A DNA stretch of 64,000 bases from a virus, in the IMG/VR virus record IMGVR_UViG_3300032117_000009, positions 60,689 through 124,688 of that record; one strand, given 5' to 3'. This document shows, in pieces, positions 1-64,000 of this stretch. Under the pieces are notes generated by a model. It had not been told where the DNA came from. It did not search any database and saw only the letters and a list, made by a program, of their open reading frames with translations. The position numbers and the translations under genes were made by a program. Numbering within the stretch: position 1 is the first letter of the stretch; each line of letters opens with the position of its first letter.

Positions 1-52
1 TACAACATCCTGATTAACAGTCAGGCGCAACTGCCAATTGTGCTACTCGGGA
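1..52 (-). tRNA. tRNA-Asn(GUU), 3' end truncated by the window edge
   Basis: Minus strand reads TCCCGAG-TA-GCACAATTGGCAGTTGC-G-CCTGA-CTGTTAA-TCAGG-ATGTT-GTA: 5-bp anticodon stem CCTGA/TCAGG with GTT anticodon. Confidence 0.85.
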
Positions 53-62
53 ATGTTTATTG

Positions 63-536
63 TTAATAAGATTTACCTTCAGCATATCTTTTTTTTCGAT
101 ATGCCCTTCCATTACCTCTATTCTTTCCTTTATATGTTTCTAGAAGCATATCACAATTACCGCAGACTAAACGAACATTTTCCCAAGAGTTATTATATGA
201 ATTGCCATCTATATGATCAAGAATTAATGGCATTGGTTTTCCTTGCCACTCAGTCCCTTTACATATTGAGCAAGTGTTACCTTCTGTTGCAAGTCTAGTA
301 TTCTTTAATATTCTAGTTCCAGCTTTTTCATCTAATATTTTTTTAATGCCTCTACAAAAACTAGAACATACATTAGAACCTTTATAAGTTTTATTATCAC
401 AAATAACACACTGAGTAATTTTATTTTTATCTAGTTTAACTCTTTTTGGGTGTAAAGAATTGTTTCTTTTTGTAGAATAAGATCTAGAACAAAATTTTGG
501 ATTATTTGTTTCTTTTTTACAATTTAAACATTCCAT
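63..536 (-). CDS. HNH homing-type endonuclease with N-terminal Cys-rich motifs
   Basis: CSIC...LILDHIDGNSYNNSWENVRLVCGNC HNH core; sits between two tRNA genes. Confidence 0.85.
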   Translation of the reverse strand: MECLNCKKETNNPKFCSRSYSTKRNNSLHPKRVKLDKNKITQCVICDNKTYKGSNVCSSFCRGIKKILDEKAGTRILKNTRLATEGNTCSICKGTEWQGKPMPLILDHIDGNSYNNSWENVRLVCGNCDMLLETYKGKNRGNGRAYRKKRYAEGKSY

Positions 537-538
537 AG

Positions 539-613
539 AGCCAGCACTCGGACTCGAACCGAGGAAACCTCCACTTTACAAGAGTGGCGCTCTACCAACT
601 GAGCTATACTGGC
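539..613 (-). tRNA. tRNA-Thr(UGU), CCA not encoded
   Basis: Acceptor GCCAGTA/TGCTGGC, D-arm AGCTCAGTTGGTAGAGC, anticodon arm CCACT-CTTGTAA-AGTGG, T-loop GGTTCGAGTCC. Confidence 0.95.
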
Positions 614-631
614 ATTTCTTGCTACAGAGAT

Positions 632-640
632 ACTATAGCA
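632..640 (-). promoter_or_regulatory. Extended -10 element (TGCTATAGT) upstream of the tRNA cluster
   Basis: TGnTATAGT 18 nt upstream of tRNA-Thr 5' end; the same 9-mer occurs at 47450-47458. Confidence 0.5.
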
Positions 641-659
641 TGAAATCTAGGTATTTTAC

Positions 660-809
660 CTACTTCTCAATAATATTTACCTTAAGTCCACTAACTTGAC
701 TCAGAAGAGAGTTTCGAAGACCATCAATAGTCTCCTTAATCTCCTGTAGAGGAAGTTCATTGCCCTCTTGATTGTCGTAGGTGATCTTAATTGTAACTGT
801 CTTAGGCAT
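660..809 (-). CDS. Small hypothetical protein (49 aa, MPKTVTIK...)
   Basis: ATG overlaps the Dps stop (TAATG); start moved from the ORF-track value 863. Confidence 0.55.
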   Translation of the reverse strand: MPKTVTIKITYDNQEGNELPLQEIKETIDGLRNSLLSQVSGLKVNIIEK

Positions 810-1288
810 TATCCCTCCGTAACGTTTACTTTTCCTAGAGAAGAACCTAGCTGCCATTGCCACTTCTGATGCATGTCAATTCTTTCTGCAACGAAGTTAG
901 CGACACCTTGTTCATTCTGCTCGTTTGCTTTTGTGAACAATTGTACCAGATCTTCCAGGACAATTTTATTATCTTCGTAAAGATTTTCAGTTAATGTCTT
1001 TGCATCAAACTTATTAACGTCACGTTCTTTCAATGATGTTAACTCTAAAAACTCTTTGAGGGTAAATGGAGCTAACCCACCAATCTTACGACAGTTCTCA
1101 GCCATAGGATCAAGAGAATCATAAACATCTAAATAAATAGTTTCAAATAATGCGTGATATTCTTGAAAATCTGTACCTACAAGATTCCAATGATAACCAT
1201 GTGATTGGTGATAGAACACAGCAATATTAGCTACATTCTTCTTTAATGCTTTTAATAGCTCTTGATCCTTGGCTGATAAACTGTACAT
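809..1288 (-). CDS. dps: Dps family DNA-protecting ferritin-like protein
   Basis: HGYHWNLVG..FQEYHALFE..Y......D.MAE..R.IGG and HQKWQWQL: Dps ferroxidase-centre pattern; 159 aa. Confidence 0.92.
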   Translation of the reverse strand: MYSLSAKDQELLKALKKNVANIAVFYHQSHGYHWNLVGTDFQEYHALFETIYLDVYDSLDPMAENCRKIGGLAPFTLKEFLELTSLKERDVNKFDAKTLTENLYEDNKIVLEDLVQLFTKANEQNEQGVANFVAERIDMHQKWQWQLGSSLGKVNVTEG

Positions 1289-1293
1289 AGTTA

Positions 1294-1629
1294 TTACCTT
1301 AGTTTTGTACCGGCTGGGATTTGACCGTTAGCCTTAATGATTGTTTTTTGCACAGACTTCATAGCAATGTTATTAATTAAAGCAGTAACAACACCAGCAA
1401 CCTGGGTAGCTACGCCAGCCCAAACTTGAATGTTGTGCGAAACTGAATTAGGTATAACGACACCAGCTGATGTAAGAACACCGATGATAAATAAAGCAAC
1501 AGCAACGACATAAGCAATGTCAGCTGGAATATTTGACCAAGTGACTGGCGGAACTGGTGTAGGTACTGTGTTTTCTTTTTTTGGTGCAATTGTTTTTGCA
1601 GTGTTTGTTGTCTTTCTGGCTTCAGCCAT
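1294..1629 (-). CDS. Small membrane protein, putative holin
   Basis: Two hydrophobic segments, basic C-terminus, AGGAG RBS. Confidence 0.5.
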   Translation of the reverse strand: MAEARKTTNTAKTIAPKKENTVPTPVPPVTWSNIPADIAYVVAVALFIIGVLTSAGVVIPNSVSHNIQVWAGVATQVAGVVTALINNIAMKSVQKTIIKANGQIPAGTKLR

Positions 1630-1649
1630 TATTTCTCCTTATTTGTTTG

Positions 1650-3548
1650 TTACCAACTATAATTATCGTCGTAATCATCTTCATCGTCATCATCAGAATC
1701 ATCATCTTCTGTATATGAATCATATTCAGAGTCATCGTATTTTGATGAAGTAAACCAAGATGTTACATCTGGAAGTACAGCCTGCCCTTGTAATGAAGCT
1801 GGAAGCTGGGTTGTGCTTTGTTCGGTGCCTTTTGGTCCTTTTGGTCCTTCTTCAACATCTGCAACATTATTAGAAAGATCTTGTGGACCCATGCCTTCAC
1901 CAAAAACAGAACCTACACCTTCATAGTTTGTGTCTTCTATTTCAGCTAAAAACAACCTTGAAGCAAGTGTATCATGCGTAAAGAAACTATTTCCAGGTAT
2001 TGTCTCAGAAACTTCTTGTGGTTGGTTATCAACATCTTCACCAACTGTTTGGTTTGGAGCATCTACCCCAGAAAACTCTGGCCCAAGCTCTTTTGGTGAT
2101 AACCTATCTGCAATCTTTATATTACCGTTTTCATCAAAAGAATAAACTTTTGCTGTTTTAGTATTGTTATTCATATCGTAAAGATTTTTGTGGACATTTT
2201 CGATATCTTTTCTAGCTTTTTCAAAGCCTTTTTCACGACCTAAAAGACTATAAGCATGAACTGGTATTATATGTTCTTGTTGCCAACTATATCCTAAAAT
2301 ATTAGCATCATTATCATATAATGGTTTAACATACCTTTCTGCATGTAAATGGGAAGAATCAGGATCTATAAGACCATTTGACGTATCGTAAAAATTAGTA
2401 AAATTATAATCTGTATCACTATAATCCCTACGCTCTATTTCGTTTTTAGGAATTCCAAATTTGTTTATATGATAATTTATATATTTATCTGCCTGAGCAT
2501 TAGCTTCTTCTTCTGTTTTTGATATGCCGGTTATAGTATATAAATTATGTATTTCGTTTGGGTAGCCTTTCCATATCATTGCTTGTAATTTATGACCATT
2601 ACCTATATTAGCACTATGCTGATCTGGACGAGGGTAAAAATTATCCCAAGCTTCATCCCAAGAGCCTCCACGGTGTTCTTCAGCAAAATTTTCTCTATCT
2701 TCGTATGTTTTATGTAATAATGGTGGATAATAAAAATGATCTCTATCATTCCAATCTGAATAATGAGTACCCCACTCTTCTGGTTCCCATTCACCAGTTA
2801 TTTTATTGTAGCTAGCAAATTTATTATTTTTAGAAGAATTTATATCGTATAAATCTTTGTGGACACTTTCAATATCTTTTTTAGCTTGTGAATATAAATC
2901 ATCTATGTTATTTAAATAATCCTCATATTTATAATTATAATGTGATTGTTGCCAAGAATAACCAATATGTTTGCCATTATTATCTATTAATGGTTTTATA
3001 TCCCTAGTTACAATTTGCCAACCTGGGTCACTAGGTTTTTTGTTTTTATTGCGAAAATCTCTCATTTTATAATCATCAGGATGAGTGTAATTATCAATAT
3101 CATATTCACCATCATCATTAAAACGAGAATCAATTGGCAAAGTCATATTTCCTTTATCATTTTTTATTTCAATATCCTTATGGTTGATTCCAAATTTATT
3201 TAAATGATAATTTAAATATTTATCTGCTTGAGAATGTGCTTCTTTTTCTGTTTTCCCAATACCATAAATTATATATTGAGATTCTATTCCATCATTATTT
3301 TTAAATATTCTTGCCTGTAATTCATGCCCATTACCTATGCTTACAGATTTTTGTGATGGATCTGGATAAAGATTGTGCATAGCTTTAGTTACATCTTCAC
3401 GATTATTTTTTTCATAATCGTGCCAATCGCTATTGTTTTTAAAAATCGCAGGCGGATATAATTTTGTTCTAATATCAAAAGATGAATTGCCCCATTCTTC
3501 TGGGTACCATTCTCCAGTTATTTTGTCATATCCAGATTCTTTATGCAT
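1650..3548 (-). CDS. Modular protein: two copies of a GEWxPEEW-initiated domain plus acidic tail
   Basis: YDKITGEWYPEEWG and YNKITGEWEPEEWG begin two homologous units; a third copy is in 30642-31682; Asp-rich end DDSDDDDEDDYDDNYSW. Confidence 0.8.
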   Translation of the reverse strand: MHKESGYDKITGEWYPEEWGNSSFDIRTKLYPPAIFKNNSDWHDYEKNNREDVTKAMHNLYPDPSQKSVSIGNGHELQARIFKNNDGIESQYIIYGIGKTEKEAHSQADKYLNYHLNKFGINHKDIEIKNDKGNMTLPIDSRFNDDGEYDIDNYTHPDDYKMRDFRNKNKKPSDPGWQIVTRDIKPLIDNNGKHIGYSWQQSHYNYKYEDYLNNIDDLYSQAKKDIESVHKDLYDINSSKNNKFASYNKITGEWEPEEWGTHYSDWNDRDHFYYPPLLHKTYEDRENFAEEHRGGSWDEAWDNFYPRPDQHSANIGNGHKLQAMIWKGYPNEIHNLYTITGISKTEEEANAQADKYINYHINKFGIPKNEIERRDYSDTDYNFTNFYDTSNGLIDPDSSHLHAERYVKPLYDNDANILGYSWQQEHIIPVHAYSLLGREKGFEKARKDIENVHKNLYDMNNNTKTAKVYSFDENGNIKIADRLSPKELGPEFSGVDAPNQTVGEDVDNQPQEVSETIPGNSFFTHDTLASRLFLAEIEDTNYEGVGSVFGEGMGPQDLSNNVADVEEGPKGPKGTEQSTTQLPASLQGQAVLPDVTSWFTSSKYDDSEYDSYTEDDDSDDDDEDDYDDNYSW

Positions 3549-4023
3549 TTGGACTTAATAATCCTTGGATATACTGGCTACCCTCCCAATCAGAATGAGT
3601 AGCTGTATGAGCACCACCGGCAGCTCTATGATGATACGTACAGAGCCAACGGAAGTTATCTCCACTCTCTACCCATGCACCAACTTTATCTGGGTCAGAT
3701 ACACCTGGATAATCTTTTTCTAATGCTTTAAGAGACACACCATTTGTCAAAGCAAATTCGATATGTGTATGATGAAGTTCTAGTCCTTCTTGCTTAGCTT
3801 TTGGATCTTCTGGCGCAGGAACTGGATTACCTTTTTCATCCTTACAGTCACTAAACCCAACGTGGTCCCCAATGTAGCATCGAGCAGTTGGCCTGGTTCT
3901 CTCATGGTATGCATTAAAATCTTTGTAATGGGGATCATCCTTCCTTGGACCGTGGGCTGGGTAATGTACAATGTAAGAGTGATTCTCTGTTTGATCATGT
4001 GCTGGAGTAATCTTTTCAGTCAT
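3541..4023 (-). CDS. HNH-like His/Cys protein
   Basis: LELHH...NFRWLCTYHHR resembles the HNH beta-beta-alpha-metal motif. Confidence 0.5.
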   Translation of the reverse strand: MTEKITPAHDQTENHSYIVHYPAHGPRKDDPHYKDFNAYHERTRPTARCYIGDHVGFSDCKDEKGNPVPAPEDPKAKQEGLELHHTHIEFALTNGVSLKALEKDYPGVSDPDKVGAWVESGDNFRWLCTYHHRAAGGAHTATHSDWEGSQYIQGLLSPNA

Positions 4024-4345
4024 TGTCAGGTCCTTCTGTCAAATTTGGTATGTCGGGATGATGTTTAATAATATGATGTGATAAATTTGCATTTCTATCT
4101 AATTTATCGTGTAATTTGTTTAATTCTGCTTCTATCCAATAGCGAAGTGGAGGATAAATAAATGATGCTACGATAACAACTATTATCCATTGAACAAATG
4201 AAGCAACAAGATTTGGTCCAACCCTAGATGAATCAAGAGGCCAAAAATCTATTATAATTCTATTCGCAAACCAATCACTAAATATTGCAATTATAATAAA
4301 TAAAATAGTAAGTGATGAAGCTATTAAGAATGCTAATTTTTTCAT
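4016..4345 (-). CDS. Membrane protein, two predicted TM segments
   Basis: Hydrophobic stretches LAFLIASSLTILFIIIAIF and FVQWIIVVIVASFIY; ATG 2 nt after the upstream stop. Confidence 0.7.
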   Translation of the reverse strand: MKKLAFLIASSLTILFIIIAIFSDWFANRIIIDFWPLDSSRVGPNLVASFVQWIIVVIVASFIYPPLRYWIEAELNKLHDKLDRNANLSHHIIKHHPDIPNLTEGPDND

Positions 4346-4347
4346 AA

Positions 4348-6252
4348 TTACCAATTCTTTTTCTTTGGCGTAAATCTTTCTATGTGAGTTATGCGCTCAG
4401 GTGGGATAGGAGCTTTGGAAACAATTTCTTCTTTACCTATATCGGTAAAACCAGGTCTATCACTATGAAAATTATCTAAATCTACATGGTATAAATCAAA
4501 TTCTTGCGGAGCTGGCCTTCCACTTCTTTCATAAGTATGTTGAATATGATGTGCCCATATTTCTTTGTCTTCATCAGTTGGAGACATATATACATTTGCG
4601 CCAGGATCGATGTACCAATTGTGGTGTTCAATACCGAAAGTTTTCAAACCTTCTTGTTCAATTGATTCACGATTATGAGCAGGAGATACATGGTACGGAA
4701 GAGCTTCTTTGATAGAAGCTTCGACCTGAGGCCCAGTAATATTTGCTTGATCAATTATATATTGAGCGCCTTCAGGATCTTGTGCACCAGGAGCATGTAG
4801 ATTGCTATCTACTGGAGCATCATACCCTTGACCATTTACAGATGCCCAGAATTGCTTAATATGAGTAATCCTATCAGGTGTGATATGACCTTTGTAAACT
4901 ATTTCGTCAACACCCATGTCAGTTTTACGTTTTTCTACCGGAAGACCTTCTGTATTAACATGCCAAAGATCAAAACTATCTGCATCTTGTCGTTCTAAAT
5001 CTATATCTTCTAGATCTGGATACCCAATTGGATCATCAGAATTCCATCTATCCATTTCATGTCGTGATTTAATTTCTTGGCTATGTCTTTCATTACCTAT
5101 TTGATAACCCCAAAGATCTGCATCTTTATCAGTAGGAGACATATAAACTAATGGTTCTATACTAGATGGCCATTTATTTGATTCTTCAGTTCCTGGCAAT
5201 AAACCATTTTCTTCAATAGATTCTCTATGCTCAACTGGGGAAACATGATACGGAATAGCAGTTCTTAAAGAAGCAGTTCTTACATTTGATGGGTGAGTAA
5301 GGCCAATTTGAGTTGGAGTCATGTTTCCTGGGACATAACCAAATTGATCAGGTTCTACTCCAGGAAATTGTTTTGCCCAGCCTCTGCCTTTATAACCATG
5401 ATTATTAGATTCACCATATCTATAAACAGTTACTGGAACATGTGTAAGGCCAAGTTCTTTTGCAGCTATAATTCTATGGTTTCCTTCACCAAGATATGCA
5501 TATCTGTCATTCATATTATAGCTAACTTTTAATGGGTTGATAAAACCATTTTTCAGAAGTGAGCTTTTAATATTGTCTACTGTTGAACGACTATTACCAG
5601 TATCATAAATTGGGTCAAGACGATCAAATTCTCTAATTCTATGAACGTCTTCTAAAGGTACCCATTCAACCTTAACGTGGTTAGCATCACTTTTTTTATT
5701 TGCTTTTGTTAAAGCAATGATATTACTAGTTATATCATTAATAGAAGCATTTTTATTTAAATCTACGTGAAGATTACGAACAGTCTTTGCTTCGGATCTT
5801 GTAGATGCACTTTCTATAAAATAATTATTTAAAATTTTATCCTTGATATCATTTATTGATAAATCTTCTTTGTCAAGAGTAATAACAAAATTATTGCTAT
5901 CTTGCGGAGAAACAATAACAGGATTAAGATTATACCCCTGGAATTGAAGCATCAGGGATTGAATAATTGCTTGTTTGTTTTCTTCAATAATATAAGGAGA
6001 AAACTTACAATTATATTCTATTTTACCATTATCTTCTGTTTTTATAGTTTTAGGTCCATATCGAACATCATCAGTTCCAAGGCCTTTAATATCCCAAAAA
6101 TTGCCAGCATTCTTTTCCATCCACAAATCATGATGTTTTTGTGAACAAAAAACAAGCTCATCTAAACCATTTGAGGCTGTTAACCAATTCCAAGACGTTG
6201 AATTAGGATTTTTGCAATCAATATAATCACAATATATATTGTTAAGTGTCAT
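4348..6252 (-). CDS. Multidomain protein: N-terminal Zn finger, ParB/Srx-like domain, two tandem ADP-ribosyltransferase-fold domains
   Basis: CDYIDC..FCSQKH; IKSSLLKNGFINPL..LGEGNHRIIAAKELGLTHVPV (ParB-like); twice PYHVSP..RESIE.EGL..VYMS..EIV..I.P.RI (Tpt1/KptA/DarT-like ART fold). Confidence 0.75.
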   Translation of the reverse strand: MTLNNIYCDYIDCKNPNSTSWNWLTASNGLDELVFCSQKHHDLWMEKNAGNFWDIKGLGTDDVRYGPKTIKTEDNGKIEYNCKFSPYIIEENKQAIIQSLMLQFQGYNLNPVIVSPQDSNNFVITLDKEDLSINDIKDKILNNYFIESASTRSEAKTVRNLHVDLNKNASINDITSNIIALTKANKKSDANHVKVEWVPLEDVHRIREFDRLDPIYDTGNSRSTVDNIKSSLLKNGFINPLKVSYNMNDRYAYLGEGNHRIIAAKELGLTHVPVTVYRYGESNNHGYKGRGWAKQFPGVEPDQFGYVPGNMTPTQIGLTHPSNVRTASLRTAIPYHVSPVEHRESIEENGLLPGTEESNKWPSSIEPLVYMSPTDKDADLWGYQIGNERHSQEIKSRHEMDRWNSDDPIGYPDLEDIDLERQDADSFDLWHVNTEGLPVEKRKTDMGVDEIVYKGHITPDRITHIKQFWASVNGQGYDAPVDSNLHAPGAQDPEGAQYIIDQANITGPQVEASIKEALPYHVSPAHNRESIEQEGLKTFGIEHHNWYIDPGANVYMSPTDEDKEIWAHHIQHTYERSGRPAPQEFDLYHVDLDNFHSDRPGFTDIGKEEIVSKAPIPPERITHIERFTPKKKNW

Positions 6253-6329
6253 ATTTCCTCAAATTGGTGTGCCCCCTCTTATTTTTATTTAAAGAGTGTT
6301 ATTACACTATTGAGCTGATATATTCAACA

Positions 6330-7112
6330 CTAATTAACGTATACAGGCGTTTGGCTTTTAATACAAATTCTATCTCTGCAATATCCACGGCATGTTTGGC
6401 ATTGATATGTTTGATAAGCAGTAGTTTTATTATGCTTAATTCCACGTTTTTGCAATTTTTTAGAACCGCATTTTGGGCATCCATCCATTATGCCATTTAA
6501 TGTAGAAACATTAGGGTGGTTAGATATCCATGGGAGAAGTTTTTTATAAACCTCTTCAAGCAAAACAACGTCTTGCTTATTATACTTTTTCATCTTATTC
6601 CAAGCAGTTTGATTACCAGCCATACAATCTTTCCAAAGCTGATAACCGCCTGTTTGTACTTTTTGCCCAATTCCTAAAATTGTTCCGAGATCATTTAATT
6701 TGTTAGAATCAAATTTGAAATGCTTACGTGCTTCTTTCAAAGTGTCAATTTGTCTATAATTTATAGGAGGGTCAAAACCATGTACTAAAAATCTTGCACT
6801 TACCTTTTTTTGATCAAAGTTATTTCCATTATGAGCAATAATTATATCAGCTTCATTAAAAAGGTTATGAAGTGTTTTTACAACTTGGTAATCATTTTCA
6901 GGATCTTTTTTATAATCTTTTTCAAAATCTGTTAATGCGACTACTTTTGTTGTTGGCTCATCAAGCCATTTATATGCAAAGCATAATATGTACCATGGCC
7001 TTACAACTTCCAAAGCTGTTTGCTCATAAACACCCCATGTATGAATTAAATTTGGAGCAGTTTCAATATCATAGAGCAGAATTCTTGCCTGATTATTCTT
7101 TGTTGTCGGCAT
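6330..7112 (-). CDS. DnaQ/RNase H-like 3'-5' exonuclease with C-terminal Zn ribbon
   Basis: LYDIET, AHNGNNFD, YNKQDV acidic motifs; CPKC...CQTC. Confidence 0.8.
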   Translation of the reverse strand: MPTTKNNQARILLYDIETAPNLIHTWGVYEQTALEVVRPWYILCFAYKWLDEPTTKVVALTDFEKDYKKDPENDYQVVKTLHNLFNEADIIIAHNGNNFDQKKVSARFLVHGFDPPINYRQIDTLKEARKHFKFDSNKLNDLGTILGIGQKVQTGGYQLWKDCMAGNQTAWNKMKKYNKQDVVLLEEVYKKLLPWISNHPNVSTLNGIMDGCPKCGSKKLQKRGIKHNKTTAYQTYQCQTCRGYCRDRICIKSQTPVYVN

Positions 7113-7210
7113 CTTCAACCTTCTGATCTTGTGAAGAATCTTCTTTCTTCACCTTTTCAGAAACTAGTATAGTACCTTTATCTGGTGTTTTTGAGTATTT
7201 GTGCATGTTT

Positions 7211-7513
7211 TTAAACCTTTGTTTTGCACTTATCTAAATGGTCTTTAACTTTTTTATTAAAGATTTCTAAAATTTGTTTTTTGCTTTTTTCTGGGTTAGA
7301 GGCTAATTTGCCTTGCCAGATTTCATTCTTATCTCCAACTACAATTTTACCAGAGTATCTACCAAAATTTTCAATAACAATAGCTCTTATATTAAAATCG
7401 CAATTTGGACAAGAAATTTTTCTTATCATATTGCCTATATCAGAGGCAATTTCAACGTTTGTTACATTATTGAGAGTAACACCCTCAGGCAATTCAAAAT
7501 CTAGTTCTGGCAT
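7211..7513 (-). CDS. Hypothetical protein with CPNC
   Basis: ORF; start moved to ATG (MPELDF) 4 nt after the upstream stop. Confidence 0.6.
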   Translation of the reverse strand: MPELDFELPEGVTLNNVTNVEIASDIGNMIRKISCPNCDFNIRAIVIENFGRYSGKIVVGDKNEIWQGKLASNPEKSKKQILEIFNKKVKDHLDKCKTKV

Positions 7514-7517
7514 AAAT

Positions 7518-7742
7518 TTATTGTGTGATAGCGATTCTTCCAAGCTGTTGAAGATAAACATCAACAGGAATTCCTGTTACAATTGACAATGACGATAAAG
7601 ATGAAAAACTTACCCCAACAAGAGCAGACACAACATCTATTATATTATTTTCTTCTATAATATCATAAACTACATCATCTTGTCCAGACATAACTGCCGT
7701 AAGAACTGATACCGCAAGCTTTATGTTATCACTAGAATCCAT
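7518..7742 (-). CDS. Small hypothetical protein
   Basis: ORF tightly packed between neighbours. Confidence 0.6.
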   Translation of the reverse strand: MDSSDNIKLAVSVLTAVMSGQDDVVYDIIEENNIIDVVSALVGVSFSSLSSLSIVTGIPVDVYLQQLGRIAITQ

Positions 7743-7745
7743 ATT

Positions 7746-9089
7746 TTATTTCTTCCAATCGATTTTTATATAATCTCTACAATCTTCACACAGATTATAC
7801 CAGTCTTTTATTGGGTTTTTGTTATTATTGAAATATTCTTTGTTCATTGTATCATAATATTGCAATGAGCTTTTGTCACTTGGATGGTTGTAAATTTCTA
7901 ATGCTTTGTTGATAGGCACAGTTGGCTTTTGCTCATCCTCGTGCTCTTTAAGCTGCTCATCATAATCATCAATGTTGTTATTGCAAATTCTACAACGGTG
8001 GCGACAATTTTCACAATAATCACTTAAAGGATTGCCATACTTATCTTCATGTTCAGAAGCTTTTGCGTAGCTACCATTATCTATGTCTTTGATCTCTTCA
8101 TCGCAATCTATGCAATTCTTTCGGTGGCTTTCGCAATACTTTGAATCAGTATAGTCCTGATCTGAAATAGCGTCACCACACGTTTCACAATCTTTTCTGT
8201 GGTATTCACAAAGATCTGGGCCATATGGAAGAGCATCTCTTTCATCTTCTGAAAGCTCATCATAACAATCATTACAACATCTTCTGTGCTCTTCACAATA
8301 ATCATAATCTGGGTAATCTTCCTGGTCTTCAATAGAATGGCCACAATCTTGACAATATTTCCTATGATGTTGGCAATATACAGAATCTGGCCAATCCTCG
8401 TGGTCTTCAATATCTTCATTGCAATCTTCGCACTTTGGACGACAATTTCTGCAAAGATCTGAATTGGTATCGTGCTGATCGTAAACTTCTTTTCCACAAT
8501 TTTCACAAAGCTTACGGCAATTTTCACAATGATCAGACTCTGGGTAATCCTCTTGGTCTGCTATCTCATCTCCACATTCTTGACATTCTTTACGGCAATT
8601 TTCACAATATTTAGAATCAGTATCATTCTGATCTGTTATTTCTCTATCGCAATATTCGCAATGTTTACGACAATCTTCACAATATTTAGTACTTGGGTTT
8701 TCTTCAATATCATGGATTGGTTCATCGCAATAATTGCAGTATTTACGGCAATTCTTGCATTGCTTAGTTTCTGCACCAACATAATATAAATGGCTATCTT
8801 CTTTGCCCACATCATCTATTAAACCACGGCATTGATCGCAATAAAGCGTATGATCTGGACAACCTTCAGAACCTGGTATAGCATTTTCATTGCAGTACTT
8901 ACACTTAGAAATAACATTTTGTCTACAATCTCTACACATTCCGCTTGAATGGCCAAGATCTGATGTGCTTAATCTATCACCACAATTACTACATGATTCA
9001 TGATCATTAATAATTTTAGGATATGGGTGTTGCCAATTAGGTCTAGCTGTTTTGCTAAAAAATTCTTCTTGCGTCCAAAACTCTTCCAT
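7746..9089 (-). CDS. Tandem Zn-ribbon repeat protein (about 13 repeats of ~26 aa)
   Basis: Repeat CxxC..I.D..D.P.S.YCxx[CH]RK, e.g. HCEYCDREITDQNDTDSKYCENCRK; ends IDWKK. Confidence 0.85.
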   Translation of the reverse strand: MEEFWTQEEFFSKTARPNWQHPYPKIINDHESCSNCGDRLSTSDLGHSSGMCRDCRQNVISKCKYCNENAIPGSEGCPDHTLYCDQCRGLIDDVGKEDSHLYYVGAETKQCKNCRKYCNYCDEPIHDIEENPSTKYCEDCRKHCEYCDREITDQNDTDSKYCENCRKECQECGDEIADQEDYPESDHCENCRKLCENCGKEVYDQHDTNSDLCRNCRPKCEDCNEDIEDHEDWPDSVYCQHHRKYCQDCGHSIEDQEDYPDYDYCEEHRRCCNDCYDELSEDERDALPYGPDLCEYHRKDCETCGDAISDQDYTDSKYCESHRKNCIDCDEEIKDIDNGSYAKASEHEDKYGNPLSDYCENCRHRCRICNNNIDDYDEQLKEHEDEQKPTVPINKALEIYNHPSDKSSLQYYDTMNKEYFNNNKNPIKDWYNLCEDCRDYIKIDWKK

Positions 9090-9110
9090 AGTTTTTCCTT
9101 TTAAATTCCC

Positions 9111-9284
9111 TTATAACATAGATGAGTTGTTAGATGGTTTAGAAAAAGGTTCATCATAGCTCATGGTAAGCTTAACGAATTCGTTATATTCTTCTGGTTG
9201 GATTGGCATCCATATTCTACCGCAAAGACTACATATATAACAGCCAGCAAAATCTTGTTCTAAATTATGTTGATCACAAATCAT
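9111..9284 (-). CDS. Small Zn-finger protein (57 aa), below the ORF-track cutoff
   Basis: Translated by hand: MICDQHNLEQDFAGCYICSLCGRIW...; fills the gap between neighbours. Confidence 0.6.
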   Translation of the reverse strand: MICDQHNLEQDFAGCYICSLCGRIWMPIQPEEYNEFVKLTMSYDEPFSKPSNNSSML

Positions 9285-9849
9285 ACCATTCTACCTTGTT
9301 ATACCAACTTGATGTTCTATTGCGATTTTTAGCTCTCCAACTAGCGTTTGCTTTTGATTTGGCAACTTTACAAGGATCACATCTGCATCCAGCTTCATAA
9401 CCAGAAGTTTTCCCATGCCTTGGGTCATCATCATCTATGCCACGTTGTCTAATTTTCCTAACGCTTTCAACGGCAGCAGCTTGGCAAAGTCCACATCTAC
9501 AACCAATTCTATATCCATTTGTACTCCCATGTCTTGGGTCTTCAGGATCTAATGCCTTTAATATTGGCAATGGTGTTCTTAACTTATCTTCATCTACACC
9601 TGGGGTAATAGGCCCTTCTTTATCAATACCTTTAAGAGATCTTTGATAATAAGAAGATGCATCCCTGCATTTTCTACAACGACAATTCCCATATGTGTAC
9701 GCATAAATTTTGCCATGGTGTGTGCTGTCTACATAAAGTTTGCATTTTGGGCTTGGGCAATTACAATTTTCTCTAATATTAGGGTCTAATTCTTTTCCCC
9801 AAAACTCAGGGTTTTGAAAATTTATTTCAGCAATTTCATTATCGCCCAT
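9274..9849 (-). CDS. Protein with three HG-x-Y-x-CRCxxC Zn-binding repeats
   Basis: HHGKIYAYTYGNCRCRKC, RHGSTNGYRIGCRCGLC, RHGKTSGYEAGCRCDPC. Confidence 0.8.
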   Translation of the reverse strand: MGDNEIAEINFQNPEFWGKELDPNIRENCNCPSPKCKLYVDSTHHGKIYAYTYGNCRCRKCRDASSYYQRSLKGIDKEGPITPGVDEDKLRTPLPILKALDPEDPRHGSTNGYRIGCRCGLCQAAAVESVRKIRQRGIDDDDPRHGKTSGYEAGCRCDPCKVAKSKANASWRAKNRNRTSSWYNKVEWYDL

Positions 9850-11024
9850 TATTCGTTTCCTGAGTAATCATGAGGCTTTTGAAAAGGTCGAGCCTCTGGG
9901 TGGTTAGGGTTTATCTGCTGATAGGCCATATCGTTCGCCTGTGACGATATTTCAGAGCATGTGGGGCAATACGAATCCATGCGATTTGAAAGTGGTGTAC
10001 CGCAACTGAGGCACGTTCCACTAGGAGAAGCTAAATGTGTTGAATCTTTATTAGTTCCTAAATGTGTAAATTTATTTGAATTATTAATGTTTGAAAATAA
10101 ATTTTCAGAAATTATTTTTGACGAACTTCTACGTCTTTTTTCATTATCAACATATTGTTGTGCATCATGTTTGACAAAATGTTCTACTTCGTGATGAAAT
10201 TCATCTTGATTTGGTTTATAGATTTCTCCATCCCTATCTTGTAAATTAATCAAATCCATAGGGCCATATTTTTTATGATGAAGTTCAATAAATCCACCAT
10301 CAAAGTATCGGCCTTCCCAATCGCCTACTTTATGTGATACATATGGCTCATCATTTTCGTCTATCTGGATAGTATGATCAGGGAAACGCTTTTCAAATTC
10401 TGATACGGTATGCAATCGGAGCATAAGTTTTTGTGGGCCAAATATATGATCTATACCTTCCCAAAGATGTTCAGCGATAGCTTTACCAGCTATTTCACTT
10501 TGCTCACGCTTACTCAAACCAAAATCTTCATCATCAACTGATGCATACCATTTAGAAGCGTTTACAAGGTCCTTGCGCTTACGATATTCACGTTGCCAAG
10601 TATTATAAGCTTTTTTACAAGGATAACAACGACAACCTAGAGTTGTATAAGTAGCTACTTGACCATGGCGATTGTCATCGGCAGGAAGATTGTTTTGCTT
10701 TTTGTTTTCAGCTTCTTGGTATCGAGCACTTTTACAATCATCACAACGGCAATTCCAGTTGTAATAAGCATTTAGAGTTCCGTGGCGCTCGTCGCCTTCA
10801 GGGAGTGACAATGACTTACGACTATTGTTATATTGTCTTCTAGCATCTTTGCAGTCGTCACAACGACACTTTCCACCTTGATATCCAGGGAGTGTGCCAT
10901 GCTTTTCAGAATCTTTGTCTAAATTACAATTGCGGTTTGAACAACCACAAGCATAACGATCTCTATAGTATGATTCTATAGTAGGAGGTATATCATACCA
11001 CTCTTGATGATCGTCAATAGGCAT
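9849..11024 (-). CDS. Modular protein: three HG-x-Y-x-CRCxxC repeats, central unknown domain, C-terminal CxxC-CPTC ribbon
   Basis: KHGTLPGYQGGKCRCDDC, RHGTLNAYYNWNCRCDDC, RHGQVATYTTLGCRCYPC; linker NASKWYASV. Confidence 0.8.
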   Translation of the reverse strand: MPIDDHQEWYDIPPTIESYYRDRYACGCSNRNCNLDKDSEKHGTLPGYQGGKCRCDDCKDARRQYNNSRKSLSLPEGDERHGTLNAYYNWNCRCDDCKSARYQEAENKKQNNLPADDNRHGQVATYTTLGCRCYPCKKAYNTWQREYRKRKDLVNASKWYASVDDEDFGLSKREQSEIAGKAIAEHLWEGIDHIFGPQKLMLRLHTVSEFEKRFPDHTIQIDENDEPYVSHKVGDWEGRYFDGGFIELHHKKYGPMDLINLQDRDGEIYKPNQDEFHHEVEHFVKHDAQQYVDNEKRRRSSSKIISENLFSNINNSNKFTHLGTNKDSTHLASPSGTCLSCGTPLSNRMDSYCPTCSEISSQANDMAYQQINPNHPEARPFQKPHDYSGNE

Positions 11025-11035
11025 GATTTTGAAAA

Positions 11036-11815
11036 TTAATCGAAATCGCTCGCATCATGAGTGTGATTTGTCACAGTACCATTAATGTGATCTCTCTTGT
11101 GATCTTCTTCTGTCCCTGGGTAACCGTGTAGCAATCTCATGTGAGCCTTCAACATGTTTGGTGCTGGCTTACCAAGAACAGGAGTACGAGTTCCCTTAGC
11201 AAATGGCTGAGCAAGCTCATCAAAGTATGTAGTACCAGCAGATTGAATTGTACCCATCACAGGGTTGTGCTCAAGTTCGTGAGCAATTTCTCTATCTTCA
11301 TTTGTTGGGTGAGCCTGAAAATCACCGAGGCACCAACCATGGTGTACATAAAGGTGCTTACCTAGATCATTGAAATAATCAAGATCTGGGTCACTAGAAT
11401 CCATTGAACGAAGCCGATCAATATCCTCATCGCTTATACGGCTTGGTCCACCTTGAATACCACGTTCGCCAGAACGACTTCCTTTAAAGAAATGCTTCTG
11501 GTTTACGTAGTTACCAAACCTTCTAATTTTATCTGCTTCTTCTGTAGTAGTAGGGCTATCTTTGTCATATACAAAGCCATTCTCAGAAGATATTTCATCA
11601 ATAAGTTCTTTTTCTGTGCGAATGTTTTTAGCAGTAGATGAATCATAATCATCAGGGTTTAACCGAGATGCAAGCCTACTAAAATTTTGAAAAAGCTCTT
11701 TTCTATCAACCTTGCCATACTTATTATTTACTTCGTCTTTAAGGATATCTTTTGGATCTGCTTGGTCAGAGACTCTTCTTAATAAAAAATAAAGATCAAC
11801 AGGTACGTTATTCAT
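11036..11815 (-). CDS. Hypothetical protein with His-rich C-terminal motifs
   Basis: HLYVHHG, HMRLLHG, HKRDH, HTH. Confidence 0.7.
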   Translation of the reverse strand: MNNVPVDLYFLLRRVSDQADPKDILKDEVNNKYGKVDRKELFQNFSRLASRLNPDDYDSSTAKNIRTEKELIDEISSENGFVYDKDSPTTTEEADKIRRFGNYVNQKHFFKGSRSGERGIQGGPSRISDEDIDRLRSMDSSDPDLDYFNDLGKHLYVHHGWCLGDFQAHPTNEDREIAHELEHNPVMGTIQSAGTTYFDELAQPFAKGTRTPVLGKPAPNMLKAHMRLLHGYPGTEEDHKRDHINGTVTNHTHDASDFD

Positions 11816-12204
11816 GCTGGGACCTTTTCTGGAGTTCTTTGTGGAGTAGCTGGCTCGTATGGGCTTGGTTCACGCTCTGGAGCATAAAGTGGCTCTTCAT
11901 ACGGAACTTCTTCAGGTTCTTCATCAGGCTCTTGTTGAGGCTCTGGTTGGTGAAGTGGCTCTTCCTCAGGAGCTTCGTCTGGCTCTTCTTCAGGCTCTGG
12001 TTGCTGAGGGTAATAAGGTTCACCTGGCGCTGGTGCTTCAGGTGCTTCAGGTGCTTCAGGAACATCAGGTGTCTCAGGAGTCTTTTCTGGAATTAACAAT
12101 GGTTCTTGAGTAGGCTCAGGCTCAGGTATAAGAGGCCTAATTGGTTTATGAATCCTACGACTAGGTATTCTTTTTGTCTGATCTCCCATTTCAATATCAA
12201 TCAT
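11812..12204 (-). CDS. Pro/Glu-rich low-complexity protein
   Basis: PEAPEAPEAPAPGEP...QPEPEEEPDEAPEEEP; start moved from 12498 (which overlaps the upstream gene) to the coupled ATG. Confidence 0.6.
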   Translation of the reverse strand: MIDIEMGDQTKRIPSRRIHKPIRPLIPEPEPTQEPLLIPEKTPETPDVPEAPEAPEAPAPGEPYYPQQPEPEEEPDEAPEEEPLHQPEPQQEPDEEPEEVPYEEPLYAPEREPSPYEPATPQRTPEKVPA

Positions 12205-13003
12205 TGTATCTATCCCAGGTATTACCACAATTGAAACATTTACCAAGTCTACCATGTTTGTGACCACGAGGGTTGTTAACAAGACCAAGATCATCACTAC
12301 CGCAACGTGGGCATGGGTGCTCTTCTGGAACATGATCAGGATCTTTATTGGGATCAAGACTCTCAGCAGCAGTCTGACGGTCCCACTCTTTATGCATAAC
12401 TTGCTCTTTTGGAAGCCAGTTAGCAAGCTCTGGTTTGCTATCAATAAAATTAGGCCAATTTGGGTTACCAGAATTTGATATAAATTCGTTTGGCACACGC
12501 TCTACTTGGACACCTAGATCGTTTTTAACTTTTTCTAGCTCATGATCATCTAGTGGAACAGCTGTCCAAATTTTGCTAACTTTACCGTGTGAAGTACGGT
12601 AACCAGCGTCAGTGTAGTCGGTCTTGCCCCTCATGTTTAGTTGAACAAGTGTGTCCATTCTAAAGTTGTCGGAATCGTGAATGTTATTTAATGTTTGTGA
12701 GTGAATGCCACAATTGCAAGAATCTGGCTCGAATTCATTTGGTCCTGGGATATCATGCCACTTAACGTGTTGGTTGTTACTAGGGTCCTTACGCTTTTCT
12801 TCTTGGTACTGACAAACTGCAGCTTGGTCTGAACCATAAAATTTAACTCTCCAAGCACCTGTCATGTAGTGGTGGCCACCGAATTCATCATGCACAGGCT
12901 TATTAAGCGTCATGAACTTGAAAGATGGTATATCATCATCGGTTTCACCAATTGGGACAGTATCATGACCCCACTCTCCCATGTAACGTCCATTAATTAT
13001 CAT
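12197..13003 (-). CDS. Modular protein: H..P...CxCG domain plus C-terminal Zn ribbon
   Basis: HDIPGPNEFEPDSCNCGIHS...GYRT; CPRCGS...CFNCG. Confidence 0.75.
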   Translation of the reverse strand: MIINGRYMGEWGHDTVPIGETDDDIPSFKFMTLNKPVHDEFGGHHYMTGAWRVKFYGSDQAAVCQYQEEKRKDPSNNQHVKWHDIPGPNEFEPDSCNCGIHSQTLNNIHDSDNFRMDTLVQLNMRGKTDYTDAGYRTSHGKVSKIWTAVPLDDHELEKVKNDLGVQVERVPNEFISNSGNPNWPNFIDSKPELANWLPKEQVMHKEWDRQTAAESLDPNKDPDHVPEEHPCPRCGSDDLGLVNNPRGHKHGRLGKCFNCGNTWDRYND

Positions 13004-13167
13004 TCGGAGTCTCCTGTGACACCTTTACCAATGATATTCATATTGTCATAGACGCCAAGAATTTTATTTGGTGTAACATCCTTGCGTGTGCTAACAAACC
13101 AATGTGGATCATTGGCAGAAGCAGATTTCTTAAAATACTTTTTTTCTATTGTATCCCATAACGACAT
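13000..13167 (-). CDS. Small protein (55 aa) below the ORF-track cutoff, carrying the block's W...KKSAS motif
   Basis: Translated by hand: MSLWDTIEKKYFKKSASANDPHW...; stop overlaps the next ATG (ATGA). Confidence 0.65.
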   Translation of the reverse strand: MSLWDTIEKKYFKKSASANDPHWFVSTRKDVTPNKILGVYDNMNIIGKGVTGDSE

Positions 13168-13217
13168 TTTTAGCCCTGGTCCCTTTTCGTTGCCTTAACT
13201 TTTAGTATAATAGTTTG

Positions 13218-13940
13218 TTAGAACCAATTGTACTTATCGCCAATGGCCTTATCAAATTCGTATGATTCTGCATATTCTTTGCGAGCGGTACGAAGAGTTG
13301 ATTGCTTTGAAGCTTCAATTACGTTAGCAACTTTTTCTCTGCGACAAATTTCAACATTGTCAAGGAAATTATCGATAACAGCAGCTCTGAAAGAAACATC
13401 AAGAAGCGAAGAAGTCTTGTGTTCTACAAATGAGCAAGCAGCTTCTCTAGTAGCAAGTTGTGATTTTGTAAGCTCAGGAGACTGCTCAAATGTCCATGTC
13501 TCAGCGCCAGCAGTTACAAAATTAGACCAGTCATACTCTCTGATCTCATTCTGTACTTCTTTAGCAGCGGAAAAAAGAAACGAACCATCGTCCTCACCAA
13601 GGTCAAACATACCATCTTGCACTTTGTAATAAGTAGAAGCTACAGTCCCACCTGGAAGATTTTGTAAATACTCTTCGGTGTCAAAGTCTACATATTCAGT
13701 AGCTGTCTTTTGTAGAAGCTCACGGTCAGACTCAAGGGTAGTAATTTGGTCAGCAATACGTACAAGCTCACCCTCTGTCGTCTGTGGATGTGAAGCAATT
13801 ACTCTTAGCCCACTAAGCATCTCCTGCACTTGCTCAATTCTATCGTAAATTGAAGCAGAAGAGCCATCAAACCATGATGTGTTGCTTGCGAGTTTCTTGC
13901 TAGCTGAAATTAAGAATGATGCATCTGGCTTTTCATTCAT
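13218..13940 (-). CDS. Helical acidic protein, possibly head/scaffold associated
   Basis: Strong AGGAG RBS; heptad-like segments; motifs SASKKLAS, RVIAS, QKTAT, LRTAR. The function is inference. Confidence 0.6.
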   Translation of the reverse strand: MNEKPDASFLISASKKLASNTSWFDGSSASIYDRIEQVQEMLSGLRVIASHPQTTEGELVRIADQITTLESDRELLQKTATEYVDFDTEEYLQNLPGGTVASTYYKVQDGMFDLGEDDGSFLFSAAKEVQNEIREYDWSNFVTAGAETWTFEQSPELTKSQLATREAACSFVEHKTSSLLDVSFRAAVIDNFLDNVEICRREKVANVIEASKQSTLRTARKEYAESYEFDKAIGDKYNWF

Positions 13941-13974
13941 GTTATTTCTCCTTATAGGAATTGCTTAAGTTTTT

Positions 13975-15399
13975 TTACGAATTCCAGTCCTTATCGAAAG
14001 GATCAAACTCATGTGAATTCTCTCCACTTATACCTGTTTCGGAAGGCTTATTACCTTGTCCATGAGAAAAACTTTCATCGCCATAGTGGATATCATCTTT
14101 ACCATGAAAACCTTCAGGTATAGCTCCAATGCCACCCATAGCAACTAGTGCAGCAACATTAGAATCGCTTAAATTATTTCTACGTTTGTTTTTACCACCA
14201 TAGTCTTCATCATAATCTTCTTCAACATCATCAGTGTCTCTACCTGCTACACCATGCTCTGGGTCAGTTTCATAACCAGGGTTATCATCATCTCCAACTG
14301 ATGCATAAAATGGGTACCAAATCTTTTGTTTATTTGATTCTATAAACTTTTTCTCCCAATCATCATCATCAAAAGCAAATGGATCTTCACCAACAATATC
14401 TTTCATATCTAGTTTTTTATCATGTTTATCTAATGCATCGAAGTCAAGATGTACCTCTTCTGATTTACAGTGAGGACATTTTGCAGGAATGCCAAATTTT
14501 TCATATCCACCAGTTGTAAGACACCCATGGCAGATCAATGGTGGCCCTTGCGGTCTGCTTGCAGCATTTTCTAAAAATGATCCTTGTTTTTGTTGCATTT
14601 GGGCTTCACCTTTATCTACGCATGTTGGGCAATAATATGGAGGAAAACCAGTTCCATCGTTCCACCAACTAGCAAATCTTGGGCTTGATGGCTCTTCTCT
14701 TCTTCTACAATTAGAACAGCGTATATAATCTTTGTCAGAAGGTTTATTTGATATAACAGGAGATCCAATCATACCTTGTGTATTATCCTCATCTGACATA
14801 ATATTTTGATCCATTTTTAATTTATCACCTGATTGTTCAAGAATTTTATTTTCTTGAACAGACCTGCGTTTCATAGACTTTTTAAACTTATTTTCCCAAT
14901 CTTCATCGTCAAAACCTTCATGAACTGGAAAATTGCTTACTTCGTTATCCTGCGAACCTGGGTTATGACCACTAAAAAAATCCATAATCATTGAAAGATA
15001 ATCAGGGTCTTTTTTACCTTTTTCTAGAACATGTTCAACATATGATTGTGCTTCTGGATTTGTTGTATCACTAAAAATGTTACCATGGTATATCTCATGT
15101 TCACCATCTATCCTGCCAAGCAAATTTGCTGGGTCGCCAGGTCTAGGATCTTCTAAACGTTTGCCAACTTCTTTTTTTAAAGCTGCTTGGGCTTCTTCAT
15201 AGCTACCATTATGTTGGTAATATGTTCTTCTTCCTTCTACAATATTATTTTTGCGATTCATGGGTCCCCTTAAATTTTCTTTGCCCATTTTCATAGTCCT
15301 TCTATCTTGTTCAGGATTGCTTTGTTGTTCATCTTCATGCGGATTTATAGCATCAGGCAGATAATAAAAATTGTCTTCATATCCCTCATAATTATCCAT
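13975..15399 (-). CDS. Modular protein with two Zn ribbons and acidic segments
   Basis: CSNC..CPTC, CHGC..CPHC separated by DDEDWENKFKKSMKRRS and DDDDWEKKFIES...FYASV linkers. Confidence 0.75.
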   Translation of the reverse strand: MDNYEGYEDNFYYLPDAINPHEDEQQSNPEQDRRTMKMGKENLRGPMNRKNNIVEGRRTYYQHNGSYEEAQAALKKEVGKRLEDPRPGDPANLLGRIDGEHEIYHGNIFSDTTNPEAQSYVEHVLEKGKKDPDYLSMIMDFFSGHNPGSQDNEVSNFPVHEGFDDEDWENKFKKSMKRRSVQENKILEQSGDKLKMDQNIMSDEDNTQGMIGSPVISNKPSDKDYIRCSNCRRREEPSSPRFASWWNDGTGFPPYYCPTCVDKGEAQMQQKQGSFLENAASRPQGPPLICHGCLTTGGYEKFGIPAKCPHCKSEEVHLDFDALDKHDKKLDMKDIVGEDPFAFDDDDWEKKFIESNKQKIWYPFYASVGDDDNPGYETDPEHGVAGRDTDDVEEDYDEDYGGKNKRRNNLSDSNVAALVAMGGIGAIPEGFHGKDDIHYGDESFSHGQGNKPSETGISGENSHEFDPFDKDWNS

Positions 15400-15401
15400 T
15401 G

Positions 15402-16040
15402 CTATCCGCCTAACAGCTTGATGTAGTCTTCTATACTATTCTTTACAAGATTGCCGTAAGGACCATGTTCATAAAGATGATTATAATATTGCGTTCCTTC
15501 AGGATCTGATTCTCTTCTAAGGTGTGGGCAATGCTTGTTGATCAAATCCATGCAGTGCTCATGGTATGGCAAATGATCACCCAGTACTTCTTTAATAGGA
15601 CTTCCCATATAACGAACAGCTTGGTCGTCATCTTCAAATTTACCACCACACATAAGGCATTTCTTATCACGGTATGATTCTGATGCATCAAGCATAATTG
15701 GATCTATGCGAGACTTTTTTTCATCTTTTGATAGCTCATCATGGTTTAAAATAGAACGTATATCTTGTACACCTTGGTTTCCAATAAAATCTTTATTAAA
15801 TTGTGGTATATCTCCTATAATTTCAAAAGTATTCCAAGGTACAGGAACTTTTTTGTAAAGTCTTCTATCTCCAGGTCTAACATCACCATTATTAGGAATT
15901 CGATAAGATTCATTATCATAATGCTGCATATCTGGTTCAGTTCTATGATGTGGTCTAGGCAAACCAGATGGGTATTCTTCCCATGGGTCAAATTCAGGTG
16001 GCTGCGAAGCTACTGCAGAAAATTGATAAATAATACTCAT
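15402..16040 (-). CDS. VPVPW...CxxCG...YHxxC...CPHL Zn-binding domain protein
   Basis: Homologous by eye to the N-terminal domain of 29460-30638. Confidence 0.75.
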   Translation of the reverse strand: MSIIYQFSAVASQPPEFDPWEEYPSGLPRPHHRTEPDMQHYDNESYRIPNNGDVRPGDRRLYKKVPVPWNTFEIIGDIPQFNKDFIGNQGVQDIRSILNHDELSKDEKKSRIDPIMLDASESYRDKKCLMCGGKFEDDDQAVRYMGSPIKEVLGDHLPYHEHCMDLINKHCPHLRRESDPEGTQYYNHLYEHGPYGNLVKNSIEDYIKLLGG

Positions 16041-16045
16041 TTTTA

Positions 16046-18001
16046 TTATGATTCTAATTCATATTTTGAAGCTATAAATTTTAGGTATTGGGTAACTTGT
16101 TTTTTATTAGCAGTAATTGGTGGAAGGCCTAAGCTTGCTGCGCCTCTTCGATAATCATTTTTTCTTGACCCTGGCAAATCATCCCAAGCAGCTATTACAT
16201 TTGCAAAAGCTTCTGGATCATCTTGGTCTTCATGGTTTGTTGTAAGAATATCATGCGTTTTTCTTAAAATATTTTCACTAGGCTTATTAACCCGCCTACC
16301 AGCATTTATATTATCAACATCTTTTTTAAACTTTCCACCAACTATACAATAATCACATGGTGTATTATCATATTTTGTGTTTTTTCTATCCAAATGGTAA
16401 ATCAAACCAGATGCTCTACCATGTTGATAACCCCTAATATATTTTTTCCTTTGAGAACCTGGCTCATTTTCTAATTCAGATTGATTTTCTGGAGCTGTTG
16501 TTTCTTCATGTTCTTGGTCAGAATTAGGTACAATATTGAAATTATTATAAAAATTATAATTTTGCGGTGAGTTTACATCAACAACTTTTTGTGGCATTAC
16601 TGTTACCTGATGATATGGTAAAGATTTGATTAAACCATTTTCATCTTGTTCTACATTTTCAACGTATGGGTTTCTGTTTACAGGAACTTGTGGAGTATTC
16701 CCTGGTGTAGTTATTACCCTAGTATTTTGATATCCATTATTAGATCTTTGTTGATTGTTTTTTGGCTCTGTTTCTTTGGAACCCCAAACATCACTGTAAT
16801 TTGGCAATTTTGCATCAGGAGTTGATAAAGAGCCATGTAGTTTTTCTATTCTTGATAAGCTTCTTTCTAAATTATTTTTCCATGTTGGATTATCAAAGAA
16901 ACTTATTCCTGCTTCGTTTGTTTGATTAACATCTACAACTTTATCTTTTTGCTTTGTTCCACTTGGGGCACCTTTATAAATAAATCTATGCACGCCTTGA
17001 ACATTATTATAACTCCAACCTCTTTTAACAGCATCTTTTACAGAGTTATAAAAACTTTGTTTAAAATCAGCTGCAATAACAACTTTTGGAATATTGCTAT
17101 GGTTAGCATAAAACATACTGTTGATCCAATTATTTTTATAAGCACGCACAACTATCTTTCCACAATGGTCACATGTGAAATCACCAGTGTCTCTGCTTAG
17201 GTGTGTTGGGCCACCACAGATTGGGCATACAATTACTGAGCTTTGTTTCATTGATTTTTTCCAATCGATTGTACTATATGGGTTGTGATAAGCTGGGCAC
17301 CGATAATCTGTGCATCTATTACTTGATGTTAATTCTCCAGTACAGCAGCTACATTTTTGAGAGTTTCTACATTTTTCATTTTGACAATTACCAAATTCAT
17401 CTACAACGTAATTTCCACAATTGTCACATCTATTTGTTTCAGTGCAACGTGGGCATAATGTGTACTGTTCACGCTCAGATAAACAATTTGGGCAATGTTC
17501 TTTTTGACAATCTGGGCAAAGATCTAAATTATCACCGTATGCGTATTCTTTCTTAAGCCAACCTTCTGGCTCTTCATCATAACCTGGTGAATAGCTCGCA
17601 TAGCAATCTACACCATCACAATAAGTTTCATATGTGCGGTAAGCTTTCTTTGGTCTGAAATGAGGGCTTTCTTCGCATTTTGGGTTGCTGCATTCATCAT
17701 ACTGGTCCATGTACTCACCACATTTGTCACATTTATAACAATTTCTGCAATCTTCATTGACACAGCAACCACTATCCAAAGGCTCAGCACATTCTCTACA
17801 ATAGTCCTCTTGGCAATGTGGGCAAAGGTGATAATTGTCATCCCAGATAGGAGATTTAGATCTTCCTGTTCCTGGGCCATTCATTGAGTTTGTATAACTT
17901 TCCGACCAACCTTGGTATCCTGCGTCATCGTCATAAGCAAATTCATCGCAACCAGGGCCATCGCAATGCAATGTATATATGTCACGAGATAAACGTTTCA
18001 T
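16046..18001 (-). CDS. Modular protein: Cys-rich Zn modules followed by an Asn/Gln-rich C-terminal region
   Basis: Two CD..C...GW...(H/D)LCP.C units with CxxC tails; linker NPYSTIDWKKSMKQSS; start moved to the ATG of the TAATG overlap. Confidence 0.8.
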   Translation of the reverse strand: MKRLSRDIYTLHCDGPGCDEFAYDDDAGYQGWSESYTNSMNGPGTGRSKSPIWDDNYHLCPHCQEDYCRECAEPLDSGCCVNEDCRNCYKCDKCGEYMDQYDECSNPKCEESPHFRPKKAYRTYETYCDGVDCYASYSPGYDEEPEGWLKKEYAYGDNLDLCPDCQKEHCPNCLSEREQYTLCPRCTETNRCDNCGNYVVDEFGNCQNEKCRNSQKCSCCTGELTSSNRCTDYRCPAYHNPYSTIDWKKSMKQSSVIVCPICGGPTHLSRDTGDFTCDHCGKIVVRAYKNNWINSMFYANHSNIPKVVIAADFKQSFYNSVKDAVKRGWSYNNVQGVHRFIYKGAPSGTKQKDKVVDVNQTNEAGISFFDNPTWKNNLERSLSRIEKLHGSLSTPDAKLPNYSDVWGSKETEPKNNQQRSNNGYQNTRVITTPGNTPQVPVNRNPYVENVEQDENGLIKSLPYHQVTVMPQKVVDVNSPQNYNFYNNFNIVPNSDQEHEETTAPENQSELENEPGSQRKKYIRGYQHGRASGLIYHLDRKNTKYDNTPCDYCIVGGKFKKDVDNINAGRRVNKPSENILRKTHDILTTNHEDQDDPEAFANVIAAWDDLPGSRKNDYRRGAASLGLPPITANKKQVTQYLKFIASKYELES

Positions 18002-19611
18002 TATGACCACAAACCTTTGTGTGGGTTTATAAAATTACGGCACCGTCTATTATTGCATTTTCCATGAGTTAATAATTGTTCGCAAGAACCACAGTTCTCT
18101 CTAGGTATATTTACTAATGTACAGTACCCTCCATCGTTTTGGCAAACGCCTTTTTTATTTTTTTCGCCACATTCTGGACATGTATAATATGAATCACATG
18201 CCTCATTATTGCATCTTCCATAATCATCTTCTGATACTTTGCACTCTGGGCAAATTTGATTAAAATGCTCTTTGCAATAGTGTCTTTCGTTGCCTAGCCA
18301 ATCATATGCATATTTCATTGGTTCATAAACAACTGGATTATCTGGGTATTTTGTTTCTGTGCATCCTGGGTAATCGCAATGTTGAATTGTGAGAGGCTCA
18401 TCAGGATAATTTGGATCATCTTCATACGTGTAATGAGCTTTTTTATCAAAACCCCAATTGATATCATCATATGCATTTGGTTTGCATGATTTACATCTAC
18501 CGCTAGGTGCTAATAAACCACCACAACCAGGGTAAATTCTATTATACCCATATGAAGGTTCTATTGTTTCTGTGCAATGAAGCGGTTTGTGTTCTTTGCA
18601 ATAGTGATAGCGTTCTCTTTCCCAATCAGACCCACCGCCGTAATAATTATTATAATCATCGTAGTTAACATCAGCTTTTTTGTCGCAACCTTCATGGTCG
18701 CATTGAGGAACTACATAAGCTATACATTCTGGGTTATAACATTCATGGTGGTCATTATTTCTAGAATTGGTATCACATTGCCTGCAATATTTGCCTCTTT
18801 CGCAATAACCATCTGAATACTTTTTATCGCCTGATGCATCATAATTTTTTTCATCTAAGCAGTTGCCAAATTTATCAACTTCGCTTCCACAAAAACATTT
18901 ATTATGCATATAACAACTGGGATTATGGCAAACTTGAGAGTCATTGTCGATAAATTCTTGTTTTAGTTCATCATCACGATATGGCTCTTCACATTCATGG
19001 CACACAAAATGATCCCAGCAATTTTTACAATAATCGGTGGAAGATTCGTCATGTCTGTGATGTTCTCTACGATGCCAACCTTCAGGCATTCGATCATATT
19101 TTGGGTTCCAACCATCAGCTTCACAATTTGGTGAGCCATCACACGTTACCCAATAATTTTTTGTGGAAATTTTAAGATTTTCTATAGCTCTTGTAGATTC
19201 TCCCAAAGAATTATATTTAGAACATTCTTTATTTTCACAATAAGCTTTTCCACTATTACTTTGATAATATGGTTCGCCACATTCTCTACAATTGTCATGG
19301 TATTCACAATTCTTATTATCGCATCTTCCACTATCTTCTAAAACTCCATGAAAACATTCCATACAGTTTGTCTTTTGGCAATCTGGGCAGATGTGAAAAT
19401 CATAAGCATCATGATTGTTTCGATGCTCTGGGAAATCAGATGCATCTTTCCAATCAGACTTCCACATATCATCTTCTGAAACTTCTTCTTCATTGCACTC
19501 TGGTCCATGAACATCACAAGTATAGCCAATATATGTTGATGCGTACCTAGGCTTATCTAAGCTATCGACAATGAGATTAGGTTGTTCAAAATTTTGTATT
19601 TTTTTACGCAT
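18001..19611 (-). CDS. Cys-rich modular Zn-binding protein (several CD..GC...W...YCxxH units)
   Basis: Same unit type as 19611-23312; internal linker DINWGFDKKAH; start at the TGATG overlap. Confidence 0.85.
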   Translation of the reverse strand: MRKKIQNFEQPNLIVDSLDKPRYASTYIGYTCDVHGPECNEEEVSEDDMWKSDWKDASDFPEHRNNHDAYDFHICPDCQKTNCMECFHGVLEDSGRCDNKNCEYHDNCRECGEPYYQSNSGKAYCENKECSKYNSLGESTRAIENLKISTKNYWVTCDGSPNCEADGWNPKYDRMPEGWHRREHHRHDESSTDYCKNCWDHFVCHECEEPYRDDELKQEFIDNDSQVCHNPSCYMHNKCFCGSEVDKFGNCLDEKNYDASGDKKYSDGYCERGKYCRQCDTNSRNNDHHECYNPECIAYVVPQCDHEGCDKKADVNYDDYNNYYGGGSDWERERYHYCKEHKPLHCTETIEPSYGYNRIYPGCGGLLAPSGRCKSCKPNAYDDINWGFDKKAHYTYEDDPNYPDEPLTIQHCDYPGCTETKYPDNPVVYEPMKYAYDWLGNERHYCKEHFNQICPECKVSEDDYGRCNNEACDSYYTCPECGEKNKKGVCQNDGGYCTLVNIPRENCGSCEQLLTHGKCNNRRCRNFINPHKGLWS

Positions 19612-22600
19612 CAAAATCCCCAGGCGTCATTATATTTTTTCTTATGCTCTTGGTCATCACCTTCGCAGTACTTACATTGATTGTAAAGAGTATCTAATTT
19701 AGGCGACCAACAATTATGACAAATTTCATCTTTCCAACACTCTGGGCAATAAATTAAACCGTAGCCAAATTTCCAGCCTTTTTTAGCTGCATTTTTTTCG
19801 TCACCGTCTACGCCACCAACATCTAAGCACTCATCGCACCTAAAACGATAATTATCATCATCCCACATAGCTTGTCTTACTGAAGAGTTTTTATCAAAAC
19901 CCCAAGCTTTATTGTAATCCTGCTTTTTTTCTTCTTTTGTTAAAGGTTCGCAATTTAAACAACGGCCTTTATCTTTATCCAATTTAGAACCACAACCATC
20001 TTCTGCATATCCATAGCAATCATTATATTCTTTATTGTTGAATTTAGCGTATAATCTTTGCTGATATTGGTCAGTGCAATAAAGATTTTTGTGCAATGGG
20101 CATACATGAGATAATGAGTCTGGGTCACCATTTTGATAATGAACTGTTTCCCAACCAATTGGATGATCCATGTCATAGTCAAGGCCATCTTCATGTTCAT
20201 TGCAGCCAGGGTGATCACAGTCAGCTCCGTATGTCATGGTAGCTTTCTTGTCAAATCCCCAAGCCTTATTGTAATTATGTGTAACAAAATCGCAATGTGG
20301 GCATATAGTAGATGAATTTTCTATCTTCCAACCGCATTTATTACATCTATTAATATCAGTGTGCTTTGGGCAGACAAATTGCTGGTTTTGTATTGTCCAA
20401 CCATTTTCAATAGCTTTTTGAACTGGCCTTTCTCTTAAACCAATTTGGAAACTATTATGGCAAATTTCATCATCACCAGTTTTGTGGTTTCCACACTGAA
20501 TCGATCTATTGGTTAGATCAGCATTAGATTTTTTTCCAAAACCCCATGCGCTATTATAAAATTTTTTGTCAGATCCTTCACATAATGTGCATTGGCCGAA
20601 TTTCCCGAGCTTTTGTCCACAACCGAACGTCATATTTAATGGGTCGTTAATGTTCTCATCTAAGTGTCTTCCTTTTTTGCAAGTTGGGCAAAAATGAAGT
20701 TCTTCAGAATCATCATAATCTAATCCTGGCGTTTTATCTTTAAAACCATTTAAACTAGCTCTACCCCATTTAGAATTAATATATTGGTCAAAATTAGGAT
20801 CATGCTCTCCACATCTATCACAAAAAATAACTCTTTCAAATGAAGCTTTTTTGTCAAAACCCCATGCATCGTTATATACTTCTGGCTGTTTGATTGAACA
20901 TTCATTGCAATAATGTGATCCATTACCTGGGTCATATCCCTCATATCTGGGGATCTCTGAATAGCAACTATCACAGAATATTTTTATAAATGCTTCTTTT
21001 GAGGCAGCAGAAGATAAGCCACGCTCATAGTCTTGCATGCTTGGCGCATCTGTTGCCATTCCATCTTTTCCAGGATCTGGGTTCGGAGTAGAGCCAAAGC
21101 CTAAACCATCTGTGTCGCCAGTATCTTGTGCCATTCCTGGCATGATAGCTTCATTGGGTTGGTCTAATGAGAAGTAATTGATAGCTTTCTTCAAACCCCA
21201 TGCGTTGTCATAATTTTTCTTTATGTTTTCGTCTAAACCATCACATACTAGGCATTGACCATATTTGCCTTTTAAATTTGTGCAATTAGGGCAACGTTCT
21301 TTTGCATGTTCTGGGCAATAATCAGAATCTTGTTTACCTAAAAACCAATTTTCAAGCGCATCTTCATCATCATGATAAACTATGTTCTTGCAGCCTTCTT
21401 CATCGCAGTGATGGAACGTAGAAGCTTTTTTATCAAATCCCCAGGCATCTTTGTAATCTTTTTGATATTCTTCGTTAGATCCATCACAAGTTTCACACTG
21501 ACCGTACTTTCCCTCTTTCCATGATTTACATCTAGGGCAGAATGTAGTATCTCCTGCACATGGAGGACATATGTAACAATCATGTTTATCATCCCAATGC
21601 ATATTAGGGCCTGGGTGAGTATCTTCACAGTGTCCACATGTATCTTCACCAAGAATATATTCAGAACAATTATCACAATAAAGTGAATCATGGTAACCAT
21701 GTACATCCCAAGGATAAATAGGCTGTAGGGTAGTTCCGTATTCATCTACTAGCTTATCGTGTTCAATGTCTTTTCCTGGAAAGCTTTTTTGTATACAGCT
21801 TGGACATTTCACTCCACCGTCACTAAGAAAACAAAGAAGATCTGGATTATGGCTAGAAGCTTTTTTATCAAAGCCCCAGGCATTAAAATAAGCTTTTGAG
21901 TCCTTGCCATCACAATCTAAGCATTGTCCAAATATGCCTGCATTTTTTTTATTAAGTTTTTTCCCACAGCCAGTTTTTAATAAATTTCTTCCTTCTTCAT
22001 CCCATTGGTCTATGCAATAAAGTTGAGCATGTTCTGGGCAAAAATCAGCTATATCTTTTTCTCCACCAGCTGTTTGCCCAGCTGTTTGCCAATTCTTATC
22101 TATTGCATCTTCAAGATCTACAATTTTATTGCATAATGGGTGATCGCAATCAATCTCTCCGGTTGAATGCATGCTAGAGTCTTTATTAAATCCCCAAGCG
22201 TCTTTGTAATCTTTTTTAACTTCTTTTTTAATTTGATCGTAACAATCTTTACAGTAAACACAATCCCCATATTTATTCATATTTTTTATATGGTGATCAT
22301 AGCAACATTTGTCACATACAAAAGAATTTTCTGAAGCTTTTTTATCAAAACCCCATGCATTTTTATAATTTTCTTCTGTATCTTCTTCTGTTGCCTCGCA
22401 ATCATCGCAAAGGCTATACTTATTTAAAAGCTCACCACATCCATGACCAATTTCATCTCTATCTACACAATGTAGTTTTTTGTGCTCTGGGCAGAAATCA
22501 TAATCTTGTTCTCCCGATAGCCAATCTCCTAATGTTTCATAGTCATCATGGTAAACAATATTATTGCACCCTTCTTCATCACAATGAAAAAATGTAGATG

Positions 22601-22985
22601 CTTTTTTATTAAATCCCCAGGCATCGGCATATTCTTTTACCAAGCCATCTTCCGTTTGATTTGAGCACCAAGTGCATTTACCATATGGTCCTAATAACGA
22701 ACCACAACCGTTTTTTGTTGTAGTAAGGTGATGATTTGCATCATCTACGCAATGCAGATCTTTATGTTCTGGGCAGAAATGTTCTGTTGCAAAATCGTTG
22801 TGCTTAAAGTTTGATCCTGAGACATTAGCTACGCCCCAATTACCCTGAGCACCATATCCTGATAGTATGCCTGATCGATCAACAACTATTTCATTCTGAC
22901 AATAACCATTGTCTCCATAATGATTACATCTTACTCTTGGAATAAACGAAGCTTTTTTATTAAATCCCCAGGAATCGGCATATTC
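18435..22985 (-). repeat. Dispersed repeat encoding (A/S/N)WGF(D/N)KKAS, 13 copies
   Basis: Plus-strand consensus gaagcttttttatcaaa(t/a/g)cccca; copies near 22948, 22600, 22333, 22178, 21856, 21421, 21181, 20842, 20525, 20241, 19882, 19611, 18435. Confidence 0.9.
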
Positions 22986-23312
22986 TTTTTCTATTTCTTC
23001 TTCTGTTGCTTCGCAATTGTCGCATTTACCATAATTGTTTAATACCTCACCACATCCATGACCAACTTCATCATTGTCTACACAATGAAGTTTCTTGTGC
23101 TTTGGGCAGAAATGTTGATCAGAAGCTGTAGCGTTGCCCCATTTATTTTCTTCTAGGGCATAATATTGACGTATTCTTCCTCTATTATCAATGCTTTCAT
23201 TTTCATTGGGGCAATAAGTTATTCTGCCACCATCTTCATCCACATGATCACAGATAGCCTTGGTTACAAGCGATGCTTCTTTAGGAGCGATATCATCACA
23301 GGAATCATACAT
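19611..23312 (-). CDS. 1233-aa polyprotein-like array of Cys/His Zn-binding modules joined by WGF(D/N)KKAS linkers
   Basis: 12 Y..AWG(F/L) linkers counted by eye; start moved from 23360 to the ATG overlapping the upstream stop (ATGTATGA). Confidence 0.9.
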   Translation of the reverse strand: MYDSCDDIAPKEASLVTKAICDHVDEDGGRITYCPNENESIDNRGRIRQYYALEENKWGNATASDQHFCPKHKKLHCVDNDEVGHGCGEVLNNYGKCDNCEATEEEIEKEYADSWGFNKKASFIPRVRCNHYGDNGYCQNEIVVDRSGILSGYGAQGNWGVANVSGSNFKHNDFATEHFCPEHKDLHCVDDANHHLTTTKNGCGSLLGPYGKCTWCSNQTEDGLVKEYADAWGFNKKASTFFHCDEEGCNNIVYHDDYETLGDWLSGEQDYDFCPEHKKLHCVDRDEIGHGCGELLNKYSLCDDCEATEEDTEENYKNAWGFDKKASENSFVCDKCCYDHHIKNMNKYGDCVYCKDCYDQIKKEVKKDYKDAWGFNKDSSMHSTGEIDCDHPLCNKIVDLEDAIDKNWQTAGQTAGGEKDIADFCPEHAQLYCIDQWDEEGRNLLKTGCGKKLNKKNAGIFGQCLDCDGKDSKAYFNAWGFDKKASSHNPDLLCFLSDGGVKCPSCIQKSFPGKDIEHDKLVDEYGTTLQPIYPWDVHGYHDSLYCDNCSEYILGEDTCGHCEDTHPGPNMHWDDKHDCYICPPCAGDTTFCPRCKSWKEGKYGQCETCDGSNEEYQKDYKDAWGFDKKASTFHHCDEEGCKNIVYHDDEDALENWFLGKQDSDYCPEHAKERCPNCTNLKGKYGQCLVCDGLDENIKKNYDNAWGLKKAINYFSLDQPNEAIMPGMAQDTGDTDGLGFGSTPNPDPGKDGMATDAPSMQDYERGLSSAASKEAFIKIFCDSCYSEIPRYEGYDPGNGSHYCNECSIKQPEVYNDAWGFDKKASFERVIFCDRCGEHDPNFDQYINSKWGRASLNGFKDKTPGLDYDDSEELHFCPTCKKGRHLDENINDPLNMTFGCGQKLGKFGQCTLCEGSDKKFYNSAWGFGKKSNADLTNRSIQCGNHKTGDDEICHNSFQIGLRERPVQKAIENGWTIQNQQFVCPKHTDINRCNKCGWKIENSSTICPHCDFVTHNYNKAWGFDKKATMTYGADCDHPGCNEHEDGLDYDMDHPIGWETVHYQNGDPDSLSHVCPLHKNLYCTDQYQQRLYAKFNNKEYNDCYGYAEDGCGSKLDKDKGRCLNCEPLTKEEKKQDYNKAWGFDKNSSVRQAMWDDDNYRFRCDECLDVGGVDGDEKNAAKKGWKFGYGLIYCPECWKDEICHNCWSPKLDTLYNQCKYCEGDDQEHKKKYNDAWGF

Positions 23313-24057
23313 GGCAATCACAACCGCATGGTGGGCATGAACAATTACCGCCCTTGTCAAAGCGGTTACAGCTAGAAAGGTGGTCTATTTCAGGATAATA
23401 ATCATTGCAATTACAATTATGGCATAAATCATATGCACAATCTGGGCAATAGTCCTCAGACCCTTCATTTACCCATTCATTATATGGATCTAAACTGTTA
23501 TTATTTTTAGCACCACATCCATCACAAATAGTTAAAATGTGTAATTGCTTAGACGATTCTCTCCAAGAGTTCTGGTAATCATTGGTAAGCTCTGTACCAC
23601 CAGGTCCTTCGTTATCAATGTATCCACCGCAATCGGGGCACTCATTGTACTCATAAGCGTAATCAATGGCTTGCTTAGATATTTGATTCTTATCGCAATG
23701 TGGGCAAGTGTATGGTTCGCCAGCAGCAATCTTTACAGAAGCTGTATGGGTATCATCATCGTCATCTTTACGTACAATAGTAATTTTAGGCCACTTATGG
23801 CCATCAGAAGGCTTATCTGTGCCTTCAGGCCATTTTTGTGGAGCTGGATTAGGATTAGGAAATACTTCTGACCATGGGCCAGTCATCTTTTCATAATCCT
23901 GATCGTCAATATCCTTAAGACGATTAATCATATGATCAATTTCAGGATCAAATTGATTTTCTCCAGGGTGTGCTTGATTCATATGATCAGCACGCTCTTG
24001 TAACGTATATCCTGCCCAGTCACAATGGGAGCAGCCTAGCCCAGGCTCATACTCCAC
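23305..24057 (-). CDS. Modular protein: C2H2 finger plus several Zn ribbons
   Basis: CSHC...HMNQAH; CPHC..CPDC; CDGC..W..DYCPDC; linkers HTASVKIAA and NSWRESSKQL. Confidence 0.8.
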   Translation of the reverse strand: MEYEPGLGCSHCDWAGYTLQERADHMNQAHPGENQFDPEIDHMINRLKDIDDQDYEKMTGPWSEVFPNPNPAPQKWPEGTDKPSDGHKWPKITIVRKDDDDDTHTASVKIAAGEPYTCPHCDKNQISKQAIDYAYEYNECPDCGGYIDNEGPGGTELTNDYQNSWRESSKQLHILTICDGCGAKNNNSLDPYNEWVNEGSEDYCPDCAYDLCHNCNCNDYYPEIDHLSSCNRFDKGGNCSCPPCGCDCHV

Positions 24058-24065
24058 TGGGCTGG

Positions 24066-24893
24066 CTATTTTGGGGAATTCCCCCTAAAGTTATTTGGGT
24101 AATTAGGGGCGCTTTTAGGCATTTCATAATGAGTTTGCGAATTAACATCTTGTGGATGTGGTGGTGATGAAACAAGGTTTGGCTCATTATAAAGAAGTCC
24201 TTGCTTATAACCCTGATAGTAATCCATGGAGAGATTAGCCATTCCCTCATCCATTTCTTTACCAGATGTAGCATCGGAATAACCTTTATAAAATACATCG
24301 GAGTCAGAAGCTATTTTATTCATTGTCTTATAATAGTCTTCTGCTGTCCATTTAGATGCAGTAGAAGTAGGCATTTGTGCTGTTTGTGGCATATTAGCTG
24401 TTTCTGGCATGTCTACGTTTGAAACAGCGGAAGCGCCTTCTTGAACATCTGGAGAAGACATTTCTGGGCTAGGCATTACATCTGCTATTACCCACGAAGA
24501 AGCAGATACAAGAATGCCCTCAGGGTTTTCTTCAGTATCGCTCATCACTGTGCCAGCAATGGGTCCAAGGTCCATGTACATTTCATCATTAGCTGTATCA
24601 TTTACAGCAAATCGGTTATGGTTACCTTGCTCAGAAATCTTTTTGTGCGTATCCCAACAGCAACCACAACCAACTTCCATTGGGCAAACGTGGTCATCAT
24701 GGAAGTTATCTTCGGCATCACGACAAGTTACACAAGTATTATCCAGCAATGGATGTGAACTATATGCACAACTCATGCTTGGGTAATTAGTTGGGTCACC
24801 ACAATGCTGACAGATAGGACCATCTCCTAAGCTAGCATATGCTTTAAAACTGTCTTGGCCCTCTAGCTCAGACCAGCGTGGCGGTAATGTCAT
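24066..24893 (-). CDS. Modular protein: Zn module, low-complexity spacer, Y.GY..G helical module
   Basis: CQHC..CVTC..CPMEVGCGCC; FYKGYSDA...YYQGYKQG; AGGAG RBS. Confidence 0.75.
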   Translation of the reverse strand: MTLPPRWSELEGQDSFKAYASLGDGPICQHCGDPTNYPSMSCAYSSHPLLDNTCVTCRDAEDNFHDDHVCPMEVGCGCCWDTHKKISEQGNHNRFAVNDTANDEMYMDLGPIAGTVMSDTEENPEGILVSASSWVIADVMPSPEMSSPDVQEGASAVSNVDMPETANMPQTAQMPTSTASKWTAEDYYKTMNKIASDSDVFYKGYSDATSGKEMDEGMANLSMDYYQGYKQGLLYNEPNLVSSPPHPQDVNSQTHYEMPKSAPNYPNNFRGNSPK

Positions 24894-24995
24894 TCTATTC
24901 TCCTTGGACAGGCAAAAATCTTGGCACCAATGATTTCTATTACAAAGGACGACTTGTTGATAATTTTAGTTGAAATTCGCTTAAAATGCTAGTTT

Positions 24996-25526
24996 CTATG
25001 ACCAATCAATATTATTGTATGGGTTCATGCATTTGATGGCTTGCTTATGGCCTTTAGTTATAGCATCAGGAACTATTTTCTCAACAAACTTATGTTTTTT
25101 CATATAAGCGTCAACAGCTTCAGGGTTATCAATGTTGTTAGGTTGCTCTTGAAGCATTTTGTAATAAAGATTTTTGCTTGCTTTAGAAAGTTCGTGACCT
25201 ATGTGATCAACCAGGTGATTACCACTTAATGATTTTCCGTCTAATCCCCATTTATGGTCTTCTGCATATTCAATGTCTTCTGGTGAAAATGAACGTAATA
25301 TTTCTTCAACGTCATTGTTATTAATACACCAATTATTATGACATCCATCAAATGGTGTATTACGCCCTAACCCACGTCTTAAATCTATTGGGTTATCACA
25401 TCTTCCACATGTTTCTTCATATTTGTGAACAACTCTGCCATGGTAACTATTGTACTCAAATGGCATATCGTCGTAATCACTATCTTTGTAGTTTATACAA
25501 TTTGGAATTTCATTCCATAAACCCAT
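24996..25526 (-). CDS. Hypothetical protein with CGRC...C...WC motif
   Basis: ORF; start moved to the ATG 1 nt after the upstream stop; ends NPYNNIDWS. Confidence 0.7.
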   Translation of the reverse strand: MGLWNEIPNCINYKDSDYDDMPFEYNSYHGRVVHKYEETCGRCDNPIDLRRGLGRNTPFDGCHNNWCINNNDVEEILRSFSPEDIEYAEDHKWGLDGKSLSGNHLVDHIGHELSKASKNLYYKMLQEQPNNIDNPEAVDAYMKKHKFVEKIVPDAITKGHKQAIKCMNPYNNIDWS

Positions 25527-25527
25527 G

Positions 25528-26040
25528 TTACCAAAGCTCCCCATCATCAGAAATCTTGAGCTTGTTGAGTCTTCCTCTTGACATATCCCATGGATTGTTA
25601 TACCCTAGGTCCCTTTTCTCATTTCTGTCCCATACCATTTTGTTTTCTGGTCTATATGGGTAAACATCATCATGTGGGCTAAAGAATGTATAGTTTTGTT
25701 CATTACAGGGTATATTCCCACAAACAAACATACCATGTTTACGATGAAATGCTTCTAGCTCATCATTGTCGTTTAAATCTTTGATTTCATGGATATCTTT
25801 TGGATGGCTACCCAGAGAACCACGATAAAAATCATTTATATATTCATTGCGTTCATGTTCGTTATACCCTTGGAAATTATCCTGTTTGTGTGCAATATAT
25901 TCATCAATTGGCACTGGTGATACTGTTGAGCATCCACACTGAGGGCAATTAATCTTTTTACCACTCTCGCTATACCAATTATCTGACCAGTTGCCACCCT
26001 GGTTATTAAGCGCCCAATCGCCAATTTCCATTTTTTGCAT
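25528..26040 (-). CDS. Zn-ribbon protein (CPQC...CGNIPC)
   Basis: Split CxxC pairs; ends DDGELW. Confidence 0.7.
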   Translation of the reverse strand: MQKMEIGDWALNNQGGNWSDNWYSESGKKINCPQCGCSTVSPVPIDEYIAHKQDNFQGYNEHERNEYINDFYRGSLGSHPKDIHEIKDLNDNDELEAFHRKHGMFVCGNIPCNEQNYTFFSPHDDVYPYRPENKMVWDRNEKRDLGYNNPWDMSRGRLNKLKISDDGELW

Positions 26041-26042
26041 GA

Positions 26043-26951
26043 TCAACCTATCCTAAAGTCCATACCAGACCAGTGGGAACAAACATCACAATCGCATTTC
26101 TTCCCATGACGAATTAAACCAGGTGCATAATCTTGCACATCAAGGATACGCCCATTACTACCAAGAGTATAGATACGCTTCGATTGCTTAAAACGATCTT
26201 CCCATATGTTAGCGTCTTCTGAAAGTTTATTTTCCATATTCTGGTGAGCATGCTCTTTAGTTATGTTGGCGTAATCAATAATTTTGCTCTTAGCCTCTTC
26301 TGCACTTGTTGTATCATCACCAAGATTAGTCCTAGCAATTGCAGGAGACAATATACCAGCATGCTCTACTCTTGGAAAAAATGTGCAATCAGTTGAGCTA
26401 GGATTATTTGCATTCTCTGATGGGTGAAAAGTATATGTTGGAGCAAAATTTCCATTGTTATCACCAATTTTCAATGGCTCTTCTTCAAAAATTCCACCAC
26501 CGAACATTTTTCCCATATGTTCTTTCCAGCTGTCAAGGGCTTCATCGTTGTCAACAGACTCAGGAAACTTCTGAGTATGCGAGAATTGATAGAAATGGTG
26601 ATCTCCACCTTCTTTTTCAGATGGAATAGTGATATGCCATCCTGTGGCTACATTGAATGGCAAGCTACTTGGGCTGAGGTCATGACCATCATGCTCGTCA
26701 AAACCAGGTACATGAAGCTGCTCAATATTTAATTTTTTATTATTGATCTCTGAATCCATGATTGGGTGTCGGTCAACTGCATGGAAATGAGGGTCATGTA
26801 TTGCGCCATCGCATGAAAAAAATGGCCCACGCTTCTGTTTTAACTCTTCTGGGTCAAGAATTTCTTTTCCGGTCTTTAAATCTCTGTTATTAACTGGTTT
26901 GTACGGCTCATAATAACTATCATCAGTAGCTGCGATGACGTATTGGCTCAT
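26043..26951 (-). CDS. RGPFFSC-domain protein, paralog 1
   Basis: Shares RGPFFSC, PHFH.VD.HP, LNI.Q.HVPG.D.HDG, TGWHI, EALD.WKE with 26954-27826. Confidence 0.75.
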   Translation of the reverse strand: MSQYVIAATDDSYYEPYKPVNNRDLKTGKEILDPEELKQKRGPFFSCDGAIHDPHFHAVDRHPIMDSEINNKKLNIEQLHVPGFDEHDGHDLSPSSLPFNVATGWHITIPSEKEGGDHHFYQFSHTQKFPESVDNDEALDSWKEHMGKMFGGGIFEEEPLKIGDNNGNFAPTYTFHPSENANNPSSTDCTFFPRVEHAGILSPAIARTNLGDDTTSAEEAKSKIIDYANITKEHAHQNMENKLSEDANIWEDRFKQSKRIYTLGSNGRILDVQDYAPGLIRHGKKCDCDVCSHWSGMDFRIG

Positions 26952-26953
26952 TA

Positions 26954-27826
26954 TTAATACCGGCCCTTATTCTTCTTAGAATTCTTATACAGCTCTTCCC
27001 AAATGTCAGGGTTTTCCTCTGACTTTTTGTAATTCTGTATAATACTATTCATATCTAGCTTGTCAGCATAGTTTAACAGAGAATTCTGTGATTCTGAAGA
27101 ATTATTGTGGCCTTCAAATATTTTTGTACGTGAGAAAGAAGGACGAATTCTGCTCTTCATTTGTTTAGATGGGTGGAATACGATACTGTAAGCCTTTTCA
27201 CCTGGCTTTAAACCAAAAGGAACTTGTTGCTGTTGCTTTTGTTGCTCTTGTTGCTGTTCTTGCTCTTGTTGCTTTTCTTGCTCTTGTTGCTCTTGTTGCT
27301 CTTGCTCTTCTGGCTCTTGTTCTGGATCTTGTTCTTGCTCTTCACGCTCTTTTGGCTGTTCTTTGCCAGGAAGAAAGTCATAAACAATATCGCTAGGGTC
27401 TTTTGCATTATCAGCTGGACGCTTAATGAATGCACCAGGACCGTGTACGTTAGTACACTCTTCCTTCCACAGGTCTAAAGCTTCATTAGCGTCTGTTGTG
27501 GTACTATACTTCTTTGTGGCTGAGAGTTGAGTGATATGTGAATTTGTATTTGGCTCAATGATGTGCCAACCAGTGATAATGTGGTATGGAGGCATAGTTG
27601 AGAAATTAGTTTTTACGTTGCCATCATGCTGGTCATAACCAGGAACGTGCATTTGACGAATATTCAAACCCTCATTGTTCTCAATGTCTGGGTGACCATC
27701 TACTACGTGGAAGTGTGGGGTTTCCTTTTTCCCATAACAAGAGAAGAAAGGACCTCTCCCACTACTTGCTGGTGCATAAGGCTGTTCATCGCCATCATCA
27801 GATGCATATACGTAATGTAAACTCAT
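26954..27826 (-). CDS. RGPFFSC-domain protein, paralog 2, with Gln/Glu-rich insertion
   Basis: Tandem paralog of 26043-26951; EQEQQEQQEQEKQQEQEQQQEQQKQQQQ insert. Confidence 0.75.
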   Translation of the reverse strand: MSLHYVYASDDGDEQPYAPASSGRGPFFSCYGKKETPHFHVVDGHPDIENNEGLNIRQMHVPGYDQHDGNVKTNFSTMPPYHIITGWHIIEPNTNSHITQLSATKKYSTTTDANEALDLWKEECTNVHGPGAFIKRPADNAKDPSDIVYDFLPGKEQPKEREEQEQDPEQEPEEQEQQEQQEQEKQQEQEQQQEQQKQQQQVPFGLKPGEKAYSIVFHPSKQMKSRIRPSFSRTKIFEGHNNSSESQNSLLNYADKLDMNSIIQNYKKSEENPDIWEELYKNSKKNKGRY

Positions 27827-28323
27827 TGATCATACCATTCTTTTTGAGCTTTTTTAATATTTTTCCATTGAACATCATGAAGTCGGTGGCGAACTTCACC
27901 ATTTCTTATGTCTTTTTTAATTTTTTTGATTTTCCACCATTTTAACATCTGATGATGTTTGTTGTCTGGGTCGTCAGGATCTACTGATCTTCCCTTATCT
28001 GATAAATCTACGAGCTTTTCTTTTGAAATAACGTAAATATATCCGTGATAACCGACTTCTTGGAACTTGCCTTTGAACAATCCAGCAGGAAGTTTGCGCC
28101 CAGTTTCTTCTTCCCACTCTCTCACTGCTGCTTGGAACGGGTCTTCACCCTTTTTTACATGCCCACCAGGAAATTCCCATACTCCTGGGCTGTTCAATGG
28201 AAGCTCAGAGTGTGACCTTCTCTTAAGCAATAGAACATTACCAGTGTCCTCTGCTTTTACACAGAGTCCAGCTAGAACATCAGTATCATCAGGTGCTTTG
28301 AGTGCGTATCTCATATCAATCAA
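27823..28323 (-). CDS. NUDIX hydrolase
   Basis: Intact Nudix box GGHVKKGEDPFQAAVREWEEETG preceded by VLLLKRR...WEFPGG. Confidence 0.92.
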   Translation of the reverse strand: MIDMRYALKAPDDTDVLAGLCVKAEDTGNVLLLKRRSHSELPLNSPGVWEFPGGHVKKGEDPFQAAVREWEEETGRKLPAGLFKGKFQEVGYHGYIYVISKEKLVDLSDKGRSVDPDDPDNKHHQMLKWWKIKKIKKDIRNGEVRHRLHDVQWKNIKKAQKEWYDQ

Positions 28324-28690
28324 AAAAATGCTTATATGGGTTTTCTATAAATGGCTCTTCTATATCATCAATATGTACTCTATGTAAGTCTTTATATGGA
28401 TAAATTGGTAAATAGTCGTAATCACTTTCCCATTCGTGATAACGGTAAAGACATGGTTCACAAAAAAAGTGATTTTGTCTTCTCAAAGCTTTATGATTAT
28501 ATTTGTTTTTATAATCTTGTCCATATTCACAAGAAGTATCAGCGCCTAAATCACCATAAAGATCGCCTTCTATTCCTTTATAATGGCCATTATACAACGT
28601 ATCCGTTTTAGACACTGGATGAATGTATGAACTATCGCAATTTGGGCAAACAAGAATATGTTCTTCATTGTCATGAGCATGATAAGCCAT
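28316..28690 (-). CDS. Zn-ribbon protein (CPNC...CEPC)
   Basis: Split CxxC pairs; same architecture as 25528-26040 and the N-terminus of 28690-29463. Confidence 0.7.
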   Translation of the reverse strand: MAYHAHDNEEHILVCPNCDSSYIHPVSKTDTLYNGHYKGIEGDLYGDLGADTSCEYGQDYKNKYNHKALRRQNHFFCEPCLYRYHEWESDYDYLPIYPYKDLHRVHIDDIEEPFIENPYKHFFD

Positions 28691-29463
28691 TATATTCTTC
28701 CCTTAGTCTCATGCCATGGACCCCAATGACCATGATGCTGGATAAGATTTCTTAGCTCTTCCTGCCCATAACGCTTTTCCACAACTGGATTGAAGAAAGC
28801 TTCAAATATTTCTCTTGGAAACGTTTCATCAGTAGTTGGCTCATGAATAGTTCCATCTGAATGTTCTACCCAACCGTGAGCTAATGGTGGGCTTCCCATA
28901 CCTTGGATAGTGCCATGAACTAATACTGCTCCTGGGTCACCACCAAATATTGCTCTTCTACCAGAAAGCTGGAAACATCGCCCCATTCTTCCTTCCATCG
29001 TTGAATCATCTTCGTAATTTTCATCATCTTTATCTTCATCCCAATCTTTTGAAGCGCCGTGAAGATTGAACTCAAGCTGATCTGGGTTAGGGCATTCTCC
29101 ACAGTAACATTTGTCTGGGTAATTGCATACTTTATCTATGCCTGGGTCTTTAAGAGGCATTATTTTTTGTATTGTCATTTTACTTAAAGGAGCTAGGCCT
29201 TTAGGTGGCGACCAATATTTATTGTTTGTTTCGTCATACTCACCTTCATACCAATTATCAAAACAATTATGACATGTAAATTGAGGTTCTTGCCTATTTA
29301 AATCACCATAAGCATCTTTATATGCTTTCATACACGCTTCGTCATCTACAAAAATATTTTTCCATTGATACCCATGTGGTTCTATTTGTTCAACATTATC
29401 AAAACCACAGTCTGGGCATGTAAGAATAGCACTTTTTTCTTTAGGATAGCGCATCATAATCAA
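28690..29463 (-). CDS. Zn ribbon fused to a transglutaminase/papain-like Cys-His domain
   Basis: CPDC..CHNC; C-terminal GRCFQLS...LVHG...AHGWVE...IHEPT. Confidence 0.55.
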   Translation of the reverse strand: MIMMRYPKEKSAILTCPDCGFDNVEQIEPHGYQWKNIFVDDEACMKAYKDAYGDLNRQEPQFTCHNCFDNWYEGEYDETNNKYWSPPKGLAPLSKMTIQKIMPLKDPGIDKVCNYPDKCYCGECPNPDQLEFNLHGASKDWDEDKDDENYEDDSTMEGRMGRCFQLSGRRAIFGGDPGAVLVHGTIQGMGSPPLAHGWVEHSDGTIHEPTTDETFPREIFEAFFNPVVEKRYGQEELRNLIQHHGHWGPWHETKGRI

Positions 29464-30638
29464 TAAAACTCTCTCGAAGAAGATTTCCAGTCAATTTCAC
29501 TGTATGGGTTGTACCCAGGAGCGCACTTGTACATATTGGCTTTTGTATTGAGCAAAGTCTTATTTACGTCTTCTACACTAAAATCATCTTTGGTAAGTGC
29601 AAGGTTTGTAATGTCATTAGCAAAATGGTATGCTTCATGATCGTTTAAATCGTATTTGCCTGAGTAATCTTCGTAATGATTAGCAATTCCACTAGCTACG
29701 TATCGTGCATCTTTATCATGAGCTTTTAAAACGTCATCATGAGTAACAACAGGCCCTCTAGCATATGCATAGTCACCTACATTAATTCCTTTATCATGGG
29801 CATCTAAAATTTCATTTTTATTAAGATTAGAATTTTTGGCATATGCATAATCACTTAAATCAATACCTTTATTATGAGCTTCTAAAAGTTCATTATGATT
29901 AATATCAGAGTCTCTAGCATGTACATAATCATATAAATTAACACCATTATAATGAGCTGCTAAAATTTCTGCGTTACTAGGCTTAGTATATATTGGGGTT
30001 TCTTCCAAAGGATTGTTCTCCGAGTTTGGTATTACTTTTTCAGAAGCTTCAAAATACCATGGTGTGTTTATTTTTACATTATCTATCAAAGAACTATAAT
30101 TACCTTCTACAAATTGATCATCAGATATTTGACGTAGGTGTGGGCAATGTATTCTTACTAAACGCATGCATTCTTTATGATATGGCAATGTATCGCTTCC
30201 AAACTCACCAGATCCAGCTGATCCATAATAGTCTTCTTTATCTGGTTGCCAAGCTACTGCTTTATCATTGTCTTCAAATCTATCACCGCACATAGGGCAA
30301 CATCTTTTATCTATGGATTGCATAACTGAATTATCTAGTTCGTCTTTGGCAAAATTTGGTATATCTTGTGCATCAACTCTTGTGCTATTCCATGGCATTG
30401 GAATTCTTTTAAATAATTTGCGGTCACCTATCTCATAACCCATTCCTTCATTTTTGGGTGTTAAGCGATCATATATTTGATTTTTTTCACGAGTCTTCAC
30501 GTAAGGCCTTGGCAAGCCTATTACTTCTGGACCTTTTGGACTAAATTCTTGTGCTTTAGCTGCAATATGCAACATGTGACTAGGACCACTACAAAATAAG
30601 CAATCTGAGTATGTAGCTGATTCATGGTACCATGCCAT
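29460..30638 (-). CDS. Modular protein: PMPW...CPHL Zn domain plus three ~26-aa helical repeats
   Basis: Paralog of 15402-16040; repeats DY..A.....H.E.L.AH.KGI; ends NPYSEIDWKSSSREFY. Confidence 0.8.
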   Translation of the reverse strand: MAWYHESATYSDCLFCSGPSHMLHIAAKAQEFSPKGPEVIGLPRPYVKTREKNQIYDRLTPKNEGMGYEIGDRKLFKRIPMPWNSTRVDAQDIPNFAKDELDNSVMQSIDKRCCPMCGDRFEDNDKAVAWQPDKEDYYGSAGSGEFGSDTLPYHKECMRLVRIHCPHLRQISDDQFVEGNYSSLIDNVKINTPWYFEASEKVIPNSENNPLEETPIYTKPSNAEILAAHYNGVNLYDYVHARDSDINHNELLEAHNKGIDLSDYAYAKNSNLNKNEILDAHDKGINVGDYAYARGPVVTHDDVLKAHDKDARYVASGIANHYEDYSGKYDLNDHEAYHFANDITNLALTKDDFSVEDVNKTLLNTKANMYKCAPGYNPYSEIDWKSSSREFY

Positions 30639-30641
30639 TAG

Positions 30642-31682
30642 TTATCTATCATACCAATTCTTAGATGAGAACATAGGCTTTTGTCCACCAAGAGTATTAT
30701 TATTTCTGTCATAAAGGAATTTATGCATATGTTCTATATGTTTTTTGACAGTATCAACATCATTTTCACCTTCTACATAATCAATGGGTAAAAAATGAGC
30801 TTGTGACCAAGAAACACCTATTTGATTCCCATGTTTATCGTTAATTGGTTCATGATGAAAAACTACATGCCCGTTATCATATGAAGCATGATACGTTGCA
30901 TTATGCAAATCTTCATATTTTTTTGCTTCTGTTTTAGCTTCATCTAAATTTTTTGATCTTCCATATATGTCATACATACCCGTAAAATTATCTGTTCTCC
31001 CCTCTGGGTGTTCATGCTCTATGTGTCCAGAAAAAAGATGACCTTTCCCAATATTTGTAGCACTATTAGGTTCAGTTACATTAATAGAATTATCAATGCC
31101 ATTTTCATTATATGGTGGATAATTCATAAAAGATATTTCATGATATGGTTCATGTGACCATTCTTCTGGCTTCCATTCGCCAGTTGTTTTATTGTATGCA
31201 GCTTCATGATACCAATTCATTGATGACTCTTTTTCTTTACCATACTTTCCGCCACGCTTCTTGTATTCTTTAACAACCCAAGCATTAGCTACGGCAGAAG
31301 GATATACATCAAACTTTTGCTTGGCCTCAGACTTAACTTTAGAATATAATTCTTTGTCTGTTGGGTCGCCCTTACGATGTTTGATGATATGATCGTAATC
31401 TTTTTTGTTTTTACCAGAATATTTACCTATACTGCCTTGATAAAGATCACAATCACAATGTTTACACTCTGACCAACCATCATCTAACGTAGTATGGTCC
31501 TCGTCATCGTGACCACATCCACATAGGCCACAAGCATGGAACTCAGTATCTGGGTGATACTCAGTACCACAATGATTACATGCTATGTCGCCATTACCTT
31601 TGAGTCTAAATTGATTTGATAGATCATTAAAAAGATGTTCTGAAAAATCATGATTGTCCTTATCAGCGTAGTAATAACCCAT
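30642..31682 (-). CDS. Modular protein: Zn ribbon, PSA(V/Y)...RGG.Y domain, GEWxPEEW domain
   Basis: CNHC..CGLC..CKHCDC; PTDKELYSKVKSEAKQKFDVYPSAVANAWVVKEYKKRGGKY; linker KESSMNWYHEAA then YNKTTGEWKPEEW. Confidence 0.8.
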   Translation of the reverse strand: MGYYYADKDNHDFSEHLFNDLSNQFRLKGNGDIACNHCGTEYHPDTEFHACGLCGCGHDDEDHTTLDDGWSECKHCDCDLYQGSIGKYSGKNKKDYDHIIKHRKGDPTDKELYSKVKSEAKQKFDVYPSAVANAWVVKEYKKRGGKYGKEKESSMNWYHEAAYNKTTGEWKPEEWSHEPYHEISFMNYPPYNENGIDNSINVTEPNSATNIGKGHLFSGHIEHEHPEGRTDNFTGMYDIYGRSKNLDEAKTEAKKYEDLHNATYHASYDNGHVVFHHEPINDKHGNQIGVSWSQAHFLPIDYVEGENDVDTVKKHIEHMHKFLYDRNNNTLGGQKPMFSSKNWYDR

Positions 31683-31684
31683 TA

Positions 31685-32419
31685 CTAGCCCTTAAGCTTT
31701 TGTATGTCAGCTTGAAGGTCGGATAGACGGAAATTGCGTAGCTTTCCAGCCTCTACAGCCTCAGGAGTGATTATTGCCCATGTCTCTTCGAGGTAGCACT
31801 GAAACCACTGCTTTGTTACAGCTTGGATCTCTCCCCAGGTTACAACATAAAAGTACTTTTCATCATAACCAACGATGATGACACAGTGGCCACCTTCAAT
31901 CTGCTGGTCAGCTGGAGTACCAGTAAGTGCCCATGGCTTGCCCTCTTGGAACTGCTGCATGCAAGGGGCAGGGACAAGAATACCGATGTAACAGAAGCCA
32001 AAGGCATTGACTACTGACTTGATCTCATCGAAGTCCTTGTGGTCAGTAGGAGCGTAAGCAGCGATCTTTGATCCAAATAGACCCTCTGATTCCCAATGGG
32101 CGAGAAGATCAGCTTCAATAGCACCTTGGTCGGCACCATTGGTATACTGGAGGTAAGCGTTAACTACGTCTTGGTCGTTAAGAAGCTTTTCTTTAACGCC
32201 ATCGAGCTGAGCTACCGCCATCTTAGCGTGGTAAGCTCCAGCGAATGTGCAGTCGCCATACTTATCATTACCAAGCATGTACCAATCTGGTACAGCAGGA
32301 GCACCAAGAGTGGCAGGGGCTTTTGGAAGAGGATTTTCCTGGTAATAAGCTAACATGTGTAGACCATCTGGCCTAACAGCTGGCTTACGACCTAAACGAC
32401 CTGCAATACGCTCTGACAT
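31685..32419 (-). CDS. Papain-like (C1-type) cysteine peptidase
   Basis: GNDKYGDCTFAG (Cys), GGHCVIIVGYD (His), YVVTWG (variant of NSWG). Confidence 0.8.
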   Translation of the reverse strand: MSERIAGRLGRKPAVRPDGLHMLAYYQENPLPKAPATLGAPAVPDWYMLGNDKYGDCTFAGAYHAKMAVAQLDGVKEKLLNDQDVVNAYLQYTNGADQGAIEADLLAHWESEGLFGSKIAAYAPTDHKDFDEIKSVVNAFGFCYIGILVPAPCMQQFQEGKPWALTGTPADQQIEGGHCVIIVGYDEKYFYVVTWGEIQAVTKQWFQCYLEETWAIITPEAVEAGKLRNFRLSDLQADIQKLKG

Positions 32420-32493
32420 TTTTTATCCTCTCGACAGTGATACAAAGGGTTCTCCCTATGTATTGTGAGAGCGTTCAATAAATAAATGCCTAG

Positions 32494-32664
32494 TTATGCC
32501 TTTATCGCATAATATGGCTCATGGTTTTCACACATGCAAGTTCCTTCATCAAGAACTCGCTGTACTCTACTTGCTTCTGACCTAATATTGTAAGTTTTTG
32601 AAATCCAGCGACCACATTTTACTTGCCAAACTTTATTTTTTTCACTTGTCTTGTGGAATATCAT
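32494..32664 (-). CDS. Small hypothetical protein (56 aa), below the ORF-track cutoff
   Basis: Translated by hand: MIFHKTSEKNKVWQVKCGRW...CMCENHEPYYAIKA. Confidence 0.45.
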   Translation of the reverse strand: MIFHKTSEKNKVWQVKCGRWISKTYNIRSEASRVQRVLDEGTCMCENHEPYYAIKA

Positions 32665-32899
32665 TATAATCTACTATCTTTAGCTTTTCGTTTTCATCAA
32701 TCAAAGAGTTTAATACCTGCAATGATTGGTATTCTTTGCACCTGGATATAAGTTTTAAACACTTACATTGCTTTGGCGTCTTGTATTCAGACTCAACTGG
32801 GTAATGCTGCTCTTTTATTACGTTAATGAGACTACGTGCAGCTACGTATTGGCTAGCTGTTATCAGAACGCCACGATATTTTTTTTCTTGATCTTCCAT
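32642..32899 (-). CDS. Hypothetical protein
   Basis: ORF in a packed minus-strand operon. Confidence 0.55.
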   Translation of the reverse strand: MEDQEKKYRGVLITASQYVAARSLINVIKEQHYPVESEYKTPKQCKCLKLISRCKEYQSLQVLNSLIDENEKLKIVDYNDIPQDK

Positions 32900-32903
32900 T
32901 ATA

Positions 32904-33131
32904 TCAAGATGACAGAAGTGTATTGTTCTCTAATGCTCGGTAAAGCTTGATGAACTTCGCAACATCTTCCTCATAAATTGGAGTCATATGGCCAGACTCA
33001 AGCCAATCAACAACAGGTGAAGCAACTTTCACAAGCTCAGCAGATTTCTCTACAAACTTATCTTGATTTGCACGCTTGTTGATATAACTCTTCATATCAG
33101 TCGTCATTGTCTGACTCCATTTCATCCTCAT
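32904..33131 (-). CDS. Hypothetical protein (true start probably 33095 or 33107)
   Basis: ORF in a packed operon. Confidence 0.55.
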   Translation of the reverse strand: MRMKWSQTMTTDMKSYINKRANQDKFVEKSAELVKVASPVVDWLESGHMTPIYEEDVAKFIKLYRALENNTLLSS

Positions 33132-33378
33132 TGTTAACTTCCAAATCGTTCTTGAAATCTTCGATGATATCAGTCATGATCTCAGACTCAATAAGAACTT
33201 CACGCTGAATTGCCTGCATCATCAAGTTCATGTCAGATTTCAGCTCTTCCAAAGTTTCACCAAATGGTGAGCATTCATCAGTCCAGCCTTCAATCTTCTT
33301 GTTTTCATCATAAAATACCTCACGGATATTGAAGTGTCCATCTTCATTTACCATGATTCGGTAGTTCCAGGTCTTCAT
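33097..33378 (-). CDS. Conserved phage hypothetical protein, W.YR.M...IREV.YD family; paralog of 38701-39012
   Basis: MKTWNYRIM...FNIREVFYD vs MSWDYRVM...SIREVHYD. Confidence 0.7.
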   Translation of the reverse strand: MKTWNYRIMVNEDGHFNIREVFYDENKKIEGWTDECSPFGETLEELKSDMNLMMQAIQREVLIESEIMTDIIEDFKNDLEVNNEDEMESDNDD

Positions 33379-33442
33379 TACAATCTCCCCATCCGTGGCT
33401 ATTTTAGCTCAGGATCAATTATACACCAATATGTAGGTATAT

Positions 33443-33763
33443 TTACTGATCTTCCTTTACAACTTCCCAGACACGATTAGGCTTCTTGTGAGCTACAGGA
33501 CGAATCGACTCTCTAGTGCGATTGGTGCTATTGATGTAATTATCTCGCTTGAACTCTCGAATGATTGGGCCTAGAGCACTAAGATTATGAGTCGTGACAG
33601 TTTGATTGTCAAGGTAATCCCTAATATCATCAGCTGTGAACTCATCATTGTTTGCAATCACATAGTGGATTGCTTCCCTAGCAACGTTCTTCCACTCATC
33701 ATTTGCGTTGTCATATGAGCGTTGGATAGCTGCCTCAGTCATATCAAATGTAAGCTGTTCCAT
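33443..33763 (-). CDS. Phage hypothetical protein
   Basis: ORF with RBS; FTADDI...ALGP...AH....VW pattern. Confidence 0.65.
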   Translation of the reverse strand: MEQLTFDMTEAAIQRSYDNANDEWKNVAREAIHYVIANNDEFTADDIRDYLDNQTVTTHNLSALGPIIREFKRDNYINSTNRTRESIRPVAHKKPNRVWEVVKEDQ

Positions 33764-33847
33764 GTTTTTCCTTTACTTTTTTATCAACCTGGGACTTCCA
33801 GGTGCTCAATGCTTTTTGTCACCTTCACAGGTTATGTCACATTATAA

Positions 33848-34231
33848 TCACCACCAACTGTCGTAATAAACTTCCATGTCCTGAGACATTGCCTCACGAG
33901 CCTTCTTGACAAACTCAAGATCACGCTCATCTTCCTCAGGACGAGAATGCCCAAAGAAGAATCCATCAGTGTAAGGGAGCTTCTCACCCTTCACAGCATC
34001 CTCAAGCTCCTGGAGATCCTTGAACGTCAAGCGAACAGGAACACAATTGAACTCTCCCTTACCGCCCTTAGAACGGAAAAGGCTCTCCATCCAACCATGC
34101 ATGTTAGGGTGCTTGCGCCAATAAAAGATCTCTGAGTAATTCTCAGGGTTATTGTCCTGGCACCAAACAAAGTTGGTATCAGTATTGTCCTTACTAGGCA
34201 TCACTGCGTATGCGTACTGGTCAAGTCCCAT
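33848..34231 (-). CDS. Conserved phage protein (MGLD...YWRK...GFFFG...YYDSWW family)
   Basis: Recognisable motif set; own promoter cassette and AGGAG RBS. Confidence 0.75.
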   Translation of the reverse strand: MGLDQYAYAVMPSKDNTDTNFVWCQDNNPENYSEIFYWRKHPNMHGWMESLFRSKGGKGEFNCVPVRLTFKDLQELEDAVKGEKLPYTDGFFFGHSRPEEDERDLEFVKKAREAMSQDMEVYYDSWW

Positions 34232-34250
34232 TTCTACTCCTTTGGTTTGT

Positions 34251-34289
34251 TTACTGATAACACTCTAGCATACAAATTAGTTGGTTTAA
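34251..34289 (-). promoter_or_regulatory. Early promoter-leader cassette, copy 1
   Basis: TTAAAC-16 nt-TAGAGT with TG extension, then TCAGTAA and AAGGAGTA. Confidence 0.6.
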
Positions 34290-34495
34290 TCGATTTTCTT
34301 AAACCATTTTTGCCAAGTATTCCATTTGTTCCCATTTTCAGCAACAATAATAAAATACCTATCATCAACAATAGATTCTACTGTCCATGGAATACCTGGG
34401 GCACTTTTCCAAGTTACCTTATCTCCTGGAGCAAATTCACTATCATAGACAGCTTGAACATCAATCTGGTTCTGCCCAATGTAACCTTGTGCCAT
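34286..34495 (-). CDS. Small SH3/KOW-like hypothetical protein
   Basis: FAPGDKVTW; start at the TGATG overlap. Confidence 0.55.
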   Translation of the reverse strand: MAQGYIGQNQIDVQAVYDSEFAPGDKVTWKSAPGIPWTVESIVDDRYFIIVAENGNKWNTWQKWFKKID

Positions 34496-34833
34496 CAGCA
34501 CATACCATCGGGGTCGAAGTCATCGTTTAAAACATTTTCAATCTTTTCTTGCTCTTCCATAAGAATAAGCGCAATTATCGCATAAGATGCTAAATCAATT
34601 AATGAATCTCTTGCTGACTCATTCTCAAGCTTTCCCTTTACAAGAAGAGACTGAAGGCGAATGATCTTATCATTAGCTCTGATCATTGTCCCAACCCAAG
34701 CAGGGATTCCCCAATTCTCTGAAGCTCTTACGTTAGCAAGAAAATCACTATTTGTTCCATAATCAGCAGATTTCTTTTGATGTGTAGCTTTTAGCTCATC
34801 AAGGATAGCTAAAAACCTTGGATCACCTGTCAT
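34495..34833 (-). CDS. Nucleotide-modification-associated domain (DUF1599/Nmad1-like, all-alpha)
   Basis: KKSADYG...N...G...R.NDK..RL...ES..DSL.DLA.YAII pattern. Confidence 0.7.
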   Translation of the reverse strand: MTGDPRFLAILDELKATHQKKSADYGTNSDFLANVRASENWGIPAWVGTMIRANDKIIRLQSLLVKGKLENESARDSLIDLASYAIIALILMEEQEKIENVLNDDFDPDGMC

Positions 34834-34834
34834 A

Positions 34835-35023
34835 TTACTCCTTTATACCATTGTCAATAGTTACAAGGCCTTCTTCAATCAATGAAGCAGCTGTTCTTCC
34901 ATAATGACCCTGAAGACTCCATGCCATTCCATTATCAACAAGGCCCTGGAACAACTTAATTACACCATCGTAATCAAGCTCTCCATTCTCATATTTCATC
35001 ATTTGTTCAAATAAATTAAACAA
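34835..35023 (-). CDS. Conserved small phage protein
   Basis: YENGEL...LFQ.LVD.G.AW.LQG.YGR.A pattern. Confidence 0.7.
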   Translation of the reverse strand: MFNLFEQMMKYENGELDYDGVIKLFQGLVDNGMAWSLQGHYGRTAASLIEEGLVTIDNGIKE

Positions 35024-35193
35024 TGGTTATTCTTTCTAGTCTCTCTTGCGCTCACTACCACCGACGATTGCCATTGCCATAAAAGCTATGAATAATACTA
35101 TCACAAATGTAATCATTTTAATTTCCTTTCGTAAACTATTTTTTTTATTATATCATAGTTTATTTAGGATTTTGCAAAAAGTTTACTTTTATG

Positions 35194-35316
35194 TCACTTG
35201 AACTTATTTTTCTTTTCTTTATCTTCATCAAGAATAAGAGCAGCAATAAGAGAGCTAATGCTTCCAATGAGTGAAAAAATAGCTCCCCATACAAATCCCC
35301 ATGCAAAACTATTCAT
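35194..35316 (-). CDS. Small membrane protein (40 aa)
   Basis: Translated by hand: MNSFAWGFVWGAIFSLIG...; AT-rich; ATG overlaps the last island stop (ATGA). Confidence 0.5.
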   Translation of the reverse strand: MNSFAWGFVWGAIFSLIGSISSLIAALILDEDKEKKNKFK

Positions 35317-35507
35317 CGCTCACCACCTTGGTCTGCGAGGGCGGCTTCCGCCTCGTCACGCCACCGTTGCAACGTCTCAGCGTCGGGTCGCCAGCCTTCT
35401 CGCATACGATTGAATTCTGCGGAGATTTCGTTCATGTGCCGAAACGTCTGGCGCATTTGCACCGCCTTCGGATCGTTCCAGTTGCGTGCCTTGAATCTGC
35501 GCCTCAT
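35313..35507 (-). CDS. Island hypothetical protein 4
   Basis: Ends ADQGGER with a degenerate copy of the junction repeat. Confidence 0.6.
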   Translation of the reverse strand: MRRRFKARNWNDPKAVQMRQTFRHMNEISAEFNRMREGWRPDAETLQRWRDEAEAALADQGGER

Positions 35508-35746
35508 CGCTCCCCCTCTAGTGCTGCTCGGACTGCTCTGGCGATACGGGTCATTTCGGGGTAATCAAGTTCCATGTAGTTCGCCAGCAAATTGGCATCC
35601 TCACGGCTGATAGTGATGGTCACGGTGTCGGGATCGCCGGGTCCGGCCTTCGATTCCAGCGTGCGGATCGCCTCGCTCAGCAGGTCCCGAGCGTCGATCA
35701 TTCGATGCCGTGCGTAGTTGACGGCGGTTCGGTTTCGCTTGCTCAT
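35504..35746 (-). CDS. Island hypothetical protein 3
   Basis: TVTITISR...RAALEGER module. Confidence 0.65.
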   Translation of the reverse strand: MSKRNRTAVNYARHRMIDARDLLSEAIRTLESKAGPGDPDTVTITISREDANLLANYMELDYPEMTRIARAVRAALEGER

Positions 35747-36366
35747 CGCTCCCCCTCTAGTGCTCGCAATTCGTAGGTGACGCCATGAAGGATGACGAGT
35801 GGCAGGTCGGGCTTGGTCGTTTCAATCTCCACTGGCTCAAACTCAACATTGGCGTAAAGGGTGGTGGTGCCGTTGCCATTTGAAACCTCGGTGATCTGCC
35901 AGTCGTTGTTCTTGGTGGCAAATGCGAAGCCCTCTAGGAACCGAGCCTTGCCGAGGACTTGAGCGTTGCCGTAGACCCAAGCGTTGCCGAGGACTTGAGC
36001 GTTGTCGAAGACCCGAACGTTGCCGTAGACCCGAGCGTTGCCGTAGACCCGAGCGTTGCCGTAGACCCAAGCGTTGCCGAGGACTTGAGCGTTGTCGAAG
36101 ACCCAAGCGTTGCCGTAGACCCGAACGTTGCCGTAGACCCGAGCGTTGTCGAAGACCCAAGCGTTGCCGAGGACTTGAGCGTTGTCGGAGACCCGAGCGT
36201 TGCCGAAGACCCGAGCGTCAGGACCGACATAAACGGCGTCCTCGACTGTTGCTGTGTCGGCAACCCATCCACCGCCATTTGAGTGCTGGTGGGCTGGGAC
36301 CGGTCCGTTACCGTCCTTGAAATCGTGAGTTGTCATGTTCTTTCCTTTGTTTGTGTTCTGGCTCAT
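35743..36366 (-). CDS. Hexapeptide-repeat (left-handed beta-helix) protein
   Basis: 16 [GD]N[AV][RWQ]V[YFL]-type repeats after HSNGGGWVADTATV; second RBS and ATG at 36336. Confidence 0.85.
   Translation of the reverse strand: MSQNTNKGKNMTTHDFKDGNGPVPAHQHSNGGGWVADTATVEDAVYVGPDARVFGNARVSDNAQVLGNAWVFDNARVYGNVRVYGNAWVFDNAQVLGNAWVYGNARVYGNARVYGNVRVFDNAQVLGNAWVYGNAQVLGKARFLEGFAFATKNNDWQITEVSNGNGTTTLYANVEFEPVEIETTKPDLPLVILHGVTYELRALEGER
35935..36222 (-). repeat. 18-bp tandem repeat x16 encoding the hexapeptide units
   Basis: GGCAACGCTCGGGTCTAC-like units; 16 x 18 = 288 bp. Confidence 0.9.
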
Positions 36367-36785
36367 CGCTCCCCCTCTAGTGCTGCACGGGCTGCCTTGC
36401 CCAACTCCGCCGAGAACGGGTATCGCTCATCGTCGGGCCAGTCGGCAACCTTCTTCGCTGCCTTTCGGCTGATCGTGATGGTAACAAAAGTTGGCACAAG
36501 GTGACTTTGTGTTCCATCCCGCTGCCCTAATGCGTCTGGCGTCGAGTGCTCTAAACGCTTGGAGCGAGCGTGTAAACCGCTTGTTACGTCATTATCGGAG
36601 TCAAGCGACTTGACGTTCATATCGGAGTCGCTCTCCATCGGTTCGGTCGCTCCGTCCATTGCATCAAGCGCCTCAATGAATCTCGCAGCGGTGTCGTTCG
36701 ACATGCGTTCAAACTGCTCCCTGGTGATGGTGATGGTCACTGTTTCAGTCTCTTGTTTCATTGGCCATGGTGAATACTCAATCAT
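36363..36785 (-). CDS. Island hypothetical protein 1 with two VTITI[TS]R modules
   Basis: TVTITITRE and FVTITISRK; ends RAALEGER. Confidence 0.65.
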   Translation of the reverse strand: MIEYSPWPMKQETETVTITITREQFERMSNDTAARFIEALDAMDGATEPMESDSDMNVKSLDSDNDVTSGLHARSKRLEHSTPDALGQRDGTQSHLVPTFVTITISRKAAKKVADWPDDERYPFSAELGKAARAALEGER

Positions 36786-37398
36786 CGTTTAAACCATTCT
36801 TCCTATGTTCATCACAAAGCGTTGCATACCAATAATTATCTTCCCTTAGTATACCTGGAACGCCACATATCTGGCATGTTTCTACAGACTTCTTCTCAGC
36901 TTCCGCGATAAGATTGCTTATAGCATCATATGATTCTACACCACAGTAATAACGAAGACCACCAAATTTTTCTTTAATTTGAAAAATATTATGCCCAGGT
37001 GAAATAGCCTCAATGTCATCATAGAGTTTTTCTACAATAGCTTTCCACCCATCAGGATAAAGGCCTTCCCAATCATCAAGTTTAGATTTATCAGTCATTG
37101 TCATTAAAAATTTTTCGTTATTCTTTAATAAATAGCTGTCAATAACTTCCTTGAGATCCTTAACGTTATCGTTGTTCAATACAACGCCAGCGTTGTGATA
37201 CGGCCTGCAAAATAAAATTTTAATTGCTGCCTTGGTTCTATCAACAATACCACTGGGTTCATATGAACTTACAATCTCAAAATAACCCCAATCCTCTTCT
37301 CTATCGTCTGTAATTAATCTAATGTGATGCCAATCTGAACAATCACATGGAAATCTATAATCATGTAAATAAGTAAAGTTTGATCGAAGCTCAGTCAT
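36778..37398 (-). CDS. Two-module phage protein with QIKEKFGGLR.Y...C..CG domain
   Basis: Recognisable C-terminal QIKEKFGGLRYY...TCQICG...TLCDEH; start moved to MTELRSN. Confidence 0.7.
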   Translation of the reverse strand: MTELRSNFTYLHDYRFPCDCSDWHHIRLITDDREEDWGYFEIVSSYEPSGIVDRTKAAIKILFCRPYHNAGVVLNNDNVKDLKEVIDSYLLKNNEKFLMTMTDKSKLDDWEGLYPDGWKAIVEKLYDDIEAISPGHNIFQIKEKFGGLRYYCGVESYDAISNLIAEAEKKSVETCQICGVPGILREDNYWYATLCDEHRKNGLNDD

Positions 37399-37603
37399 AG
37401 AACAACTCCAACGTTTCACATGCCTTTGAAGCCTTAGCAAGACGCTCAGCTGATGCTTCCCATTGTTCTCTAGTCACACCTTCAGTCTCGCTGAGAGTGA
37501 AAGACTCTTCCGTAGCAAGATAATACTCACGATAAGGATCATTCTCCTTATTTAGTGCAACAACCTCTTCCTTACGCTTCCTTGCCTCTGAATTCGTTGC
37601 CAT
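37391..37603 (-). CDS. Hypothetical protein
   Basis: TAATG-coupled ORF. Confidence 0.6.
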   Translation of the reverse strand: MATNSEARKRKEEVVALNKENDPYREYYLATEESFTLSETEGVTREQWEASAERLAKASKACETLELFYD

Positions 37604-37914
37604 TACTCATCTTCCTTATACATACCAAGTGCATCAAGCGTTTGGTCAAGCTTATCAAGTGACTCATTGCCAATTACCCTAAAAATTGCCATAATCTCTT
37701 CATCTGTCGTAACGTCATATGCAGTTGAAATAACGTCAAAAACCTTTTCAATAAAACCAGGTTCAAGCTCTGTCAAACTAATGAGAGTCTTATTGTCAAC
37801 ATTCACAGTATCAATCTTTGCAATGTGATCTTCAAAAAGGCGACGACAACGAACACATCCAGTGCCCAAATCATCCCACTCAAACTCATCACAAACATCT
37901 GGGTCTGTCGTCAC
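37603..37914 (-). CDS. Hypothetical protein with N-terminal C..F.....C..C....H motif
   Basis: Coupled ORF. Confidence 0.6.
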   Translation of the reverse strand: MTTDPDVCDEFEWDDLGTGCVRCRRLFEDHIAKIDTVNVDNKTLISLTELEPGFIEKVFDVISTAYDVTTDEEIMAIFRVIGNESLDKLDQTLDALGMYKEDE

Positions 37915-38057
37915 GTTTCCTCCCCCAACACATCAAGGACATTCGTATTAGCAGCAAGCTTACGAGCAAGCTTAAGGCGATATGCCTCACGCTCCTTCTT
38001 GTAACGCTCCTTGCCAATCTTCATTTGGTGCTTTGAACCAGGGCTACGCTTACTCAT
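37911..38057 (-). CDS. Small basic protein
   Basis: MSKRSPG...; AAGGAAG RBS; start moved from 38105. Confidence 0.55.
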   Translation of the reverse strand: MSKRSPGSKHQMKIGKERYKKEREAYRLKLARKLAANTNVLDVLGEET

Positions 38058-38070
38058 TGTATCTTCCTTT

Positions 38071-38454
38071 CTAACGAATCCAATATGTGTTGCCAGCAAA
38101 CTCAACTGAAGAGTAATCCATCTTCAGCTCCCAAGCAGCCTTTTCCCAATCGATGCAACTGATGGGCCAAGTGTACTCAGATGGGATCATGTCCATCTCT
38201 TCTGCCAAGTCCTGTGCGTGCTCAATGAACGTGCGATCAGAGATAAGGGTTGCACCATAATTCCAGTCATCAAAACCTCTACCTTGCTCAATCAGAGCAC
38301 TCAAGCAGTTCAGCTCCTTAGCCTCTGACTCATCCAGATCACGCTCACCAGCCTCTTCCTGAAGCTCCTTCCATCGTGCCTCAACGTCAGTGCTGTAAAT
38401 CGTGTCTTCTAGTGGGCTGATCTCCCACTGATCAAAGTTAAGTGTCGTACTCAT
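38071..38454 (-). CDS. Acidic protein, ArdA-like antirestriction candidate
   Basis: Very acidic; C-terminal IDWEKAAWELKMDYS.V.F.G.TYW.R resembles the ArdA C-terminal region; first gene after a strong promoter. Confidence 0.5.
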   Translation of the reverse strand: MSTTLNFDQWEISPLEDTIYSTDVEARWKELQEEAGERDLDESEAKELNCLSALIEQGRGFDDWNYGATLISDRTFIEHAQDLAEEMDMIPSEYTWPISCIDWEKAAWELKMDYSSVEFAGNTYWIR

Positions 38455-38476
38455 GTTCTTACTCCTTGTTTGTTGT

Positions 38477-38516
38477 TTACTGATTACTACTCTAACAGGT
38501 GTTCACAGTTTGTCAA
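38477..38516 (-). promoter_or_regulatory. Early promoter-leader cassette, copy 2
   Basis: TTGACA-16 nt-TAGAGT with TG extension, A-tract upstream, then TCAGTAA and AAGGAGTA. Confidence 0.8.
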
Positions 38517-38537
38517 GCACTTTTTTATTTTTTTTTC

Positions 38538-38741
38538 TTAAACTTTTGGCTTGATACGTTTTCTTGTTGTTACATTATGATCATACTGGTCTTCGTACCA
38601 CTCTGCAAACTCAAGTTCTGCGTTATGAGCTTCTTCCCATGTTGCATAGTATCCCAAAGAATACTCTAAATCATCACGCTTTGCTCTTGCGTGCCATGGC
38701 TTACTCAGCTTCTTGTGAGTCCTCTTGCTTGGCATCTTCAC
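38538..38741 (-). CDS. Stand-alone AP2-like DNA-binding domain protein
   Basis: KPWHARAKRDDLEYSLGYYATWEEAHNA fits W.A......LG.F.T.EEA..A. Confidence 0.55.
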   Translation of the reverse strand: MKMPSKRTHKKLSKPWHARAKRDDLEYSLGYYATWEEAHNAELEFAEWYEDQYDHNVTTRKRIKPKV

Positions 38742-39012
38742 TCTCTAATCTTACTGCCGGTTTTCCAGCATTTAAGAATTGATTCTCTAAATCTCTTTCC
38801 ATCAGTATAGGCATATCAAATGCATCTTTGATATCTTGGAAACAATCCCAAAGGTATTCTACGTGGTCTGAATATAACTCTAATGGAAGCATTGACCAAG
38901 ATGTAATATCACCATCAATATCATAATGGACTTCTCTTATAGATACAGTTTTATCTAAACCAATCATGACACGGTAATCCCATGACATTTCACCGTCTTC
39001 TAATTCACCCAT
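38701..39012 (-). CDS. Conserved phage hypothetical protein; paralog of 33097-33378
   Basis: MSWDYRVM...IREVHYD..G.I..WS. Confidence 0.7.
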   Translation of the reverse strand: MGELEDGEMSWDYRVMIGLDKTVSIREVHYDIDGDITSWSMLPLELYSDHVEYLWDCFQDIKDAFDMPILMERDLENQFLNAGKPAVRLESEDAKQEDSQEAE

Positions 39013-39166
39013 TGTTTACCTTTTGTTTACTTTTTATTCACATTTATCACAAATAATAAACATGATATCAAACGCATTCTTTGGAGCCATGAAGAACTCA
39101 ATGTTTCCACAACGCTTGCAAGCATGGGTTGTCTTTTTCATATCATTAATCATAGCCTCTTCATCT

Positions 39167-39592
39167 TCAGCAATCATTTCCATTAGATGATTCTTCATGT
39201 ATGACATTTGATTTTTCCTTTTTTACTCTTGAGCGATAATACTTTTTCGCCTCTACTGTTGCACCTAACCCTACCACAGTATCATGCCACTTTTTGTTGT
39301 GTGATGCGTTTTGTAGAATTAGATGCGCTACTTCATGGATGAGAGTATGTGATGGCCTACCTGTGGCTGTAATAACAGCTCCTGGATCAGCTATACATAT
39401 CCAACCTTTCCATTCATCATCTTGCAATGCATGTGCATGTGCTTCGATAATTTTCCAATCTAATGGATCATTACCTGTAACGCAACCCTCACCTACATAA
39501 ATTCCCCAAACTTTTGATAATTCTGGGTATTCAACCATGTCAAAAAGATCTTGTGCTTTGTGTGGTCCTTTGCGAAGCTTTCTTTTTGCCAT
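39167..39592 (-). CDS. Zincin/SprT-like metalloprotein
   Basis: LIHEVAHL...HNKKWH (HExxH plus downstream His). Confidence 0.65.
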   Translation of the reverse strand: MAKRKLRKGPHKAQDLFDMVEYPELSKVWGIYVGEGCVTGNDPLDWKIIEAHAHALQDDEWKGWICIADPGAVITATGRPSHTLIHEVAHLILQNASHNKKWHDTVVGLGATVEAKKYYRSRVKKEKSNVIHEESSNGNDC

Positions 39593-39763
39593 GTTCTTAC
39601 CTTATTTGTTTAAAGAACTCTTTGATTGATCCTAATGTCCATATAGATATGTTTTTAGTTGCTTCTGTGACTGCTGTTAACTTTAGTTTAATTAAATGAA
39701 CTTTGCGTGAACGTTGCATGAAATACAATTAATTTTGTTTTGTAATTATTTCTACAATAATCC

Positions 39764-39994
39764 TCATGAAATGTTATTTTCATACCCAATGTTTGTATAG
39801 CTATTATAGCTCATCGGAGTGCAGTTTATTGCCTTATAATTTACATTGAAATTAATATTTTGAGAAGATGTTATGGTATGTGTTCTAAAACCTTCCCACA
39901 AATAATTATTATTCTTCTTCTTGTAATTTTCTTTGCGCTTTTGCAAATAAAAATCTTTTGCTGTTTGTCCTGGTTGTTTTACTAAGCGTTCCAT
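39764..39994 (-). CDS. Hypothetical protein
   Basis: ORF only. Confidence 0.45.
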   Translation of the reverse strand: MERLVKQPGQTAKDFYLQKRKENYKKKNNNYLWEGFRTHTITSSQNINFNVNYKAINCTPMSYNSYTNIGYENNIS

Positions 39995-40479
39995 TCTTTA
40001 CCATCCATGAGAATAGGAGCTGCGCCAATATTTTTAAATGAATATTCAATTATATCAACGCCACCATCAATTAAAATTTTATTTCCAATTCTAATTGATT
40101 CAGTCCACCTAGGGAATGATTGTTCAACAATTTCTTTATGACGTATTACCTTTGTAACGCCTGAAAGAACAATAGCTCTTGAACAATCTGCACAGCTACT
40201 CCATGGTGAAAACAATATTGAGCCATCCGTTGGAATATTTTTTTTATGAGCTGCAAAAATGGCACTTCTTTCTGCATGTTCCATGATGGCATATTTATTA
40301 TTTCTGTACTCATCACTATCAATTGTAAAGCCAGGAGATGGTTCATTGCAAGCTGGAATCATTAAATTTTTTTTTGAAACAAGAACTACACCTACTTGCG
40401 TTCTGGTGTCAGGGCTAACTGAAGCAGATTTGTAAGCTATTTTAAACATCATCTTAACGCTATCTTCAGTTAATATCAT
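39982..40479 (-). CDS. dCMP deaminase-like Zn deaminase
   Basis: HAERSAI and SPWSSCADCSRAIV zinc motifs; S.D..TQVG at the N-terminus. Confidence 0.85.
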   Translation of the reverse strand: MILTEDSVKMMFKIAYKSASVSPDTRTQVGVVLVSKKNLMIPACNEPSPGFTIDSDEYRNNKYAIMEHAERSAIFAAHKKNIPTDGSILFSPWSSCADCSRAIVLSGVTKVIRHKEIVEQSFPRWTESIRIGNKILIDGGVDIIEYSFKNIGAAPILMDGKEWNA

Positions 40480-40712
40480 TGTAATATTTCTACCTCATTT
40501 TTTGTTTCAATCCAAACACGAGCGCCACAAGAAAGTGGTTTATCAGGTGAATAAACTACTCTTGCTACCTCAACACCATCTTTATCTTTTATAGCTATTT
40601 GGTGAGCATAATCATTGCTTTTGTAAGTTTTTACTGTAATGACAGGATGATTGGCGCTATTTTTAATATTTTTTTTGATGTTGTGTTGATTTACATGAAT
40701 TATTGTTTTCAC
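40476..40712 (-). CDS. Conserved phage protein (IIHVNQH...LSCGARVWIET family)
   Basis: Recognisable motif set. Confidence 0.75.
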   Translation of the reverse strand: MKTIIHVNQHNIKKNIKNSANHPVITVKTYKSNDYAHQIAIKDKDGVEVARVVYSPDKPLSCGARVWIETKNEVEILQ

Positions 40713-41188
40713 TTAATATTCTTTTTCCAAAGTGTTTGCTTTGCGAAATCCTTACTGAAAAAATCATTGGCCTTTGAAGGAATTGACTCTTGCAAAGATT
40801 CAATATAATTAAGCGCCCTTACATTCATCTCAACAGTCTTCATCTTTTGAATGAGGTTATCAACTCTATCTTGCATGTCATTAAAAGCTGACTCAAACTT
40901 ATTGATCAAAGTATTTTCATCAAATTCATTGGCTTCACAATTACAAGTTTTACAACAAACGTCATTACACTTATCATCATCATAATCATCATCATAGTCT
41001 TCAGAACCATCGTTGAACTCAAGCCAATTCTGGACTGCAGCTGCAAAATCAGGCATTCTCGTATCATTATCCATGACAAAGTTTTCAGCTGCTTCTGCCA
41101 AATTCAACAAAGCATAATACTGATCCAATGAAATTGTTACTTCTGTAGTTTTATTTTCCATCTTTTCTCTCTTTTCTGTATTTTCCAT
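40709..41188 (-). CDS. Hypothetical protein with acidic/Cys centre and coiled coil
   Basis: ORF; true start may be 41161. Confidence 0.6.
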   Translation of the reverse strand: MENTEKREKMENKTTEVTISLDQYYALLNLAEAAENFVMDNDTRMPDFAAAVQNWLEFNDGSEDYDDDYDDDKCNDVCCKTCNCEANEFDENTLINKFESAFNDMQDRVDNLIQKMKTVEMNVRALNYIESLQESIPSKANDFFSKDFAKQTLWKKNIK

Positions 41189-41200
41189 TTTTATTTTTTC

Positions 41201-41614
41201 CTAATTGTAGTAACGAACGTACCACTCTGGAACCTGAGCAACCCACTTGAGCCTGCTGACACGCTCCGCCTTGTCCTCATCACTTCCAACCCATCGAACC
41301 AAAACACGCTTTTCAGTGATGTATCCAACAACTTCACCATAACGCAATGGCTGCTCTTCCTCAGGGTCTGCAGGAGGATTGGGGTAAGTGTACTTAACCT
41401 TATCACCAATCTCAAGCTTCAAATCAACCTTGTTTCCATTCTCATCGTACAATGAACGGCACATGAGCTGAACAGCATCTGGGTTAACGTACATTGACTT
41501 TGCACCCATTTGAACAAGGATTCCCCTGTTTGGGTCTGTCTTGATAACAGTTGCTTGCTGGCCATTCTCATAGCCCTGGACCTTGACCACATCACCTGAA
41601 TTGATGGTACGCAT
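41201..41614 (-). CDS. Protein with two SH3/KOW-like modules
   Basis: NSGDVVKV and EIGDKVKY; own promoter-like leader. Confidence 0.6.
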   Translation of the reverse strand: MRTINSGDVVKVQGYENGQQATVIKTDPNRGILVQMGAKSMYVNPDAVQLMCRSLYDENGNKVDLKLEIGDKVKYTYPNPPADPEEEQPLRYGEVVGYITEKRVLVRWVGSDEDKAERVSRLKWVAQVPEWYVRYYN

Positions 41615-41872
41615 TTTACTAACCTATCTTTCTTACTAGTGAGAGGGTTCTTGTACCTCTCTGTTAACTACATTACACGATTTTTTGTCTGTCGTGTCGT
41701 TTTTTTTACGATTTTTTATTTTTTTTAGTATTTTTTGCTTCTACGATGAATTTTGCAATTGTCATCGCTTTCACAAGCTTTATCTATGAAATCAAAATCC
41801 TGTTCCACACCTGATTCAAAATAGTCAGAAATTATTCTATTAATCGTTTTTTTATCAATGACGTTTTTTGAT

Positions 41873-42043
41873 TCAGTCATCAAACAACTTCAACTGATCT
41901 GGATTATTTTGATTTGCAATTTGATTTTTTAAAGCTTCAAGAATTGTTTTAGTAGCATCAATGTCGCCTCTATCATATCCAATCTTGTAAGCATTGAATA
42001 CAATAAATATAAAACAAATCGAAACAATGATAAATGAAATCAT
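41873..42043 (-). CDS. Small membrane protein
   Basis: MISFIIVSICFIFIVF; start moved from 42094. Confidence 0.5.
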   Translation of the reverse strand: MISFIIVSICFIFIVFNAYKIGYDRGDIDATKTILEALKNQIANQNNPDQLKLFDD

Positions 42044-42047
42044 TTTG

Positions 42048-42347
42048 CTAGTCCTTTTTCTTGAAAAGCACAATGGAAAAACTATGCTTTCCAAAATTCT
42101 TCACGAGCGACTGAGAGTTACCACTTTCATATGTTTCCCAATTCTCACCCTTTGCAAGCGCAAACATATCTGAAAGGTTTTCAGCAAAATAATTTAAAGA
42201 AATTCCCCTATAGCGAGGAATAAAGTGCGGATTGTTTTCCAAAAAATTCACAAAATCTTTTAGGTCATCAATAAAATCTTTATCAAGCTTATCAGGATCA
42301 CTGAATCCAAAATTCTTCTTTTTCATAACATCTTCAATTGTTACCAT
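42048..42347 (-). CDS. Hypothetical protein
   Basis: ORF preceded by TGTTATAAT extended -10. Confidence 0.6.
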   Translation of the reverse strand: MVTIEDVMKKKNFGFSDPDKLDKDFIDDLKDFVNFLENNPHFIPRYRGISLNYFAENLSDMFALAKGENWETYESGNSQSLVKNFGKHSFSIVLFKKKD

Positions 42348-42419
42348 TGTTTTTTTCTTTCTACTAGTTGCTTTTGTATTATAACAGATTTTTTCGGTTG
42401 TTTTTAAAAATGTTTTTTG

Positions 42420-42815
42420 TCAAAGTTTGATGTAGGTTTCCCCGTAAGGAACATAAGTTCCATCTTCATCGTAATCGTTTCCATCGTAATAGATTTCGCT
42501 TGTTGGGAACCATAGCAATTCATCTCCATGGTTGCTGCAATATGCAGCTACAAGAGCAAACTCCCTATCTTTGTCAACAACTTCAAAATCAAGATTGCCA
42601 TCACAAAATGGGCAGCTTTGATTGATGCTGAATTCAGGAAAAAAATCGAAGTAAGAACTATATCCATCTGAATCAGTTTCCCAAGTGCCACCATCCTGAT
42701 ATGCAACTGGGAACTCTTTGCTGTTTTCCATAATCCAGCCATCATCGGGATTCTCTGGGTTTTGAAGAACCCATGTGTTGCCATTGAGGTCAATCTTTTT
42801 ATTTTCACTGTTCAT
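42420..42815 (-). CDS. Acidic hypothetical protein with CPFC...C..H
   Basis: ORF preceded by TGCTATATT and AAGGAGTA. Confidence 0.65.
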   Translation of the reverse strand: MNSENKKIDLNGNTWVLQNPENPDDGWIMENSKEFPVAYQDGGTWETDSDGYSSYFDFFPEFSINQSCPFCDGNLDFEVVDKDREFALVAAYCSNHGDELLWFPTSEIYYDGNDYDEDGTYVPYGETYIKL

Positions 42816-42899
42816 TTTGATCTACTCCTTTTTTTGTATTTGCTACTTTTATCAATATAGCAGGTCTACAACGCTTTGTGTCGTTTTTTCAGATTTTTT

Positions 42900-43688
42900 T
42901 TAGGCTGCAACGATGCCCATAGCCTCTGCAACAAGGCGAGCTTCGAAAATTGCATCATGCTCAGAATTCTCAAGCTTTGTAATCTGACCCTCGATCAGGT
43001 ACTCAGCGTGAGCCTTAGCCTCATGAAGAGAATTGTACTCTTCGCCACCCTGCGAAAACCATCCATTCTCATTCACAACAAACACAACCTGCATCTCCCC
43101 ACAATCATCAACGATGTTCTTGGTCATGATGTAAGCCTGAGCAATATTGCCCCAGGTGTCTCCATCCTTCTTTGCAACAAGACGGAATTCACTCTGCTGT
43201 GCGGTGTACTCAATCTTGTAATCAATCGGCTTGATCTCCTGAGCAGCCTGGTTCTTGATGTTCATCACAGTGTTAAGGTAGTTCCTCTCTGCATTGTCAA
43301 TTTCATACTGGATAGTCTCGTTGATGACGTTCACGATGCGAGTTGCAATCATGCGCTCACCACGGATATCACCAAGGTTTTCGTTGCTGAAATCTGTAAC
43401 AGCATCAGCGAGAGACTGAGCAGTGTCAATGTCCATCTTAAAAAAGTTTCGCCAACCATTAGTCATCTCATTCATCGAACGGTAAAAAGCAGTTGAACGG
43501 ATCGACCAAAAACTATTGTTGTCAACGGTGGTTGCAAACAACTTGGGAGCGTTAGACCTGATCGTGTACGAAACGACACGTTCAATGAGATTCTTTTGAC
43601 GGTTAGTGAACTCAATACTCAAGACAATCTCGCTGCTCTCCTTGCGCTTCGGGATGTTGATGGCGTTGGTGTCGATTGCGATACTCAT
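42900..43688 (-). CDS. Early hypothetical protein
   Basis: ORF with promoter cassette and AAGGAG RBS. Confidence 0.7.
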   Translation of the reverse strand: MSIAIDTNAINIPKRKESSEIVLSIEFTNRQKNLIERVVSYTIRSNAPKLFATTVDNNSFWSIRSTAFYRSMNEMTNGWRNFFKMDIDTAQSLADAVTDFSNENLGDIRGERMIATRIVNVINETIQYEIDNAERNYLNTVMNIKNQAAQEIKPIDYKIEYTAQQSEFRLVAKKDGDTWGNIAQAYIMTKNIVDDCGEMQVVFVVNENGWFSQGGEEYNSLHEAKAHAEYLIEGQITKLENSEHDAIFEARLVAEAMGIVAA

Positions 43689-43724
43689 TATGTTTACTCC
43701 TTGATATTTACTGGTTGGTTTTTC

Positions 43725-43763
43725 TTACTGAGGTAACTCTATCAGATCTGAAGCAGATTGCAA
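43725..43763 (-). promoter_or_regulatory. Early promoter-leader cassette, copy 3
   Basis: TTGCAA-16 nt-TAGAGT with TG extension, A-tract upstream, then TCAGTAA and AAGGAGTA. Confidence 0.75.
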
Positions 43764-43793
43764 CACATTTTGGCGATTTTTTTATTTTTTTTG

Positions 43794-45809
43794 TTATCGC
43801 CTTGGATTTCCTTTGGCACGTCTAGCCATTGAGCCATAATCATATGGTCCACGATTCTTCATCGAAGACAATTTTTGTCTAGCGGTTGAAATATCAGACT
43901 CATAATAACCCATGGTCATTGGTGTGTGGTAACCACCCTGGGATGCAGCTAGTAGCTGTGTTGAGCCAAGCCTATCTCGTGTTTCCATTCTCCTGAAGTT
44001 ATCTTCTAGCAATTGGTCAACACAAACCATGAGACAGTCAGCAAGGTCCTTTGTTTGTACTGGTCCTACATCCTGCTTCTTGATCTTTCCATTTACTTCC
44101 TGAAGGAATCGAAGCTCGTTCTCCAGCAGACAAGAACCATCTTTGCCAAATTCATCTCTGTACGCATGTACCCAGCCCTGACCAATTGCTGATTTAAATC
44201 TTTCAGCACGCTTCATGTTTGCAGATGGCGTGAAAAGATCTTCCTTTACTATTGCCTTGTGTGGTGGCCTGGACTCTCTTAATCGCTTCTTCATCCTGGA
44301 GATTGTAACGAATGATCCATACTGGTCGTATGAGAATACTTTGAGAGTTGGGAACTTATTGATTGTTGATACAATCTCTTCCTCTACTTGTTCATAGTCA
44401 ATTTGATGGTCTGGGAAGTCTTCTGGGTTCCAGACTTTCATCCAGTCTGTGATGATGTGTGACCAAATCTCACCATCTTCTGGATCTGGAATTGGTTCTA
44501 CATGGCAAATCATTGCTGCAGTGTTAGCCTGAGACTTAGATGGGTCACAATGGCCTCTATAAACAAATGCCATTAAGCCATACTCTTGTTCAACTAATTG
44601 CCTAAGGTTACCTTGCCCATCAATAAATGGGTCATACATCTTTGCAATAACAGCTGGATTAAGGTAAGCATCAATAACATCAGCCCATTGGCTTAATCGC
44701 TCAACTTTAAAAACACTTGGTTCTCTTTGCTCAAGCTTCTTCATCTCTTCGTTGTACAGCTGTGGGGCACCACGGAACTGGAATCCTTGGGTAGCTTTTG
44801 GATCATCCCAATCCTCATACGGACCCCATGATGGCAATTGTGCTATTAACATGTTTGGGTAAACAGGATCACCTGTCTCTGCATCTTCCATTAAACCATT
44901 TTGGTACAGCTCATAGCATTTACCAATTTTGGTGAAAGGTGACGTTGGAATATAAATAAAACCGTCTTTACCGAACTGGTCAAGGGCAGGCGTGATAGCG
45001 TTGTAGACTTCATCAGACGTTCTAGGACCATCTGTTCCTACAAGCATGTGAGCAAACTCATCAAACATGACTGTAAAACATGCAGCACCACGAGATGCCT
45101 TAGAGTTCGATGTGATAGCCATGTTACGAACTGATGCAATCAATCGTTGTGGTCTAATGCCCCTAGCCTCGAATGCAGCAATTCTTCTTGTGTCTGCTGG
45201 TGTACGCAGAGCTACAAAATATTCTTTTGCTTCAGCTATGTAGGGCCTAAAACAATCTGCATCGATGATTGTGTTGGCAAGGTCAGCAAACTGATAAGCC
45301 TTAGCCTGCTGGATATTGGTAGCTGCACAGAAAAGGTAAACATCCTTTGATCTGTCAATACCATAATACCACTGAGGATCGTCTAGCTGAAGAAGCCTCC
45401 AGTTGTTGTATGCTCCCAGGATTCCACCAATATGGCCTTTACCACCACGGCGACCAGTAATATTAATTACTTCTTTGAAATGGTTATAGTCATTGGACTT
45501 GAGCCATTCTATTCTTTTCCAGATATCTGGAGAGATACCGATTGATACGCCTGTCTTGGAGAATCCTTTAGACCATTGATCAATAACTTCAAGGTCATAA
45601 TCTGTAAAATTTTCAACCTCTAAATTAATAAGTTTTAAAAGAGTTTTTTGGCGTGGGTACAGCTTTCTACCTAAGAATGCTGGGTGTTCAGCAAACTCAC
45701 AAATAGGCGGAATATCAGGTTCTTTTTTTAAAGCCTTGCTAGCAGAAGATAAGAAGTCTAATTCTTGAGACAGAATCTCCTGGTTAGCTTCTTTGCTTAC
45801 CCTTGCCAA
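43794..45809 (-). CDS. terL: Terminase large subunit
   Basis: Walker A ITGRRGGKG, Walker B VMFDEFAH, coupling motif IPTSP, nuclease acidic motifs HCDPS, YDQY, KDLADC. Confidence 0.88.
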   Translation of the reverse strand: MARVSKEANQEILSQELDFLSSASKALKKEPDIPPICEFAEHPAFLGRKLYPRQKTLLKLINLEVENFTDYDLEVIDQWSKGFSKTGVSIGISPDIWKRIEWLKSNDYNHFKEVINITGRRGGKGHIGGILGAYNNWRLLQLDDPQWYYGIDRSKDVYLFCAATNIQQAKAYQFADLANTIIDADCFRPYIAEAKEYFVALRTPADTRRIAAFEARGIRPQRLIASVRNMAITSNSKASRGAACFTVMFDEFAHMLVGTDGPRTSDEVYNAITPALDQFGKDGFIYIPTSPFTKIGKCYELYQNGLMEDAETGDPVYPNMLIAQLPSWGPYEDWDDPKATQGFQFRGAPQLYNEEMKKLEQREPSVFKVERLSQWADVIDAYLNPAVIAKMYDPFIDGQGNLRQLVEQEYGLMAFVYRGHCDPSKSQANTAAMICHVEPIPDPEDGEIWSHIITDWMKVWNPEDFPDHQIDYEQVEEEIVSTINKFPTLKVFSYDQYGSFVTISRMKKRLRESRPPHKAIVKEDLFTPSANMKRAERFKSAIGQGWVHAYRDEFGKDGSCLLENELRFLQEVNGKIKKQDVGPVQTKDLADCLMVCVDQLLEDNFRRMETRDRLGSTQLLAASQGGYHTPMTMGYYESDISTARQKLSSMKNRGPYDYGSMARRAKGNPRR

Positions 45810-45813
45810 TTAG

Positions 45814-46266
45814 CTACCCTTTACCCTTCTTTAGAAGCTTATTCTGTTGCCTCTTCATATCATAGAATGGGTCAGCTACACCTTTACCTGTCTCAAATCT
45901 TGCTCTTTCAGGGTTATAGTCAGTCAATCTTCCAATGATTAAAATTTCTGGTGGTTCACCTGTAAAACTACTCATCATCCAATCAACACGAACAAGAAGC
46001 CCAATTTTTTCAAATCTTTCTTCAGCTTCTCCCCTAAGTGAGGATAAGTTGTCAAACGTGGCAGGCCTTCTAGAATACTTAGCGGTAAGATCTGCCATAA
46101 TTCTTGCAGCATCCATAATTTCAGATTCATGAAGTTCAATAACCTGATCTTCTTCTTCTTCTTGCTTTCTTTCCGCACGAAAAGCATCAATCTGAGCTTG
46201 TTGTTCAGGAGTTACCTTAACATCTTCTGGTCTAATGCCATTCATATAATCATTTTCATCAGCCAT
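45814..46266 (-). CDS. Hypothetical protein
   Basis: ORF with AGGAG RBS directly upstream of the terminase. Confidence 0.7.
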   Translation of the reverse strand: MADENDYMNGIRPEDVKVTPEQQAQIDAFRAERKQEEEEDQVIELHESEIMDAARIMADLTAKYSRRPATFDNLSSLRGEAEERFEKIGLLVRVDWMMSSFTGEPPEILIIGRLTDYNPERARFETGKGVADPFYDMKRQQNKLLKKGKG

Positions 46267-46439
46267 TAATAACTCCTTTTATTTCTTAAAAATTCCTCAA
46301 AATCTGAAATTATATTTTCTAGATCGTCAATAATTCTCTGGAGAGAATCTAACTCCCCTCCAGAGAACCTTGACGACTCATTCTTAATCATTTCGCTAGC
46401 AAACACCATGTCTGCCAAAGATTTGTTAAGATAATCCAT
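46266..46439 (-). CDS. Small helical protein (57 aa), below the ORF-track cutoff
   Basis: Translated by hand: MDYLNKSLADMVFASEM...; TAATG coupled. Confidence 0.5.
   Translation of the reverse strand: MDYLNKSLADMVFASEMIKNESSRFSGGELDSLQRIIDDLENIISDFEEFLRNKRSY
46334..46367. terminator. 10-bp perfect inverted repeat, possible terminator or processing hairpin
   Basis: TTCTCTGGAG ... CTCCAGAGAA; no U-tract; lies inside the small ORF. Confidence 0.3.
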
Positions 46440-46441
46440 TT

Positions 46442-47395
46442 TTAACTAAGTGGGTGATGACAAGTGTTGCAGCGGTGCCCACCATTAGAACCGACAATCA
46501 AACCTCCGGCAAGCTGCACAGACTCACGCATCGTATTTGAAACACCAATCTCATGCTGCATAGAAGTAATGAGGTTAATAATGTCGTAATAAGTGTTGCC
46601 TTCAAGCTCATCAATGCGATCCATAAGCTTAGACTCCATACGGGAGCCAAGGCCATACTCACGGCAAAAACGGTGAATGAGCTGCTCAGCATTTGTAACA
46701 TCAATCTCAGTCATGTGTGCCCAGTTATCAAGAGCACCCTGGACCTCATTACCAAGGACTGTGCTAGCAAGATACTCCATCTCTTCGATGATTTCATCAA
46801 CAGTACGCCCACGAAGGCTAAGTGTAGAGTTGATCGAAGGGACAACCATGCCATTTGAGCATACAAGGCGCTCCAGATAAGTAGAGATTGTTGGTGCCTC
46901 GCCAATTGTAGAAACAATACGAAGACCACCCTCAGTAATATCATTAACACGAGGTTCAGTTGTCAATTCATTGGTAACAACTGAAACTTTAATGCCATTT
47001 GACAATTCAAGTGAGCGAACACGATCCTCACCATCAAATGCCTTTTCAATAGCAGAAACAATAAGCTCGTCACGGATAAGAGTTGTGTTACCTGGATAAG
47101 CAGCGTTGAAATTGTGGTCTGCATCAAAGCTAATCAAAGCATCATAAGCTGAATCCTTTTCAAGGAAATAGTTAACAACATCAGTCTGAAGGCTCGTGTT
47201 GAGCTTAGGAAGGAAAGCCTTGGGAATACCAAGGAACGTGGAGAACTTCTTCAATCCCTGCTCACTAAGCGAGAAATCAAGATCAGTTCCCTTGATCTTC
47301 AGGCTACCAGGAGAAAACTCCAGGTTAGAAAACGAAGAATGGGTATACTTAGGGCCATTGTTCTCAACGAGAGTGGCCAGGTCCTTAACTTGCAT
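46442..47395 (-). CDS. DUF932-like phage protein
   Basis: GGLRIVS...YLERLVCSNGMV; start moved to the second ATG to fit RBS spacing. Confidence 0.65.
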   Translation of the reverse strand: MQVKDLATLVENNGPKYTHSSFSNLEFSPGSLKIKGTDLDFSLSEQGLKKFSTFLGIPKAFLPKLNTSLQTDVVNYFLEKDSAYDALISFDADHNFNAAYPGNTTLIRDELIVSAIEKAFDGEDRVRSLELSNGIKVSVVTNELTTEPRVNDITEGGLRIVSTIGEAPTISTYLERLVCSNGMVVPSINSTLSLRGRTVDEIIEEMEYLASTVLGNEVQGALDNWAHMTEIDVTNAEQLIHRFCREYGLGSRMESKLMDRIDELEGNTYYDIINLITSMQHEIGVSNTMRESVQLAGGLIVGSNGGHRCNTCHHPLS

Positions 47396-47449
47396 GTGCA
47401 TTACTCCTTTTATATTTGTATTTTTACTGTGCCTTTTGGCGTTGTTATT

Positions 47450-47458
47450 ACTATAGCA
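47450..47458 (-). promoter_or_regulatory. Extended -10 (TGCTATAGT) with upstream A-tract
   Basis: Followed by CAGTAA...AAGGAGTA leader like the other cassettes. Confidence 0.55.
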
Positions 47459-47485
47459 TTTTTTTCTGTTGTTTTTTTATTTTTT

Positions 47486-48184
47486 TTATTTTTCTTCTAT
47501 AAGATCTGAATCAATGTATTCCATCTCAAGAACTTTAGGTGGTTTTGTGAGCTGTGTTTGCTTCAACTCAATTCTCTTACTAACTAAGTCTAACATATCT
47601 GGAGGCAAAACTTCTCTCATTGAATCTAAAATTATACTCAACTGGCCCAACAAATATTCTGGCTTGTATGAATTGCTAGTTTCTTTTTCAATTTCGTTAA
47701 GTTTTTCAATTGCATACAAAGTTGTTTTTAGATCTGGTTCTAGTTTGCCATCAACAATATCTTTAACACCCATTGAAGCAATTAATTCATAAACACCTTT
47801 AGCTGTAAGAAGGCTATCTACGCCATCCATGATTAATTTATTTTCTTCAGCTGCACGCCTTTCCATCATGCTTCTAGCTGCGATGGCGTCAGTTGGAAGG
47901 TGTCTAGTTTTATGATTAGTTAAGCTAGAGTATGATATCATATCTTTTGGTTCAACACCAAATTTTTCATACAATGGAGCTACTATGTTAAGAATATCTC
48001 TGTATGGCCTCATCATAACAAGATGAGAATCTACAATTCTTCTTAATGCATCTGGGGATTTGCAAACTCTACATTGTGGTACATGGACATATTCAAAACG
48101 TTGTCCATCAATTTTTACAGAAGTTAGATCTCGTAAGCTTGGCGTAGATTTAGATAATGCTTTGTATGTTTGTTCTTCGTTCAT
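47486..48184 (-). CDS. Putative terminase small subunit / HTH protein
   Basis: CRVC...ISYSSLTNH..RH N-terminus plus helical C-terminus; near terL. The function is inference. Confidence 0.4.
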   Translation of the reverse strand: MNEEQTYKALSKSTPSLRDLTSVKIDGQRFEYVHVPQCRVCKSPDALRRIVDSHLVMMRPYRDILNIVAPLYEKFGVEPKDMISYSSLTNHKTRHLPTDAIAARSMMERRAAEENKLIMDGVDSLLTAKGVYELIASMGVKDIVDGKLEPDLKTTLYAIEKLNEIEKETSNSYKPEYLLGQLSIILDSMREVLPPDMLDLVSKRIELKQTQLTKPPKVLEMEYIDSDLIEEK

Positions 48185-48492
48185 TTTATTGGCTTTGGTT
48201 TACGATATTTTCTGCTAAACACACCAGGTTTGGTTGGTATTTCGTCAAGCGATCCATATTGAGAAAATACTTCTCTATTTAATCTTCTCTGGTATTGAGA
48301 AGGGCTTAGCCAACCTTCTTCTTTCATTTCATTATGAGAGGTAGTTGTTCTAGATTTTTGCAACATTCTTGATGCTATATATTCTAGCTGAAAAGTTTCT
48401 GGCATTTCAAAAAAATCTTTTGGCGGAACAATATCGTGTTCTTCAATTAATTTTTTTATTTCTTCTTTATTATTTATTTTTCTTCTTGCCAT
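48181..48492 (-). CDS. Hypothetical basic protein
   Basis: Coupled ORF. Confidence 0.6.
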   Translation of the reverse strand: MARRKINNKEEIKKLIEEHDIVPPKDFFEMPETFQLEYIASRMLQKSRTTTSHNEMKEEGWLSPSQYQRRLNREVFSQYGSLDEIPTKPGVFSRKYRKPKPIK

Positions 48493-48839
48493 TTTGTCTC
48501 CACTAGGGTTCGTAACGCTTTGCGTTTATACATTCCCACAGGAGCAGACCACTTTTCAAATCCCATTATTTTAGCGACTTCGACTTCTTTTCTACCCTCA
48601 ATACACATAAGCCAAACAGCTTGTTTTTGTCTCGGTGGTAAAGTGTCTAAACCTTTTAATATGTCATGGAAATTGACTATATAACCATTATCTAATGTTA
48701 TCTCGTATATCCCAGTTTCTTCATACAGTGCTTTGAATTCGTAATAATTTCTAAGGATATTTTCAAGAATTTTCCAGTTCATTTTTCCTGGTAAAATATC
48801 TTCTTTGCGAGATTTTCTTTTAGGTTGATTTTCTGTCAT
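48474..48839 (-). CDS. Sigma-70 region 4-like HTH protein
   Basis: LDTLPPRQKQAVWLMCIEGRKEVEVAKIMG...RKALRTL. Confidence 0.75.
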   Translation of the reverse strand: MTENQPKRKSRKEDILPGKMNWKILENILRNYYEFKALYEETGIYEITLDNGYIVNFHDILKGLDTLPPRQKQAVWLMCIEGRKEVEVAKIMGFEKWSAPVGMYKRKALRTLVETKWQEEK

Positions 48840-48840
48840 A

Positions 48841-49374
48841 TTACCTGTGATATTGTCTTGATTGTATTTGCTTGGTAATATTTTTTATACCTTGCAATTT
48901 GTCATTAATTTGTTTCCAGGCAGAATATTGAACAAAATAAAAATATCTATCTTCTTTTGTTTTTGACCTTGCATAAGCTGTTAAGTCGTTTGTTGTACCT
49001 GAAACTGGTTTTCTATATTCTTCCCAATACTTATCATCCATCATATAGTATGCATATTGAGCACGCAAGTAATGACGTGTAACTTCTTGGTCCAAACTAG
49101 CAATTTCTGTTTGAAGCTCCAAAAGAAGTCTATCTTCTTTTGCAACATCCATTGATTCTGTAATATTAAAAATTTCTATAATTTTTTCTGCTTCTTTAAA
49201 ATGAGTATTGAAAAAATCTTGAACTGTTCGCTCAATTGTTTCAATCACATCTTTTTCATCTTTTCTTTCTTCCCAACTAAAGGCCCTTTTAATAAAATCA
49301 TGTAAATCTGTTTTGTCATGAAGGGTATCTTGCGTTGGTGACTCTAGACCAGGCATTTTACGAAATGTCATCAA
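48841..49374 (-). CDS. Helical hypothetical protein (UvsY-like position and size; unconfirmed)
   Basis: Coiled-coil character; inside the recombination operon. Confidence 0.55.
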   Translation of the reverse strand: MMTFRKMPGLESPTQDTLHDKTDLHDFIKRAFSWEERKDEKDVIETIERTVQDFFNTHFKEAEKIIEIFNITESMDVAKEDRLLLELQTEIASLDQEVTRHYLRAQYAYYMMDDKYWEEYRKPVSGTTNDLTAYARSKTKEDRYFYFVQYSAWKQINDKLQGIKNITKQIQSRQYHR

Positions 49375-49858
49375 AACTCTCCCATGATGTATTGAAAGCT
49401 GCTACTTTGCCTATAGCGATAGCATCATAAACATCATAACTTAATTTATCAGAAATATTTTCTGAACTTAAAACTTTTTCTTTAACTTCATTTTTTGTGC
49501 AATCAGGATTATCTAAAAAAATTTTATGCCATTCTCTTGGCTGATAGCCACGATATAACAAATTTCTTTGGAATGTAAGAACTTTTAAAGTGTTCGCTGT
49601 GGCTTGAACTAGGTCTTTATTTTTCATTCTTGCAAATGATGGCACAATCTCCCAAGCAACACAATTTACGTTTTTATCTAATTGATTTGAATAAAAAAAT
49701 ATCAAATAATTAATTAACGCATTCATTCTTTTATTAAAATCATATTCTGGGAATGGGTCTTTAACAAGACCAAAATCTATAGTTTTACCATTTAAATTTG
49801 TTAAAGCCCAGCCTATTTTTGATACGCCAGGGTCCAAAGAAAATATTAGTGGTTCCAT
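49358..49858 (-). CDS. ruvC: RuvC-like Holliday junction resolvase
   Basis: SLDPGVSKIGWA, AWE, YDAIAIG acidic motifs; start moved to MEPLIF. Confidence 0.75.
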   Translation of the reverse strand: MEPLIFSLDPGVSKIGWALTNLNGKTIDFGLVKDPFPEYDFNKRMNALINYLIFFYSNQLDKNVNCVAWEIVPSFARMKNKDLVQATANTLKVLTFQRNLLYRGYQPREWHKIFLDNPDCTKNEVKEKVLSSENISDKLSYDVYDAIAIGKVAAFNTSWESFDDIS

Positions 49859-50595
49859 AAAGGACAGACCGATCTGGCTGGGCATTCATCAAATTTCTTA
49901 TCGCCAGATCCTGTACAACAAGCTTGTAATGAAGATGGGTCATTAAACTCAACCGCCTCTAGTATTTTATTCCATTTAGCATAAATAGAGTCAAGTTCTT
50001 GACGATCTTGCTCAACTATAAAATCTCTAATCCTATGTGGATATGACTTTTCTACATAAAGAATTACCATTTCTTCAGGTGCATCTGGCACATTATCTTG
50101 ATAAATTCTTACTTGGGTTTTGTAATTTGGTGTTACTGATTCTGGAATCCTATTGCAACTTTTAATGTCTACAAGAACTACCTTGCCATTTGGTAAAGTG
50201 AGCTTTCTAATATCTGTTGTACCACTAGTATGACGCTCTTCGTTGACATAACTTACTTCAACTTCTTCCTCGGTGGTAAAACCAAGGTGGATAAGCATGC
50301 TTTGCACAATGGCATGCAGAGCAGAACCAATCTGGAATGTCATGGCCAGGGTAGGAGAAATATACTCTTTCTGCAAACCCTTCTGAAGTTCAGGGTGGAA
50401 CTTACAATAAAGCAGATACTCACCAGCATGTGCATCAGAAGAAGGGTGAAAATAACCGTCCCAAACTCTTTCTTTATTATAAACTTTTACAGGGTATACT
50501 TCTGGCCAATCTGCATTAGCAATTGCTTGTTCAAGGTAAGGAGTAATAATCTCTTTCCTAGAAATTGTGCTAAGCGTCCTATCAAGAACTCCCAT
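49846..50595 (-). CDS. Cas4/RecB-like PD-(D/E)xK exonuclease
   Basis: FHPSS, G.A.H, SGTTDI...VDIKS, Y..Q...Y, C-terminal Cys cluster. Confidence 0.75.
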   Translation of the reverse strand: MGVLDRTLSTISRKEIITPYLEQAIANADWPEVYPVKVYNKERVWDGYFHPSSDAHAGEYLLYCKFHPELQKGLQKEYISPTLAMTFQIGSALHAIVQSMLIHLGFTTEEEVEVSYVNEERHTSGTTDIRKLTLPNGKVVLVDIKSCNRIPESVTPNYKTQVRIYQDNVPDAPEEMVILYVEKSYPHRIRDFIVEQDRQELDSIYAKWNKILEAVEFNDPSSLQACCTGSGDKKFDECPARSVCPLWNH

Positions 50596-51007
50596 TAACT
50601 TTTCTCCTTAAATATTTAATTTCTTCAACAAGTTCAATTAAATCATGCAAATCTAATACTGCAATATCTTGTAATATTTTTATATTTTCTACCGGAACTT
50701 CATGCTCTATTGGTTCTAATTCAATATTTGGGCTATTGAATCTGATAGCCAAACATGGCCTCATTTCAGATGAACGTTCATAAGCTTTAGAACTAATATA
50801 TTCCCATAGTTCCCTTTTAATGTTATAAGATAATTTTTGTGTTTCTTTACATTCTATTAAGAAACGCCAATGTGTTTTATCTCTTTTAGTTTGAACATCA
50901 AGTTTTTCAAATTTATTACCTGATGATATTGTAGTTGATGCTTCTGGCCACCAATTAGCAACATCATTTTCATGTTTATCTGCTAATCTTTTTTCTCTAC
51001 TACCCAT
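50582..51007 (-). CDS. PD-(D/E)xK nuclease, Hjc-like resolvase
   Basis: SG....DV......IECKET. Confidence 0.65.
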   Translation of the reverse strand: MGSREKRLADKHENDVANWWPEASTTISSGNKFEKLDVQTKRDKTHWRFLIECKETQKLSYNIKRELWEYISSKAYERSSEMRPCLAIRFNSPNIELEPIEHEVPVENIKILQDIAVLDLHDLIELVEEIKYLRRKVNGSS

Positions 51008-51248
51008 TTCCCAACTTCATAATATATGGTGATCTATAAACTCCACCCCAAACACCAAACTCTTCTTCATTTTCATCTGCAAAATCATTACATTCTTTTT
51101 TAACTTTGCAATTGCCACAAGGTAAATTTTCTTGAATATATTTTTCAATATTTACTCTTCTGGTGTCTGGGAAAAATAAATCTGTGTCCAAATCTTTGCA
51201 CAAAGACTTATCTCTCCAATCATACTTCTGAGTCGTTGATATCCTCAT
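51000..51248 (-). CDS. whiB: WhiB family Fe-S transcription regulator
   Basis: WRDKSLC...DLFFP...CGNC.V..EC...FGVWGG: four Cys plus G[VI]WGG. Confidence 0.9.
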   Translation of the reverse strand: MRISTTQKYDWRDKSLCKDLDTDLFFPDTRRVNIEKYIQENLPCGNCKVKKECNDFADENEEEFGVWGGVYRSPYIMKLGNG

Positions 51249-52344
51249 TAGGGTCTGTCTCAGGTCTTGCATACTCTTCATCCTCATTAACAATTAGATC
51301 GTTTGCGTTTGACTTATTACGAATTAAATCAATTACTTTTTCAAAAAAACTATCTTTCTTGCCACTTTCATAAAGTGCTTTGAAGAAAGATTCTCTACCC
51401 TGTTCTTTAATATCCTCATAGCTATACCAAGAACCTGCCTTATTCACAGCTCCAACTAAAATACCCATCCTAGTAAGATCTCTTTCAACATCAATTCCAG
51501 GATGATCTAGCCAAACACTTGGCTGTGAATAAAAATCTGTCCAACCTTCTCTCAAAGGTGGTCCATAAGAATTTTTAACAGTTTTCATAACAACAGGAAA
51601 ACCAACCTGTGTATTTTCTCCATTAATTTTATCAAAATATTTATCTGAACCTGGCCTCAAGTAAAGCCTAACGCTCATTGCGTGCTTTACTGCGTGCCCT
51701 CCAGGTGTCATAGCACGATTGTATCCATCCATATCAGCTCTTAATTGATTAAGATAGAAACACGTTACGTTGTACAAATTTGCTAAAGGGGCAACCGTTT
51801 GCACATTACGCTTCATAACAGAAGCTGCACCACCCATTCTATCATTCTTATCTGTAAGGGCTTGCATACTATGTCTAGTAGCTGCTCCACCAATAGAATC
51901 CCAAACAATTGCACCAATTTTTTTAGATTTAATAAGTTCAACCATCATATCTGTGCCACTCTCTGCATCAGGTGGTTGAACAACTACTAAATTATCATCT
52001 ACGCTAAGGCCAAGTGTTTCTGCCCACTCTGGATTAAACCTATGCTCAAGATCAATATATGCAAGCATTCTTTCGCCATTGTAATATTCAAAGCAATCTT
52101 TGAGGGCAAGCAGAGCAAAGCTAGTCTTTCCGGCATGTTCTTTACCAAAGATTTCAATAAGCTTTCCTTCTGGCCAACCAGCAATTGCTAAAAGATACGC
52201 CAATGAAGGAGAAAAACAAGGAATCGCTCGTACTTTGTCAACATTTGAACCTCTCATCGCTACTGGTCGCTCTGCACCATCTGGTGTGAATTTATTTAAA
52301 TCTTGCAACAACTTATCAATTTCATCTGCTCTACGTGGACTCAT
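51220..52344 (-). CDS. recA: RecA/UvsX recombinase
   Basis: IEIFGKEHAGKT, YIDLEH, VWDSIG, NQLR, PGG.A.KH..SVR. Confidence 0.95.
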   Translation of the reverse strand: MSPRRADEIDKLLQDLNKFTPDGAERPVAMRGSNVDKVRAIPCFSPSLAYLLAIAGWPEGKLIEIFGKEHAGKTSFALLALKDCFEYYNGERMLAYIDLEHRFNPEWAETLGLSVDDNLVVVQPPDAESGTDMMVELIKSKKIGAIVWDSIGGAATRHSMQALTDKNDRMGGAASVMKRNVQTVAPLANLYNVTCFYLNQLRADMDGYNRAMTPGGHAVKHAMSVRLYLRPGSDKYFDKINGENTQVGFPVVMKTVKNSYGPPLREGWTDFYSQPSVWLDHPGIDVERDLTRMGILVGAVNKAGSWYSYEDIKEQGRESFFKALYESGKKDSFFEKVIDLIRNKSNANDLIVNEDEEYARPETDPNEDINDSEV

Positions 52345-55300
52345 TATGCTACCTCTGCTTTCAATAAATCAAGTCTAAACAAATTCTTCAATTGCAAACC
52401 ATCTTGCAATTTTTCAATTTTTGCAATAATTGGAGCACCAACCTCTATATTTTTTTCATACTTTGAATAAACGTCTGGGAAACAAACTAATTGTACCAGG
52501 TTATCTCCGCCATAATTATCGTTTTCATCAAAATTATCAAATTCATCTTCTTCATCGATAATCGTGTTTGGCAATTCAATCCACATCTGACACATTTTTG
52601 AACCAGCTTTTTTGCCCTTTTTGGTTACTAGCTCATTAACTTTAGCTATAAGACCACCAATTGTTGCTTTTTCTCCAGTAAATAATTTCTTTTCCCCAGG
52701 AAAATTTTCTTCTGAAGCTATGATATCAATATATTCACCTAAAGGATCTAAGGATACCAGGGTTCCCAGCAATTCTCGTTCTGCCAATGCTCTATCGTTG
52801 ATCTTTTCTTGATTAACATGGCATGTAAACGCACTGAGTCTACCAAAACAATGCTTGCAGCTATCAGTGCAGCTGTTATCAAGATTTTTCCAATCTCCCC
52901 TGCACTTCCAATATTCATACAATGCTTGCTCTGCACGAGTCCTCCCATCAGAAGGAACAACAATGTTATCAAAAACACCACACTTAATAAGTGCAATTAT
53001 AGCACGCTTATTGACATTTTTTTTAGGAACCCTTGCAACAAAATCTTCCATAGATGTAAATGGACCGAGCTTCTTGATATACAAAGCACTACCACCTACA
53101 AACTTTACGCTATTTAAACCATAACGAATGGAACCATTTTTAGTTAATGTGTATCCACTGCTTGATTCATTAATGTCTGGGCCTAAAACATTAATACCCA
53201 TTCTTCTTGATTCTCTAATGTAAGCGACTGATTGCGATGGATTTGTCTGGAAAAGAGCTGTCATAAACTCTTTTGGATAATGCTTTTTGATATATGCTGT
53301 CCAATGTCCAAGGATTGCATACCCATATGAATGGCTCTTATTAAAACCATAAACACCAAAAGATTGCATTTCATCAAAAATACTATTTGCGACATTTTCA
53401 TTTATATCGTTTTTAGCGCAACCTTCTACAAATACTTTTCTTTCCTTAGCCATTTCATCAAGCTTTTGCTTACCCATAGCACGACGAACACGATCAGTCT
53501 CAGAAAGAGAATACCCAGCAAGCTCAACACAAGCTTCCATGATTTGCTCCTGGAACAAAAATGTGCCATATGTACTTTCAAGAACCTTTTTAAGCTTTGG
53601 GTGCTTATATGTAACAGGTCGCCTTCCAGATTTCTTTTGCAGATACAACTCTAAAAGGTTCATGCCTGTTTCTGGGTCAATTGTTCTAGTAACTCCAGGG
53701 CGACAAACTGCAATCATAGCAGATAGATCCTCAACAGACCTTGGCTGAAAACGCCTGATTAGCATCGTAAGGTTATTGGTTTCAATCTGGAAACAACCCA
53801 TTGTATGACCATTGCAAAGCATATCCCAAACTGAACTATCGTTATAATACTTGTCCCAATCATGTTGCCATTCATAAAAATGAGGCAAAACATCACCATA
53901 ATTACGCTTAATCAAATTATAAGCAGCCATCAATGTAGATAGTGTCCTAAGACCCAAAACATCTACCTTAACGAATCCTAGGGCCTCTACATCATCTTTT
54001 TCAAACTGCGTGCGTACATCGCCAGTCTTAAATCTAAGAGGAAGCTTACCCAATAATTCTTCCTTAGAAATAACAACTCCTGCAGCGTGAGCACTAGAAT
54101 GTCTAATATGATCAAGCATCTTAGGTATAAGTTCAAAAAGGTTTGGATATTTATCTTGCCATTGAATAAATTCTGACCTGCATGACTTAAGAAGCTTTTC
54201 CCATGCTTTGATACCTGGCCCATTGTGTGCAACTGTCCAATTGTCATCAACAATCTTACAAATAGCATCTGTATCTGACCGATTAATCGCAAGACCACGG
54301 CAAAGATCACGGATGGTTTGTTTTACACCAAGAGTATTAAGCGTAGCAATGCTAGTTATATTCAACTTTCCATACTTATCTTCTAGGTGATCACGAACAA
54401 GCTGTCGCTCAAGCTGTGGAAAATCAATATCAATATCTGGCATAGTATCACGGCCAGGGTCCAAAAATCGCTCAAACAGCAAACCAGCAGGAATAGGATC
54501 GATTTCTGTAATATCCATACAATATGCAAGCAAAGAACCACCAGCTGAACCTCTGCTAGGCCCAACAAGCATTCCCTCTTCCTTACTCCACTTGATAACA
54601 TCAGCAACCATGTGGAAGTACCCAGGGAAACCCTTACTTACAATAATGTCAGTCTCGTAATCAATTCTGTCACGATATGTTTGAAGCATATCTTCTGACA
54701 CTTTGCCAACGATCTTGCGATTAAACCCATCCTCTACGGCATTATGTAGCTTCCTAATATCTTGTTCCTTACTTGCAAAAAATACAGGCATGCTTTTAGC
54801 TTCATTAATTTGAACATTACACTTATCTGCAAGCAACTTTGTATTTTTTACTGCATCGGATACAACTCCATCAGGAAGATAAGAAAGCTTTCTTCGCATA
54901 TCTTCTTCCGAAACAATACATAGTTGATCAGGACCATAAGAAAATCTATCCTCATCATTTACTGTCTTTCCCATTTGAATAGCAGTCATTACTTCATGGG
55001 CATACCAATCATCAGGCTTTGTATAATGAGAATCACTTACTGCAAGCAATGGAACGGAAAAATCATTTGCTGCTCGAACAATCTGCTTATTCCATCGTTC
55101 ACTATCTGGTGACTTGTACGAATGAATTTCAAGAAAAAAGTTGTCCTTAAAAATGCTTTGAAATTTAGAAATGCGTTCATAAGCTTTTTCAAAAGAAAAT
55201 TGCTTATTCTCTTCATTAAGAAATTTTCCAACGCAACCACCCATACAACCACCAGTGATTGCAAGACCTTCTGAATACTTTTTCAAAAGCTCCCAATCAA

Positions 55301-55661
55301 ACCTGGGATCACCATAATATGATCCATCTAACCACGCTTCGCTTGACAAAGACCACAAATTAGTTAGTCCAGTTTGATTAAGTGCAATAACAGTCATGTG
55401 ATCATAAAATTCACCCTTTTTGCCAACTCTGTCATGCCTATTATCAGTAAAATATCCTTCCATTCCAAAAATAGGCTTAACACCAGCCTTATCTGCTTTG
55501 CGTTGAAAAGCAAAATGGCCAGAGCATTCTCCGTGGTCGGTAATTGCAATAGAAGACTGATTTAGCTCAACAGCTCTATTGACAATGCTATCCAGAGTGC
55601 TTAGACCATCTAGAAAAGAATGTTCGCTATGAACATGAAGATGAACAAGATTATCAACCAC
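52344..55661 (-). CDS. dnaE: DNA polymerase III alpha (DnaE type) with PHP domain
   Basis: HLHVHSEHSFLDG, AITDHG, RGSAGGSL, PDIDIDF, K.DVLGL, FNKSH; GTG start. Confidence 0.97.
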   Translation of the reverse strand: MVDNLVHLHVHSEHSFLDGLSTLDSIVNRAVELNQSSIAITDHGECSGHFAFQRKADKAGVKPIFGMEGYFTDNRHDRVGKKGEFYDHMTVIALNQTGLTNLWSLSSEAWLDGSYYGDPRFDWELLKKYSEGLAITGGCMGGCVGKFLNEENKQFSFEKAYERISKFQSIFKDNFFLEIHSYKSPDSERWNKQIVRAANDFSVPLLAVSDSHYTKPDDWYAHEVMTAIQMGKTVNDEDRFSYGPDQLCIVSEEDMRRKLSYLPDGVVSDAVKNTKLLADKCNVQINEAKSMPVFFASKEQDIRKLHNAVEDGFNRKIVGKVSEDMLQTYRDRIDYETDIIVSKGFPGYFHMVADVIKWSKEEGMLVGPSRGSAGGSLLAYCMDITEIDPIPAGLLFERFLDPGRDTMPDIDIDFPQLERQLVRDHLEDKYGKLNITSIATLNTLGVKQTIRDLCRGLAINRSDTDAICKIVDDNWTVAHNGPGIKAWEKLLKSCRSEFIQWQDKYPNLFELIPKMLDHIRHSSAHAAGVVISKEELLGKLPLRFKTGDVRTQFEKDDVEALGFVKVDVLGLRTLSTLMAAYNLIKRNYGDVLPHFYEWQHDWDKYYNDSSVWDMLCNGHTMGCFQIETNNLTMLIRRFQPRSVEDLSAMIAVCRPGVTRTIDPETGMNLLELYLQKKSGRRPVTYKHPKLKKVLESTYGTFLFQEQIMEACVELAGYSLSETDRVRRAMGKQKLDEMAKERKVFVEGCAKNDINENVANSIFDEMQSFGVYGFNKSHSYGYAILGHWTAYIKKHYPKEFMTALFQTNPSQSVAYIRESRRMGINVLGPDINESSSGYTLTKNGSIRYGLNSVKFVGGSALYIKKLGPFTSMEDFVARVPKKNVNKRAIIALIKCGVFDNIVVPSDGRTRAEQALYEYWKCRGDWKNLDNSCTDSCKHCFGRLSAFTCHVNQEKINDRALAERELLGTLVSLDPLGEYIDIIASEENFPGEKKLFTGEKATIGGLIAKVNELVTKKGKKAGSKMCQMWIELPNTIIDEEDEFDNFDENDNYGGDNLVQLVCFPDVYSKYEKNIEVGAPIIAKIEKLQDGLQLKNLFRLDLLKAEVA

Positions 55662-55703
55662 AAAAAAAGACCTTACTGTTTTTAATATAAAACTTTTGAC
55701 TCT

Positions 55704-55740
55704 GTGGGGGCACTCTCAATATTATCAAGAGTACCCCCAC
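55704..55740. terminator. Long intergenic hairpin between SSB and dnaE
   Basis: Minus strand GTGGGGGTACTCTTGATA-A-TATTGAGAGTGCCCCCAC pairs along its length with three G-U pairs; no immediate U-tract. Confidence 0.65.
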
Positions 55741-55760
55741 TTAGCTTAACGCTTAATTAA

Positions 55761-56555
55761 TCAACTATACGGAGATTCAACAAGCTTAGCCTTCAAACGA
55801 TCTGCCGTAGTAAGCTCATCAATATCTGCGCTGTGGTTATTCATAGATGGAGCAATGCTTTCGCTGTTACTAAAATTGCTCTTCTTGTCTTCCTTGTCGG
55901 GCAAAATTCCATGAAGTCTAGAGTTATAATATTCCTCGCTACCAATTCTGGTAAGAAAGCCCTCAAGGTCTGGTACAAAATTGCCATACCTATCATCCAT
56001 ATTGTCAATGGGCTTTGGTGGCAAAGGGAAAGAAACATAAGTAGTGTCTGTACCGCTACCCTGTCTATGAATCTCTAGATCAAAATCACGCAAAGAACCA
56101 TACTTTTCATGGATAAGCGCAATGGTGTTCCAGAAATTACGCATTGACTGGTTTACAATACCAACAACCGGCTTCTTCTTTCGAACAATACCGTTTGGAG
56201 TTTCTTCATCATTCTCAACAACCTGGTCTTCATAACCAACTACCTTGCCATCTTCATAAACAGGTTGTCTGACAACAGCAATGCCGTATCCAGTGTCTCG
56301 CTTATAAACATCTTTTTGGCACAGCTCGCATGGCTCTTCAAAAACAGAACGACAAACAAAATTAGCCTTCTTACCATCATGAGTATCTACCATGCTATGT
56401 ACAGCAACGACGAGTGTATCGTCAATATCAGTAATAAAACGGATAACCTTAGTTTCTCCGCCCTTCCAAGAAATCCAATTTGTATCTGGGTAATCCTTGG
56501 TTCCTTGTCCCTTAGTAAGAGACTCGTTGATTGCCTCACGGCCCTTCTTAATCAT
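55761..56555 (-). CDS. T4 gp32-like single-stranded DNA-binding protein
   Basis: K.IRF, H...VC.....C.LC zinc site, DLEIHRQGSGTDTTY; in the replication operon. Confidence 0.75.
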   Translation of the reverse strand: MIKKGREAINESLTKGQGTKDYPDTNWISWKGGETKVIRFITDIDDTLVVAVHSMVDTHDGKKANFVCRSVFEEPCELCQKDVYKRDTGYGIAVVRQPVYEDGKVVGYEDQVVENDEETPNGIVRKKKPVVGIVNQSMRNFWNTIALIHEKYGSLRDFDLEIHRQGSGTDTTYVSFPLPPKPIDNMDDRYGNFVPDLEGFLTRIGSEEYYNSRLHGILPDKEDKKSNFSNSESIAPSMNNHSADIDELTTADRLKAKLVESPYS

Positions 56556-56615
56556 TTTTTCTTCTTTCTATTTTTCTGCTTGCCTTATGGCCTACATGTT
56601 TATTATATATCGGGA

Positions 56616-57239
56616 TTACTCCCATTTTCTGATTATCTTGCAATAATCTAGGTACCAATTGTCTTTGGTATCCTTCAATAGATGATATGCAAGAACATCC
56701 AGATCTGGCTTGTAGTTTGTATCTACGTAAACAAGCTCACCCCATGGGTAAATTGCTTTTTCAAAATGGTCACTAAGAACAACCTTGGCACTCTGTTCAC
56801 GACCAGAACGGTGGTAATAGGTAGCTAAATGAGCCATCCATTCTTTTGCAAGATTGTAATTTTCATCATGATCTTCACTGACATAGTACGCAAATGAAAT
56901 TTCTTTTTCTTCTTGAATATCTGTTGTCATTTTTTTCTTACCAGTTGATACTTCTTCGATTAGCCTTTCCAGGCTTTTAGTCAAAGAATCGTATACAACT
57001 CTCTGCGTACTCGTTAAAGTTTTGTAAGCTTCAATAAGTTTTTTGTCGTGACCTTTGACTTTTATTATAGCTCGGAATCTGTCCTTAATCTCTTGTTTTC
57101 CCCAATTTTTTTCATTTGGGTCTATCCCTAAGATTTTGTAATAACCTTCTGGGTCTACTATATATTCTCTTTTTCTTAAGACCAATGATAGAGATGAAGG
57201 GTACTCTATACCTTTAATCCTTTTAGGCTTAGATTCCAC
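56616..57239 (-). CDS. J-domain-like protein lacking HPD
   Basis: YYKILGIDP...EIKDRFR...KGHD...EAYKTLT...R..YD. Confidence 0.6.
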   Translation of the reverse strand: MESKPKRIKGIEYPSSLSLVLRKREYIVDPEGYYKILGIDPNEKNWGKQEIKDRFRAIIKVKGHDKKLIEAYKTLTSTQRVVYDSLTKSLERLIEEVSTGKKKMTTDIQEEKEISFAYYVSEDHDENYNLAKEWMAHLATYYHRSGREQSAKVVLSDHFEKAIYPWGELVYVDTNYKPDLDVLAYHLLKDTKDNWYLDYCKIIRKWE

Positions 57240-58249
57240 TGAAGCATGTTCTTTCTCTGATTGAGCAAATAATCAAGAGGATCACCAACTGAAGCAGGGT
57301 CCTCGTTATCTTCTTCTAGGATTGTCACCATGTTCGTCTTCGAAAGACAATGAACAAGATATGAGCTAGCCTTTCGGCCTGCAGTATCTCCATCCATCCA
57401 GATGCATACATCCTGGAATCGCCTGATCAAATGAATCTGATAATTAGAAATACTTGCCCCAAACGTTGATACAACGTTATTGACACCTAAAGACTTAAGC
57501 TTCAAAACCGACATTGGCGATTCTACCACAATAAGTTCTTCATTAGGGTCAAGGTTGTCATAATTATACAACGTCCATGCTTTAGGAAACTGCTTAGAAT
57601 TCTTATACTTAGGCACCCTGGGATCTTCTGTGAGCTTCCTACCTTGCCAACCAACAAGTTGGCCATTAAAAATATGTGGAATAATAATTCGTGAAACGCT
57701 TACCTGTTGTGATGCATCGCCAGAGTGAACCCATTCCATAGTATTTTCTCTAAGGCCAATCTTCATATCCCTTTGTACTTCATGCGAGATGCCACGAGAG
57801 TCCATGTAATCAGTTTGCCTAATCCATGGTTCAAGAATGTTCTGCGAGTAAACAGGAATATCTACCTTGCCCTCTGGACTTCCCTGAGAAAGATTTGCCT
57901 TGAGCCGATCAATAAACTTATCGTAATCTACAAAAGAACCAGTTGAGTATTCCTTTACCCTAGCCAAAGCTTGGTTGAAAGTAATATCAAGAATATTTTC
58001 AACAAGCCAGAAGACTGAACCTCCGCCACAAGTAAAACAATTAAACATCAACGTTTCTTTGTTCAAGCTTGCAGATGGATTTTGATCTCCATTCTTGTGA
58101 AGTCCAAATGGAAGCCTACATGAATGAATCAGCTCATTACCACTTTCATTAATTTCATTAATGCCACACAAATCCTGCAATAAAGAATATGCGTCAATAT
58201 TAACAGCAATGTCCTTGTGAATTTCCTTTGAACTAATCATCTTCTTCAT
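57206..58249 (-). CDS. dnaG: DNA primase (DnaG type)
   Basis: Zn finger C.LP..H...FNCFTC; TOPRIM IVVES and MDGD. Confidence 0.88.
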   Translation of the reverse strand: MKKMISSKEIHKDIAVNIDAYSLLQDLCGINEINESGNELIHSCRLPFGLHKNGDQNPSASLNKETLMFNCFTCGGGSVFWLVENILDITFNQALARVKEYSTGSFVDYDKFIDRLKANLSQGSPEGKVDIPVYSQNILEPWIRQTDYMDSRGISHEVQRDMKIGLRENTMEWVHSGDASQQVSVSRIIIPHIFNGQLVGWQGRKLTEDPRVPKYKNSKQFPKAWTLYNYDNLDPNEELIVVESPMSVLKLKSLGVNNVVSTFGASISNYQIHLIRRFQDVCIWMDGDTAGRKASSYLVHCLSKTNMVTILEEDNEDPASVGDPLDYLLNQRKNMLQWNLSLKGLKV

Positions 58250-59510
58250 AAATCCTGTTGACTCGAAGATCTGTCTGATTTTGAAGATTAAAATCCATTA
58301 ACCATGCTTTAAGGTCTGAGCGCCTAGATTTAAGAATATCAACTACAAGGTTCTCACTCTGTTTCATCTGCTCTGTAGCTGAAATTCCAAATGCCCAATC
58401 AACAATCTGTTCTACCTGTGAACTAAGCCCGATGTGCTCAAGCCCACCACGCTTGTTACTAGACTTCTTTGACTCACGATTAAACTGAGCCAACCAAACG
58501 CTAGCCATCTTCATTTCTCTAGTGAGAGATGCAACATCATTAATTGCTTCTGCCATTTCTTGGCTTTGGAAATTTGAATTGGTACCATAATTCTTAGTTG
58601 AAGAAAGCCAGCTCAGCTGGTCACCTACCATAAGTTCTGCACCCCATTGCTTTGCCCTAGAATAAAGCTCAAGAACGGTACGTTCATCACGGCGCTTAGG
58701 GGTATCAAGCATTAGGAACTCACCAAACCCCTCTACTTCGTCCCTAGCACGCTTCAACATTTCAATCTCATCAGAAGTGAGTTGTCCACGCTCATAACGA
58801 GCAAATGGTACACCAGATACAAGACAATCAAGGCGCATCATAGTAAGTTCCTTACTCAACTCAAGTGATGCAAAATATACCTTTGTCCCACGGCGAGCTG
58901 CTTCAACAGCAATCTTAGCACCAACCCAAGACTTACCAATATTAGTCCATCCAACAACTACTGCAAGTTCCGATGGGTGAAGACCATACATGTGATCATC
59001 AATTTCATCCCAACCAAAATAGATTCCACGCTTTCGTGCCATTGCATCAAGATTGTTATCAACGTAATGAGTAATACGAAGATCAAAACCATCGCCATAA
59101 AGCTCAAGTCGCTCTCTAGTGCTTGTATTGCTTTGGATACTATTGAGATTGTGCAAAGTCTCACGAATTGAGAGATCTGGGTCATCATCCAATTTCTCTG
59201 CTGCCCTAATGAGAACGTCCTGGACTCTTACACGACGATACTTATCAAGAAGATCCTCAGTAATAACCTCTGGGAGGTACTCTTCCTCTGGCCACTGATT
59301 CATCTCAAACCAGTCTGGGAACTTCTCTTCCAGCAACTCCCTCGTTACTGTCTTTGTAAGCTCTGACCTAGTGTAATAATCGAGCGTATACTCAAAAAGT
59401 TCCTTGACACCTTCATCAAAAAAATGTGAACTACGTACACCTAGATCCCAAAACTTTGATACAGAATCAATCTTTACCAAATGGTTGACAAATGCATGCT
59501 CAAGGTTCAT
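58233..59510 (-). CDS. dnaB: Replicative helicase (DnaB type)
   Basis: Walker A GWTNIGKS, SLE, GDQL, AQFNR, SSQVEQIVD, KSR. Confidence 0.9.
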   Translation of the reverse strand: MNLEHAFVNHLVKIDSVSKFWDLGVRSSHFFDEGVKELFEYTLDYYTRSELTKTVTRELLEEKFPDWFEMNQWPEEEYLPEVITEDLLDKYRRVRVQDVLIRAAEKLDDDPDLSIRETLHNLNSIQSNTSTRERLELYGDGFDLRITHYVDNNLDAMARKRGIYFGWDEIDDHMYGLHPSELAVVVGWTNIGKSWVGAKIAVEAARRGTKVYFASLELSKELTMMRLDCLVSGVPFARYERGQLTSDEIEMLKRARDEVEGFGEFLMLDTPKRRDERTVLELYSRAKQWGAELMVGDQLSWLSSTKNYGTNSNFQSQEMAEAINDVASLTREMKMASVWLAQFNRESKKSSNKRGGLEHIGLSSQVEQIVDWAFGISATEQMKQSENLVVDILKSRRSDLKAWLMDFNLQNQTDLRVNRIYEEDD

Positions 59511-60316
59511 TACTTAATACTCCTAAAGATAGAATTACTAATTTCGCTAAGGGACCTTTCCCTAGCAATTGGCCGATAATCCTGGCCTACTACGTGATGA
59601 TCAATCATGCGCTCAGTAAGCAAACTAAAGATAGCACCACCATATCCAGACTTTAATTCAGACATGTTCATGTTGGTGGTGATAAACGTTGGTCTTGAAT
59701 CAAGCGCCCTCTGACGCATTACATGATCAAATGTTGACTCTGAAAGATTGTTCTTTGCCTGGAACTCCTTACCAATGTCATCAAGAAAAAATACGTCGCT
59801 CTTGACAACCTTGCTCTCAAACCGCACCTTTTCACTTGCATTTCCCCAACCACGAGTAAATTCATCTACCATCTGGGAAAAAGTTGCAAAATATACATTA
59901 TAGCCAAGCTTCACTAATTCCTTAGCGATAAGAACAGAAAGAAGAGTCTTGCCAGTTCCATACTCGCCATGAAGCAATAGGCCAAATCCAACCTTAACCA
60001 TATCCCTATGGCGCTGCAAATACATCATAGCTGTTTTAAGAGCGTCCTGATCGCCATGATAATCAGACCAATCTAAACGTTGATATGATAAGCCAATGCC
60101 TGAAGCAAGATAGTGTTTATACAACTGAAGCTGCGCTCTACAATTTCCACAATTATCAGCACTGTTTGGCCCATCACACGAGGGGCAACCATGCTTTACA
60201 ATTACATCATACTGAGAAACTTTGCTAGAAAGATACTCACTTGTGGCATCAGATATAAACCTAGTTTTAAGGTCTACATAATCACTCTGCCACGGAAAAG
60301 AATCTGATGAAGTCAT
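59510..60316 (-). CDS. DnaC/IstB-like AAA+ helicase loader
   Basis: HGEYGTGKT, FFLDDIGKE, TFITTN; N-terminal CPSC..CGNC. Confidence 0.85.
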   Translation of the reverse strand: MTSSDSFPWQSDYVDLKTRFISDATSEYLSSKVSQYDVIVKHGCPSCDGPNSADNCGNCRAQLQLYKHYLASGIGLSYQRLDWSDYHGDQDALKTAMMYLQRHRDMVKVGFGLLLHGEYGTGKTLLSVLIAKELVKLGYNVYFATFSQMVDEFTRGWGNASEKVRFESKVVKSDVFFLDDIGKEFQAKNNLSESTFDHVMRQRALDSRPTFITTNMNMSELKSGYGGAIFSLLTERMIDHHVVGQDYRPIARERSLSEISNSIFRSIK

Positions 60317-60818
60317 GAGATGACATTAACCCTTCTGTACTATTGTCCACATTATTATTTTTTTTATCTTCTTGCAACTCACAGTATAACATGTCTTGTA
60401 TCCATTTTGCATTTTTTTTGAATGCATTTATGGTAATGACGCCATCTACAGATTTAAGCTTACCCTGATGTTTATCAAATAATATTTTTATCATTGGACC
60501 AGCATCATCGCCATATCTATTTTTAAAATCATCAAATATTTGGATATCACTATTGTCTGCTGAAACAAACTCATATCCATGTACTTCTTTGAATCTTTTC
60601 AAAAAATATTGTTGCAACTTATAGCCATCTACAAGAGGTATTTCAGTATTGCAAGATTCAATATCTGAATTTATAACTTCTTGCAATTTTGTTGGTTCTT
60701 CTTTTTTAAGCAAACTTTCTATTGGTTTTGATTTTGCGCTTTCTTTATCAATGAATTCAACACTATAATCATTTGTATCAAAATCTCTTAACTCAACTTC
60801 AAGCTGCTTTATTTCCAT
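60282..60818 (-). CDS. Hypothetical protein, possible replication initiator C-terminal domain
   Basis: Directly upstream of the DnaC-like loader; the function is inference from position. Confidence 0.55.
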   Translation of the reverse strand: MEIKQLEVELRDFDTNDYSVEFIDKESAKSKPIESLLKKEEPTKLQEVINSDIESCNTEIPLVDGYKLQQYFLKRFKEVHGYEFVSADNSDIQIFDDFKNRYGDDAGPMIKILFDKHQGKLKSVDGVITINAFKKNAKWIQDMLYCELQEDKKNNNVDNSTEGLMSSHDFIRFFSVAE

Positions 60819-60819
60819 T

Positions 60820-61170
60820 TTACTTCTTCTTGTCTAGAAAAGTTTTGCTTACAGTAGAAAACGTATGAATCTTACGCTGCACATAATCCTTGACAGCTAT
60901 ATCAAGGTCATTACTTGTTGCGCCAGTAGAATGAATTGAAATCACTTTACCACGATTTAGTAAGATTAATTCCCAATCTTTTCCTTTGCTGTACTGATCC
61001 TCATTTTTGCCACAAATTTGAATCCAATTATCATCGAGGCCACAAATAAAACCTATAAAATTATCATTAGGAGTTGTTACCTGGACCTCTTCTTCTTTAC
61101 TTGCTTTGATAGCAATATTGCGCTCAAACATTGTGTTCCAATTTTGGGCTAAATTCTTAACTTCATTCAT
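60820..61170 (-). CDS. Hypothetical protein
   Basis: ORF with RBS in the operon. Confidence 0.6.
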   Translation of the reverse strand: MNEVKNLAQNWNTMFERNIAIKASKEEEVQVTTPNDNFIGFICGLDDNWIQICGKNEDQYSKGKDWELILLNRGKVISIHSTGATSNDLDIAVKDYVQRKIHTFSTVSKTFLDKKK

Positions 61171-61189
61171 TATTAATGTACTCTCTTTC

Positions 61190-61720
61190 TTACTGAATTA
61201 ATGAACCAAAGCTGGCTCTAGTTGTTACTTTTGTATCTTGTTTTCTAGCCCCTCTCATGGCCATGCACAGGTGTTCAGCTTTAACCTTTACGGTTATCCC
61301 AGCTGGTCGCAAACTGCTTTGATATAAAGCTGTTGCTATCTGCTGTGTCAGTGTTTCTTGAGACTGAAGCCTTTTTGAGTAAACGTCTATAACTCTACCA
61401 AATTTTGATACATCTAAAATTTTTCCATCTCTTGGAATGTATGTAATATCAACATTACCAAAAAATGGTATAAAATGATGTTCACAAACGCTATAAAACT
61501 TTATATCATTTACTGATATAAGATCATTTGCGCTAGATTCATAGATTGAATTTTTAATAAGGTTATTGACATTTTGCGTATAGCCATGAATCATTTCGTG
61601 CAAATAAAATTTTGCAACTCTTTCAGGCGTATCTTTTAACCCTGGTCTATTTACATCTTCTCCTGGAATAGCTTCCAGCATTTTGTAAATTGCTGTTTGA
61701 AAATCGGTAAATGCACTCAT
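61190..61720 (-). CDS. folE: GTP cyclohydrolase I (FolE type), C-terminally short
   Basis: GLKDTPERVAK, SVCEHH, SKF.R, RLQSQE.LT, EHLCMAMRG. Confidence 0.9.
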   Translation of the reverse strand: MSAFTDFQTAIYKMLEAIPGEDVNRPGLKDTPERVAKFYLHEMIHGYTQNVNNLIKNSIYESSANDLISVNDIKFYSVCEHHFIPFFGNVDITYIPRDGKILDVSKFGRVIDVYSKRLQSQETLTQQIATALYQSSLRPAGITVKVKAEHLCMAMRGARKQDTKVTTRASFGSLIQ

Positions 61721-61785
61721 TTTTTAATAGATCACTCTTTTCTTTTCTCAATGTTATCACTATACATGCGTTTTGGCCTGATTTA

Positions 61786-62844
61786 TCAAAAAGTTGTTAT
61801 ATCTCCGCCATAAACTAACATGTCGTCTATTTCATCATAAGGTTCATAAAAATATGGGAACTGCATTGAACCAATATCACAATATCTTGGGATATCAACT
61901 TCCCAACCAGCTACCATATGACCCAAAGTATTTTCTTCAATAGCTATTGAGCTAATAATTTTTTCATATTCAATAACGAATTCTTCAATTTCTTCTTCGT
62001 TTTTTGTTTCTATTAATCTAACATCGCCATACAACGGTGAAAGAAATTCTAAATTATCAAAATTAGATTTTTTTACGTTTGGGAAAATAAAATTCGTAAG
62101 TGATTGCTCATGTACTATTAAAGATTTTTTAGATAAAGGTAATTTAGCCCTAAATTCTTTAATTATATCTTGTTCATTGTTAATACAATCAGCTATGTAT
62201 ATTAACTGATCATCCGAAAGCTTTCCTAGAGTAATATAAAATTTTGGAGATAAAGTGCCTTCGCCAAAAAAAGAAATAAAATCTCCAACTAACCCTGCTA
62301 GATTATCTTCGTTTTCCAAGCATTCTTTACTTACAATGCCAAAACTGAATTTTGGTTTATGCAAATAAACATTTCTATTCTTTTTTGGCTCCATATTAAA
62401 GAAAGATAAAGTGTCTATGCCACCATAAACAATTACATCAGTTGCATCTTCTACATCTCTTAACCATGCACCACTTGACGATAGCTCATCTTTTTTGCTT
62501 TGATAAACAGAATATTCACCATCATTATATTTTGAATTTTGCTTAAACATTTCCTCAAGCAAAATTGCTTCATCTTTTCCTGATACTTTTACGGTTATAT
62601 TTTGTGGTTTCGCTAACGCATAGGCCAGAAAAGCACTTTTTGTCACGAGCATTGGTGTTTCATAAGAACCAATTATAACAATTTTTCTATTTGAAGTATC
62701 TGTCTTGTCAACTCTTTCCCAAAAATTTTTTGGAATTTCGTTATGAGACATTGACATGTAATAATCGTCTTCTAAAAACAATCCATTCTCGCTACATAAT
62801 CTAGCAATAGAGTCAGATGGATCAATAATATAATTAGAATTCAT
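61786..62844 (-). CDS. LuxC-like acyl-CoA reductase fold, catalytic Cys apparently replaced by Thr
   Basis: DVIVYGG.DT, H.PKFSFGIV, L.GDF..FFGEGTLSPK, G..Q.P. Confidence 0.65.
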   Translation of the reverse strand: MNSNYIIDPSDSIARLCSENGLFLEDDYYMSMSHNEIPKNFWERVDKTDTSNRKIVIIGSYETPMLVTKSAFLAYALAKPQNITVKVSGKDEAILLEEMFKQNSKYNDGEYSVYQSKKDELSSSGAWLRDVEDATDVIVYGGIDTLSFFNMEPKKNRNVYLHKPKFSFGIVSKECLENEDNLAGLVGDFISFFGEGTLSPKFYITLGKLSDDQLIYIADCINNEQDIIKEFRAKLPLSKKSLIVHEQSLTNFIFPNVKKSNFDNLEFLSPLYGDVRLIETKNEEEIEEFVIEYEKIISSIAIEENTLGHMVAGWEVDIPRYCDIGSMQFPYFYEPYDEIDDMLVYGGDITTF

Positions 62845-62874
62845 AATTTTGTTTACTTTCTTAAATTGATCCAG

Positions 62875-63900
62875 CTATGTTTCTTTTATTATTATACCGC
62901 CTCTTGGCCCAATTTTACCATAATAATTTGTAAGTATAAATGGGCAAGACCAAAAATTTGCTAAATCATATATTGCAATTTTGCCATATTGCCCAGTTTT
63001 AACATCATTATTGTTTTTTTCATCAACTACCCTAACTCTTATCCATGGGCTAAAAAAATATTCTGTAGTCTCAGGCAATTTATTATATTTGCATGATTCG
63101 AGTATTGATTTTTTTGTTAAGGAATAAAATTGAGATGTTAAGCCTGGTACGTATGCCAGCTTAATAATACTATTTAAATCAAATATATTGCAAATATTAT
63201 AGATATCTTCTAAAGAACTTTTTGCACTTATTTCTTTTAATTCTATAAACATTGAACCGAGTGGCAGATGTATGCCATCTACATAATTTTTAGATTCAGC
63301 ATTATATTTTTTAACAAGTTCTTGTATCATTACGCTTGTAACCATAAACACTGTTGGTATCTTAACTTTTATTTCTTCATTTTCTTTTTCTACAAGTTTT
63401 TCTACCAGTTGAGCAAAATCATTTATTTCGTTCAAATAAGTTCCATGAAAAGATTCAAAAATATATTCAATTATATAATTTTCTAAGCTTTGCTCAGAAT
63501 ATTTAGCTATGCCAACATAATTAATCCATGGGACCCAATCATCTTCATTTAGAATATTTTTTGGGAATGACTTAGCGATATTATATTTATATAGCTCTGT
63601 ATCTCTAATATAATGCTCGCTACTATTAGTTTTTAAAACAATGCCAGGATATGGCATTTTTGTATCTATTTTTAAGCCCAAATTTTGCCCTGCGGATAAA
63701 TTATTTATTGGCATAAGGGGTATATCATCTAAATTTGAAGCAATTTTTCTACCGCAAATAGAATAGTAATAATCGTTCATTTCATGATGCAATCTATACA
63801 ATTTTAAAGCCATTGCTTCAAAATCTGCATCTGATCTGCTGCCTGAATTAATAAATTTTTTGGTTTCTAATATACAGTTTTCAAGCATATTTGTTTTCAT
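62875..63900 (-). CDS. LuxE-like acyl-protein synthetase fold with degenerate ATP-binding loop
   Basis: F..MAL..Y......YY, IPLMP, H..RD..LY, LPLGS, SQFY, SPWIRV, DLAN..SC.FI.T; no SSGTT motif. Confidence 0.7.
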   Translation of the reverse strand: MKTNMLENCILETKKFINSGSRSDADFEAMALKLYRLHHEMNDYYYSICGRKIASNLDDIPLMPINNLSAGQNLGLKIDTKMPYPGIVLKTNSSEHYIRDTELYKYNIAKSFPKNILNEDDWVPWINYVGIAKYSEQSLENYIIEYIFESFHGTYLNEINDFAQLVEKLVEKENEEIKVKIPTVFMVTSVMIQELVKKYNAESKNYVDGIHLPLGSMFIELKEISAKSSLEDIYNICNIFDLNSIIKLAYVPGLTSQFYSLTKKSILESCKYNKLPETTEYFFSPWIRVRVVDEKNNNDVKTGQYGKIAIYDLANFWSCPFILTNYYGKIGPRGGIIIKET

Positions 63901-64000
63901 TGTAATACTTTAAGTTATTAAACTTTTTTCCTACACTCAATTCATTGCCATTCCATAATGTACCAGTTACCCATTTAGTTTTTATACTATTGAACCCAAG
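63881..64000 (-). CDS. 3' end of an upstream gene, truncated by the window edge
   Basis: Open frame LGFNSIKTKWVTGTLWNGNELSVGKKFNNLKYYNENKYA* overlapping the start of the LuxE-like gene. Confidence 0.55.
   Translation of the reverse strand, partial: LGFNSIKTKWVTGTLWNGNELSVGKKFNNLKYYNENKYA

What the first reader, a model, noticed from the sequence alone, without database searches (positions are those of the whole stretch)
1650..31682. A ~30-kb co-oriented block of about 32 genes shares one peptide grammar at domain boundaries
Seen: unrelated domains across the block are repeatedly preceded by [AS]S-x(1-4)-[KRH/aromatic]-x-A. Examples: RTASLRTAI and EASIKEAL (before each ART domain), HTASVKIAA, KEASLVTKAI, AASKEAF, NSSVRQAM, NASKWYASV, SASKKLAS, INSMFYAN, KESSMNWYHEAA. 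Three Trp-containing upstream linker types recur: AWGFDKKAS, NPY..IDWK[KS]S and D.WE.[KR]F[KI].S. The three copies of the GEWxPEEW domain all begin at the same residue immediately after such a tag (HKESG|Y, NKFAS|Y, YHEAA|Y), which fixes the boundary precisely. I did not notice this grammar in the replication genes at 43.8-63.9 kb. Inference: a genome-encoded addressing and processing system in which any domain flanked by these tags is packaged into the head and/or cleaved out, giving the phage a large, evolvable payload. This is the best candidate for an undescribed system in the window.
Basis: partly seen in the sequence, partly recalled or inferred. Interest (0 to 1): 0.88.

Follow-up and report, generated by a model that had tools for sequence, protein, structure and literature searches.

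The report
Junction peptides marking phage cargo-like modules
A 30-kb run of phage genes beside the head-assembly genes encodes bead-like, mostly zinc-binding protein modules joined and capped by the same short peptides, which resemble the likely cutting sites of the head protease, so the phage may load and cut up a large, fast-evolving protein payload in its capsid; this rests on sequence evidence only.

Summary
The window is the second half of a 124.7-kb actinophage genome whose head module resembles that of Bxz1-like phages. The block has 29 co-oriented ORFs and is 3.6-fold richer in Cys than the other genes.

It carries two recurrent elements. One is a Trp-centred cap at module ends: Trp lies in the last 5 residues of 12/29 block proteins against 2.8 expected. 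The other is basic-x-Ala-Ser/Thr: 20 found against 5.1 expected, with no excess in tail or early genes.

Internal copies fall where orthologous genes in six syntenic metagenome loci begin or end, so they mark real module boundaries. The same basic-x-Ala element is conserved after the capsid protein's variable N-terminal leader, and in the scaffold and portal, across about 70 related phages. The head protease has the assemblin/T4 gp21 fold.

Best reading (about 0.45): block proteins are prohead cargo cut at these sites. Packaging itself is untested. The Trp cap has no demonstrated role, and my attempt to link it to the protease C-terminus failed a structural check. Half of the block proteins lack the site. 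If true, this is a new variant of known head-cargo systems.

The parts
1650..31682 (-). Block of 29 co-oriented ORFs (9,591 aa). Cys is 3.6x, His 2.8x and Asp 1.6x the level in the rest of the proteome.
19611..23360 (-). Beads-on-a-string protein (1249 aa from TTG; 1233 aa as called in the database). It has 12 Cys-rich modules of 53-145 aa, each ending Y-x-x-A-W-G-F. The ORF stops directly after the last W-G-F.
22947..22982 (-). junction 1 (Trp cap + K-K-A-S)
22596..22631 (-). junction 2
22332..22367 (-). junction 3 (translation checked)
22173..22208 (-). junction 4
21855..21890 (-). junction 5
21420..21455 (-). junction 6
21180..21212 (-). junction 7 (W-G-L-K-K-A variant). It precedes the non-Cys segment that is invariant in all homologues.
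20841..20876 (-). junction 8
20523..20558 (-). junction 9
20238..20273 (-). junction 10
19881..19916 (-). junction 11
19614..19634 (-). terminal half-junction: the protein ends at W-G-F
18001..19614 (-). 537-aa Cys-rich protein. It has one W-G-F-D-K-K junction (18436-18474), an N-terminal R-Y-A-S site (19537-19557) and Trp next to the C-end.
16046..18010 (-). 654-aa protein. Its internal N-P-Y..I-D-W-K-K-S junction (17237-17284) is where the orthologous genes of L004, L005 and L008 start.
13975..15399 (-). 474-aa protein. It has two D-x-W-E-x-K-F junctions (14869-14907, 14284-14370) and a conserved F-D-x-F-D-x-x-W-N-S tail (13978-14007).
13218..13940 (-). Best-conserved block protein (79-84% identity in relatives, 46% in distant phages without the block). 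It ends N-W-F and has K-L-A-S and K-T-A-T sites.
9849..11024 (-). 391-aa protein with G-C-R-C repeats. The L005 orthologue starts at its internal K-W-Y-A-S junction (10521-10604).
9274..9849 (-). 191-aa G-C-R-C-repeat protein with a double W-Y tail (9277-9315)
7746..9089 (-). 447-aa protein, 10.7% Cys, tail I-D-W-K-K (7749-7772)
4348..6252 (-). An R-T-A-S site (5257-5286) and an A-S-I-K-E-A tag (4699-4725) precede those domains. The protein ends in Trp.
1650..3548 (-). 632-aa protein with two G-E-W-x-P-E-E-W domains. A K-F-A-S site (2808-2828) lies before the second. It has an acidic tail ending in Trp (1653-1679).
30642..31682 (-). 346-aa protein: Zn ribbon, DUF5872 and a G-E-W domain. The L007 orthologue ends at its internal N-W-Y-H-E-A-A junction (31194-31286). 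Tail N-W-Y-D-R (30645-30668).
29460..30638 (-). 392-aa protein that starts M-A-W-Y-H-E-S-A (30612-30638) and has an N-P-Y..I-D-W-K tail (29463-29510)
27823..28323 (-). NUDIX hydrolase with an appended K-E-W-Y tail (27826-27852). This is an unrelated fold carrying the same cap.
26043..27826 (-). Two paralogous proteins (302 and 290 aa) with Y-V-x-A-[AS]-x-D-D heads and D-x-W-E-[DE]-x-[FY]-K tails
24996..26046 (-). Two small Cys-containing proteins ending in Trp tails
31685..32419 (-). Papain-like peptidase (phrog_19005) directly upstream of the block, in conserved synteny. It may be a lysin rather than a processing enzyme.

Best explanation
The block is a lineage-specific expansion of modular, mostly Cys/His-rich (zinc-ribbon-like) proteins. 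It lies just upstream, in the direction of transcription, of the head-assembly genes of a freshwater-type actinophage related to Bxz1-like phages.

Modules are delimited by two short elements. The first is a Trp-centred cap at the C-terminal end of a module, of the forms Y-x-[DN]-A-W-G-F, N-P-[WY]-x-x-hydrophobic, or K-x-W-[YF]. The second is a basic-x-Ala-Ser/Thr element just before the next module, or about 11-25 residues from a protein's N-terminus.

The second element is most likely the cleavage site of the phage's assemblin-fold head maturation protease. That would make the block proteins prohead cargo that is cut into single modules inside the capsid, like T4 internal proteins and Alt or the SPN3US ejection proteins.

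The Trp cap would then be a docking element or an extended recognition determinant. Because cutting yields the same products either way, fusing or splitting genes at these peptides is nearly neutral. That would explain the rampant module shuffling.

Shown: the motifs, their enrichment and conservation, their coincidence with gene boundaries, the protease fold, and the genomic position. Inferred: cleavage, packaging, and the role of Trp.
For: 1. [KR]-x-A-[ST] counts against per-protein shuffles:
- block 20 against 5.1 +/- 2.2
- block without the 1249-aa protein 12 against 4.4 +/- 2.1
- pre-portal genes 7 against 1.3
- head core 9 against 2.9
- tail genes 11 against 9.0
- early genes 6 against 8.2
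The excess is repeated in relatives L004, L005 and L007 (z 5.2-7.8). It is also seen in the head region of a distant phage that lacks the block (z 4.2 against 0.6 for the rest of its genome).

2. Clade-wide conserved sites. In the capsid protein, P-R-[TV]-A follows a leader of variable length and sequence. The scaffold has several K/R-x-A-S sites at homologous positions. The portal has K-K-T-A-S.

3. The protease matches phrog_18299 (E 4.5e-27). Its AF2 model has pLDDT 89.8 and matches T4 gp21 (Z 10.6) and herpesvirus proteases (Z 8-10). His79 and Ser137 are invariant and His163 nearly so. Herpes assemblins cut at Ala|Ser (my own knowledge).

4. In homologues of the bead protein the modules are reordered, yet the junctions are kept. 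K-K-A-[ST] persists even where Trp is replaced, and every N-terminus carries a short leader ending in basic-x-Ala-[ST]. Codons at the junctions differ, so selection acts on the protein.

5. Internal junctions coincide with gene boundaries in relatives in at least three proteins.

6. Ala at the block sites is kept in 18/23 orthologue instances, against 52% for all Ala in the same alignments.

7. Trp followed within 10 residues by the site is enriched outside the bead protein too: 4 against 0.8 in the window, and 4-6 against about 0.5 in L004, L005 and L007.

8. Block-type proteins continue to within 4 kb of the portal gene.

9. Precedents: T4 CTS/gp21 and SPN3US (PMC7411985), P1 Dar (PMC9024508), polyvalent proteins (PMC5512222).
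Against: - There are no data on virion content or processing.
- The site pattern came from first-stage notes on this same genome, so it was not chosen blind.
- Sixteen of 31 ORFs in or next to the block have no [KR]-x-A-[ST] site, including all of 24996-31682.
- Relative L008 shows no enrichment (z 0.5) and distant phage G003 no contrast between head region and the rest.
- Sites lie in the first 62 residues only weakly more often than expected (6/13, p 0.048).
- The Trp cap is absent from the capsid, scaffold and portal sites, so it is not needed for the supposed cleavage.
- The protease's similar C-terminal peptide is a confident core beta-strand. A matrix built from distant protease C-termini does not detect the block motifs.
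- The block proteins are acidic and metal-binding, unlike classical basic internal proteins.
- One copy of each protein already amounts to about 1.1 MDa.
Confidence: 0.45

Rival explanations
1. The peptides are lineage-specific linkers and caps of an expanding family of modular zinc-binding proteins that act in the cytoplasm, for example in host takeover or counter-defence. They are conserved for folding or spacing, and nothing is cleaved or packaged.
For: - The W-G-F form is confined to two adjacent homologous genes.
- The acidic stretch ending in Trp is predicted helical and may pack on its module, though the model is weak (pLDDT 62).
- The module family is very narrow: 17 cluster representatives among 1.84 billion proteins.
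- Half of the block proteins have no basic-x-Ala-Ser site.
- L008 is not enriched.
Against: - Trp caps sit on unrelated folds: NUDIX, DUF5872, the G-E-W domain and Zn ribbons.
- The junctions are better conserved than the modules they join.
- The basic-x-Ala element is shared with head proteins of phages that lack the block.
Confidence: 0.3
2. The Trp caps are short linear motifs that dock many different proteins onto one partner other than the capsid. That partner could be a host hub protein or a conserved phage protein such as the product of 13218-13940.
For: - C-terminal Trp tails are conserved in orthologues and occur on unrelated domains.
- The bead protein is multivalent.
- 13218-13940 is by far the best-conserved block protein.
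Against: - No partner has been identified.
- This reading does not explain the basic-x-Ala-Ser element or its sharing with head proteins.
Confidence: 0.15
3. The block proteins are polyproteins cut in the cytoplasm by the papain-like peptidase encoded directly upstream (31685-32419).
For: - The peptidase is placed before the block in conserved synteny (L007, 85% identity).
- It has Cys and His motifs.
- It has a weak Peptidase_C39_2 hit, and some clusters of atlas neighbours carry Peptidase_C1.
Against: - Homologues occur in phages without the block and in unrelated 50-kb phages. In one of these the homologue lies next to an amidase, which fits a lysin role.
- This reading does not explain the shared sites in the capsid, scaffold and portal proteins.
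Confidence: 0.07
4. The pattern is chance, composition, or a by-product of gene overlap and ribosome-binding sites.
For: Absolute counts outside the bead protein are small.
Against: - Shuffles that keep each protein's composition never reach the observed counts.
- The controls (tail and early genes) are flat.
- Trp codons at gene ends form no consistent Shine-Dalgarno-like sequence, and several are followed by gaps of 20-627 nt.
- Junction codons vary synonymously.
Confidence: 0.03

Closest known systems
T4 internal proteins IPI-III and Alt, with a capsid targeting sequence cut by gp21 (PMC7411985, PMC9024508)
   Same: Accessory proteins, encoded apart from the core structural genes, would enter the prohead and be trimmed by an assemblin-fold protease at a short consensus. 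The protease model matches gp21 at Z 10.6.
   Different: The T4 tag is a single N-terminal propeptide cut at Leu/Ile-x-Glu. Here the candidate site is basic-x-Ala-Ser/Thr and occurs up to 12 times inside one protein. There is also an extra C-terminal Trp cap. The payload is about 30 kb of genes.
Ejection proteins of the giant phage SPN3US and phiKZ-like phages, cut by the prohead protease gp245 (PMC7411985)
   Same: A large set of head proteins carries propeptides that the prohead protease removes at a shared motif.
   Different: Those phages have long N-terminal propeptides and proteomic proof. Here there are multi-module polyproteins, Cys-rich modules and no proteomics.
Polyvalent proteins of phages and conjugative elements (Iyer et al. 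2017, PMC5512222)
   Same: These are multi-domain conflict proteins encoded next to head genes and predicted to be packaged and proteolytically released. The block contains a protein with a ParB-like domain.
   Different: Polyvalent proteins carry their own peptidase domains and well-known effector domains. Here most modules are unknown Zn-ribbon-like units, no embedded peptidase was found, and a repeated junction peptide is the hallmark.
Herpesvirus assemblin maturation and release sites (Ala|Ser)
   Same: The protease fold is the same (Z 8-10), with Ala at the putative P1 position and Ser at P1'.
   Different: The basic P3 position is inferred only from conservation. That herpes proteases cut at Ala|Ser is my own knowledge and was not tested here.
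Bxz1-like mycobacteriophage gp96 (phage Wally)
   Same: The protease domain is 50% identical. In Wally it is fused to about 1,150 further residues and sits next to a 1,271-aa multidomain protein, so this lineage does attach extra domains to head-assembly proteins.
   Different: Wally has no Cys-rich bead modules, no W-G-F junctions, and only two [KR]-x-A-[ST] sites in gp96.
Encapsulin cargo-loading peptides
   Same: Short C-terminal peptides on unrelated enzymes address them to the inside of an HK97-fold shell.
   Different: This is an analogy recalled from memory. No sequence similarity exists and no binding was tested.

Membership tests
Head cargo processed by the prohead protease (T4 IP/Alt type) | Protein present inside the mature capsid | not testable with these tools
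   No proteomics exists for this uncultured phage.
Head cargo processed by the prohead protease (T4 IP/Alt type) | Carries the same cleavage consensus as the bona fide head substrates (capsid protein, scaffold, portal) | tested here: inconclusive
   [KR]-x-A-[ST] is enriched in the block and the head genes only, and is conserved in head proteins across the clade. However, the real cleavage sites are unknown and half of the block proteins lack the motif.
Head cargo processed by the prohead protease (T4 IP/Alt type) | A targeting peptide sufficient for encapsidation | not testable with these tools
   Trp caps are candidates only. The similar protease C-terminus is predicted to be part of the fold.
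Head cargo processed by the prohead protease (T4 IP/Alt type) | Genes linked to the head module | tested here: met
   The block and two further block-type genes run up to about 4 kb from the portal gene, interrupted only by tRNA, HNH and Dps-like genes.
Assemblin / T4 gp21 prohead proteases (the 219-aa protein at G000 49515-50174) | Assemblin fold with a His-Ser-His catalytic set | tested here: met
   phrog_18299, E 4.5e-27. AF2 pLDDT 89.8. Matches 5jbl at Z 10.6 and herpes proteases at Z 8-10. His79 and Ser137 are invariant and His163 nearly invariant.
Polyvalent proteins (Iyer et al. 2017) | Several recognised effector domains in one polypeptide | tested here: inconclusive
   Only a ParB-like domain was found (PHROG E 3.4e-9; the Pfam score is below its cut-off) in 4348-6252. 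The ART label has no Pfam or PDB sequence match.
Polyvalent proteins (Iyer et al. 2017) | Embedded processing peptidase domain | tested here: inconclusive
   Pfam and PHROG scans of all large block proteins found none. Remote folds were not examined.
DUF5872 (PF19197) | Score above Pfam's gathering threshold | tested here: met
   30642-31682 scores 41.0 bits against a cut-off of 27.5, over residues 107-181. The match spans the internal W-Y junction.

The most novel reading that the evidence does not exclude
A group of freshwater actinophages has evolved a general cargo grammar: a C-terminal Trp cap as address, plus basic-x-Ala|Ser as the head-protease cut site. Any domain could then be recruited, fused, split and shuffled as capsid payload. 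That would yield about 10,000 residues of rapidly evolving, mostly zinc-binding proteins delivered with the DNA.
Probability: 0.3. Interest if true: 0.85.

Novelty: new variant of a known kind. Interest (0 to 1): 0.6.

Why it matters
Packaged and injected phage proteins are first-strike weapons against host defences, and they are also tools for protein delivery. Known systems use one N-terminal tag per protein.

This would be a system in which dozens of unrelated modules share portable junction peptides and are released from polyproteins by the head protease. It would show how a phage can evolve a large payload by simple gene fusion and fission. It would also give a compact, testable tag for loading foreign proteins into an HK97-type capsid.

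Finally, it would assign a biological context to about a quarter of the genome of an abundant, uncultured group of freshwater phages.

Tried and rejected
- **Close relatives.** A near-identity search of the phage collection found nothing. IMG/VR held no relative of the bead protein and no match to a back-translated junction pattern.
- **Module structure.** AF2 of one module with a 15-row alignment gave pLDDT 62. That is too weak to say whether the Trp is buried.
- **Protease C-terminus as a free capsid-targeting peptide.** Its sequence matches the block consensus at 5 of 7 positions, with chance 0.047 anywhere in the non-block proteome, and the peptide is conserved in about 90 homologues. But the model places it as a confident last beta-strand that aligns with the herpes protease core. 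A matrix built from distant protease C-termini finds no block motif. Phages with the same protease peptide lack the block. I no longer count this as support.
- **Dps-like protein.** Its C-terminus in distant relatives resembles the motif, but I believe this is the usual end of the Dps fold (my memory), so I dropped it.
- **DNA-level repeat or recombination linker.** Rejected, because the junction codons differ.
- **Shine-Dalgarno or gene-overlap origin of the C-terminal Trp.** Rejected.
- **Promoter and terminator scans.** Counts were at shuffle level, so they are uninformative.
- **ART assignment.** No Pfam or PDB sequence match.
- **Other look-ups.** The protein atlas gave nothing for 13218-13940. 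A look-up of earlier findings in related genomes was empty.

Full report
**Context.** The window is bases 60689-124688 of a 124,688-bp virus record. 149 of its 161 ORFs lie on the minus strand. The DnaE-type polymerase is about 33% identical to those of Gordonia and Rhodococcus myophages. The head protease is 50% identical to that of Bxz1-like mycobacteriophages. G+C is about 36%. I infer an actinophage of a low-GC, probably freshwater, host. All relatives come from metagenomes.

In transcription order the genome reads as follows:
- replication genes;
- small genes;
- a papain-like peptidase (31685-32419);
- the block (31682 down to 1650);
- a membrane protein;
- a Dps-like protein;
- HNH nucleases and seven tRNAs;
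- two more block-type Cys-rich proteins and four small proteins;
- portal, protease, scaffold-like protein, cement protein and major capsid protein.

**The observation.** In the rest of the proteome it occurs 22 times against 18.0 +/- 4.3. Since the regex was fitted by eye, I looked for simpler features.

The block is compositionally distinct, with Cys at 3.9% against 1.1% and His at 4.3% against 1.5%. Pfam and PHROGs recognise little in it:
- a NUDIX hydrolase;
- an RNase H-like exonuclease;
- DUF5872;
- a ParB-like domain.

Listing every Trp in its context showed that the recurrent peptides are centred on Trp and tend to sit at the very end of proteins. Trp lies in the last five residues of 12/29 block ORFs against 15/120 others (Fisher p 8e-4). 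Shuffles gave 2.8 +/- 1.6 and never more than 9.

**The bead protein.** ORF 19611-23360 consists of 12 modules of 53-145 residues. Each ends Y-x-x-A-W-G-F and is followed by D-K-K-A-S, and the protein stops exactly after the last W-G-F. Codons for the same residues differ among copies, so the constraint acts on the protein and not on the DNA.

Eight homologues of 825-1292 aa exist in 5.8 billion clustered proteins. A profile of the module finds only 17 cluster representatives among 1.84 billion. In the homologues the modules are reordered, gained and lost, while the junctions persist. In the most divergent homologue Trp is replaced, yet K-K-A-S is kept. All N-termini carry a short leader ending in basic-x-Ala-Ser/Thr, at the same distance from the first Cys as after a junction. 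Junctions that are better conserved than the domains they join are unusual for a repeat protein.

**Boundaries are real.** A metagenome scan returned six syntenic loci, L004-L009, and the block order is conserved in them. Three internal peptides of window proteins coincide with gene ends or starts in relatives:
- The L007 orthologue of 30642-31682 ends at the internal W-Y junction.
- The L005 orthologue of 9849-11024 starts at the K-W-Y-A-S junction.
- The L004, L005 and L008 orthologues of 16046-18010 start just after the N-P-Y..I-D-W-K-K-S junction.

C-terminal Trp tails are conserved in orthologues and are frequent in the relatives, with Trp in the last five residues of 26 of 75 ORFs. They occur on unrelated folds such as NUDIX and DUF5872. 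Proteins often also begin with the second half of a junction, for example M-A-W-Y-H-E-S-A. Genes have therefore been repeatedly fused and split at these peptides.

**The link to head maturation.** An earlier first-stage note on the neighbouring window proposed basic-x-Ala|Ser sites in head proteins, and I tested this. Counts of [KR]-x-A-[ST] against per-protein shuffles:

| Gene set | Observed | Expected |
|---|---|---|
| Block | 20 | 5.1 +/- 2.2 |
| Block without the bead protein | 12 | 4.4 +/- 2.1 |
| Pre-portal genes | 7 | 1.3 |
| Head core | 9 | 2.9 |
| Tail genes | 11 | 9.0 |
| Early genes | 6 | 8.2 |

Even the bare [KR]-x-A shows this contrast. The enrichment recurs in L004, L005 and L007 (z 5.2-7.8) but not in L008 (z 0.5). 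In a distant phage without the block it is confined to the head region (z 4.2 against 0.6). A second distant phage shows no contrast.

In 71 IMG/VR loci carrying the protease, three sets of sites are conserved:
- The capsid protein always has P-R-[TV]-A followed by basic residues, after an N-terminal leader of variable length and sequence.
- The scaffold keeps several K/R-x-A-S sites at homologous positions.
- The portal keeps K-K-T-A-S.

This is what maturation sites look like. The 219-aa protein between portal and scaffold is a head maturation protease (phrog_18299). Its model (pLDDT 89.8) matches T4 gp21 (Z 10.6) and herpesvirus proteases (Z 8-10). Within the block, the site's Ala is retained in 18/23 orthologue instances against 52% for all Ala. 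Trp followed within ten residues by the site is enriched also outside the bead protein.

**What failed.** The protease ends in a peptide that matches the block junction at five of seven positions (chance 0.047), and this peptide is conserved in about 90 homologues. I first read it as a capsid-targeting tail shared with the cargo. I recall such a targeting role for the HK97 protease C-terminus (Duda et al. 2013), though I could not read that paper here. A similar role is proposed for the SPN3US protease C-terminal propeptide (PMC7411985).

The model contradicts that reading. It places the peptide as a confident terminal beta-strand that aligns with the core of herpes proteases. A matrix built from distant protease C-termini does not detect block motifs. 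Phages with the same protease peptide have no block. The Trp cap therefore has no established role.

The papain-like peptidase upstream is also a weak candidate for processing. Its homologues occur in phages without the block and, in one record, next to an amidase.

**Conclusion.** The most economical reading is that the block encodes prohead cargo cut by the head protease at basic-x-Ala-Ser/Thr, with Trp caps as docking or recognition elements. I put this at about 0.45.

The main rival, at about 0.3, is that these are merely family-specific linkers of cytoplasmic zinc-binding proteins. Under that reading the shared basic-x-Ala excess would have another cause.

The concept itself is known from T4, SPN3US, P1 Dar and the polyvalent proteins (PMC7411985, PMC9024508, PMC5512222). 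Three things would be new: the repeated internal junctions, the C-terminal Trp caps, and the scale of the payload.

Noticed in passing
window 538-613 (-), and G000 59403-61301 (locus L013 4403-6301): A cluster of seven tRNA genes (Ile-tat, Ser, Tyr, His, Pro, Asn, Thr) with HNH-type nuclease ORFs lies between the block and the pre-portal genes. His, Tyr and Asn are over-used in the block.
   Followed up: partly
G000 50879-54400 (locus L012 10879-14400, -): The portal ORF is 1173 aa, whereas many relatives have about 780 aa. Residues around 276-527 hit helicase, primase and terminase PHROGs. This suggests an inserted element, possibly an intein, that is present in only some relatives.
   Followed up: no
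window 809-1288 (-): A phage-encoded Dps/ferritin-like protein (Pfam Ferritin, E 3.5e-18) lies next to the block. In distant relatives it is adjacent to the orthologue of 13218-13940.
   Followed up: partly
window 9274-11024 (-): Two proteins carry repeated H-G-x-x-x-G-Y-x-x-G-C-R-C-x-x-C units. I recall this repeat type from actinobacterial and actinophage proteins. No Pfam match was found.
   Followed up: no
The label remains unverified. The ParB-like part is supported only by PHROGs.
   Followed up: partly
window 26954-27826 (-): A long Gln/Glu low-complexity insert (about residues 160-200) is present in one of two paralogues and absent from the other.
   Followed up: no
window 34000-38000: G+C rises to 0.45-0.46 against about 0.36 in the block, in a run of small genes upstream of the peptidase.
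   Followed up: no
locus L101 (Mycobacterium phage Wally, gp95-gp96): In Bxz1-like phages the homologous protease is the N-terminal domain of a 1,370-aa protein. The gene before it encodes a 1,271-aa protein with a LysM-like segment. Both are annotated as hypothetical.
   Followed up: partly
window 11808-12065 (-): This 85-aa ORF, with a K-H-L-K-H-L repeat and Lys/Ser/Gln-rich low complexity, overlaps neighbouring ORFs and may not be a gene.
   Followed up: no

Follow-up and report, generated by a model that had tools for sequence, protein, structure and literature searches.

A cysteine-rich phage protein of shuffled modules joined by a twelvefold repeated junction: a possible head-associated cargo polyprotein

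The window analysed here, a stretch of 64,000 nucleotides, comes from an uncultivated phage of 125 kb that is complete, is related to Bxz1, E3 and phage G, and carries all its genes on one strand. We analysed a gene for a 1233-aa protein, known here from sequence alone, which an earlier note had described as a chain of modules joined by 12 linkers; this anatomy was recovered, and the strand missing from that description is the minus strand (Table 1). The open reading frame starts with ATG and ends with ...YNDAWGF and a TGA codon, so that the last linker copy is indeed ended by the stop codon, as had been noticed before. A protein of 1249 aa would result from an alternative TTG start 48 nt upstream. 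With the ATG start, the gene shares 8 nt with its upstream neighbour, and this form is recorded as P0002 in the protein collection. The protein contains 90 Cys and 51 His residues. Its gene lies outside the classical head genes, about 26 kb from the portal gene, inside a block of genes for Cys-rich or unknown proteins between those for terminase and portal. A scan of positions 14000–33900 for promoters and terminators stayed at chance level and gave no sign of the polyprotein gene being a late gene. The same block holds a ParB-like protein, and ParB-like proteins of this kind occur in packaged polyvalent proteins (PMC5512222). The first gene of the block (31685–32419) codes for a 244-aa member of phrog_19005 (E = 3e-27), a conserved phage family of unknown function; it gave a Pfam match to Peptidase_C39_2 with E = 0.0069 and 17.4 bits at a cut-off of 24 bits, and a PDB sequence search returned no solved relative. 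The 537-aa protein encoded directly downstream of the polyprotein has a leader ending in ...DKPRYA↓S, one full junction (YDDINWGFDKKAH, W codon 18456) and the C-terminal end ...GLWS, and its homologue P0136 contains three junctions.

Table 1. Features of the polyprotein gene and its neighbours (positions in the window; arrows mark putative cleavage positions)
Feature	Positions	Strand	Remarks
Upstream 250-aa Cys-rich gene (19 Cys)	23305..24057	(-)	weak, sub-threshold Lar-type zinc-ribbon match
1233-aa polyprotein gene	19611..23312	(-)	11 Cys-rich modules, one Cys-free module, 12 junction motifs; record P0002 identical
N-terminal 13 residues, MYDSCDDIAPKEA↓S	23274..23312	(-)	at the position of the relatives' leader; ends K-E-A↓S; module E starts identically after the leader in P0004 and P0005
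Junction 1, YADSWGFNKKAS	22947..22982	(-)	motif match
Junction 2, YADAWGFNKKAS	22596..22631	(-)	AF2 model: Y..AW ends a helix, GFNKKAS is coil
Junction 3, YKNAWGFDKKAS	22332..22367	(-)	motif match and AF2 model
Junction 4, YKDAWGFNKDSS	22173..22208	(-)	motif match
Junction 5, YFNAWGFDKKAS	21855..21890	(-)	motif match
Junction 6, YKDAWGFDKKAS	21420..21455	(-)	motif match
Junction 7, YDNAWGLKKA↓INYF	21177..21212	(-)	leads into the Cys-free module
Cys-free module (KKAINYFSLDQPNEAIMPGMAQ ... DYERGLSSAAS)	21000..21191	(-)	aa 708-771, the only segment without Cys; once per protein; best conserved part of the family
Junction 8, YNDAWGFDKKAS	20841..20876	(-)	motif match
Junction 9, YNSAWGFGKKSN	20523..20558	(-)	motif match
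Junction 10, YNKAWGFDKKAT	20238..20273	(-)	motif match
Junction 11, YNKAWGFDKNSS	19881..19916	(-)	motif match
Terminal half-junction YNDAWGF	19614..19634	(-)	stop codon directly after
Downstream 537-aa Cys-rich gene (50 Cys)	18001..19614	(-)	4-nt overlap with the polyprotein stop
654-aa Cys-rich neighbour	16046..18010	(-)	same zinc-module type, variant Trp junction (NPYSTIDWKKSMKQSS)

The motif Y-x-x-[AS]-W-G-[FL] was counted 12 times in the polyprotein, with its Trp residues at aa 115, 232, 320, 373, 479, 624, 705, 817, 923, 1018, 1137 and 1231 and thus at distances of 53–145 aa, in agreement with the 12 copies about 50–145 aa apart that had been reported. A six-frame scan of the whole window for WGF or WGL followed by D/N/G-K-K found a single copy outside the polyprotein gene, and it lies in the ORF downstream (DDINWGFDKKAH, W codon 18456); this is the 13th copy that had been announced for the next gene, and the window's only other WGFDKKA. 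Outside these copies, the pattern W..[DNGKE]K[KNDQ] occurs in the 39,830-aa proteome only in the tail of the prohead protease and in one unrelated WDEDKD. Module 3 and its flanking stretches were modelled with AF2 (mean pLDDT 72); the model runs from a helix via the Trp and a coil to beta-hairpins and a second helix. We read the junction as two halves, the helix end Y-x-x-A-W followed by the basic coil G-F-[DN]-K-K-A-S. The synonymous variation that had been attributed to the linker DNA holds for the codons of Y, A(-1), G, D and S, whose diversity reaches or exceeds the expectation from the gene's own codon usage, but not for F (TTT in 11 of 11 copies), for the K-K pair (nearly always AAA) or for the second Ala (GCT in six of seven). 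Over 27–49 nt, the DNA copies are just 61–81% identical to each other.

Judged by their sequences, the modules are small units of about 50–145 aa, most of them with two putative zinc sites, and their predicted order is a C-x(2-4)-C knuckle, a loop with a conserved Trp, a C-P-x-[HC] knuckle, a G-C-G ... C-x-x-C site and an acidic helix. An alignment of 15 modules showed a mean column identity of 30%, with the two junction Trp, one internal Trp, six Cys and one Pro as invariant residues, which bears out the view that the linker is better conserved than its cargo. Recombined module halves, likewise proposed before, are evident in module 3: its first half is closer to module 7 (67% identity, against 19% with module 1), its second half to module 1 (69%, against 39% with module 7). 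The idea that the repeats serve as recombination points fits the outcome, in that module order, number and halves are shuffled, but the junctions offer no long stretches of identical DNA. Searches of Pfam and PHROGs with the 1233-aa protein returned zero families, tblastn against 50,697 phage records gave no match, and a scan of viral contigs with whole-protein patterns found nothing. The known zinc-finger and zinc-ribbon families (RING, PHD, LIM, AN1, Lar) showed no significant match to the polyprotein in sequence or fold; a Foldseek comparison with the PDB reached a best E-value of 1.4, with only weak matches to cross-brace fingers, and an Atlas search with module 3 gave no usable match. The Cys-free module also forms the N-terminus of two other proteins, P0134 and P0135. 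Its apparent likeness to a scaffold stretch (EAMVPGV ... GLSSMA) was rejected, since an HMM built from 16 such modules missed both the scaffold and E3 gp77 and gave its best value (E = 0.086) with an unrelated ORF.

The polyprotein family has 16 representatives among 1.84 billion proteins. They contain the same module types in other order and number, which answers the earlier note's call to look for variable arrays. In the relatives, a leader of the form M[TS][DN]PWE[ED]L..K[QK]A[ST] precedes three different module types, and module types D, E and H are found either internally after a junction or as the first unit after the leader. The junction also closes a non-zinc module of about 300 aa (P0009–P0011 and the G001 protein) and a helical-repeat module in L008, and the proteins of the family end in AWGF, AWGL, AWK or AWGFNA. 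Its variants are alike within a protein and different between phages, with WGF[DN]KKAS in the phage studied here and WGLKKKAS, WGFGKKAS, F[LM]PKKAS (P0128), WAPK.. (P0129/P0130) or [IL]W[KN]KK (IWKKK in P0131/L008) elsewhere; in P0128, Phe replaces the junction Trp throughout. By these sequence comparisons, the junction is an autonomous element. The earlier note had also considered that the linker might be the packing helix of a known solenoid repeat family, which would imply units of one fold with the motif in the packing core; we found units of 53–145 aa, including the Cys-free segment, the same junction behind unrelated kinds of modules, and no match to a repeat or zinc-finger family.

The phage encodes a prohead protease of 219 aa (match to phrog_18299) with a predicted T4 gp21/herpesvirus assemblin fold. 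Its AF2 model (pLDDT 86.8) was matched by Foldseek to T4 gp21 (5jbl) with a probability of 0.99–1.0, followed by the assemblins of KSHV, HCMV, PRV, VZV and HSV-2 (0.75–0.97); a PDB sequence search with the protease found nothing. Its invariant residues include Ser137, in V-S-M-G, and His79. The N-terminus contains GFLKKA↓E within a disordered stretch (pLDDT < 50). At this site, the four closest relatives (86–93% identical) read GFLKKA, SFLKTA, GFIKKA and GLVKTA, a fifth (81%) has STRFA there, and the site differs in those farther away. Phage G001, which also has a polyprotein, is the source of one of these relatives; its protease tail and junction type are both the same as here, so that this sole phage compared does not discriminate for a co-variation of the two. 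The C-terminal sequence ESAWFLDKK.. is conserved in more than 90 relatives. Its likeness to the junction was noticed post hoc and may be due to chance, because the model places the stretch in a confident beta-strand of the protease fold. Protease and scaffold form a single fused protein in relatives such as E3 gp77, and we considered AWFLDKK as the P-side of an ancestral release site; this was not supported in that register, as the aligned stretch of the E3 fusion reads AVVSRVL and the fused forms (E3 gp77, P0112) have a K-x-A about 7 residues further on.

The junction sequence K-K-A↓S fits the motif [KR]-x-A-[ST]. For this low-information motif, counted by gene category against a shuffle expectation in a single genome and two partial relatives, we observed 17 copies vs. 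4.0 expected in head proteins (4.3-fold), 13 vs. 4.9 in the surrounding gene block (2.7-fold) and 8 vs. 0.6 in the polyprotein, and no enrichment in tail genes (11 vs. 9.8) or early genes (6 vs. 7.9). The block proteins of related phages are also enriched in L007 (12 vs. 3.1) and L011 (10 vs. 2.8), but not in L008 (5 vs. 3.7). The motif is common to the junction, the capsid protein, the scaffold, the portal and the prohead protease. In the capsid protein, R-L-K-E-A↓T at aa 33–38 ends an N-terminal extension that is missing from the 282-aa capsid protein of phage G; the phage G paper (PMC12484599) does not give capsid cleavage sites. The scaffold-like protein carries R-T-A↓S 16 aa before its end, and the distant phages Myrna (R-T-A↓S, 17 aa), Alice (R-T-A↓G, 18 aa) and E3 (R-I-A↓A, 17 aa) carry R-[TI]-A-[SGA] at a corresponding place, so that a sequence pattern with Ala at P1 is found 16–18 aa before the scaffold C-terminus in all four phages. 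The T4 site [LI]-x-E and the phiKZ-group site [SAG]-x-E are absent from the junctions, where K-K-A-S are the conserved residues. Junctions 4, 9 and 11 (KDSS, KKSN and KNSS) are without the Ala of the putative site.

To explain these features, we propose that the gene codes for a head-associated cargo polyprotein that is processed at its junctions, a reading to which we give a little less than an even chance. The site at which the phage's own head-maturation protease cuts lies, most likely, in the junction, and the chain is probably a capsid cargo that is cut into many small proteins. The protease site per linker suggested by the earlier note is thus supported in part, and indirectly throughout, by the gp21/assemblin-fold protease, the enrichment of the motif in head and block proteins, the R-[TI]-A-[SGA] of the scaffolds and the GFLKKA↓E of the protease itself. 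We infer cleavage, packaging and ejection along the following lines. The prohead protease would recognise the coil half of the junction, at a site close to [KR]-x-A↓[ST], and entry of the chain into the prohead may be aided by the Trp half. There, the protease would cut as many as 11 junctions as well as the N-terminal K-E-A↓S, and would sever the Cys-free module at its borders, releasing a dozen small acidic zinc proteins that would exit with the DNA at infection. Exchange at the junctions and at the intramodular C-P-E-H knuckle would give each phage a different set of modules. A more far-reaching version, which we put forward tentatively and with less confidence, has a dsDNA phage packaging many mini-effectors, as a combinatorial library, within one polyprotein. 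About a dozen shuffled zinc modules would each be flanked by a junction with two functions, prohead targeting of the chain and cleavage at a herpesvirus-like Ala↓Ser site by an assemblin-fold protease; a single gene would then deliver many small proteins into the host with the DNA, and junction and protease specificity would co-evolve between phages.

The strongest alternative, which we still regard as unlikely, is an unprocessed multidomain protein whose junction is a structural connector, consisting of a helix cap and a short basic hinge. Every module would then need the same spacer, spread by duplication and recombination, and the whole chain would act, e.g., by multivalent binding of its zinc fingers to DNA, RNA or a host protein. 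A conserved helix end and hinge could be retained for folding or spacing alone, and the model has Y..AW at a helix end with a pLDDT of about 70–75 rather than in a long disordered stretch. The codon uniformity in the 3' half of the junction and the three junctions lacking Ala are also in line with a mere connector. Against this reading, the junction closes modules of unrelated folds, occurs as an N-terminal leader with no module upstream, and is alike within a protein and different between phages despite the diverged DNA; moreover, the motif to which its K-x-A-S half belongs shows an enrichment specific to head and block proteins.

A docking function of the junction is the second alternative and appears improbable as its main role: 12 uncut peptides, each an acidic helix with Trp, would tie the chain to one partner, which could be the inner capsid or scaffold, for capsid targeting, or, once the chain has been ejected, a host hub protein. 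The excess of Trp within the last six residues of block proteins (13 of 35 vs. 11% expected, p = 3.7e-5), in tails such as AWGF, GLWS, IDWS, DWNS and IDWKK, would suit such a role, but tail proteins show a C-terminal Trp excess as well (10 of 45, p = 0.005), and the block differs from the rest with p = 0.016 only. Similarly, the relatives' leaders retain the Trp, but P0128 has Phe in its place throughout, and the protease ends in the widely kept ESAWFLDKK.., whose AWFLDKK is predicted as an integral strand. In favour of the docking or targeting signal that had been suggested for each linker are the relatives' junction-like leader, shared whichever module follows, and the ends AWGF, AWGL or AWK, whereas the resemblance to the protease tail remains a post hoc one. 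Processing by another enzyme, either the 244-aa protein with its weak papain/C39-like match, conserved family and position at the head of the block or a cytoplasmic host protease without any packaging, is highly improbable, as the peptidase match is sub-threshold and without a solved relative, the junction has no C39-type double-glycine site, and its K-K-A-S matches the motif common to the head proteins and the prohead protease.

If the junctions are cut as proposed for the cargo polyprotein, we know of no earlier cargo polyprotein from a dsDNA phage in which processing sites form a regular array. Such cutting would show which sites are recognised by a widespread but uncharacterised group of gp21/assemblin proteases, present in Bxz1-like, E3-like and phage G-like phages, extend the parallel with herpesviruses to the Ala↓Ser site itself, and offer junction and protease as a portable tag for loading foreign proteins into capsids. 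The modules form a reservoir of unknown small putative zinc proteins, which we infer to be aimed probably at host functions or defences. Even if uncut, a 12-residue junction that is uniform in each phage, different between phages and joins unrelated modules represents an unusual concerted evolution of a linear motif.

Among known systems, the polyvalent proteins of phages and conjugative elements carry 2–15 effector domains per polypeptide, which vary between relatives, and they are predicted to be packaged, injected and sometimes proteolytically released (Iyer et al. 2017, PMC5512222). Known domains, either enzymatic or directed against restriction, define these proteins, and many of them have a peptidase domain of their own, whereas the 1233-aa protein consists of variants of one module type with a repeated conserved junction and yielded, in the Pfam and PHROGs searches, none of the recognisable effector domains (nuclease, ART, methylase, peptidase) of which polyvalent proteins have several. 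In phage T4, the internal proteins IPI-III and Alt carry capsid-targeting leaders that are removed by the prohead protease gp21; as far as is known, this cargo consists of single proteins with one leader each, cleaved after [LI]-x-E. The phage studied here resembles T4 in the gp21 fold of its protease, in short candidate N-terminal leaders ending in a putative protease site, and in a neighbourhood holding candidate ejected effectors such as the ParB-like protein. It differs in that the putative signal is repeated 12 times in one chain and the site is approximately basic-x-Ala↓Ser, and we found no sequence similarity between the T4 cargo and the polyprotein. In phiKZ and SPN3US, inner-body and ejection proteins are processed by the prohead proteases gp175 and gp245 (PMC10052503, PMC7411985). 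Much as is proposed here, these phages encode many head-internal proteins away from their core head genes; a gp21-type protease cleaves these proteins at a short motif, and they are ejected into the host cell. As far as is known, their cargo consists of separate gene products, usually cut once or a few times at [SAG]-x-E, and differs from the present protein in not being arrays of zinc modules with a repeated junction. Herpesvirus assemblins cleave release and maturation sites of the type (V/L/I)-x-A↓S, the maturation site lying about 25 aa from the scaffold C-terminus; we know of no multi-module cargo polyprotein from herpesviruses. The phage protease shares their fold, and its putative site likewise has Ala at P1 and Ser at P1', with P3 being basic here and hydrophobic in herpesviruses. 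The R-[TI]-A-[SGA] located 16–18 aa from the scaffold end adds to this likeness.

The polyprotein ends in ...YNDAWGF directly before the stop codon, as had been claimed for the last, truncated copy of its linker, and its sequence is recorded only once in identical form, from the same contig. Among its residues are 90 Cys and 51 His, and the acidic residues Asp and Glu add up to 221. The linker was recovered 12 times as Y-x-x-[AS]-W-G-[FL] at spacings of 53-145 aa, in agreement with the earlier note, and a six-frame scan located the sole other WGF with DKKA of the window in the next ORF downstream, where a further copy had been reported. Eleven of the 12 units are Cys-rich. Fifteen modules, taken from our phage and two relatives, align to a common plan: an initial C-x(2-4)-C knuckle is followed by a loop that contains an invariant Trp, then by C-P-x-[HC] and by G-C-G ... 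C-x-x-C, and the module closes with an acidic helix whose last residues are Y-x-x-A-W. Both Trp of the junctions, the Trp inside the module, six Cys and one Pro do not vary across the alignment, in which column identity averages 30%, which bears out the description of the modules as homologous yet divergent. The proposed recombination of module halves is seen in module 3, a chimera that shares 67% identity with module 7 over its first half and 69% with module 1 over its second. The remaining, Cys-free module occurs once per protein and is the most conserved part of the polyprotein family; it is entered by K-[KEQT]-A|[IL]-N-Y-F (the bar marks the putative cut) and left by ...S-A-A-S. Two other proteins (P0134 and P0135) carry it at the N-terminus, the rest of each protein being different.

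A phmmer search against 1.84 billion representatives yielded only 16 proteins at E <= 0.001, and all of these are metagenomic. The relatives consist of 5-12 units of the same module types in other order and number. The polyprotein is not a member of any known zinc-finger or repeat family; it has no family in Pfam or PHROG and no match among sequenced phages, a module search of the Atlas gave no usable hit, and Foldseek found no fold match for the AF2 model of a single module (best E = 1.4).

The junction is an autonomous element. Its conservation is mainly at the peptide level, because the DNA copies are mutually only 61-81% identical and codon choice at Y, A, G, D and S is as diverse as the codon usage of the gene permits. 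The synonymous variation described previously therefore holds for these positions, but not for F, K-K and the second Ala, whose codons are nearly uniform. Junctions close unrelated kinds of modules, namely zinc modules, a non-zinc module of about 300 aa (in P0009-P0011 and a 1099-aa protein of the related phage G001) and a helical-repeat module (in locus L008 of another relative). For modules of types D, E and H two settings occur, either inside a chain behind a junction or at its beginning behind a shared, junction-like leader, M[TS][DN]PWE[ED]L..K[QK]A[ST]; at this place the N-terminus of our polyprotein reads MYDSCDDIAPKEA|S. The chains end exactly in ...AWGF, ...AWGL, ...AWK or ...AWGFNA. 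In the AF2 model (mean pLDDT 72), Y..AW closes a helix at its C-terminal side, and G-F-x-K-K-A-S follows as coil. Within one protein the junction is uniform, and it differs from phage to phage: WGF[DN]KKAS in this phage, WGLKKKAS in the related proteins P0004 and P0005, WGFGKKAS in P0007, P0009 and G001, F[LM]PKKAS in P0128, WAPK.. in P0129 and P0130, and [IL]W[KN]KK in P0131 and L008. Since the modules and the junction DNA have diverged while the junction stayed uniform per protein, this suggests that one trans-acting partner serves all junctions of a phage.

The window covers the second half of an IMG/VR virus record of 124,688 bp, which has direct terminal repeats, is estimated to be complete and carries almost all genes on the minus strand. 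Along the direction of transcription, replication genes, including that of a DnaE-type polymerase, are followed by the large terminase gene and a block of about 30 kb with the polyprotein gene; beyond the window follow an intein-interrupted portal, the prohead protease, a scaffold-like protein, a cement protein and the major capsid protein. The latter is 63% identical to its homologues from cluster C mycobacteriophages and Rhodococcus phage E3 and also matches the solved capsid protein of phage G (6wkk, E = 1e-30). With a G+C content of 37%, the phage is unlikely to have an actinobacterial host. Its genes for capsid protein, protease and DnaE-type polymerase link it to actinophages of high G+C content (cluster C mycobacteriophages, E3 and Stormageddon) and to Bacillus phage G, and the head module is thus common to phages of very different hosts. 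Elsewhere in the block lie genes for further Cys-rich multi-module proteins, whose Trp junctions are the same or a variant, and for a ParB-like protein, a domain type described in packaged polyvalent effector proteins (PMC5512222).

Coordinates of the polyprotein gene, block genes and head genes (L004, head gene locus in the whole record G000; L011, locus of a related phage)
Feature	Coordinates	Length	Observation
Polyprotein gene	window 19611-23312(-)	1233 aa	ATG start
Cys-free module	polyprotein aa 708-771
Gene after polyprotein gene	window 18001-19614; L011:7909-9342		24-aa leader conserved between phages, M(M)R[KRE][KE]I[QK]..EQPN[LI]IVDSL[DE].P[RK]YA[ST]; basic-x-Ala-Ser/Thr site at its end, directly before first zinc module
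ParB-like protein	window 4348-6252(-)	634 aa	PHROG E = 3e-9; Pfam ParB_N E = 0.0015, below Pfam's cut-off
RNase H-superfamily exonuclease-like protein	window 6330-7118(-)		E = 3e-13; among unknown block genes
NUDIX hydrolase	window 27823-28323(-)		E = 5e-16; among unknown block genes
First block gene	window 31685-32419(-)	244 aa	phrog_19005 (unknown function); sub-threshold Peptidase_C39_2 match
Block ORFs scanned for Trp tails	window 1-32419(-)
Protease and scaffold-like ORFs	L004:7900-10174 (G000:C1:47900-50174)	219 aa and 540 aa	8 nt overlap
Portal gene	L004:10879-14400 (G000:C1:50879-54400)	1173 aa	outside window; intein with Hint/intein splicing and LAGLIDADG homing endonuclease domains, about aa 278-619

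The model of the protease (pLDDT 86.8) matched T4 gp21 best (5jbl, probability 0.99-1.0); next came the KSHV, HCMV, PRV, VZV and HSV-2 proteases. Occurrences of the candidate site [KR].A[ST], a short pattern low in information, were compared with the expectation from within-protein shuffles, giving 17 vs. 4.0 in the head module, 13 vs. 4.9 in the block around the polyprotein gene, 8 vs. 0.6 in the polyprotein, 11 vs. 9.8 in the tail genes and 6 vs. 7.9 in the early genes. The block proteins of two related phages contained the same excess (12 vs. 3.1 and 10 vs. 2.8), and those of a third, whose junctions differ, contained none (5 vs. 3.7). In the scaffold-like protein, R-T-A|S is located 16 aa before the C-terminus, and the arrangement recurs in its counterparts from Myrna (R-T-A|S, 17 aa), Alice (R-T-A|G, 18 aa) and E3 (R-I-A|A, 17 aa); this position mirrors the maturation site of the herpesvirus scaffold. 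E3 encodes protease and scaffold as one fused 895-aa protein (gp77), a herpesvirus-like arrangement which is split into two ORFs in our phage. R-L-K-E-A|T occupies aa 33-38 of the capsid protein, where an N-terminal extension ends that is absent from the 282-aa phage G protein, and actinophage capsid proteins have R-L-A|G or R-[LM]-G|G at the equivalent place; the portal carries motif sites close to both ends. The protease itself starts with G-F-L-K-K-A|E, a stretch modelled with pLDDT < 50 before the folded domain, which resembles the junction core G-F-D-K-K-A|S. Its four nearest relatives (86-93% identical) are identical or almost so at this site (GFLKKA, SFLKTA, GFIKKA and GLVKTA), a fifth (81%) reads STRFA, and more distant ones show S-L-A|A-N and similar sequences. 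G001, with a polyprotein of its own, encodes one of these relatives.

The C-terminus of the protease, E-S-A-W-F-L-D-K-K-M-V-P-Y-A, contains A-W-F-L-D-K-K, which resembles the junction in its first half (D-A-W-G-F-D-K-K) and is kept as A-W-[LF]-L-[DQ]-K-K in more than 90 relatives; it is modelled as a confident beta-strand of the fold, and E3 has A-V-V-S-R-V-L at this position. This resemblance appears weaker than the N-terminal one and may serve as a lead, not as evidence. Trp-containing C-terminal tails were found in 13 of the 35 block proteins (11% expected, p = 3.7e-5), with a smaller excess in tail proteins. The tails of the block proteins include AWGF, GLWS, IDWS, DWNS, YNWF and IDWKK, and within these proteins acidic-Trp motifs recur, for example DEDWENKFKK, DDDWEKKF and FDPWEEY.

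The most economical reading, which we hold tentatively, is that of a cargo polyprotein with a prohead protease site at each junction. Its Trp half and the N-terminal leader may act in targeting, and inside the head the chain would be cut into about a dozen small acidic putative zinc proteins. The gene neighbourhood, with its Cys-rich multi-module proteins with Trp junctions and its ParB-like protein, fits this reading. An uncut multidomain protein, in which the junction is merely a structural spacer, we regard as somewhat unlikely. That the chain stays uncut and its junctions are docking motifs seems rather improbable. Processing by another enzyme is very doubtful; the weakly papain-like 244-aa protein heading the block could be such a second processing enzyme.

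The polyprotein falls outside the polyvalent proteins as Iyer et al. (PMC5512222) define them, because it is without a known effector domain. Like the internal proteins and Alt of T4, or the ejection proteins of phiKZ and SPN3US (PMC10052503, PMC7411985), the proposed cargo polyprotein would depend on a short signal and a gp21-fold protease, and its products would be ejected. It differs from these systems in that the putative site is of another type, basic-x-Ala|Ser, which is closer to the sites of herpesvirus assemblin, in that this site repeats regularly within one chain, and in that shuffled modules from a single family are arrayed to form the cargo.

Follow-up and report, generated by a model that had tools for sequence, protein, structure and literature searches.

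Catalytically degenerate LuxE-like and LuxC-like proteins beside a phage FolE gene: probable retained descendants of a carboxylate-reducing pair

Why would a phage keep two adjacent open genes that resemble the partners of an acyl-reducing enzyme complex when the catalytic signatures of both seem to be gone? The question is raised by a gene pair at the end of the 64,000-nucleotide stretch of viral DNA analyzed here (the window; positions 60,689 to 124,688 of IMG/VR record IMGVR_UViG_3300032117_000009), for which a sequence-only reading had proposed a repurposed pseudoenzyme complex, carried as unusual cargo directly upstream of replication genes. Both frames are open and adjacent on the minus strand and have the lengths given in that reading, namely, 341 amino acids for the LuxE-like protein (62875..63900) and 352 for the LuxC-like protein (61786..62844). 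They are followed by an apparently intact gene for FolE, GTP cyclohydrolase I (61190..61720, minus strand; Pfam E value of 1.2e-55; NCBIfam NF006826, 193.9 bits against a cut-off of 162), and preceded by the 3' end of a 5'-3' flap exonuclease gene (63881..64000, minus strand; open reading frame and Pfam, E value of 1e-37), which overlaps the start of the LuxE-like gene by 20 nucleotides, giving the order flap exonuclease, LuxE-like, LuxC-like, and FolE. The record (L003) is a circular assembly, with an exact terminal overlap of 127 bp, and the remainder of the flap exonuclease gene lies at its start (L003:8..973). The degenerate pair followed by FolE is syntenic in all six clade members, and in 35 of 35 loci the module holds the same position, with the flap nuclease on one side and the replication genes on the other. 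The location of the pair within a replication module is inherited, not acquired, and the description as unusual cargo does not hold.

The relationship of the two proteins to LuxE and LuxC is remote. When the two sequences were scanned directly, Pfam, PHROGs, and NCBIfam yielded no significant match, and tblastn of 50,697 phage records with either protein, or with an intact LuxC relative, as the query was equally negative. As judged from family profiles and predicted folds, the LuxC-like protein is nevertheless a true but very distant LuxC homologue: its profile matched PDB 7xc6_A with an E value of 4.9e-7, PF05893 was matched by 12 of 12 relatives (best E value, 5.4e-14), the window's protein alone scoring 12.2 bits, below the cut-off of 21, and the predicted model (pLDDT, 90.0), which has an ALDH/LuxC fold, had 7xc6_A as its top Foldseek match (E value, 2.6e-10). 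The same kinds of evidence place the LuxE-like protein as a true, similarly very distant LuxE homologue. The clade profile matched 7xc6_E, which is LuxE, with an E value of 3.5e-10, and 6 of 9 relatives matched PF04443; the window's protein alone had no Pfam match and reached an E value of only 0.025 against 7xc6_E with phmmer. Its model (pLDDT, 88.7) has an ANL/LuxE fold, with PaaK-type ligases and EhpF as the best PDB folds (3HGU/3L2K and 2Y27; E values of about 1e-9 and TM scores of 0.56 to 0.62, at an identity of only 9 to 14%) and a LuxE cluster as its structural neighbor in the Atlas (TM score, 0.81).

Alignment to LuxC settles the residue equivalences on which the proposal depended. The LuxC-like segment GEG-T-LSP aligns onto QQA-C-FS of LuxC, placing Thr197 (codon ACT, 62254..62256, minus strand) in the column of the acyl-accepting cysteine, numbered Cys286/296; the loss of the nucleophile was thus borne out by both the profile alignment and the sequence read. 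The codon is two changes from TGT or TGC. In LuxC, C296 is essential, and C296A abolishes activity (PMC9157457). The position drifts within the window's clade among T, K, I, V, and S, and R also occurs among the Cys-less states. Constraint has been lost nearby as well: the loop G-A-x-S-V-P-x-A-T-A, invariant in Cys-bearing relatives, is no longer constrained in the Cys-less clades (residues 60 to 68 of the window's protein, 62641..62667, minus strand, aligning with AGNVPL of LuxC), and group-wise conservation confines this relaxation to the active site.

The losses in the LuxE-like protein are more extensive, comprising two internal deletions and a truncation before the (L)EGR...KGCSLT tail. 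The phosphate-binding loop (S/T)SGT(S/T), kept in LuxE and, as SSGTT(Q/K), in intact phage relatives, is deleted in 12 of 12 clade members; in the window, the former site is at residues 87 to 99 (63604..63642, minus strand), where the sequence reads ...LKTNSSEHYIRD... and about six residues are missing relative to LuxE and intact relatives. A P-loop candidate suggested by a pattern match in the LuxE-like protein of L033 was discarded, since alignment puts the match at another site. The GGWKG(R) lysine site falls in a gap, the former ETGGWKGR segment that carries LuxE Lys238 being deleted or replaced at residues 217 to 226 (63223..63252, minus strand); the (L)EGR segment with the equivalent of Arg355 is absent; and the protein ends in ...GGIIIKET, short of the TRxxKGCxLS motif with the self-acylated Cys364, which reads EKGCSLT in intact phage relatives. 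None of the four LuxE catalytic elements therefore remains, which corroborates the reported loss of the SSGTT, GG.KG, and C-terminal GR regions and adds the acyl-cysteine tail to them. K238, R355, and C364 have been proven essential in LuxE, and K238A inactivates it (PMC9157457). Segments 33 to 86 and 241 to 336 are still alignable to LuxE, and those of LuxE resolved at the LuxC interface are 33 to 91 and 290 to 338 (PMC9157457); by alignment, the LuxE-like protein retains the LuxC-contacting segments of the solved complex.

Compared with the fatty acid reductase of Photobacterium phosphoreum (PDB 7XC6; PMC9157457), the pair thus has the same two folds in adjacent genes, here in the order LuxE then LuxC, with profile homology for both proteins and the best structural match for the LuxC-like one, but every essential residue is absent (P-loop, K238, R355, and C364 of LuxE; C296 of LuxC). 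The LuxC-like protein is also about 125 amino acids shorter than LuxC, without its N-terminal extension and C-terminal oligomerization element, and the genes lie among phage nucleotide and replication genes and not in a setting of lipid metabolism. The earlier framing around long-chain aldehydes is not supported: a role in fatty acid reduction or bioluminescence was rejected on the basis of this nucleotide-metabolism context, the lack of LuxD and luciferase, and the missing catalytic residues. A parallel may be drawn with the ALDH superfamily, in which catalytically inactive members without the cysteine exist, among them lens crystallins and ALDH16A1. There, too, selection has kept the fold although the nucleophile is gone, but those proteins are eukaryotic, with structural or unknown roles, whereas the protein described here is viral and paired with a dead homologue of an adenylating enzyme.

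Neither sequencing error nor recent pseudogene formation can account for these changes, as the same catalytic losses are shared by 12 LuxE-like and 13 LuxC-like diverged relatives in the window's clade and the threonine codon lies two substitutions away from cysteine; the sequence-only reading had already considered an error unlikely, and the shared losses uphold that view. A slower decay, in which the genes are useless relics awaiting destruction and only look conserved through inertia, is another reading. It would accord with the disappearance of the rest of the pathway (see below), with the outright deletion of the LuxE-like gene in a second group of phages (type B), one of which (L036) has its LuxC-like gene split into two open reading frames, and with the nonsynonymous divergence of the LuxE-like gene, the fastest evolving of the block (pN, 0.37, versus a pS of about 0.6). 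The rate of the LuxE-like gene relative to the LuxC-like gene is reversed in the window's clade compared with the intact lineages, and both this reversal and the fast rate fit partly relaxed selection; because the L036 copy is split, the LuxC-like gene can be dispensable. However, every clade member (12 LuxE-like and 13 LuxC-like) has kept its full length, without stops or frameshifts, at identities of only 36 to 68%, and conservation follows a pattern, invariant columns numbering 62 in the LuxE-like and 75 in the LuxC-like proteins. The LuxC-like gene, moreover, changes as slowly as those for FolE, the flap exonuclease (FEN), and primase (pN of 0.22, against 0.20 for FolE and 0.19 for FEN), and the same retention occurred independently in at least two lineages. 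We consider decay by inertia quite unlikely.

Selection was judged from the intact frames, the patterned conservation, and pN relative to that of neighboring genes because saturation at synonymous sites makes absolute dN/dS unreliable within the window's clade; the values for the window against L004 and L033 (0.47 and 0.64) are near saturation and were not relied on. Estimating dN/dS among phage homologues, as had been advised, was hence uninformative for most pairs but succeeded for the type B LuxC-like genes, in which it is 0.13 to 0.20. Trees force at least three losses of the LuxC cysteine and at least two degenerations of LuxE, and because the outgroups carry the cysteine and the LuxE motifs, the direction of change is loss. 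The two proteins are thus enzyme homologues that lack their catalytic residues and are encoded by frames under selection, which is the operational definition of a pseudoenzyme, and the core of the original proposal is upheld and extended. That they are full-length pseudoenzymes retained under purifying selection is the best reading of these data.

The chief competitor is that the pair is still an enzyme, with catalysis moved to other residues, such as Cys322 of the LuxC-like protein or Cys319 of the LuxE-like protein, or with a thioester- and adenylate-free chemistry, perhaps acting on a FolE-derived pterin. C322 and C319 (the latter in a WSCPF motif) are nearly invariant, FolE is always adjacent, and the putative NADPH-binding domain of the LuxC-like protein keeps its motifs in the window's clade: VK (86), DE (91 and 92), YGG (141), T145, and PKFS (165 to 167), with K86, D91/E92, G141, T145, and K165/S167 as the residues in question. 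In the LuxE-like protein, the pocket region at residues 80 to 127 is highly conserved and D312, which we take to be the ribose-binding Asp of ANL enzymes, is invariant. But the two cysteines are equally conserved in catalytically intact relatives and so are not compensatory replacements, and with the P-loop (also deleted relative to PaaK1) and the equivalents of Lys238 and Arg355 missing, nothing known to bind and orient ATP is left. We know of no ALDH-fold enzyme that works without its cysteine. The free variation of the nucleophile position (T, K, I, V, S, or R) makes a new chemistry unlikely, and continued catalysis by the pair seems to us improbable. The suggestion of a tie to FolE is nonetheless right, though on other grounds: the genes are linked by a shared ancestral module.

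That module is intact in related phages. Eleven viral loci (type A) have a catalytically intact LuxE and a Cys-bearing LuxC together with a class III aminotransferase (E value, 5e-77), QueD (6e-32), a QueE-like protein (phrog_2076, 2e-60), and FolE, and a thymidylate kinase-like gene lies nearby, as it does in Flavobacterium phage immuto_2-6A. They also encode a DpdA-like DNA guanine transglycosylase (c27; hhalign, 98%, E value of 2.4e-13 against DpdA of immuto_2-6A), an assignment resting on tblastn and hhalign comparisons with annotated phage DpdA, as a profile search of the PDB with c27 and DpdA searches with PF01702 and PF23859 returned nothing. QueC, QueF, and TGT were not found in eight type A records; type A records are 28 to 84% complete, such that QueC or QueF could lie on the missing parts. 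FolE, LuxE, and LuxC are parts of a single ancestral module by which phages modify DNA with 7-deazaguanine. In the complete genome of the window's phage, DpdA-like, QueD, QueE, QueC, and aminotransferase genes are absent (with type A records as positive controls for DpdA), and the module survives as FolE and the two dead genes.

Known phage 7-deazaguanine systems combine DpdA with FolE, QueD, QueE, and QueC, with or without QueF (Hutinet 2019, PMC6884629; Cui 2023, PMC10516641). The intact relatives share DpdA-like, FolE, QueD, and QueE proteins with these systems but have LuxE, LuxC, and a class III aminotransferase, mentioned in neither of those papers, in place of QueC and QueF; unlike Dpd-type systems, the window's own phage keeps FolE only and has no DpdA. 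The gene neighborhood of type A suggests a conversion of 7-carboxy-7-deazaguanine (CDG) through an aldehyde to preQ1, and no such LuxE/LuxC route was found in the phage 7-deazaguanine literature searched. LuxE would activate the carboxylate with ATP and acylate itself on its C-terminal cysteine, LuxC would reduce the resulting thioester, and the path would run from CDG through acyl-LuxE and acyl-LuxC to 7-formyl-7-deazaguanine, then by the class III transaminase to preQ1, and finally into DNA by the DpdA-like protein.

A role in counterdefense or host interference, as a nucleotide signal or NAD(P) sponge or as a dominant-negative partner of a host enzyme, is the option along the lines of the sequence-only reading. 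Rapid evolution combined with retention is typical of phage proteins that interact with the host, the predicted folds are intact with conserved pockets, and the Rossmann-type cofactor motifs are kept in the window's LuxC-like clade. In type B, however, the cofactor-site lysine (K86) is itself eroding while the gene is still kept; PHROGs showed no resemblance to a known sponge or antidefense family and no significant match, the LuxC-like protein reaching only a marginal E value of 0.008, and this with a family lacking a known function; and the place in the replication module is inherited. Nor was a close cellular relative that a dominant-negative protein could mimic seen when the genomes of 185,579 species were scanned for patterns from the Cys-bearing LuxC-like alignment, a pattern-limited search and thus weak evidence of absence. 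We give this explanation little credence.

Our preferred history, to which we assign a slightly better than even chance, is that the pair are dead descendants of a phage carboxylate-reducing LuxE/LuxC pair, retained in a noncatalytic state. The ancestral set most likely carried 7-carboxy-7-deazaguanine through the aldehyde and preQ1 into phage DNA without QueC or QueF. From the window's lineage, QueD, QueE, the aminotransferase, and the transglycosylase then disappeared; deletions and truncation deprived LuxE of its P-loop, catalytic lysine, arginine, and acyl-cysteine, the nucleophile of LuxC was replaced, and the active-site loop next to it was freed from constraint, with both proteins remaining full length and presumably well folded beside FolE. 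They may still form a complex, and their role is probably exerted through binding, whether of each other, of NADP(H), of a purine- or pterin-type metabolite, or of another phage protein. More tentatively, and at somewhat less than an even chance, we suggest both that the intact relatives encode an undescribed QueC/QueF-independent, preQ1-type route and that a second function, independent of catalysis, belongs to the LuxC-like scaffold (and, in two lineages, to the LuxE-like one as well), strong enough to outlast at least three independent pathway collapses, for example, as a regulator or sponge that binds NADP(H) or purines beside replication genes.

In summary, the pair offers a clear example from nature of two partner enzymes that turned jointly into pseudoenzymes and were still preserved, more than once, in viral genomes, from which genes without use are normally soon eliminated; this implies a noncatalytic role that deserves to be sought. 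For annotation, LuxE and LuxC matches in phages are not to be taken for fatty acid or bioluminescence genes. The set of genes in the sister phages (DpdA-like, FolE, QueD, QueE, LuxE, LuxC, and an omega-type transaminase, with no QueC or QueF) would make an aminomethyl-deazaguanine by carboxylate reduction and transamination and would so reach the modified base preQ1 by a path that seems not to have been described before.

The viral record is 124,688 bp long, the window being its right half, and its "direct terminal repeat" consists of 127 bp that overlap exactly (window positions 63874-64000 against L003:1-127, L003 denoting the record's own coordinates), so the assembly is circular. The LuxE-like ORF (341 aa; 62875..63900, minus strand) and the LuxC-like ORF (352 aa; 61786..62844, minus strand) are followed on the minus strand by FolE (61190..61720), a phage Hfq-like gene (60820-61170; PF23874, E 2.3e-8), and then the DnaC-like, DnaB, primase, and DnaE genes; in nearly all of the 35 loci, a conserved Hfq-like gene separates the modification module from DnaC-like, DnaB, and primase. 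The LuxE-like ORF begins within the 127-bp overlap, the record being cut inside the LuxE-like start and the end of the gene for a 5'-3' flap exonuclease (FEN), which lies upstream across the record origin and overlaps the LuxE-like start by 20 nt. On the coding strand, no terminator-like site lies between the genes, and promoter-like matches occur at chance level. The upstream region of the genome carries, on the minus strand, a DenV-type pyrimidine-dimer glycosylase (L003:3993-4409), a macro-domain protein (L003:4772-5251), and an Rpf-like transglycosylase (L003:7914-8411), the last being typical in phages of actinobacteria.

Searched alone against Pfam, the LuxE-like protein gave no match and the LuxC-like protein a subthreshold score of 12.2 bits; for both, PHROGs returned nothing significant, and NCBIfam and a phage nucleotide collection returned no matches. 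Family profiles built from relatives in large protein collections matched the LuxE (E 3.5e-10) and LuxC (E 4.9e-7) chains of the solved LuxC-LuxE complex (PDB 7XC6), and PF04443 was matched by 6 of 9 LuxE-like relatives and PF05893 by 12 of 12 LuxC-like relatives. The AlphaFold models were confident (pLDDT 88.7 for LuxE-like and 90.0 for LuxC-like): the top PDB match of the LuxC-like model was LuxC, with aldehyde dehydrogenases next, and the LuxE-like model matched compact PaaK-type adenylating enzymes in the PDB and had LuxE as its closest structural cluster in the ESM Atlas (TM 0.81). From these profile matches and predicted folds, we conclude that both proteins are true, very distant homologues of LuxE and LuxC.

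Mutagenesis has established that LuxE requires Lys238 (in GGGWK) and Arg355 and that LuxC requires Cys296, and the acylation site of LuxE is Cys364, within the C-terminal TRxxKGCxLS motif (PMC9157457). Intact phage relatives can be aligned to LuxE across nearly all of their own length, with SSGTT, ETGGWKGR, LEGR, and EKGCSLT all present. When aligned to LuxE and to these relatives, the window LuxE-like protein and 11 members of its clade show gaps where the P-loop and GGWKG should be and stop short of the Arg/Cys tail, bearing out the sequence-only reading, which had reported the absence of SSGTT, the GG.KG motif, and the C-terminal GR region. Its claim that the nucleophilic Cys of the LuxC-like protein has been replaced also held: G-E-G-T-L-S-P aligns on Q-Q-A-C-F-S of LuxC, the Thr codon is ACT, and among 35 LuxC-like proteins this position is occupied by C (15), T (9), R (3), S (3), K (2), I (2), or V (1), within flanks (G-E-G-x-L-[SA]-P-[KR]-F-Y) that are almost fixed. 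Judged from their sequences, neither window protein would be capable of the LuxE/LuxC reaction.

A scan of viral contigs yielded 34 related loci, which gene clustering resolved into three arrangements. The module is intact in 11 loci (type A: L004-L010, L012, L013 [=L002], L020, and L034); in the 22 loci of type B, LuxE is also gone and only the LuxC-like gene is kept, directly after the flap nuclease, with Cys kept in 7 loci and S, R, or T in 15. In a tree of 52 LuxC-like proteins, every type A member and the outgroup carry Cys, and the topology needs at least three losses: in the window's clade, sister to the Cys-bearing P0034 and L004; in the L033/P0013/P0055 clade; and inside type B. The LuxE tree needs two independent degenerations: one in the window's clade, whose proteins derive from an intact LuxE of the L004 type and share with it RDTE-YK-SIAKSFP, VPWINF, ESFHG, and a 12-residue insertion, and the other in L033, whose protein descends from an L005/L007-type LuxE. 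Since the motifs are present in the outgroups, among them LuxE itself and the bacterial homologue P0032, the change is polarized as a loss. The second independent lineage (L033:8929-11500; IMGVR_UViG_3300014838_000020) has a degenerate LuxE-like protein and a Cys-less (Ser) LuxC-like protein on very long branches, and the pair is followed there not by FolE but by a member of cluster c94 encoding 138 aa; the cluster representative, from L031, has a match to YspA/SLOG (PF10686). A single type B locus (L036:10001-11100; IMGVR_UViG_3300025430_000015) has two ORFs, of 154 and 214 aa, in place of one LuxC-like gene. The break could be a frameshift or an error in sequencing, or else the gene is a true pseudogene, in which case LuxC-like can be dispensable.

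Identity within the window's clade is 36-68%, and every member is full length (337-363 aa); 62 alignment columns are invariant among the LuxE-like proteins and 75 among the LuxC-like ones. Five metagenomic loci of the clade, from freshwater samples, have an identical gene order (kinase-like, FEN, LuxE-like, LuxC-like, FolE, Hfq-like, DnaC-like, DnaB, and primase). Since synonymous sites are saturated in this clade (pS 0.6-0.7), nonsynonymous divergence was compared instead; that of the LuxC-like gene (0.22) is close to those of FolE (0.20), FEN (0.19), and primase (0.18). The LuxE-like value, 0.37, is the maximum of the block yet far below pS, and whereas LuxE is slightly more conserved than LuxC in intact lineages (58% versus 53% identity), the order is reversed in the window's clade (46% versus 63%); thus, constraint on the LuxE-like gene is relaxed, not gone. 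Where dS was usable, dN/dS for the type B LuxC-like genes (0.13-0.20) was similar to that for type A (0.14-0.26). Neutral decay of the two genes is unlikely: their ORFs are intact, conservation is patterned, and retention recurred independently.

The window's clade retains 65, and type B 70, of the 103 positions conserved in Cys-bearing LuxC-like proteins; freed of constraint are the nucleophile, the adjacent residue (S199 to A), and the stretch 60-68, which is aligned to the AGNVPL loop of LuxC. The cofactor-domain motifs K86, D91/E92, G141, T145, and K165/S167 are fixed in the window's clade, and at the sequence level the loss of constraint is local. The LuxE-like segments that can still be aligned to LuxE (33-86 and 241-336) coincide with those at the LuxC interface, where 33-91 and 290-338 were resolved in the cryo-EM map (PMC9157457), which is consistent with a preserved interaction. 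Relocation of the active site within the pair is unlikely, as just two other cysteines are conserved, C322 (LuxC-like) and C319 (LuxE-like), and both are equally conserved in active relatives. As decay and relocation are both improbable, we favour, with moderate confidence, a retained, noncatalytic pair, which may have a ligand- or partner-binding role linked to FolE or the replication module; the sponge or inhibitor roles raised in the sequence-only reading would be special cases of such a pair.

Type A loci (e.g., L005:3871-14000) begin with two or three amidoligase-like genes and a methyltransferase-like gene, followed by the DpdA-like gene (cluster c27), the flap nuclease, a LuxE gene with every motif present, Cys-bearing LuxC, a class-III aminotransferase (E 5e-77), QueD/PTPS (E 6e-32), a QueE-like radical-SAM enzyme (phrog_2076, E 2e-60), FolE, and a dCTP-deaminase-like gene; QueC, QueF, and canonical TGT were not found in eight type A records, up to 84% complete. 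FolE, QueD, and QueE together produce 7-carboxy-7-deazaguanine (CDG), a carboxylic acid; LuxE and LuxC reduce carboxylates to aldehydes, and class-III aminotransferases interconvert aldehydes and primary amines. This gene content is most simply read as a route in which LuxE and LuxC would reduce CDG to 7-formyl-7-deazaguanine, the aminotransferase would convert this aldehyde to preQ1, and the DpdA-like enzyme would insert preQ1 into DNA, the amidoligase and methyltransferase genes suggesting that the amine is decorated further. Flavobacterium phage immuto_2-6A carries a preQ1 derivative in place of guanines (PMC10516641). A thymidylate-kinase-like P-loop protein (phrog_2107, AAA_28; L003:1787-2443, minus strand; L004:4791-5438) co-occurs only with type A and the window's clade, a thymidylate kinase also adjoins DpdA in immuto_2-6A, and the protein may be a nucleotide kinase linked to the modification pathway. 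By tblastn with a positive control, the complete genome of the window's phage contains no DpdA-like, QueD, QueE, aminotransferase, amidoligase, or dCTP-deaminase-like gene, and what the search detected was limited to FolE, the dead pair, and the thymidylate-kinase-like gene. The two main phage 7-deazaguanine papers do not mention LuxE, LuxC, or a class-III aminotransferase, no paper in the literature searched joins LuxE with preQ1, and 7-formyl-7-deazaguanine is described there solely as a side product formed by QueF mutants. We suggest that the apparently complete type A module is a candidate for an undescribed route of DNA modification, from CDG through an aldehyde to preQ1.
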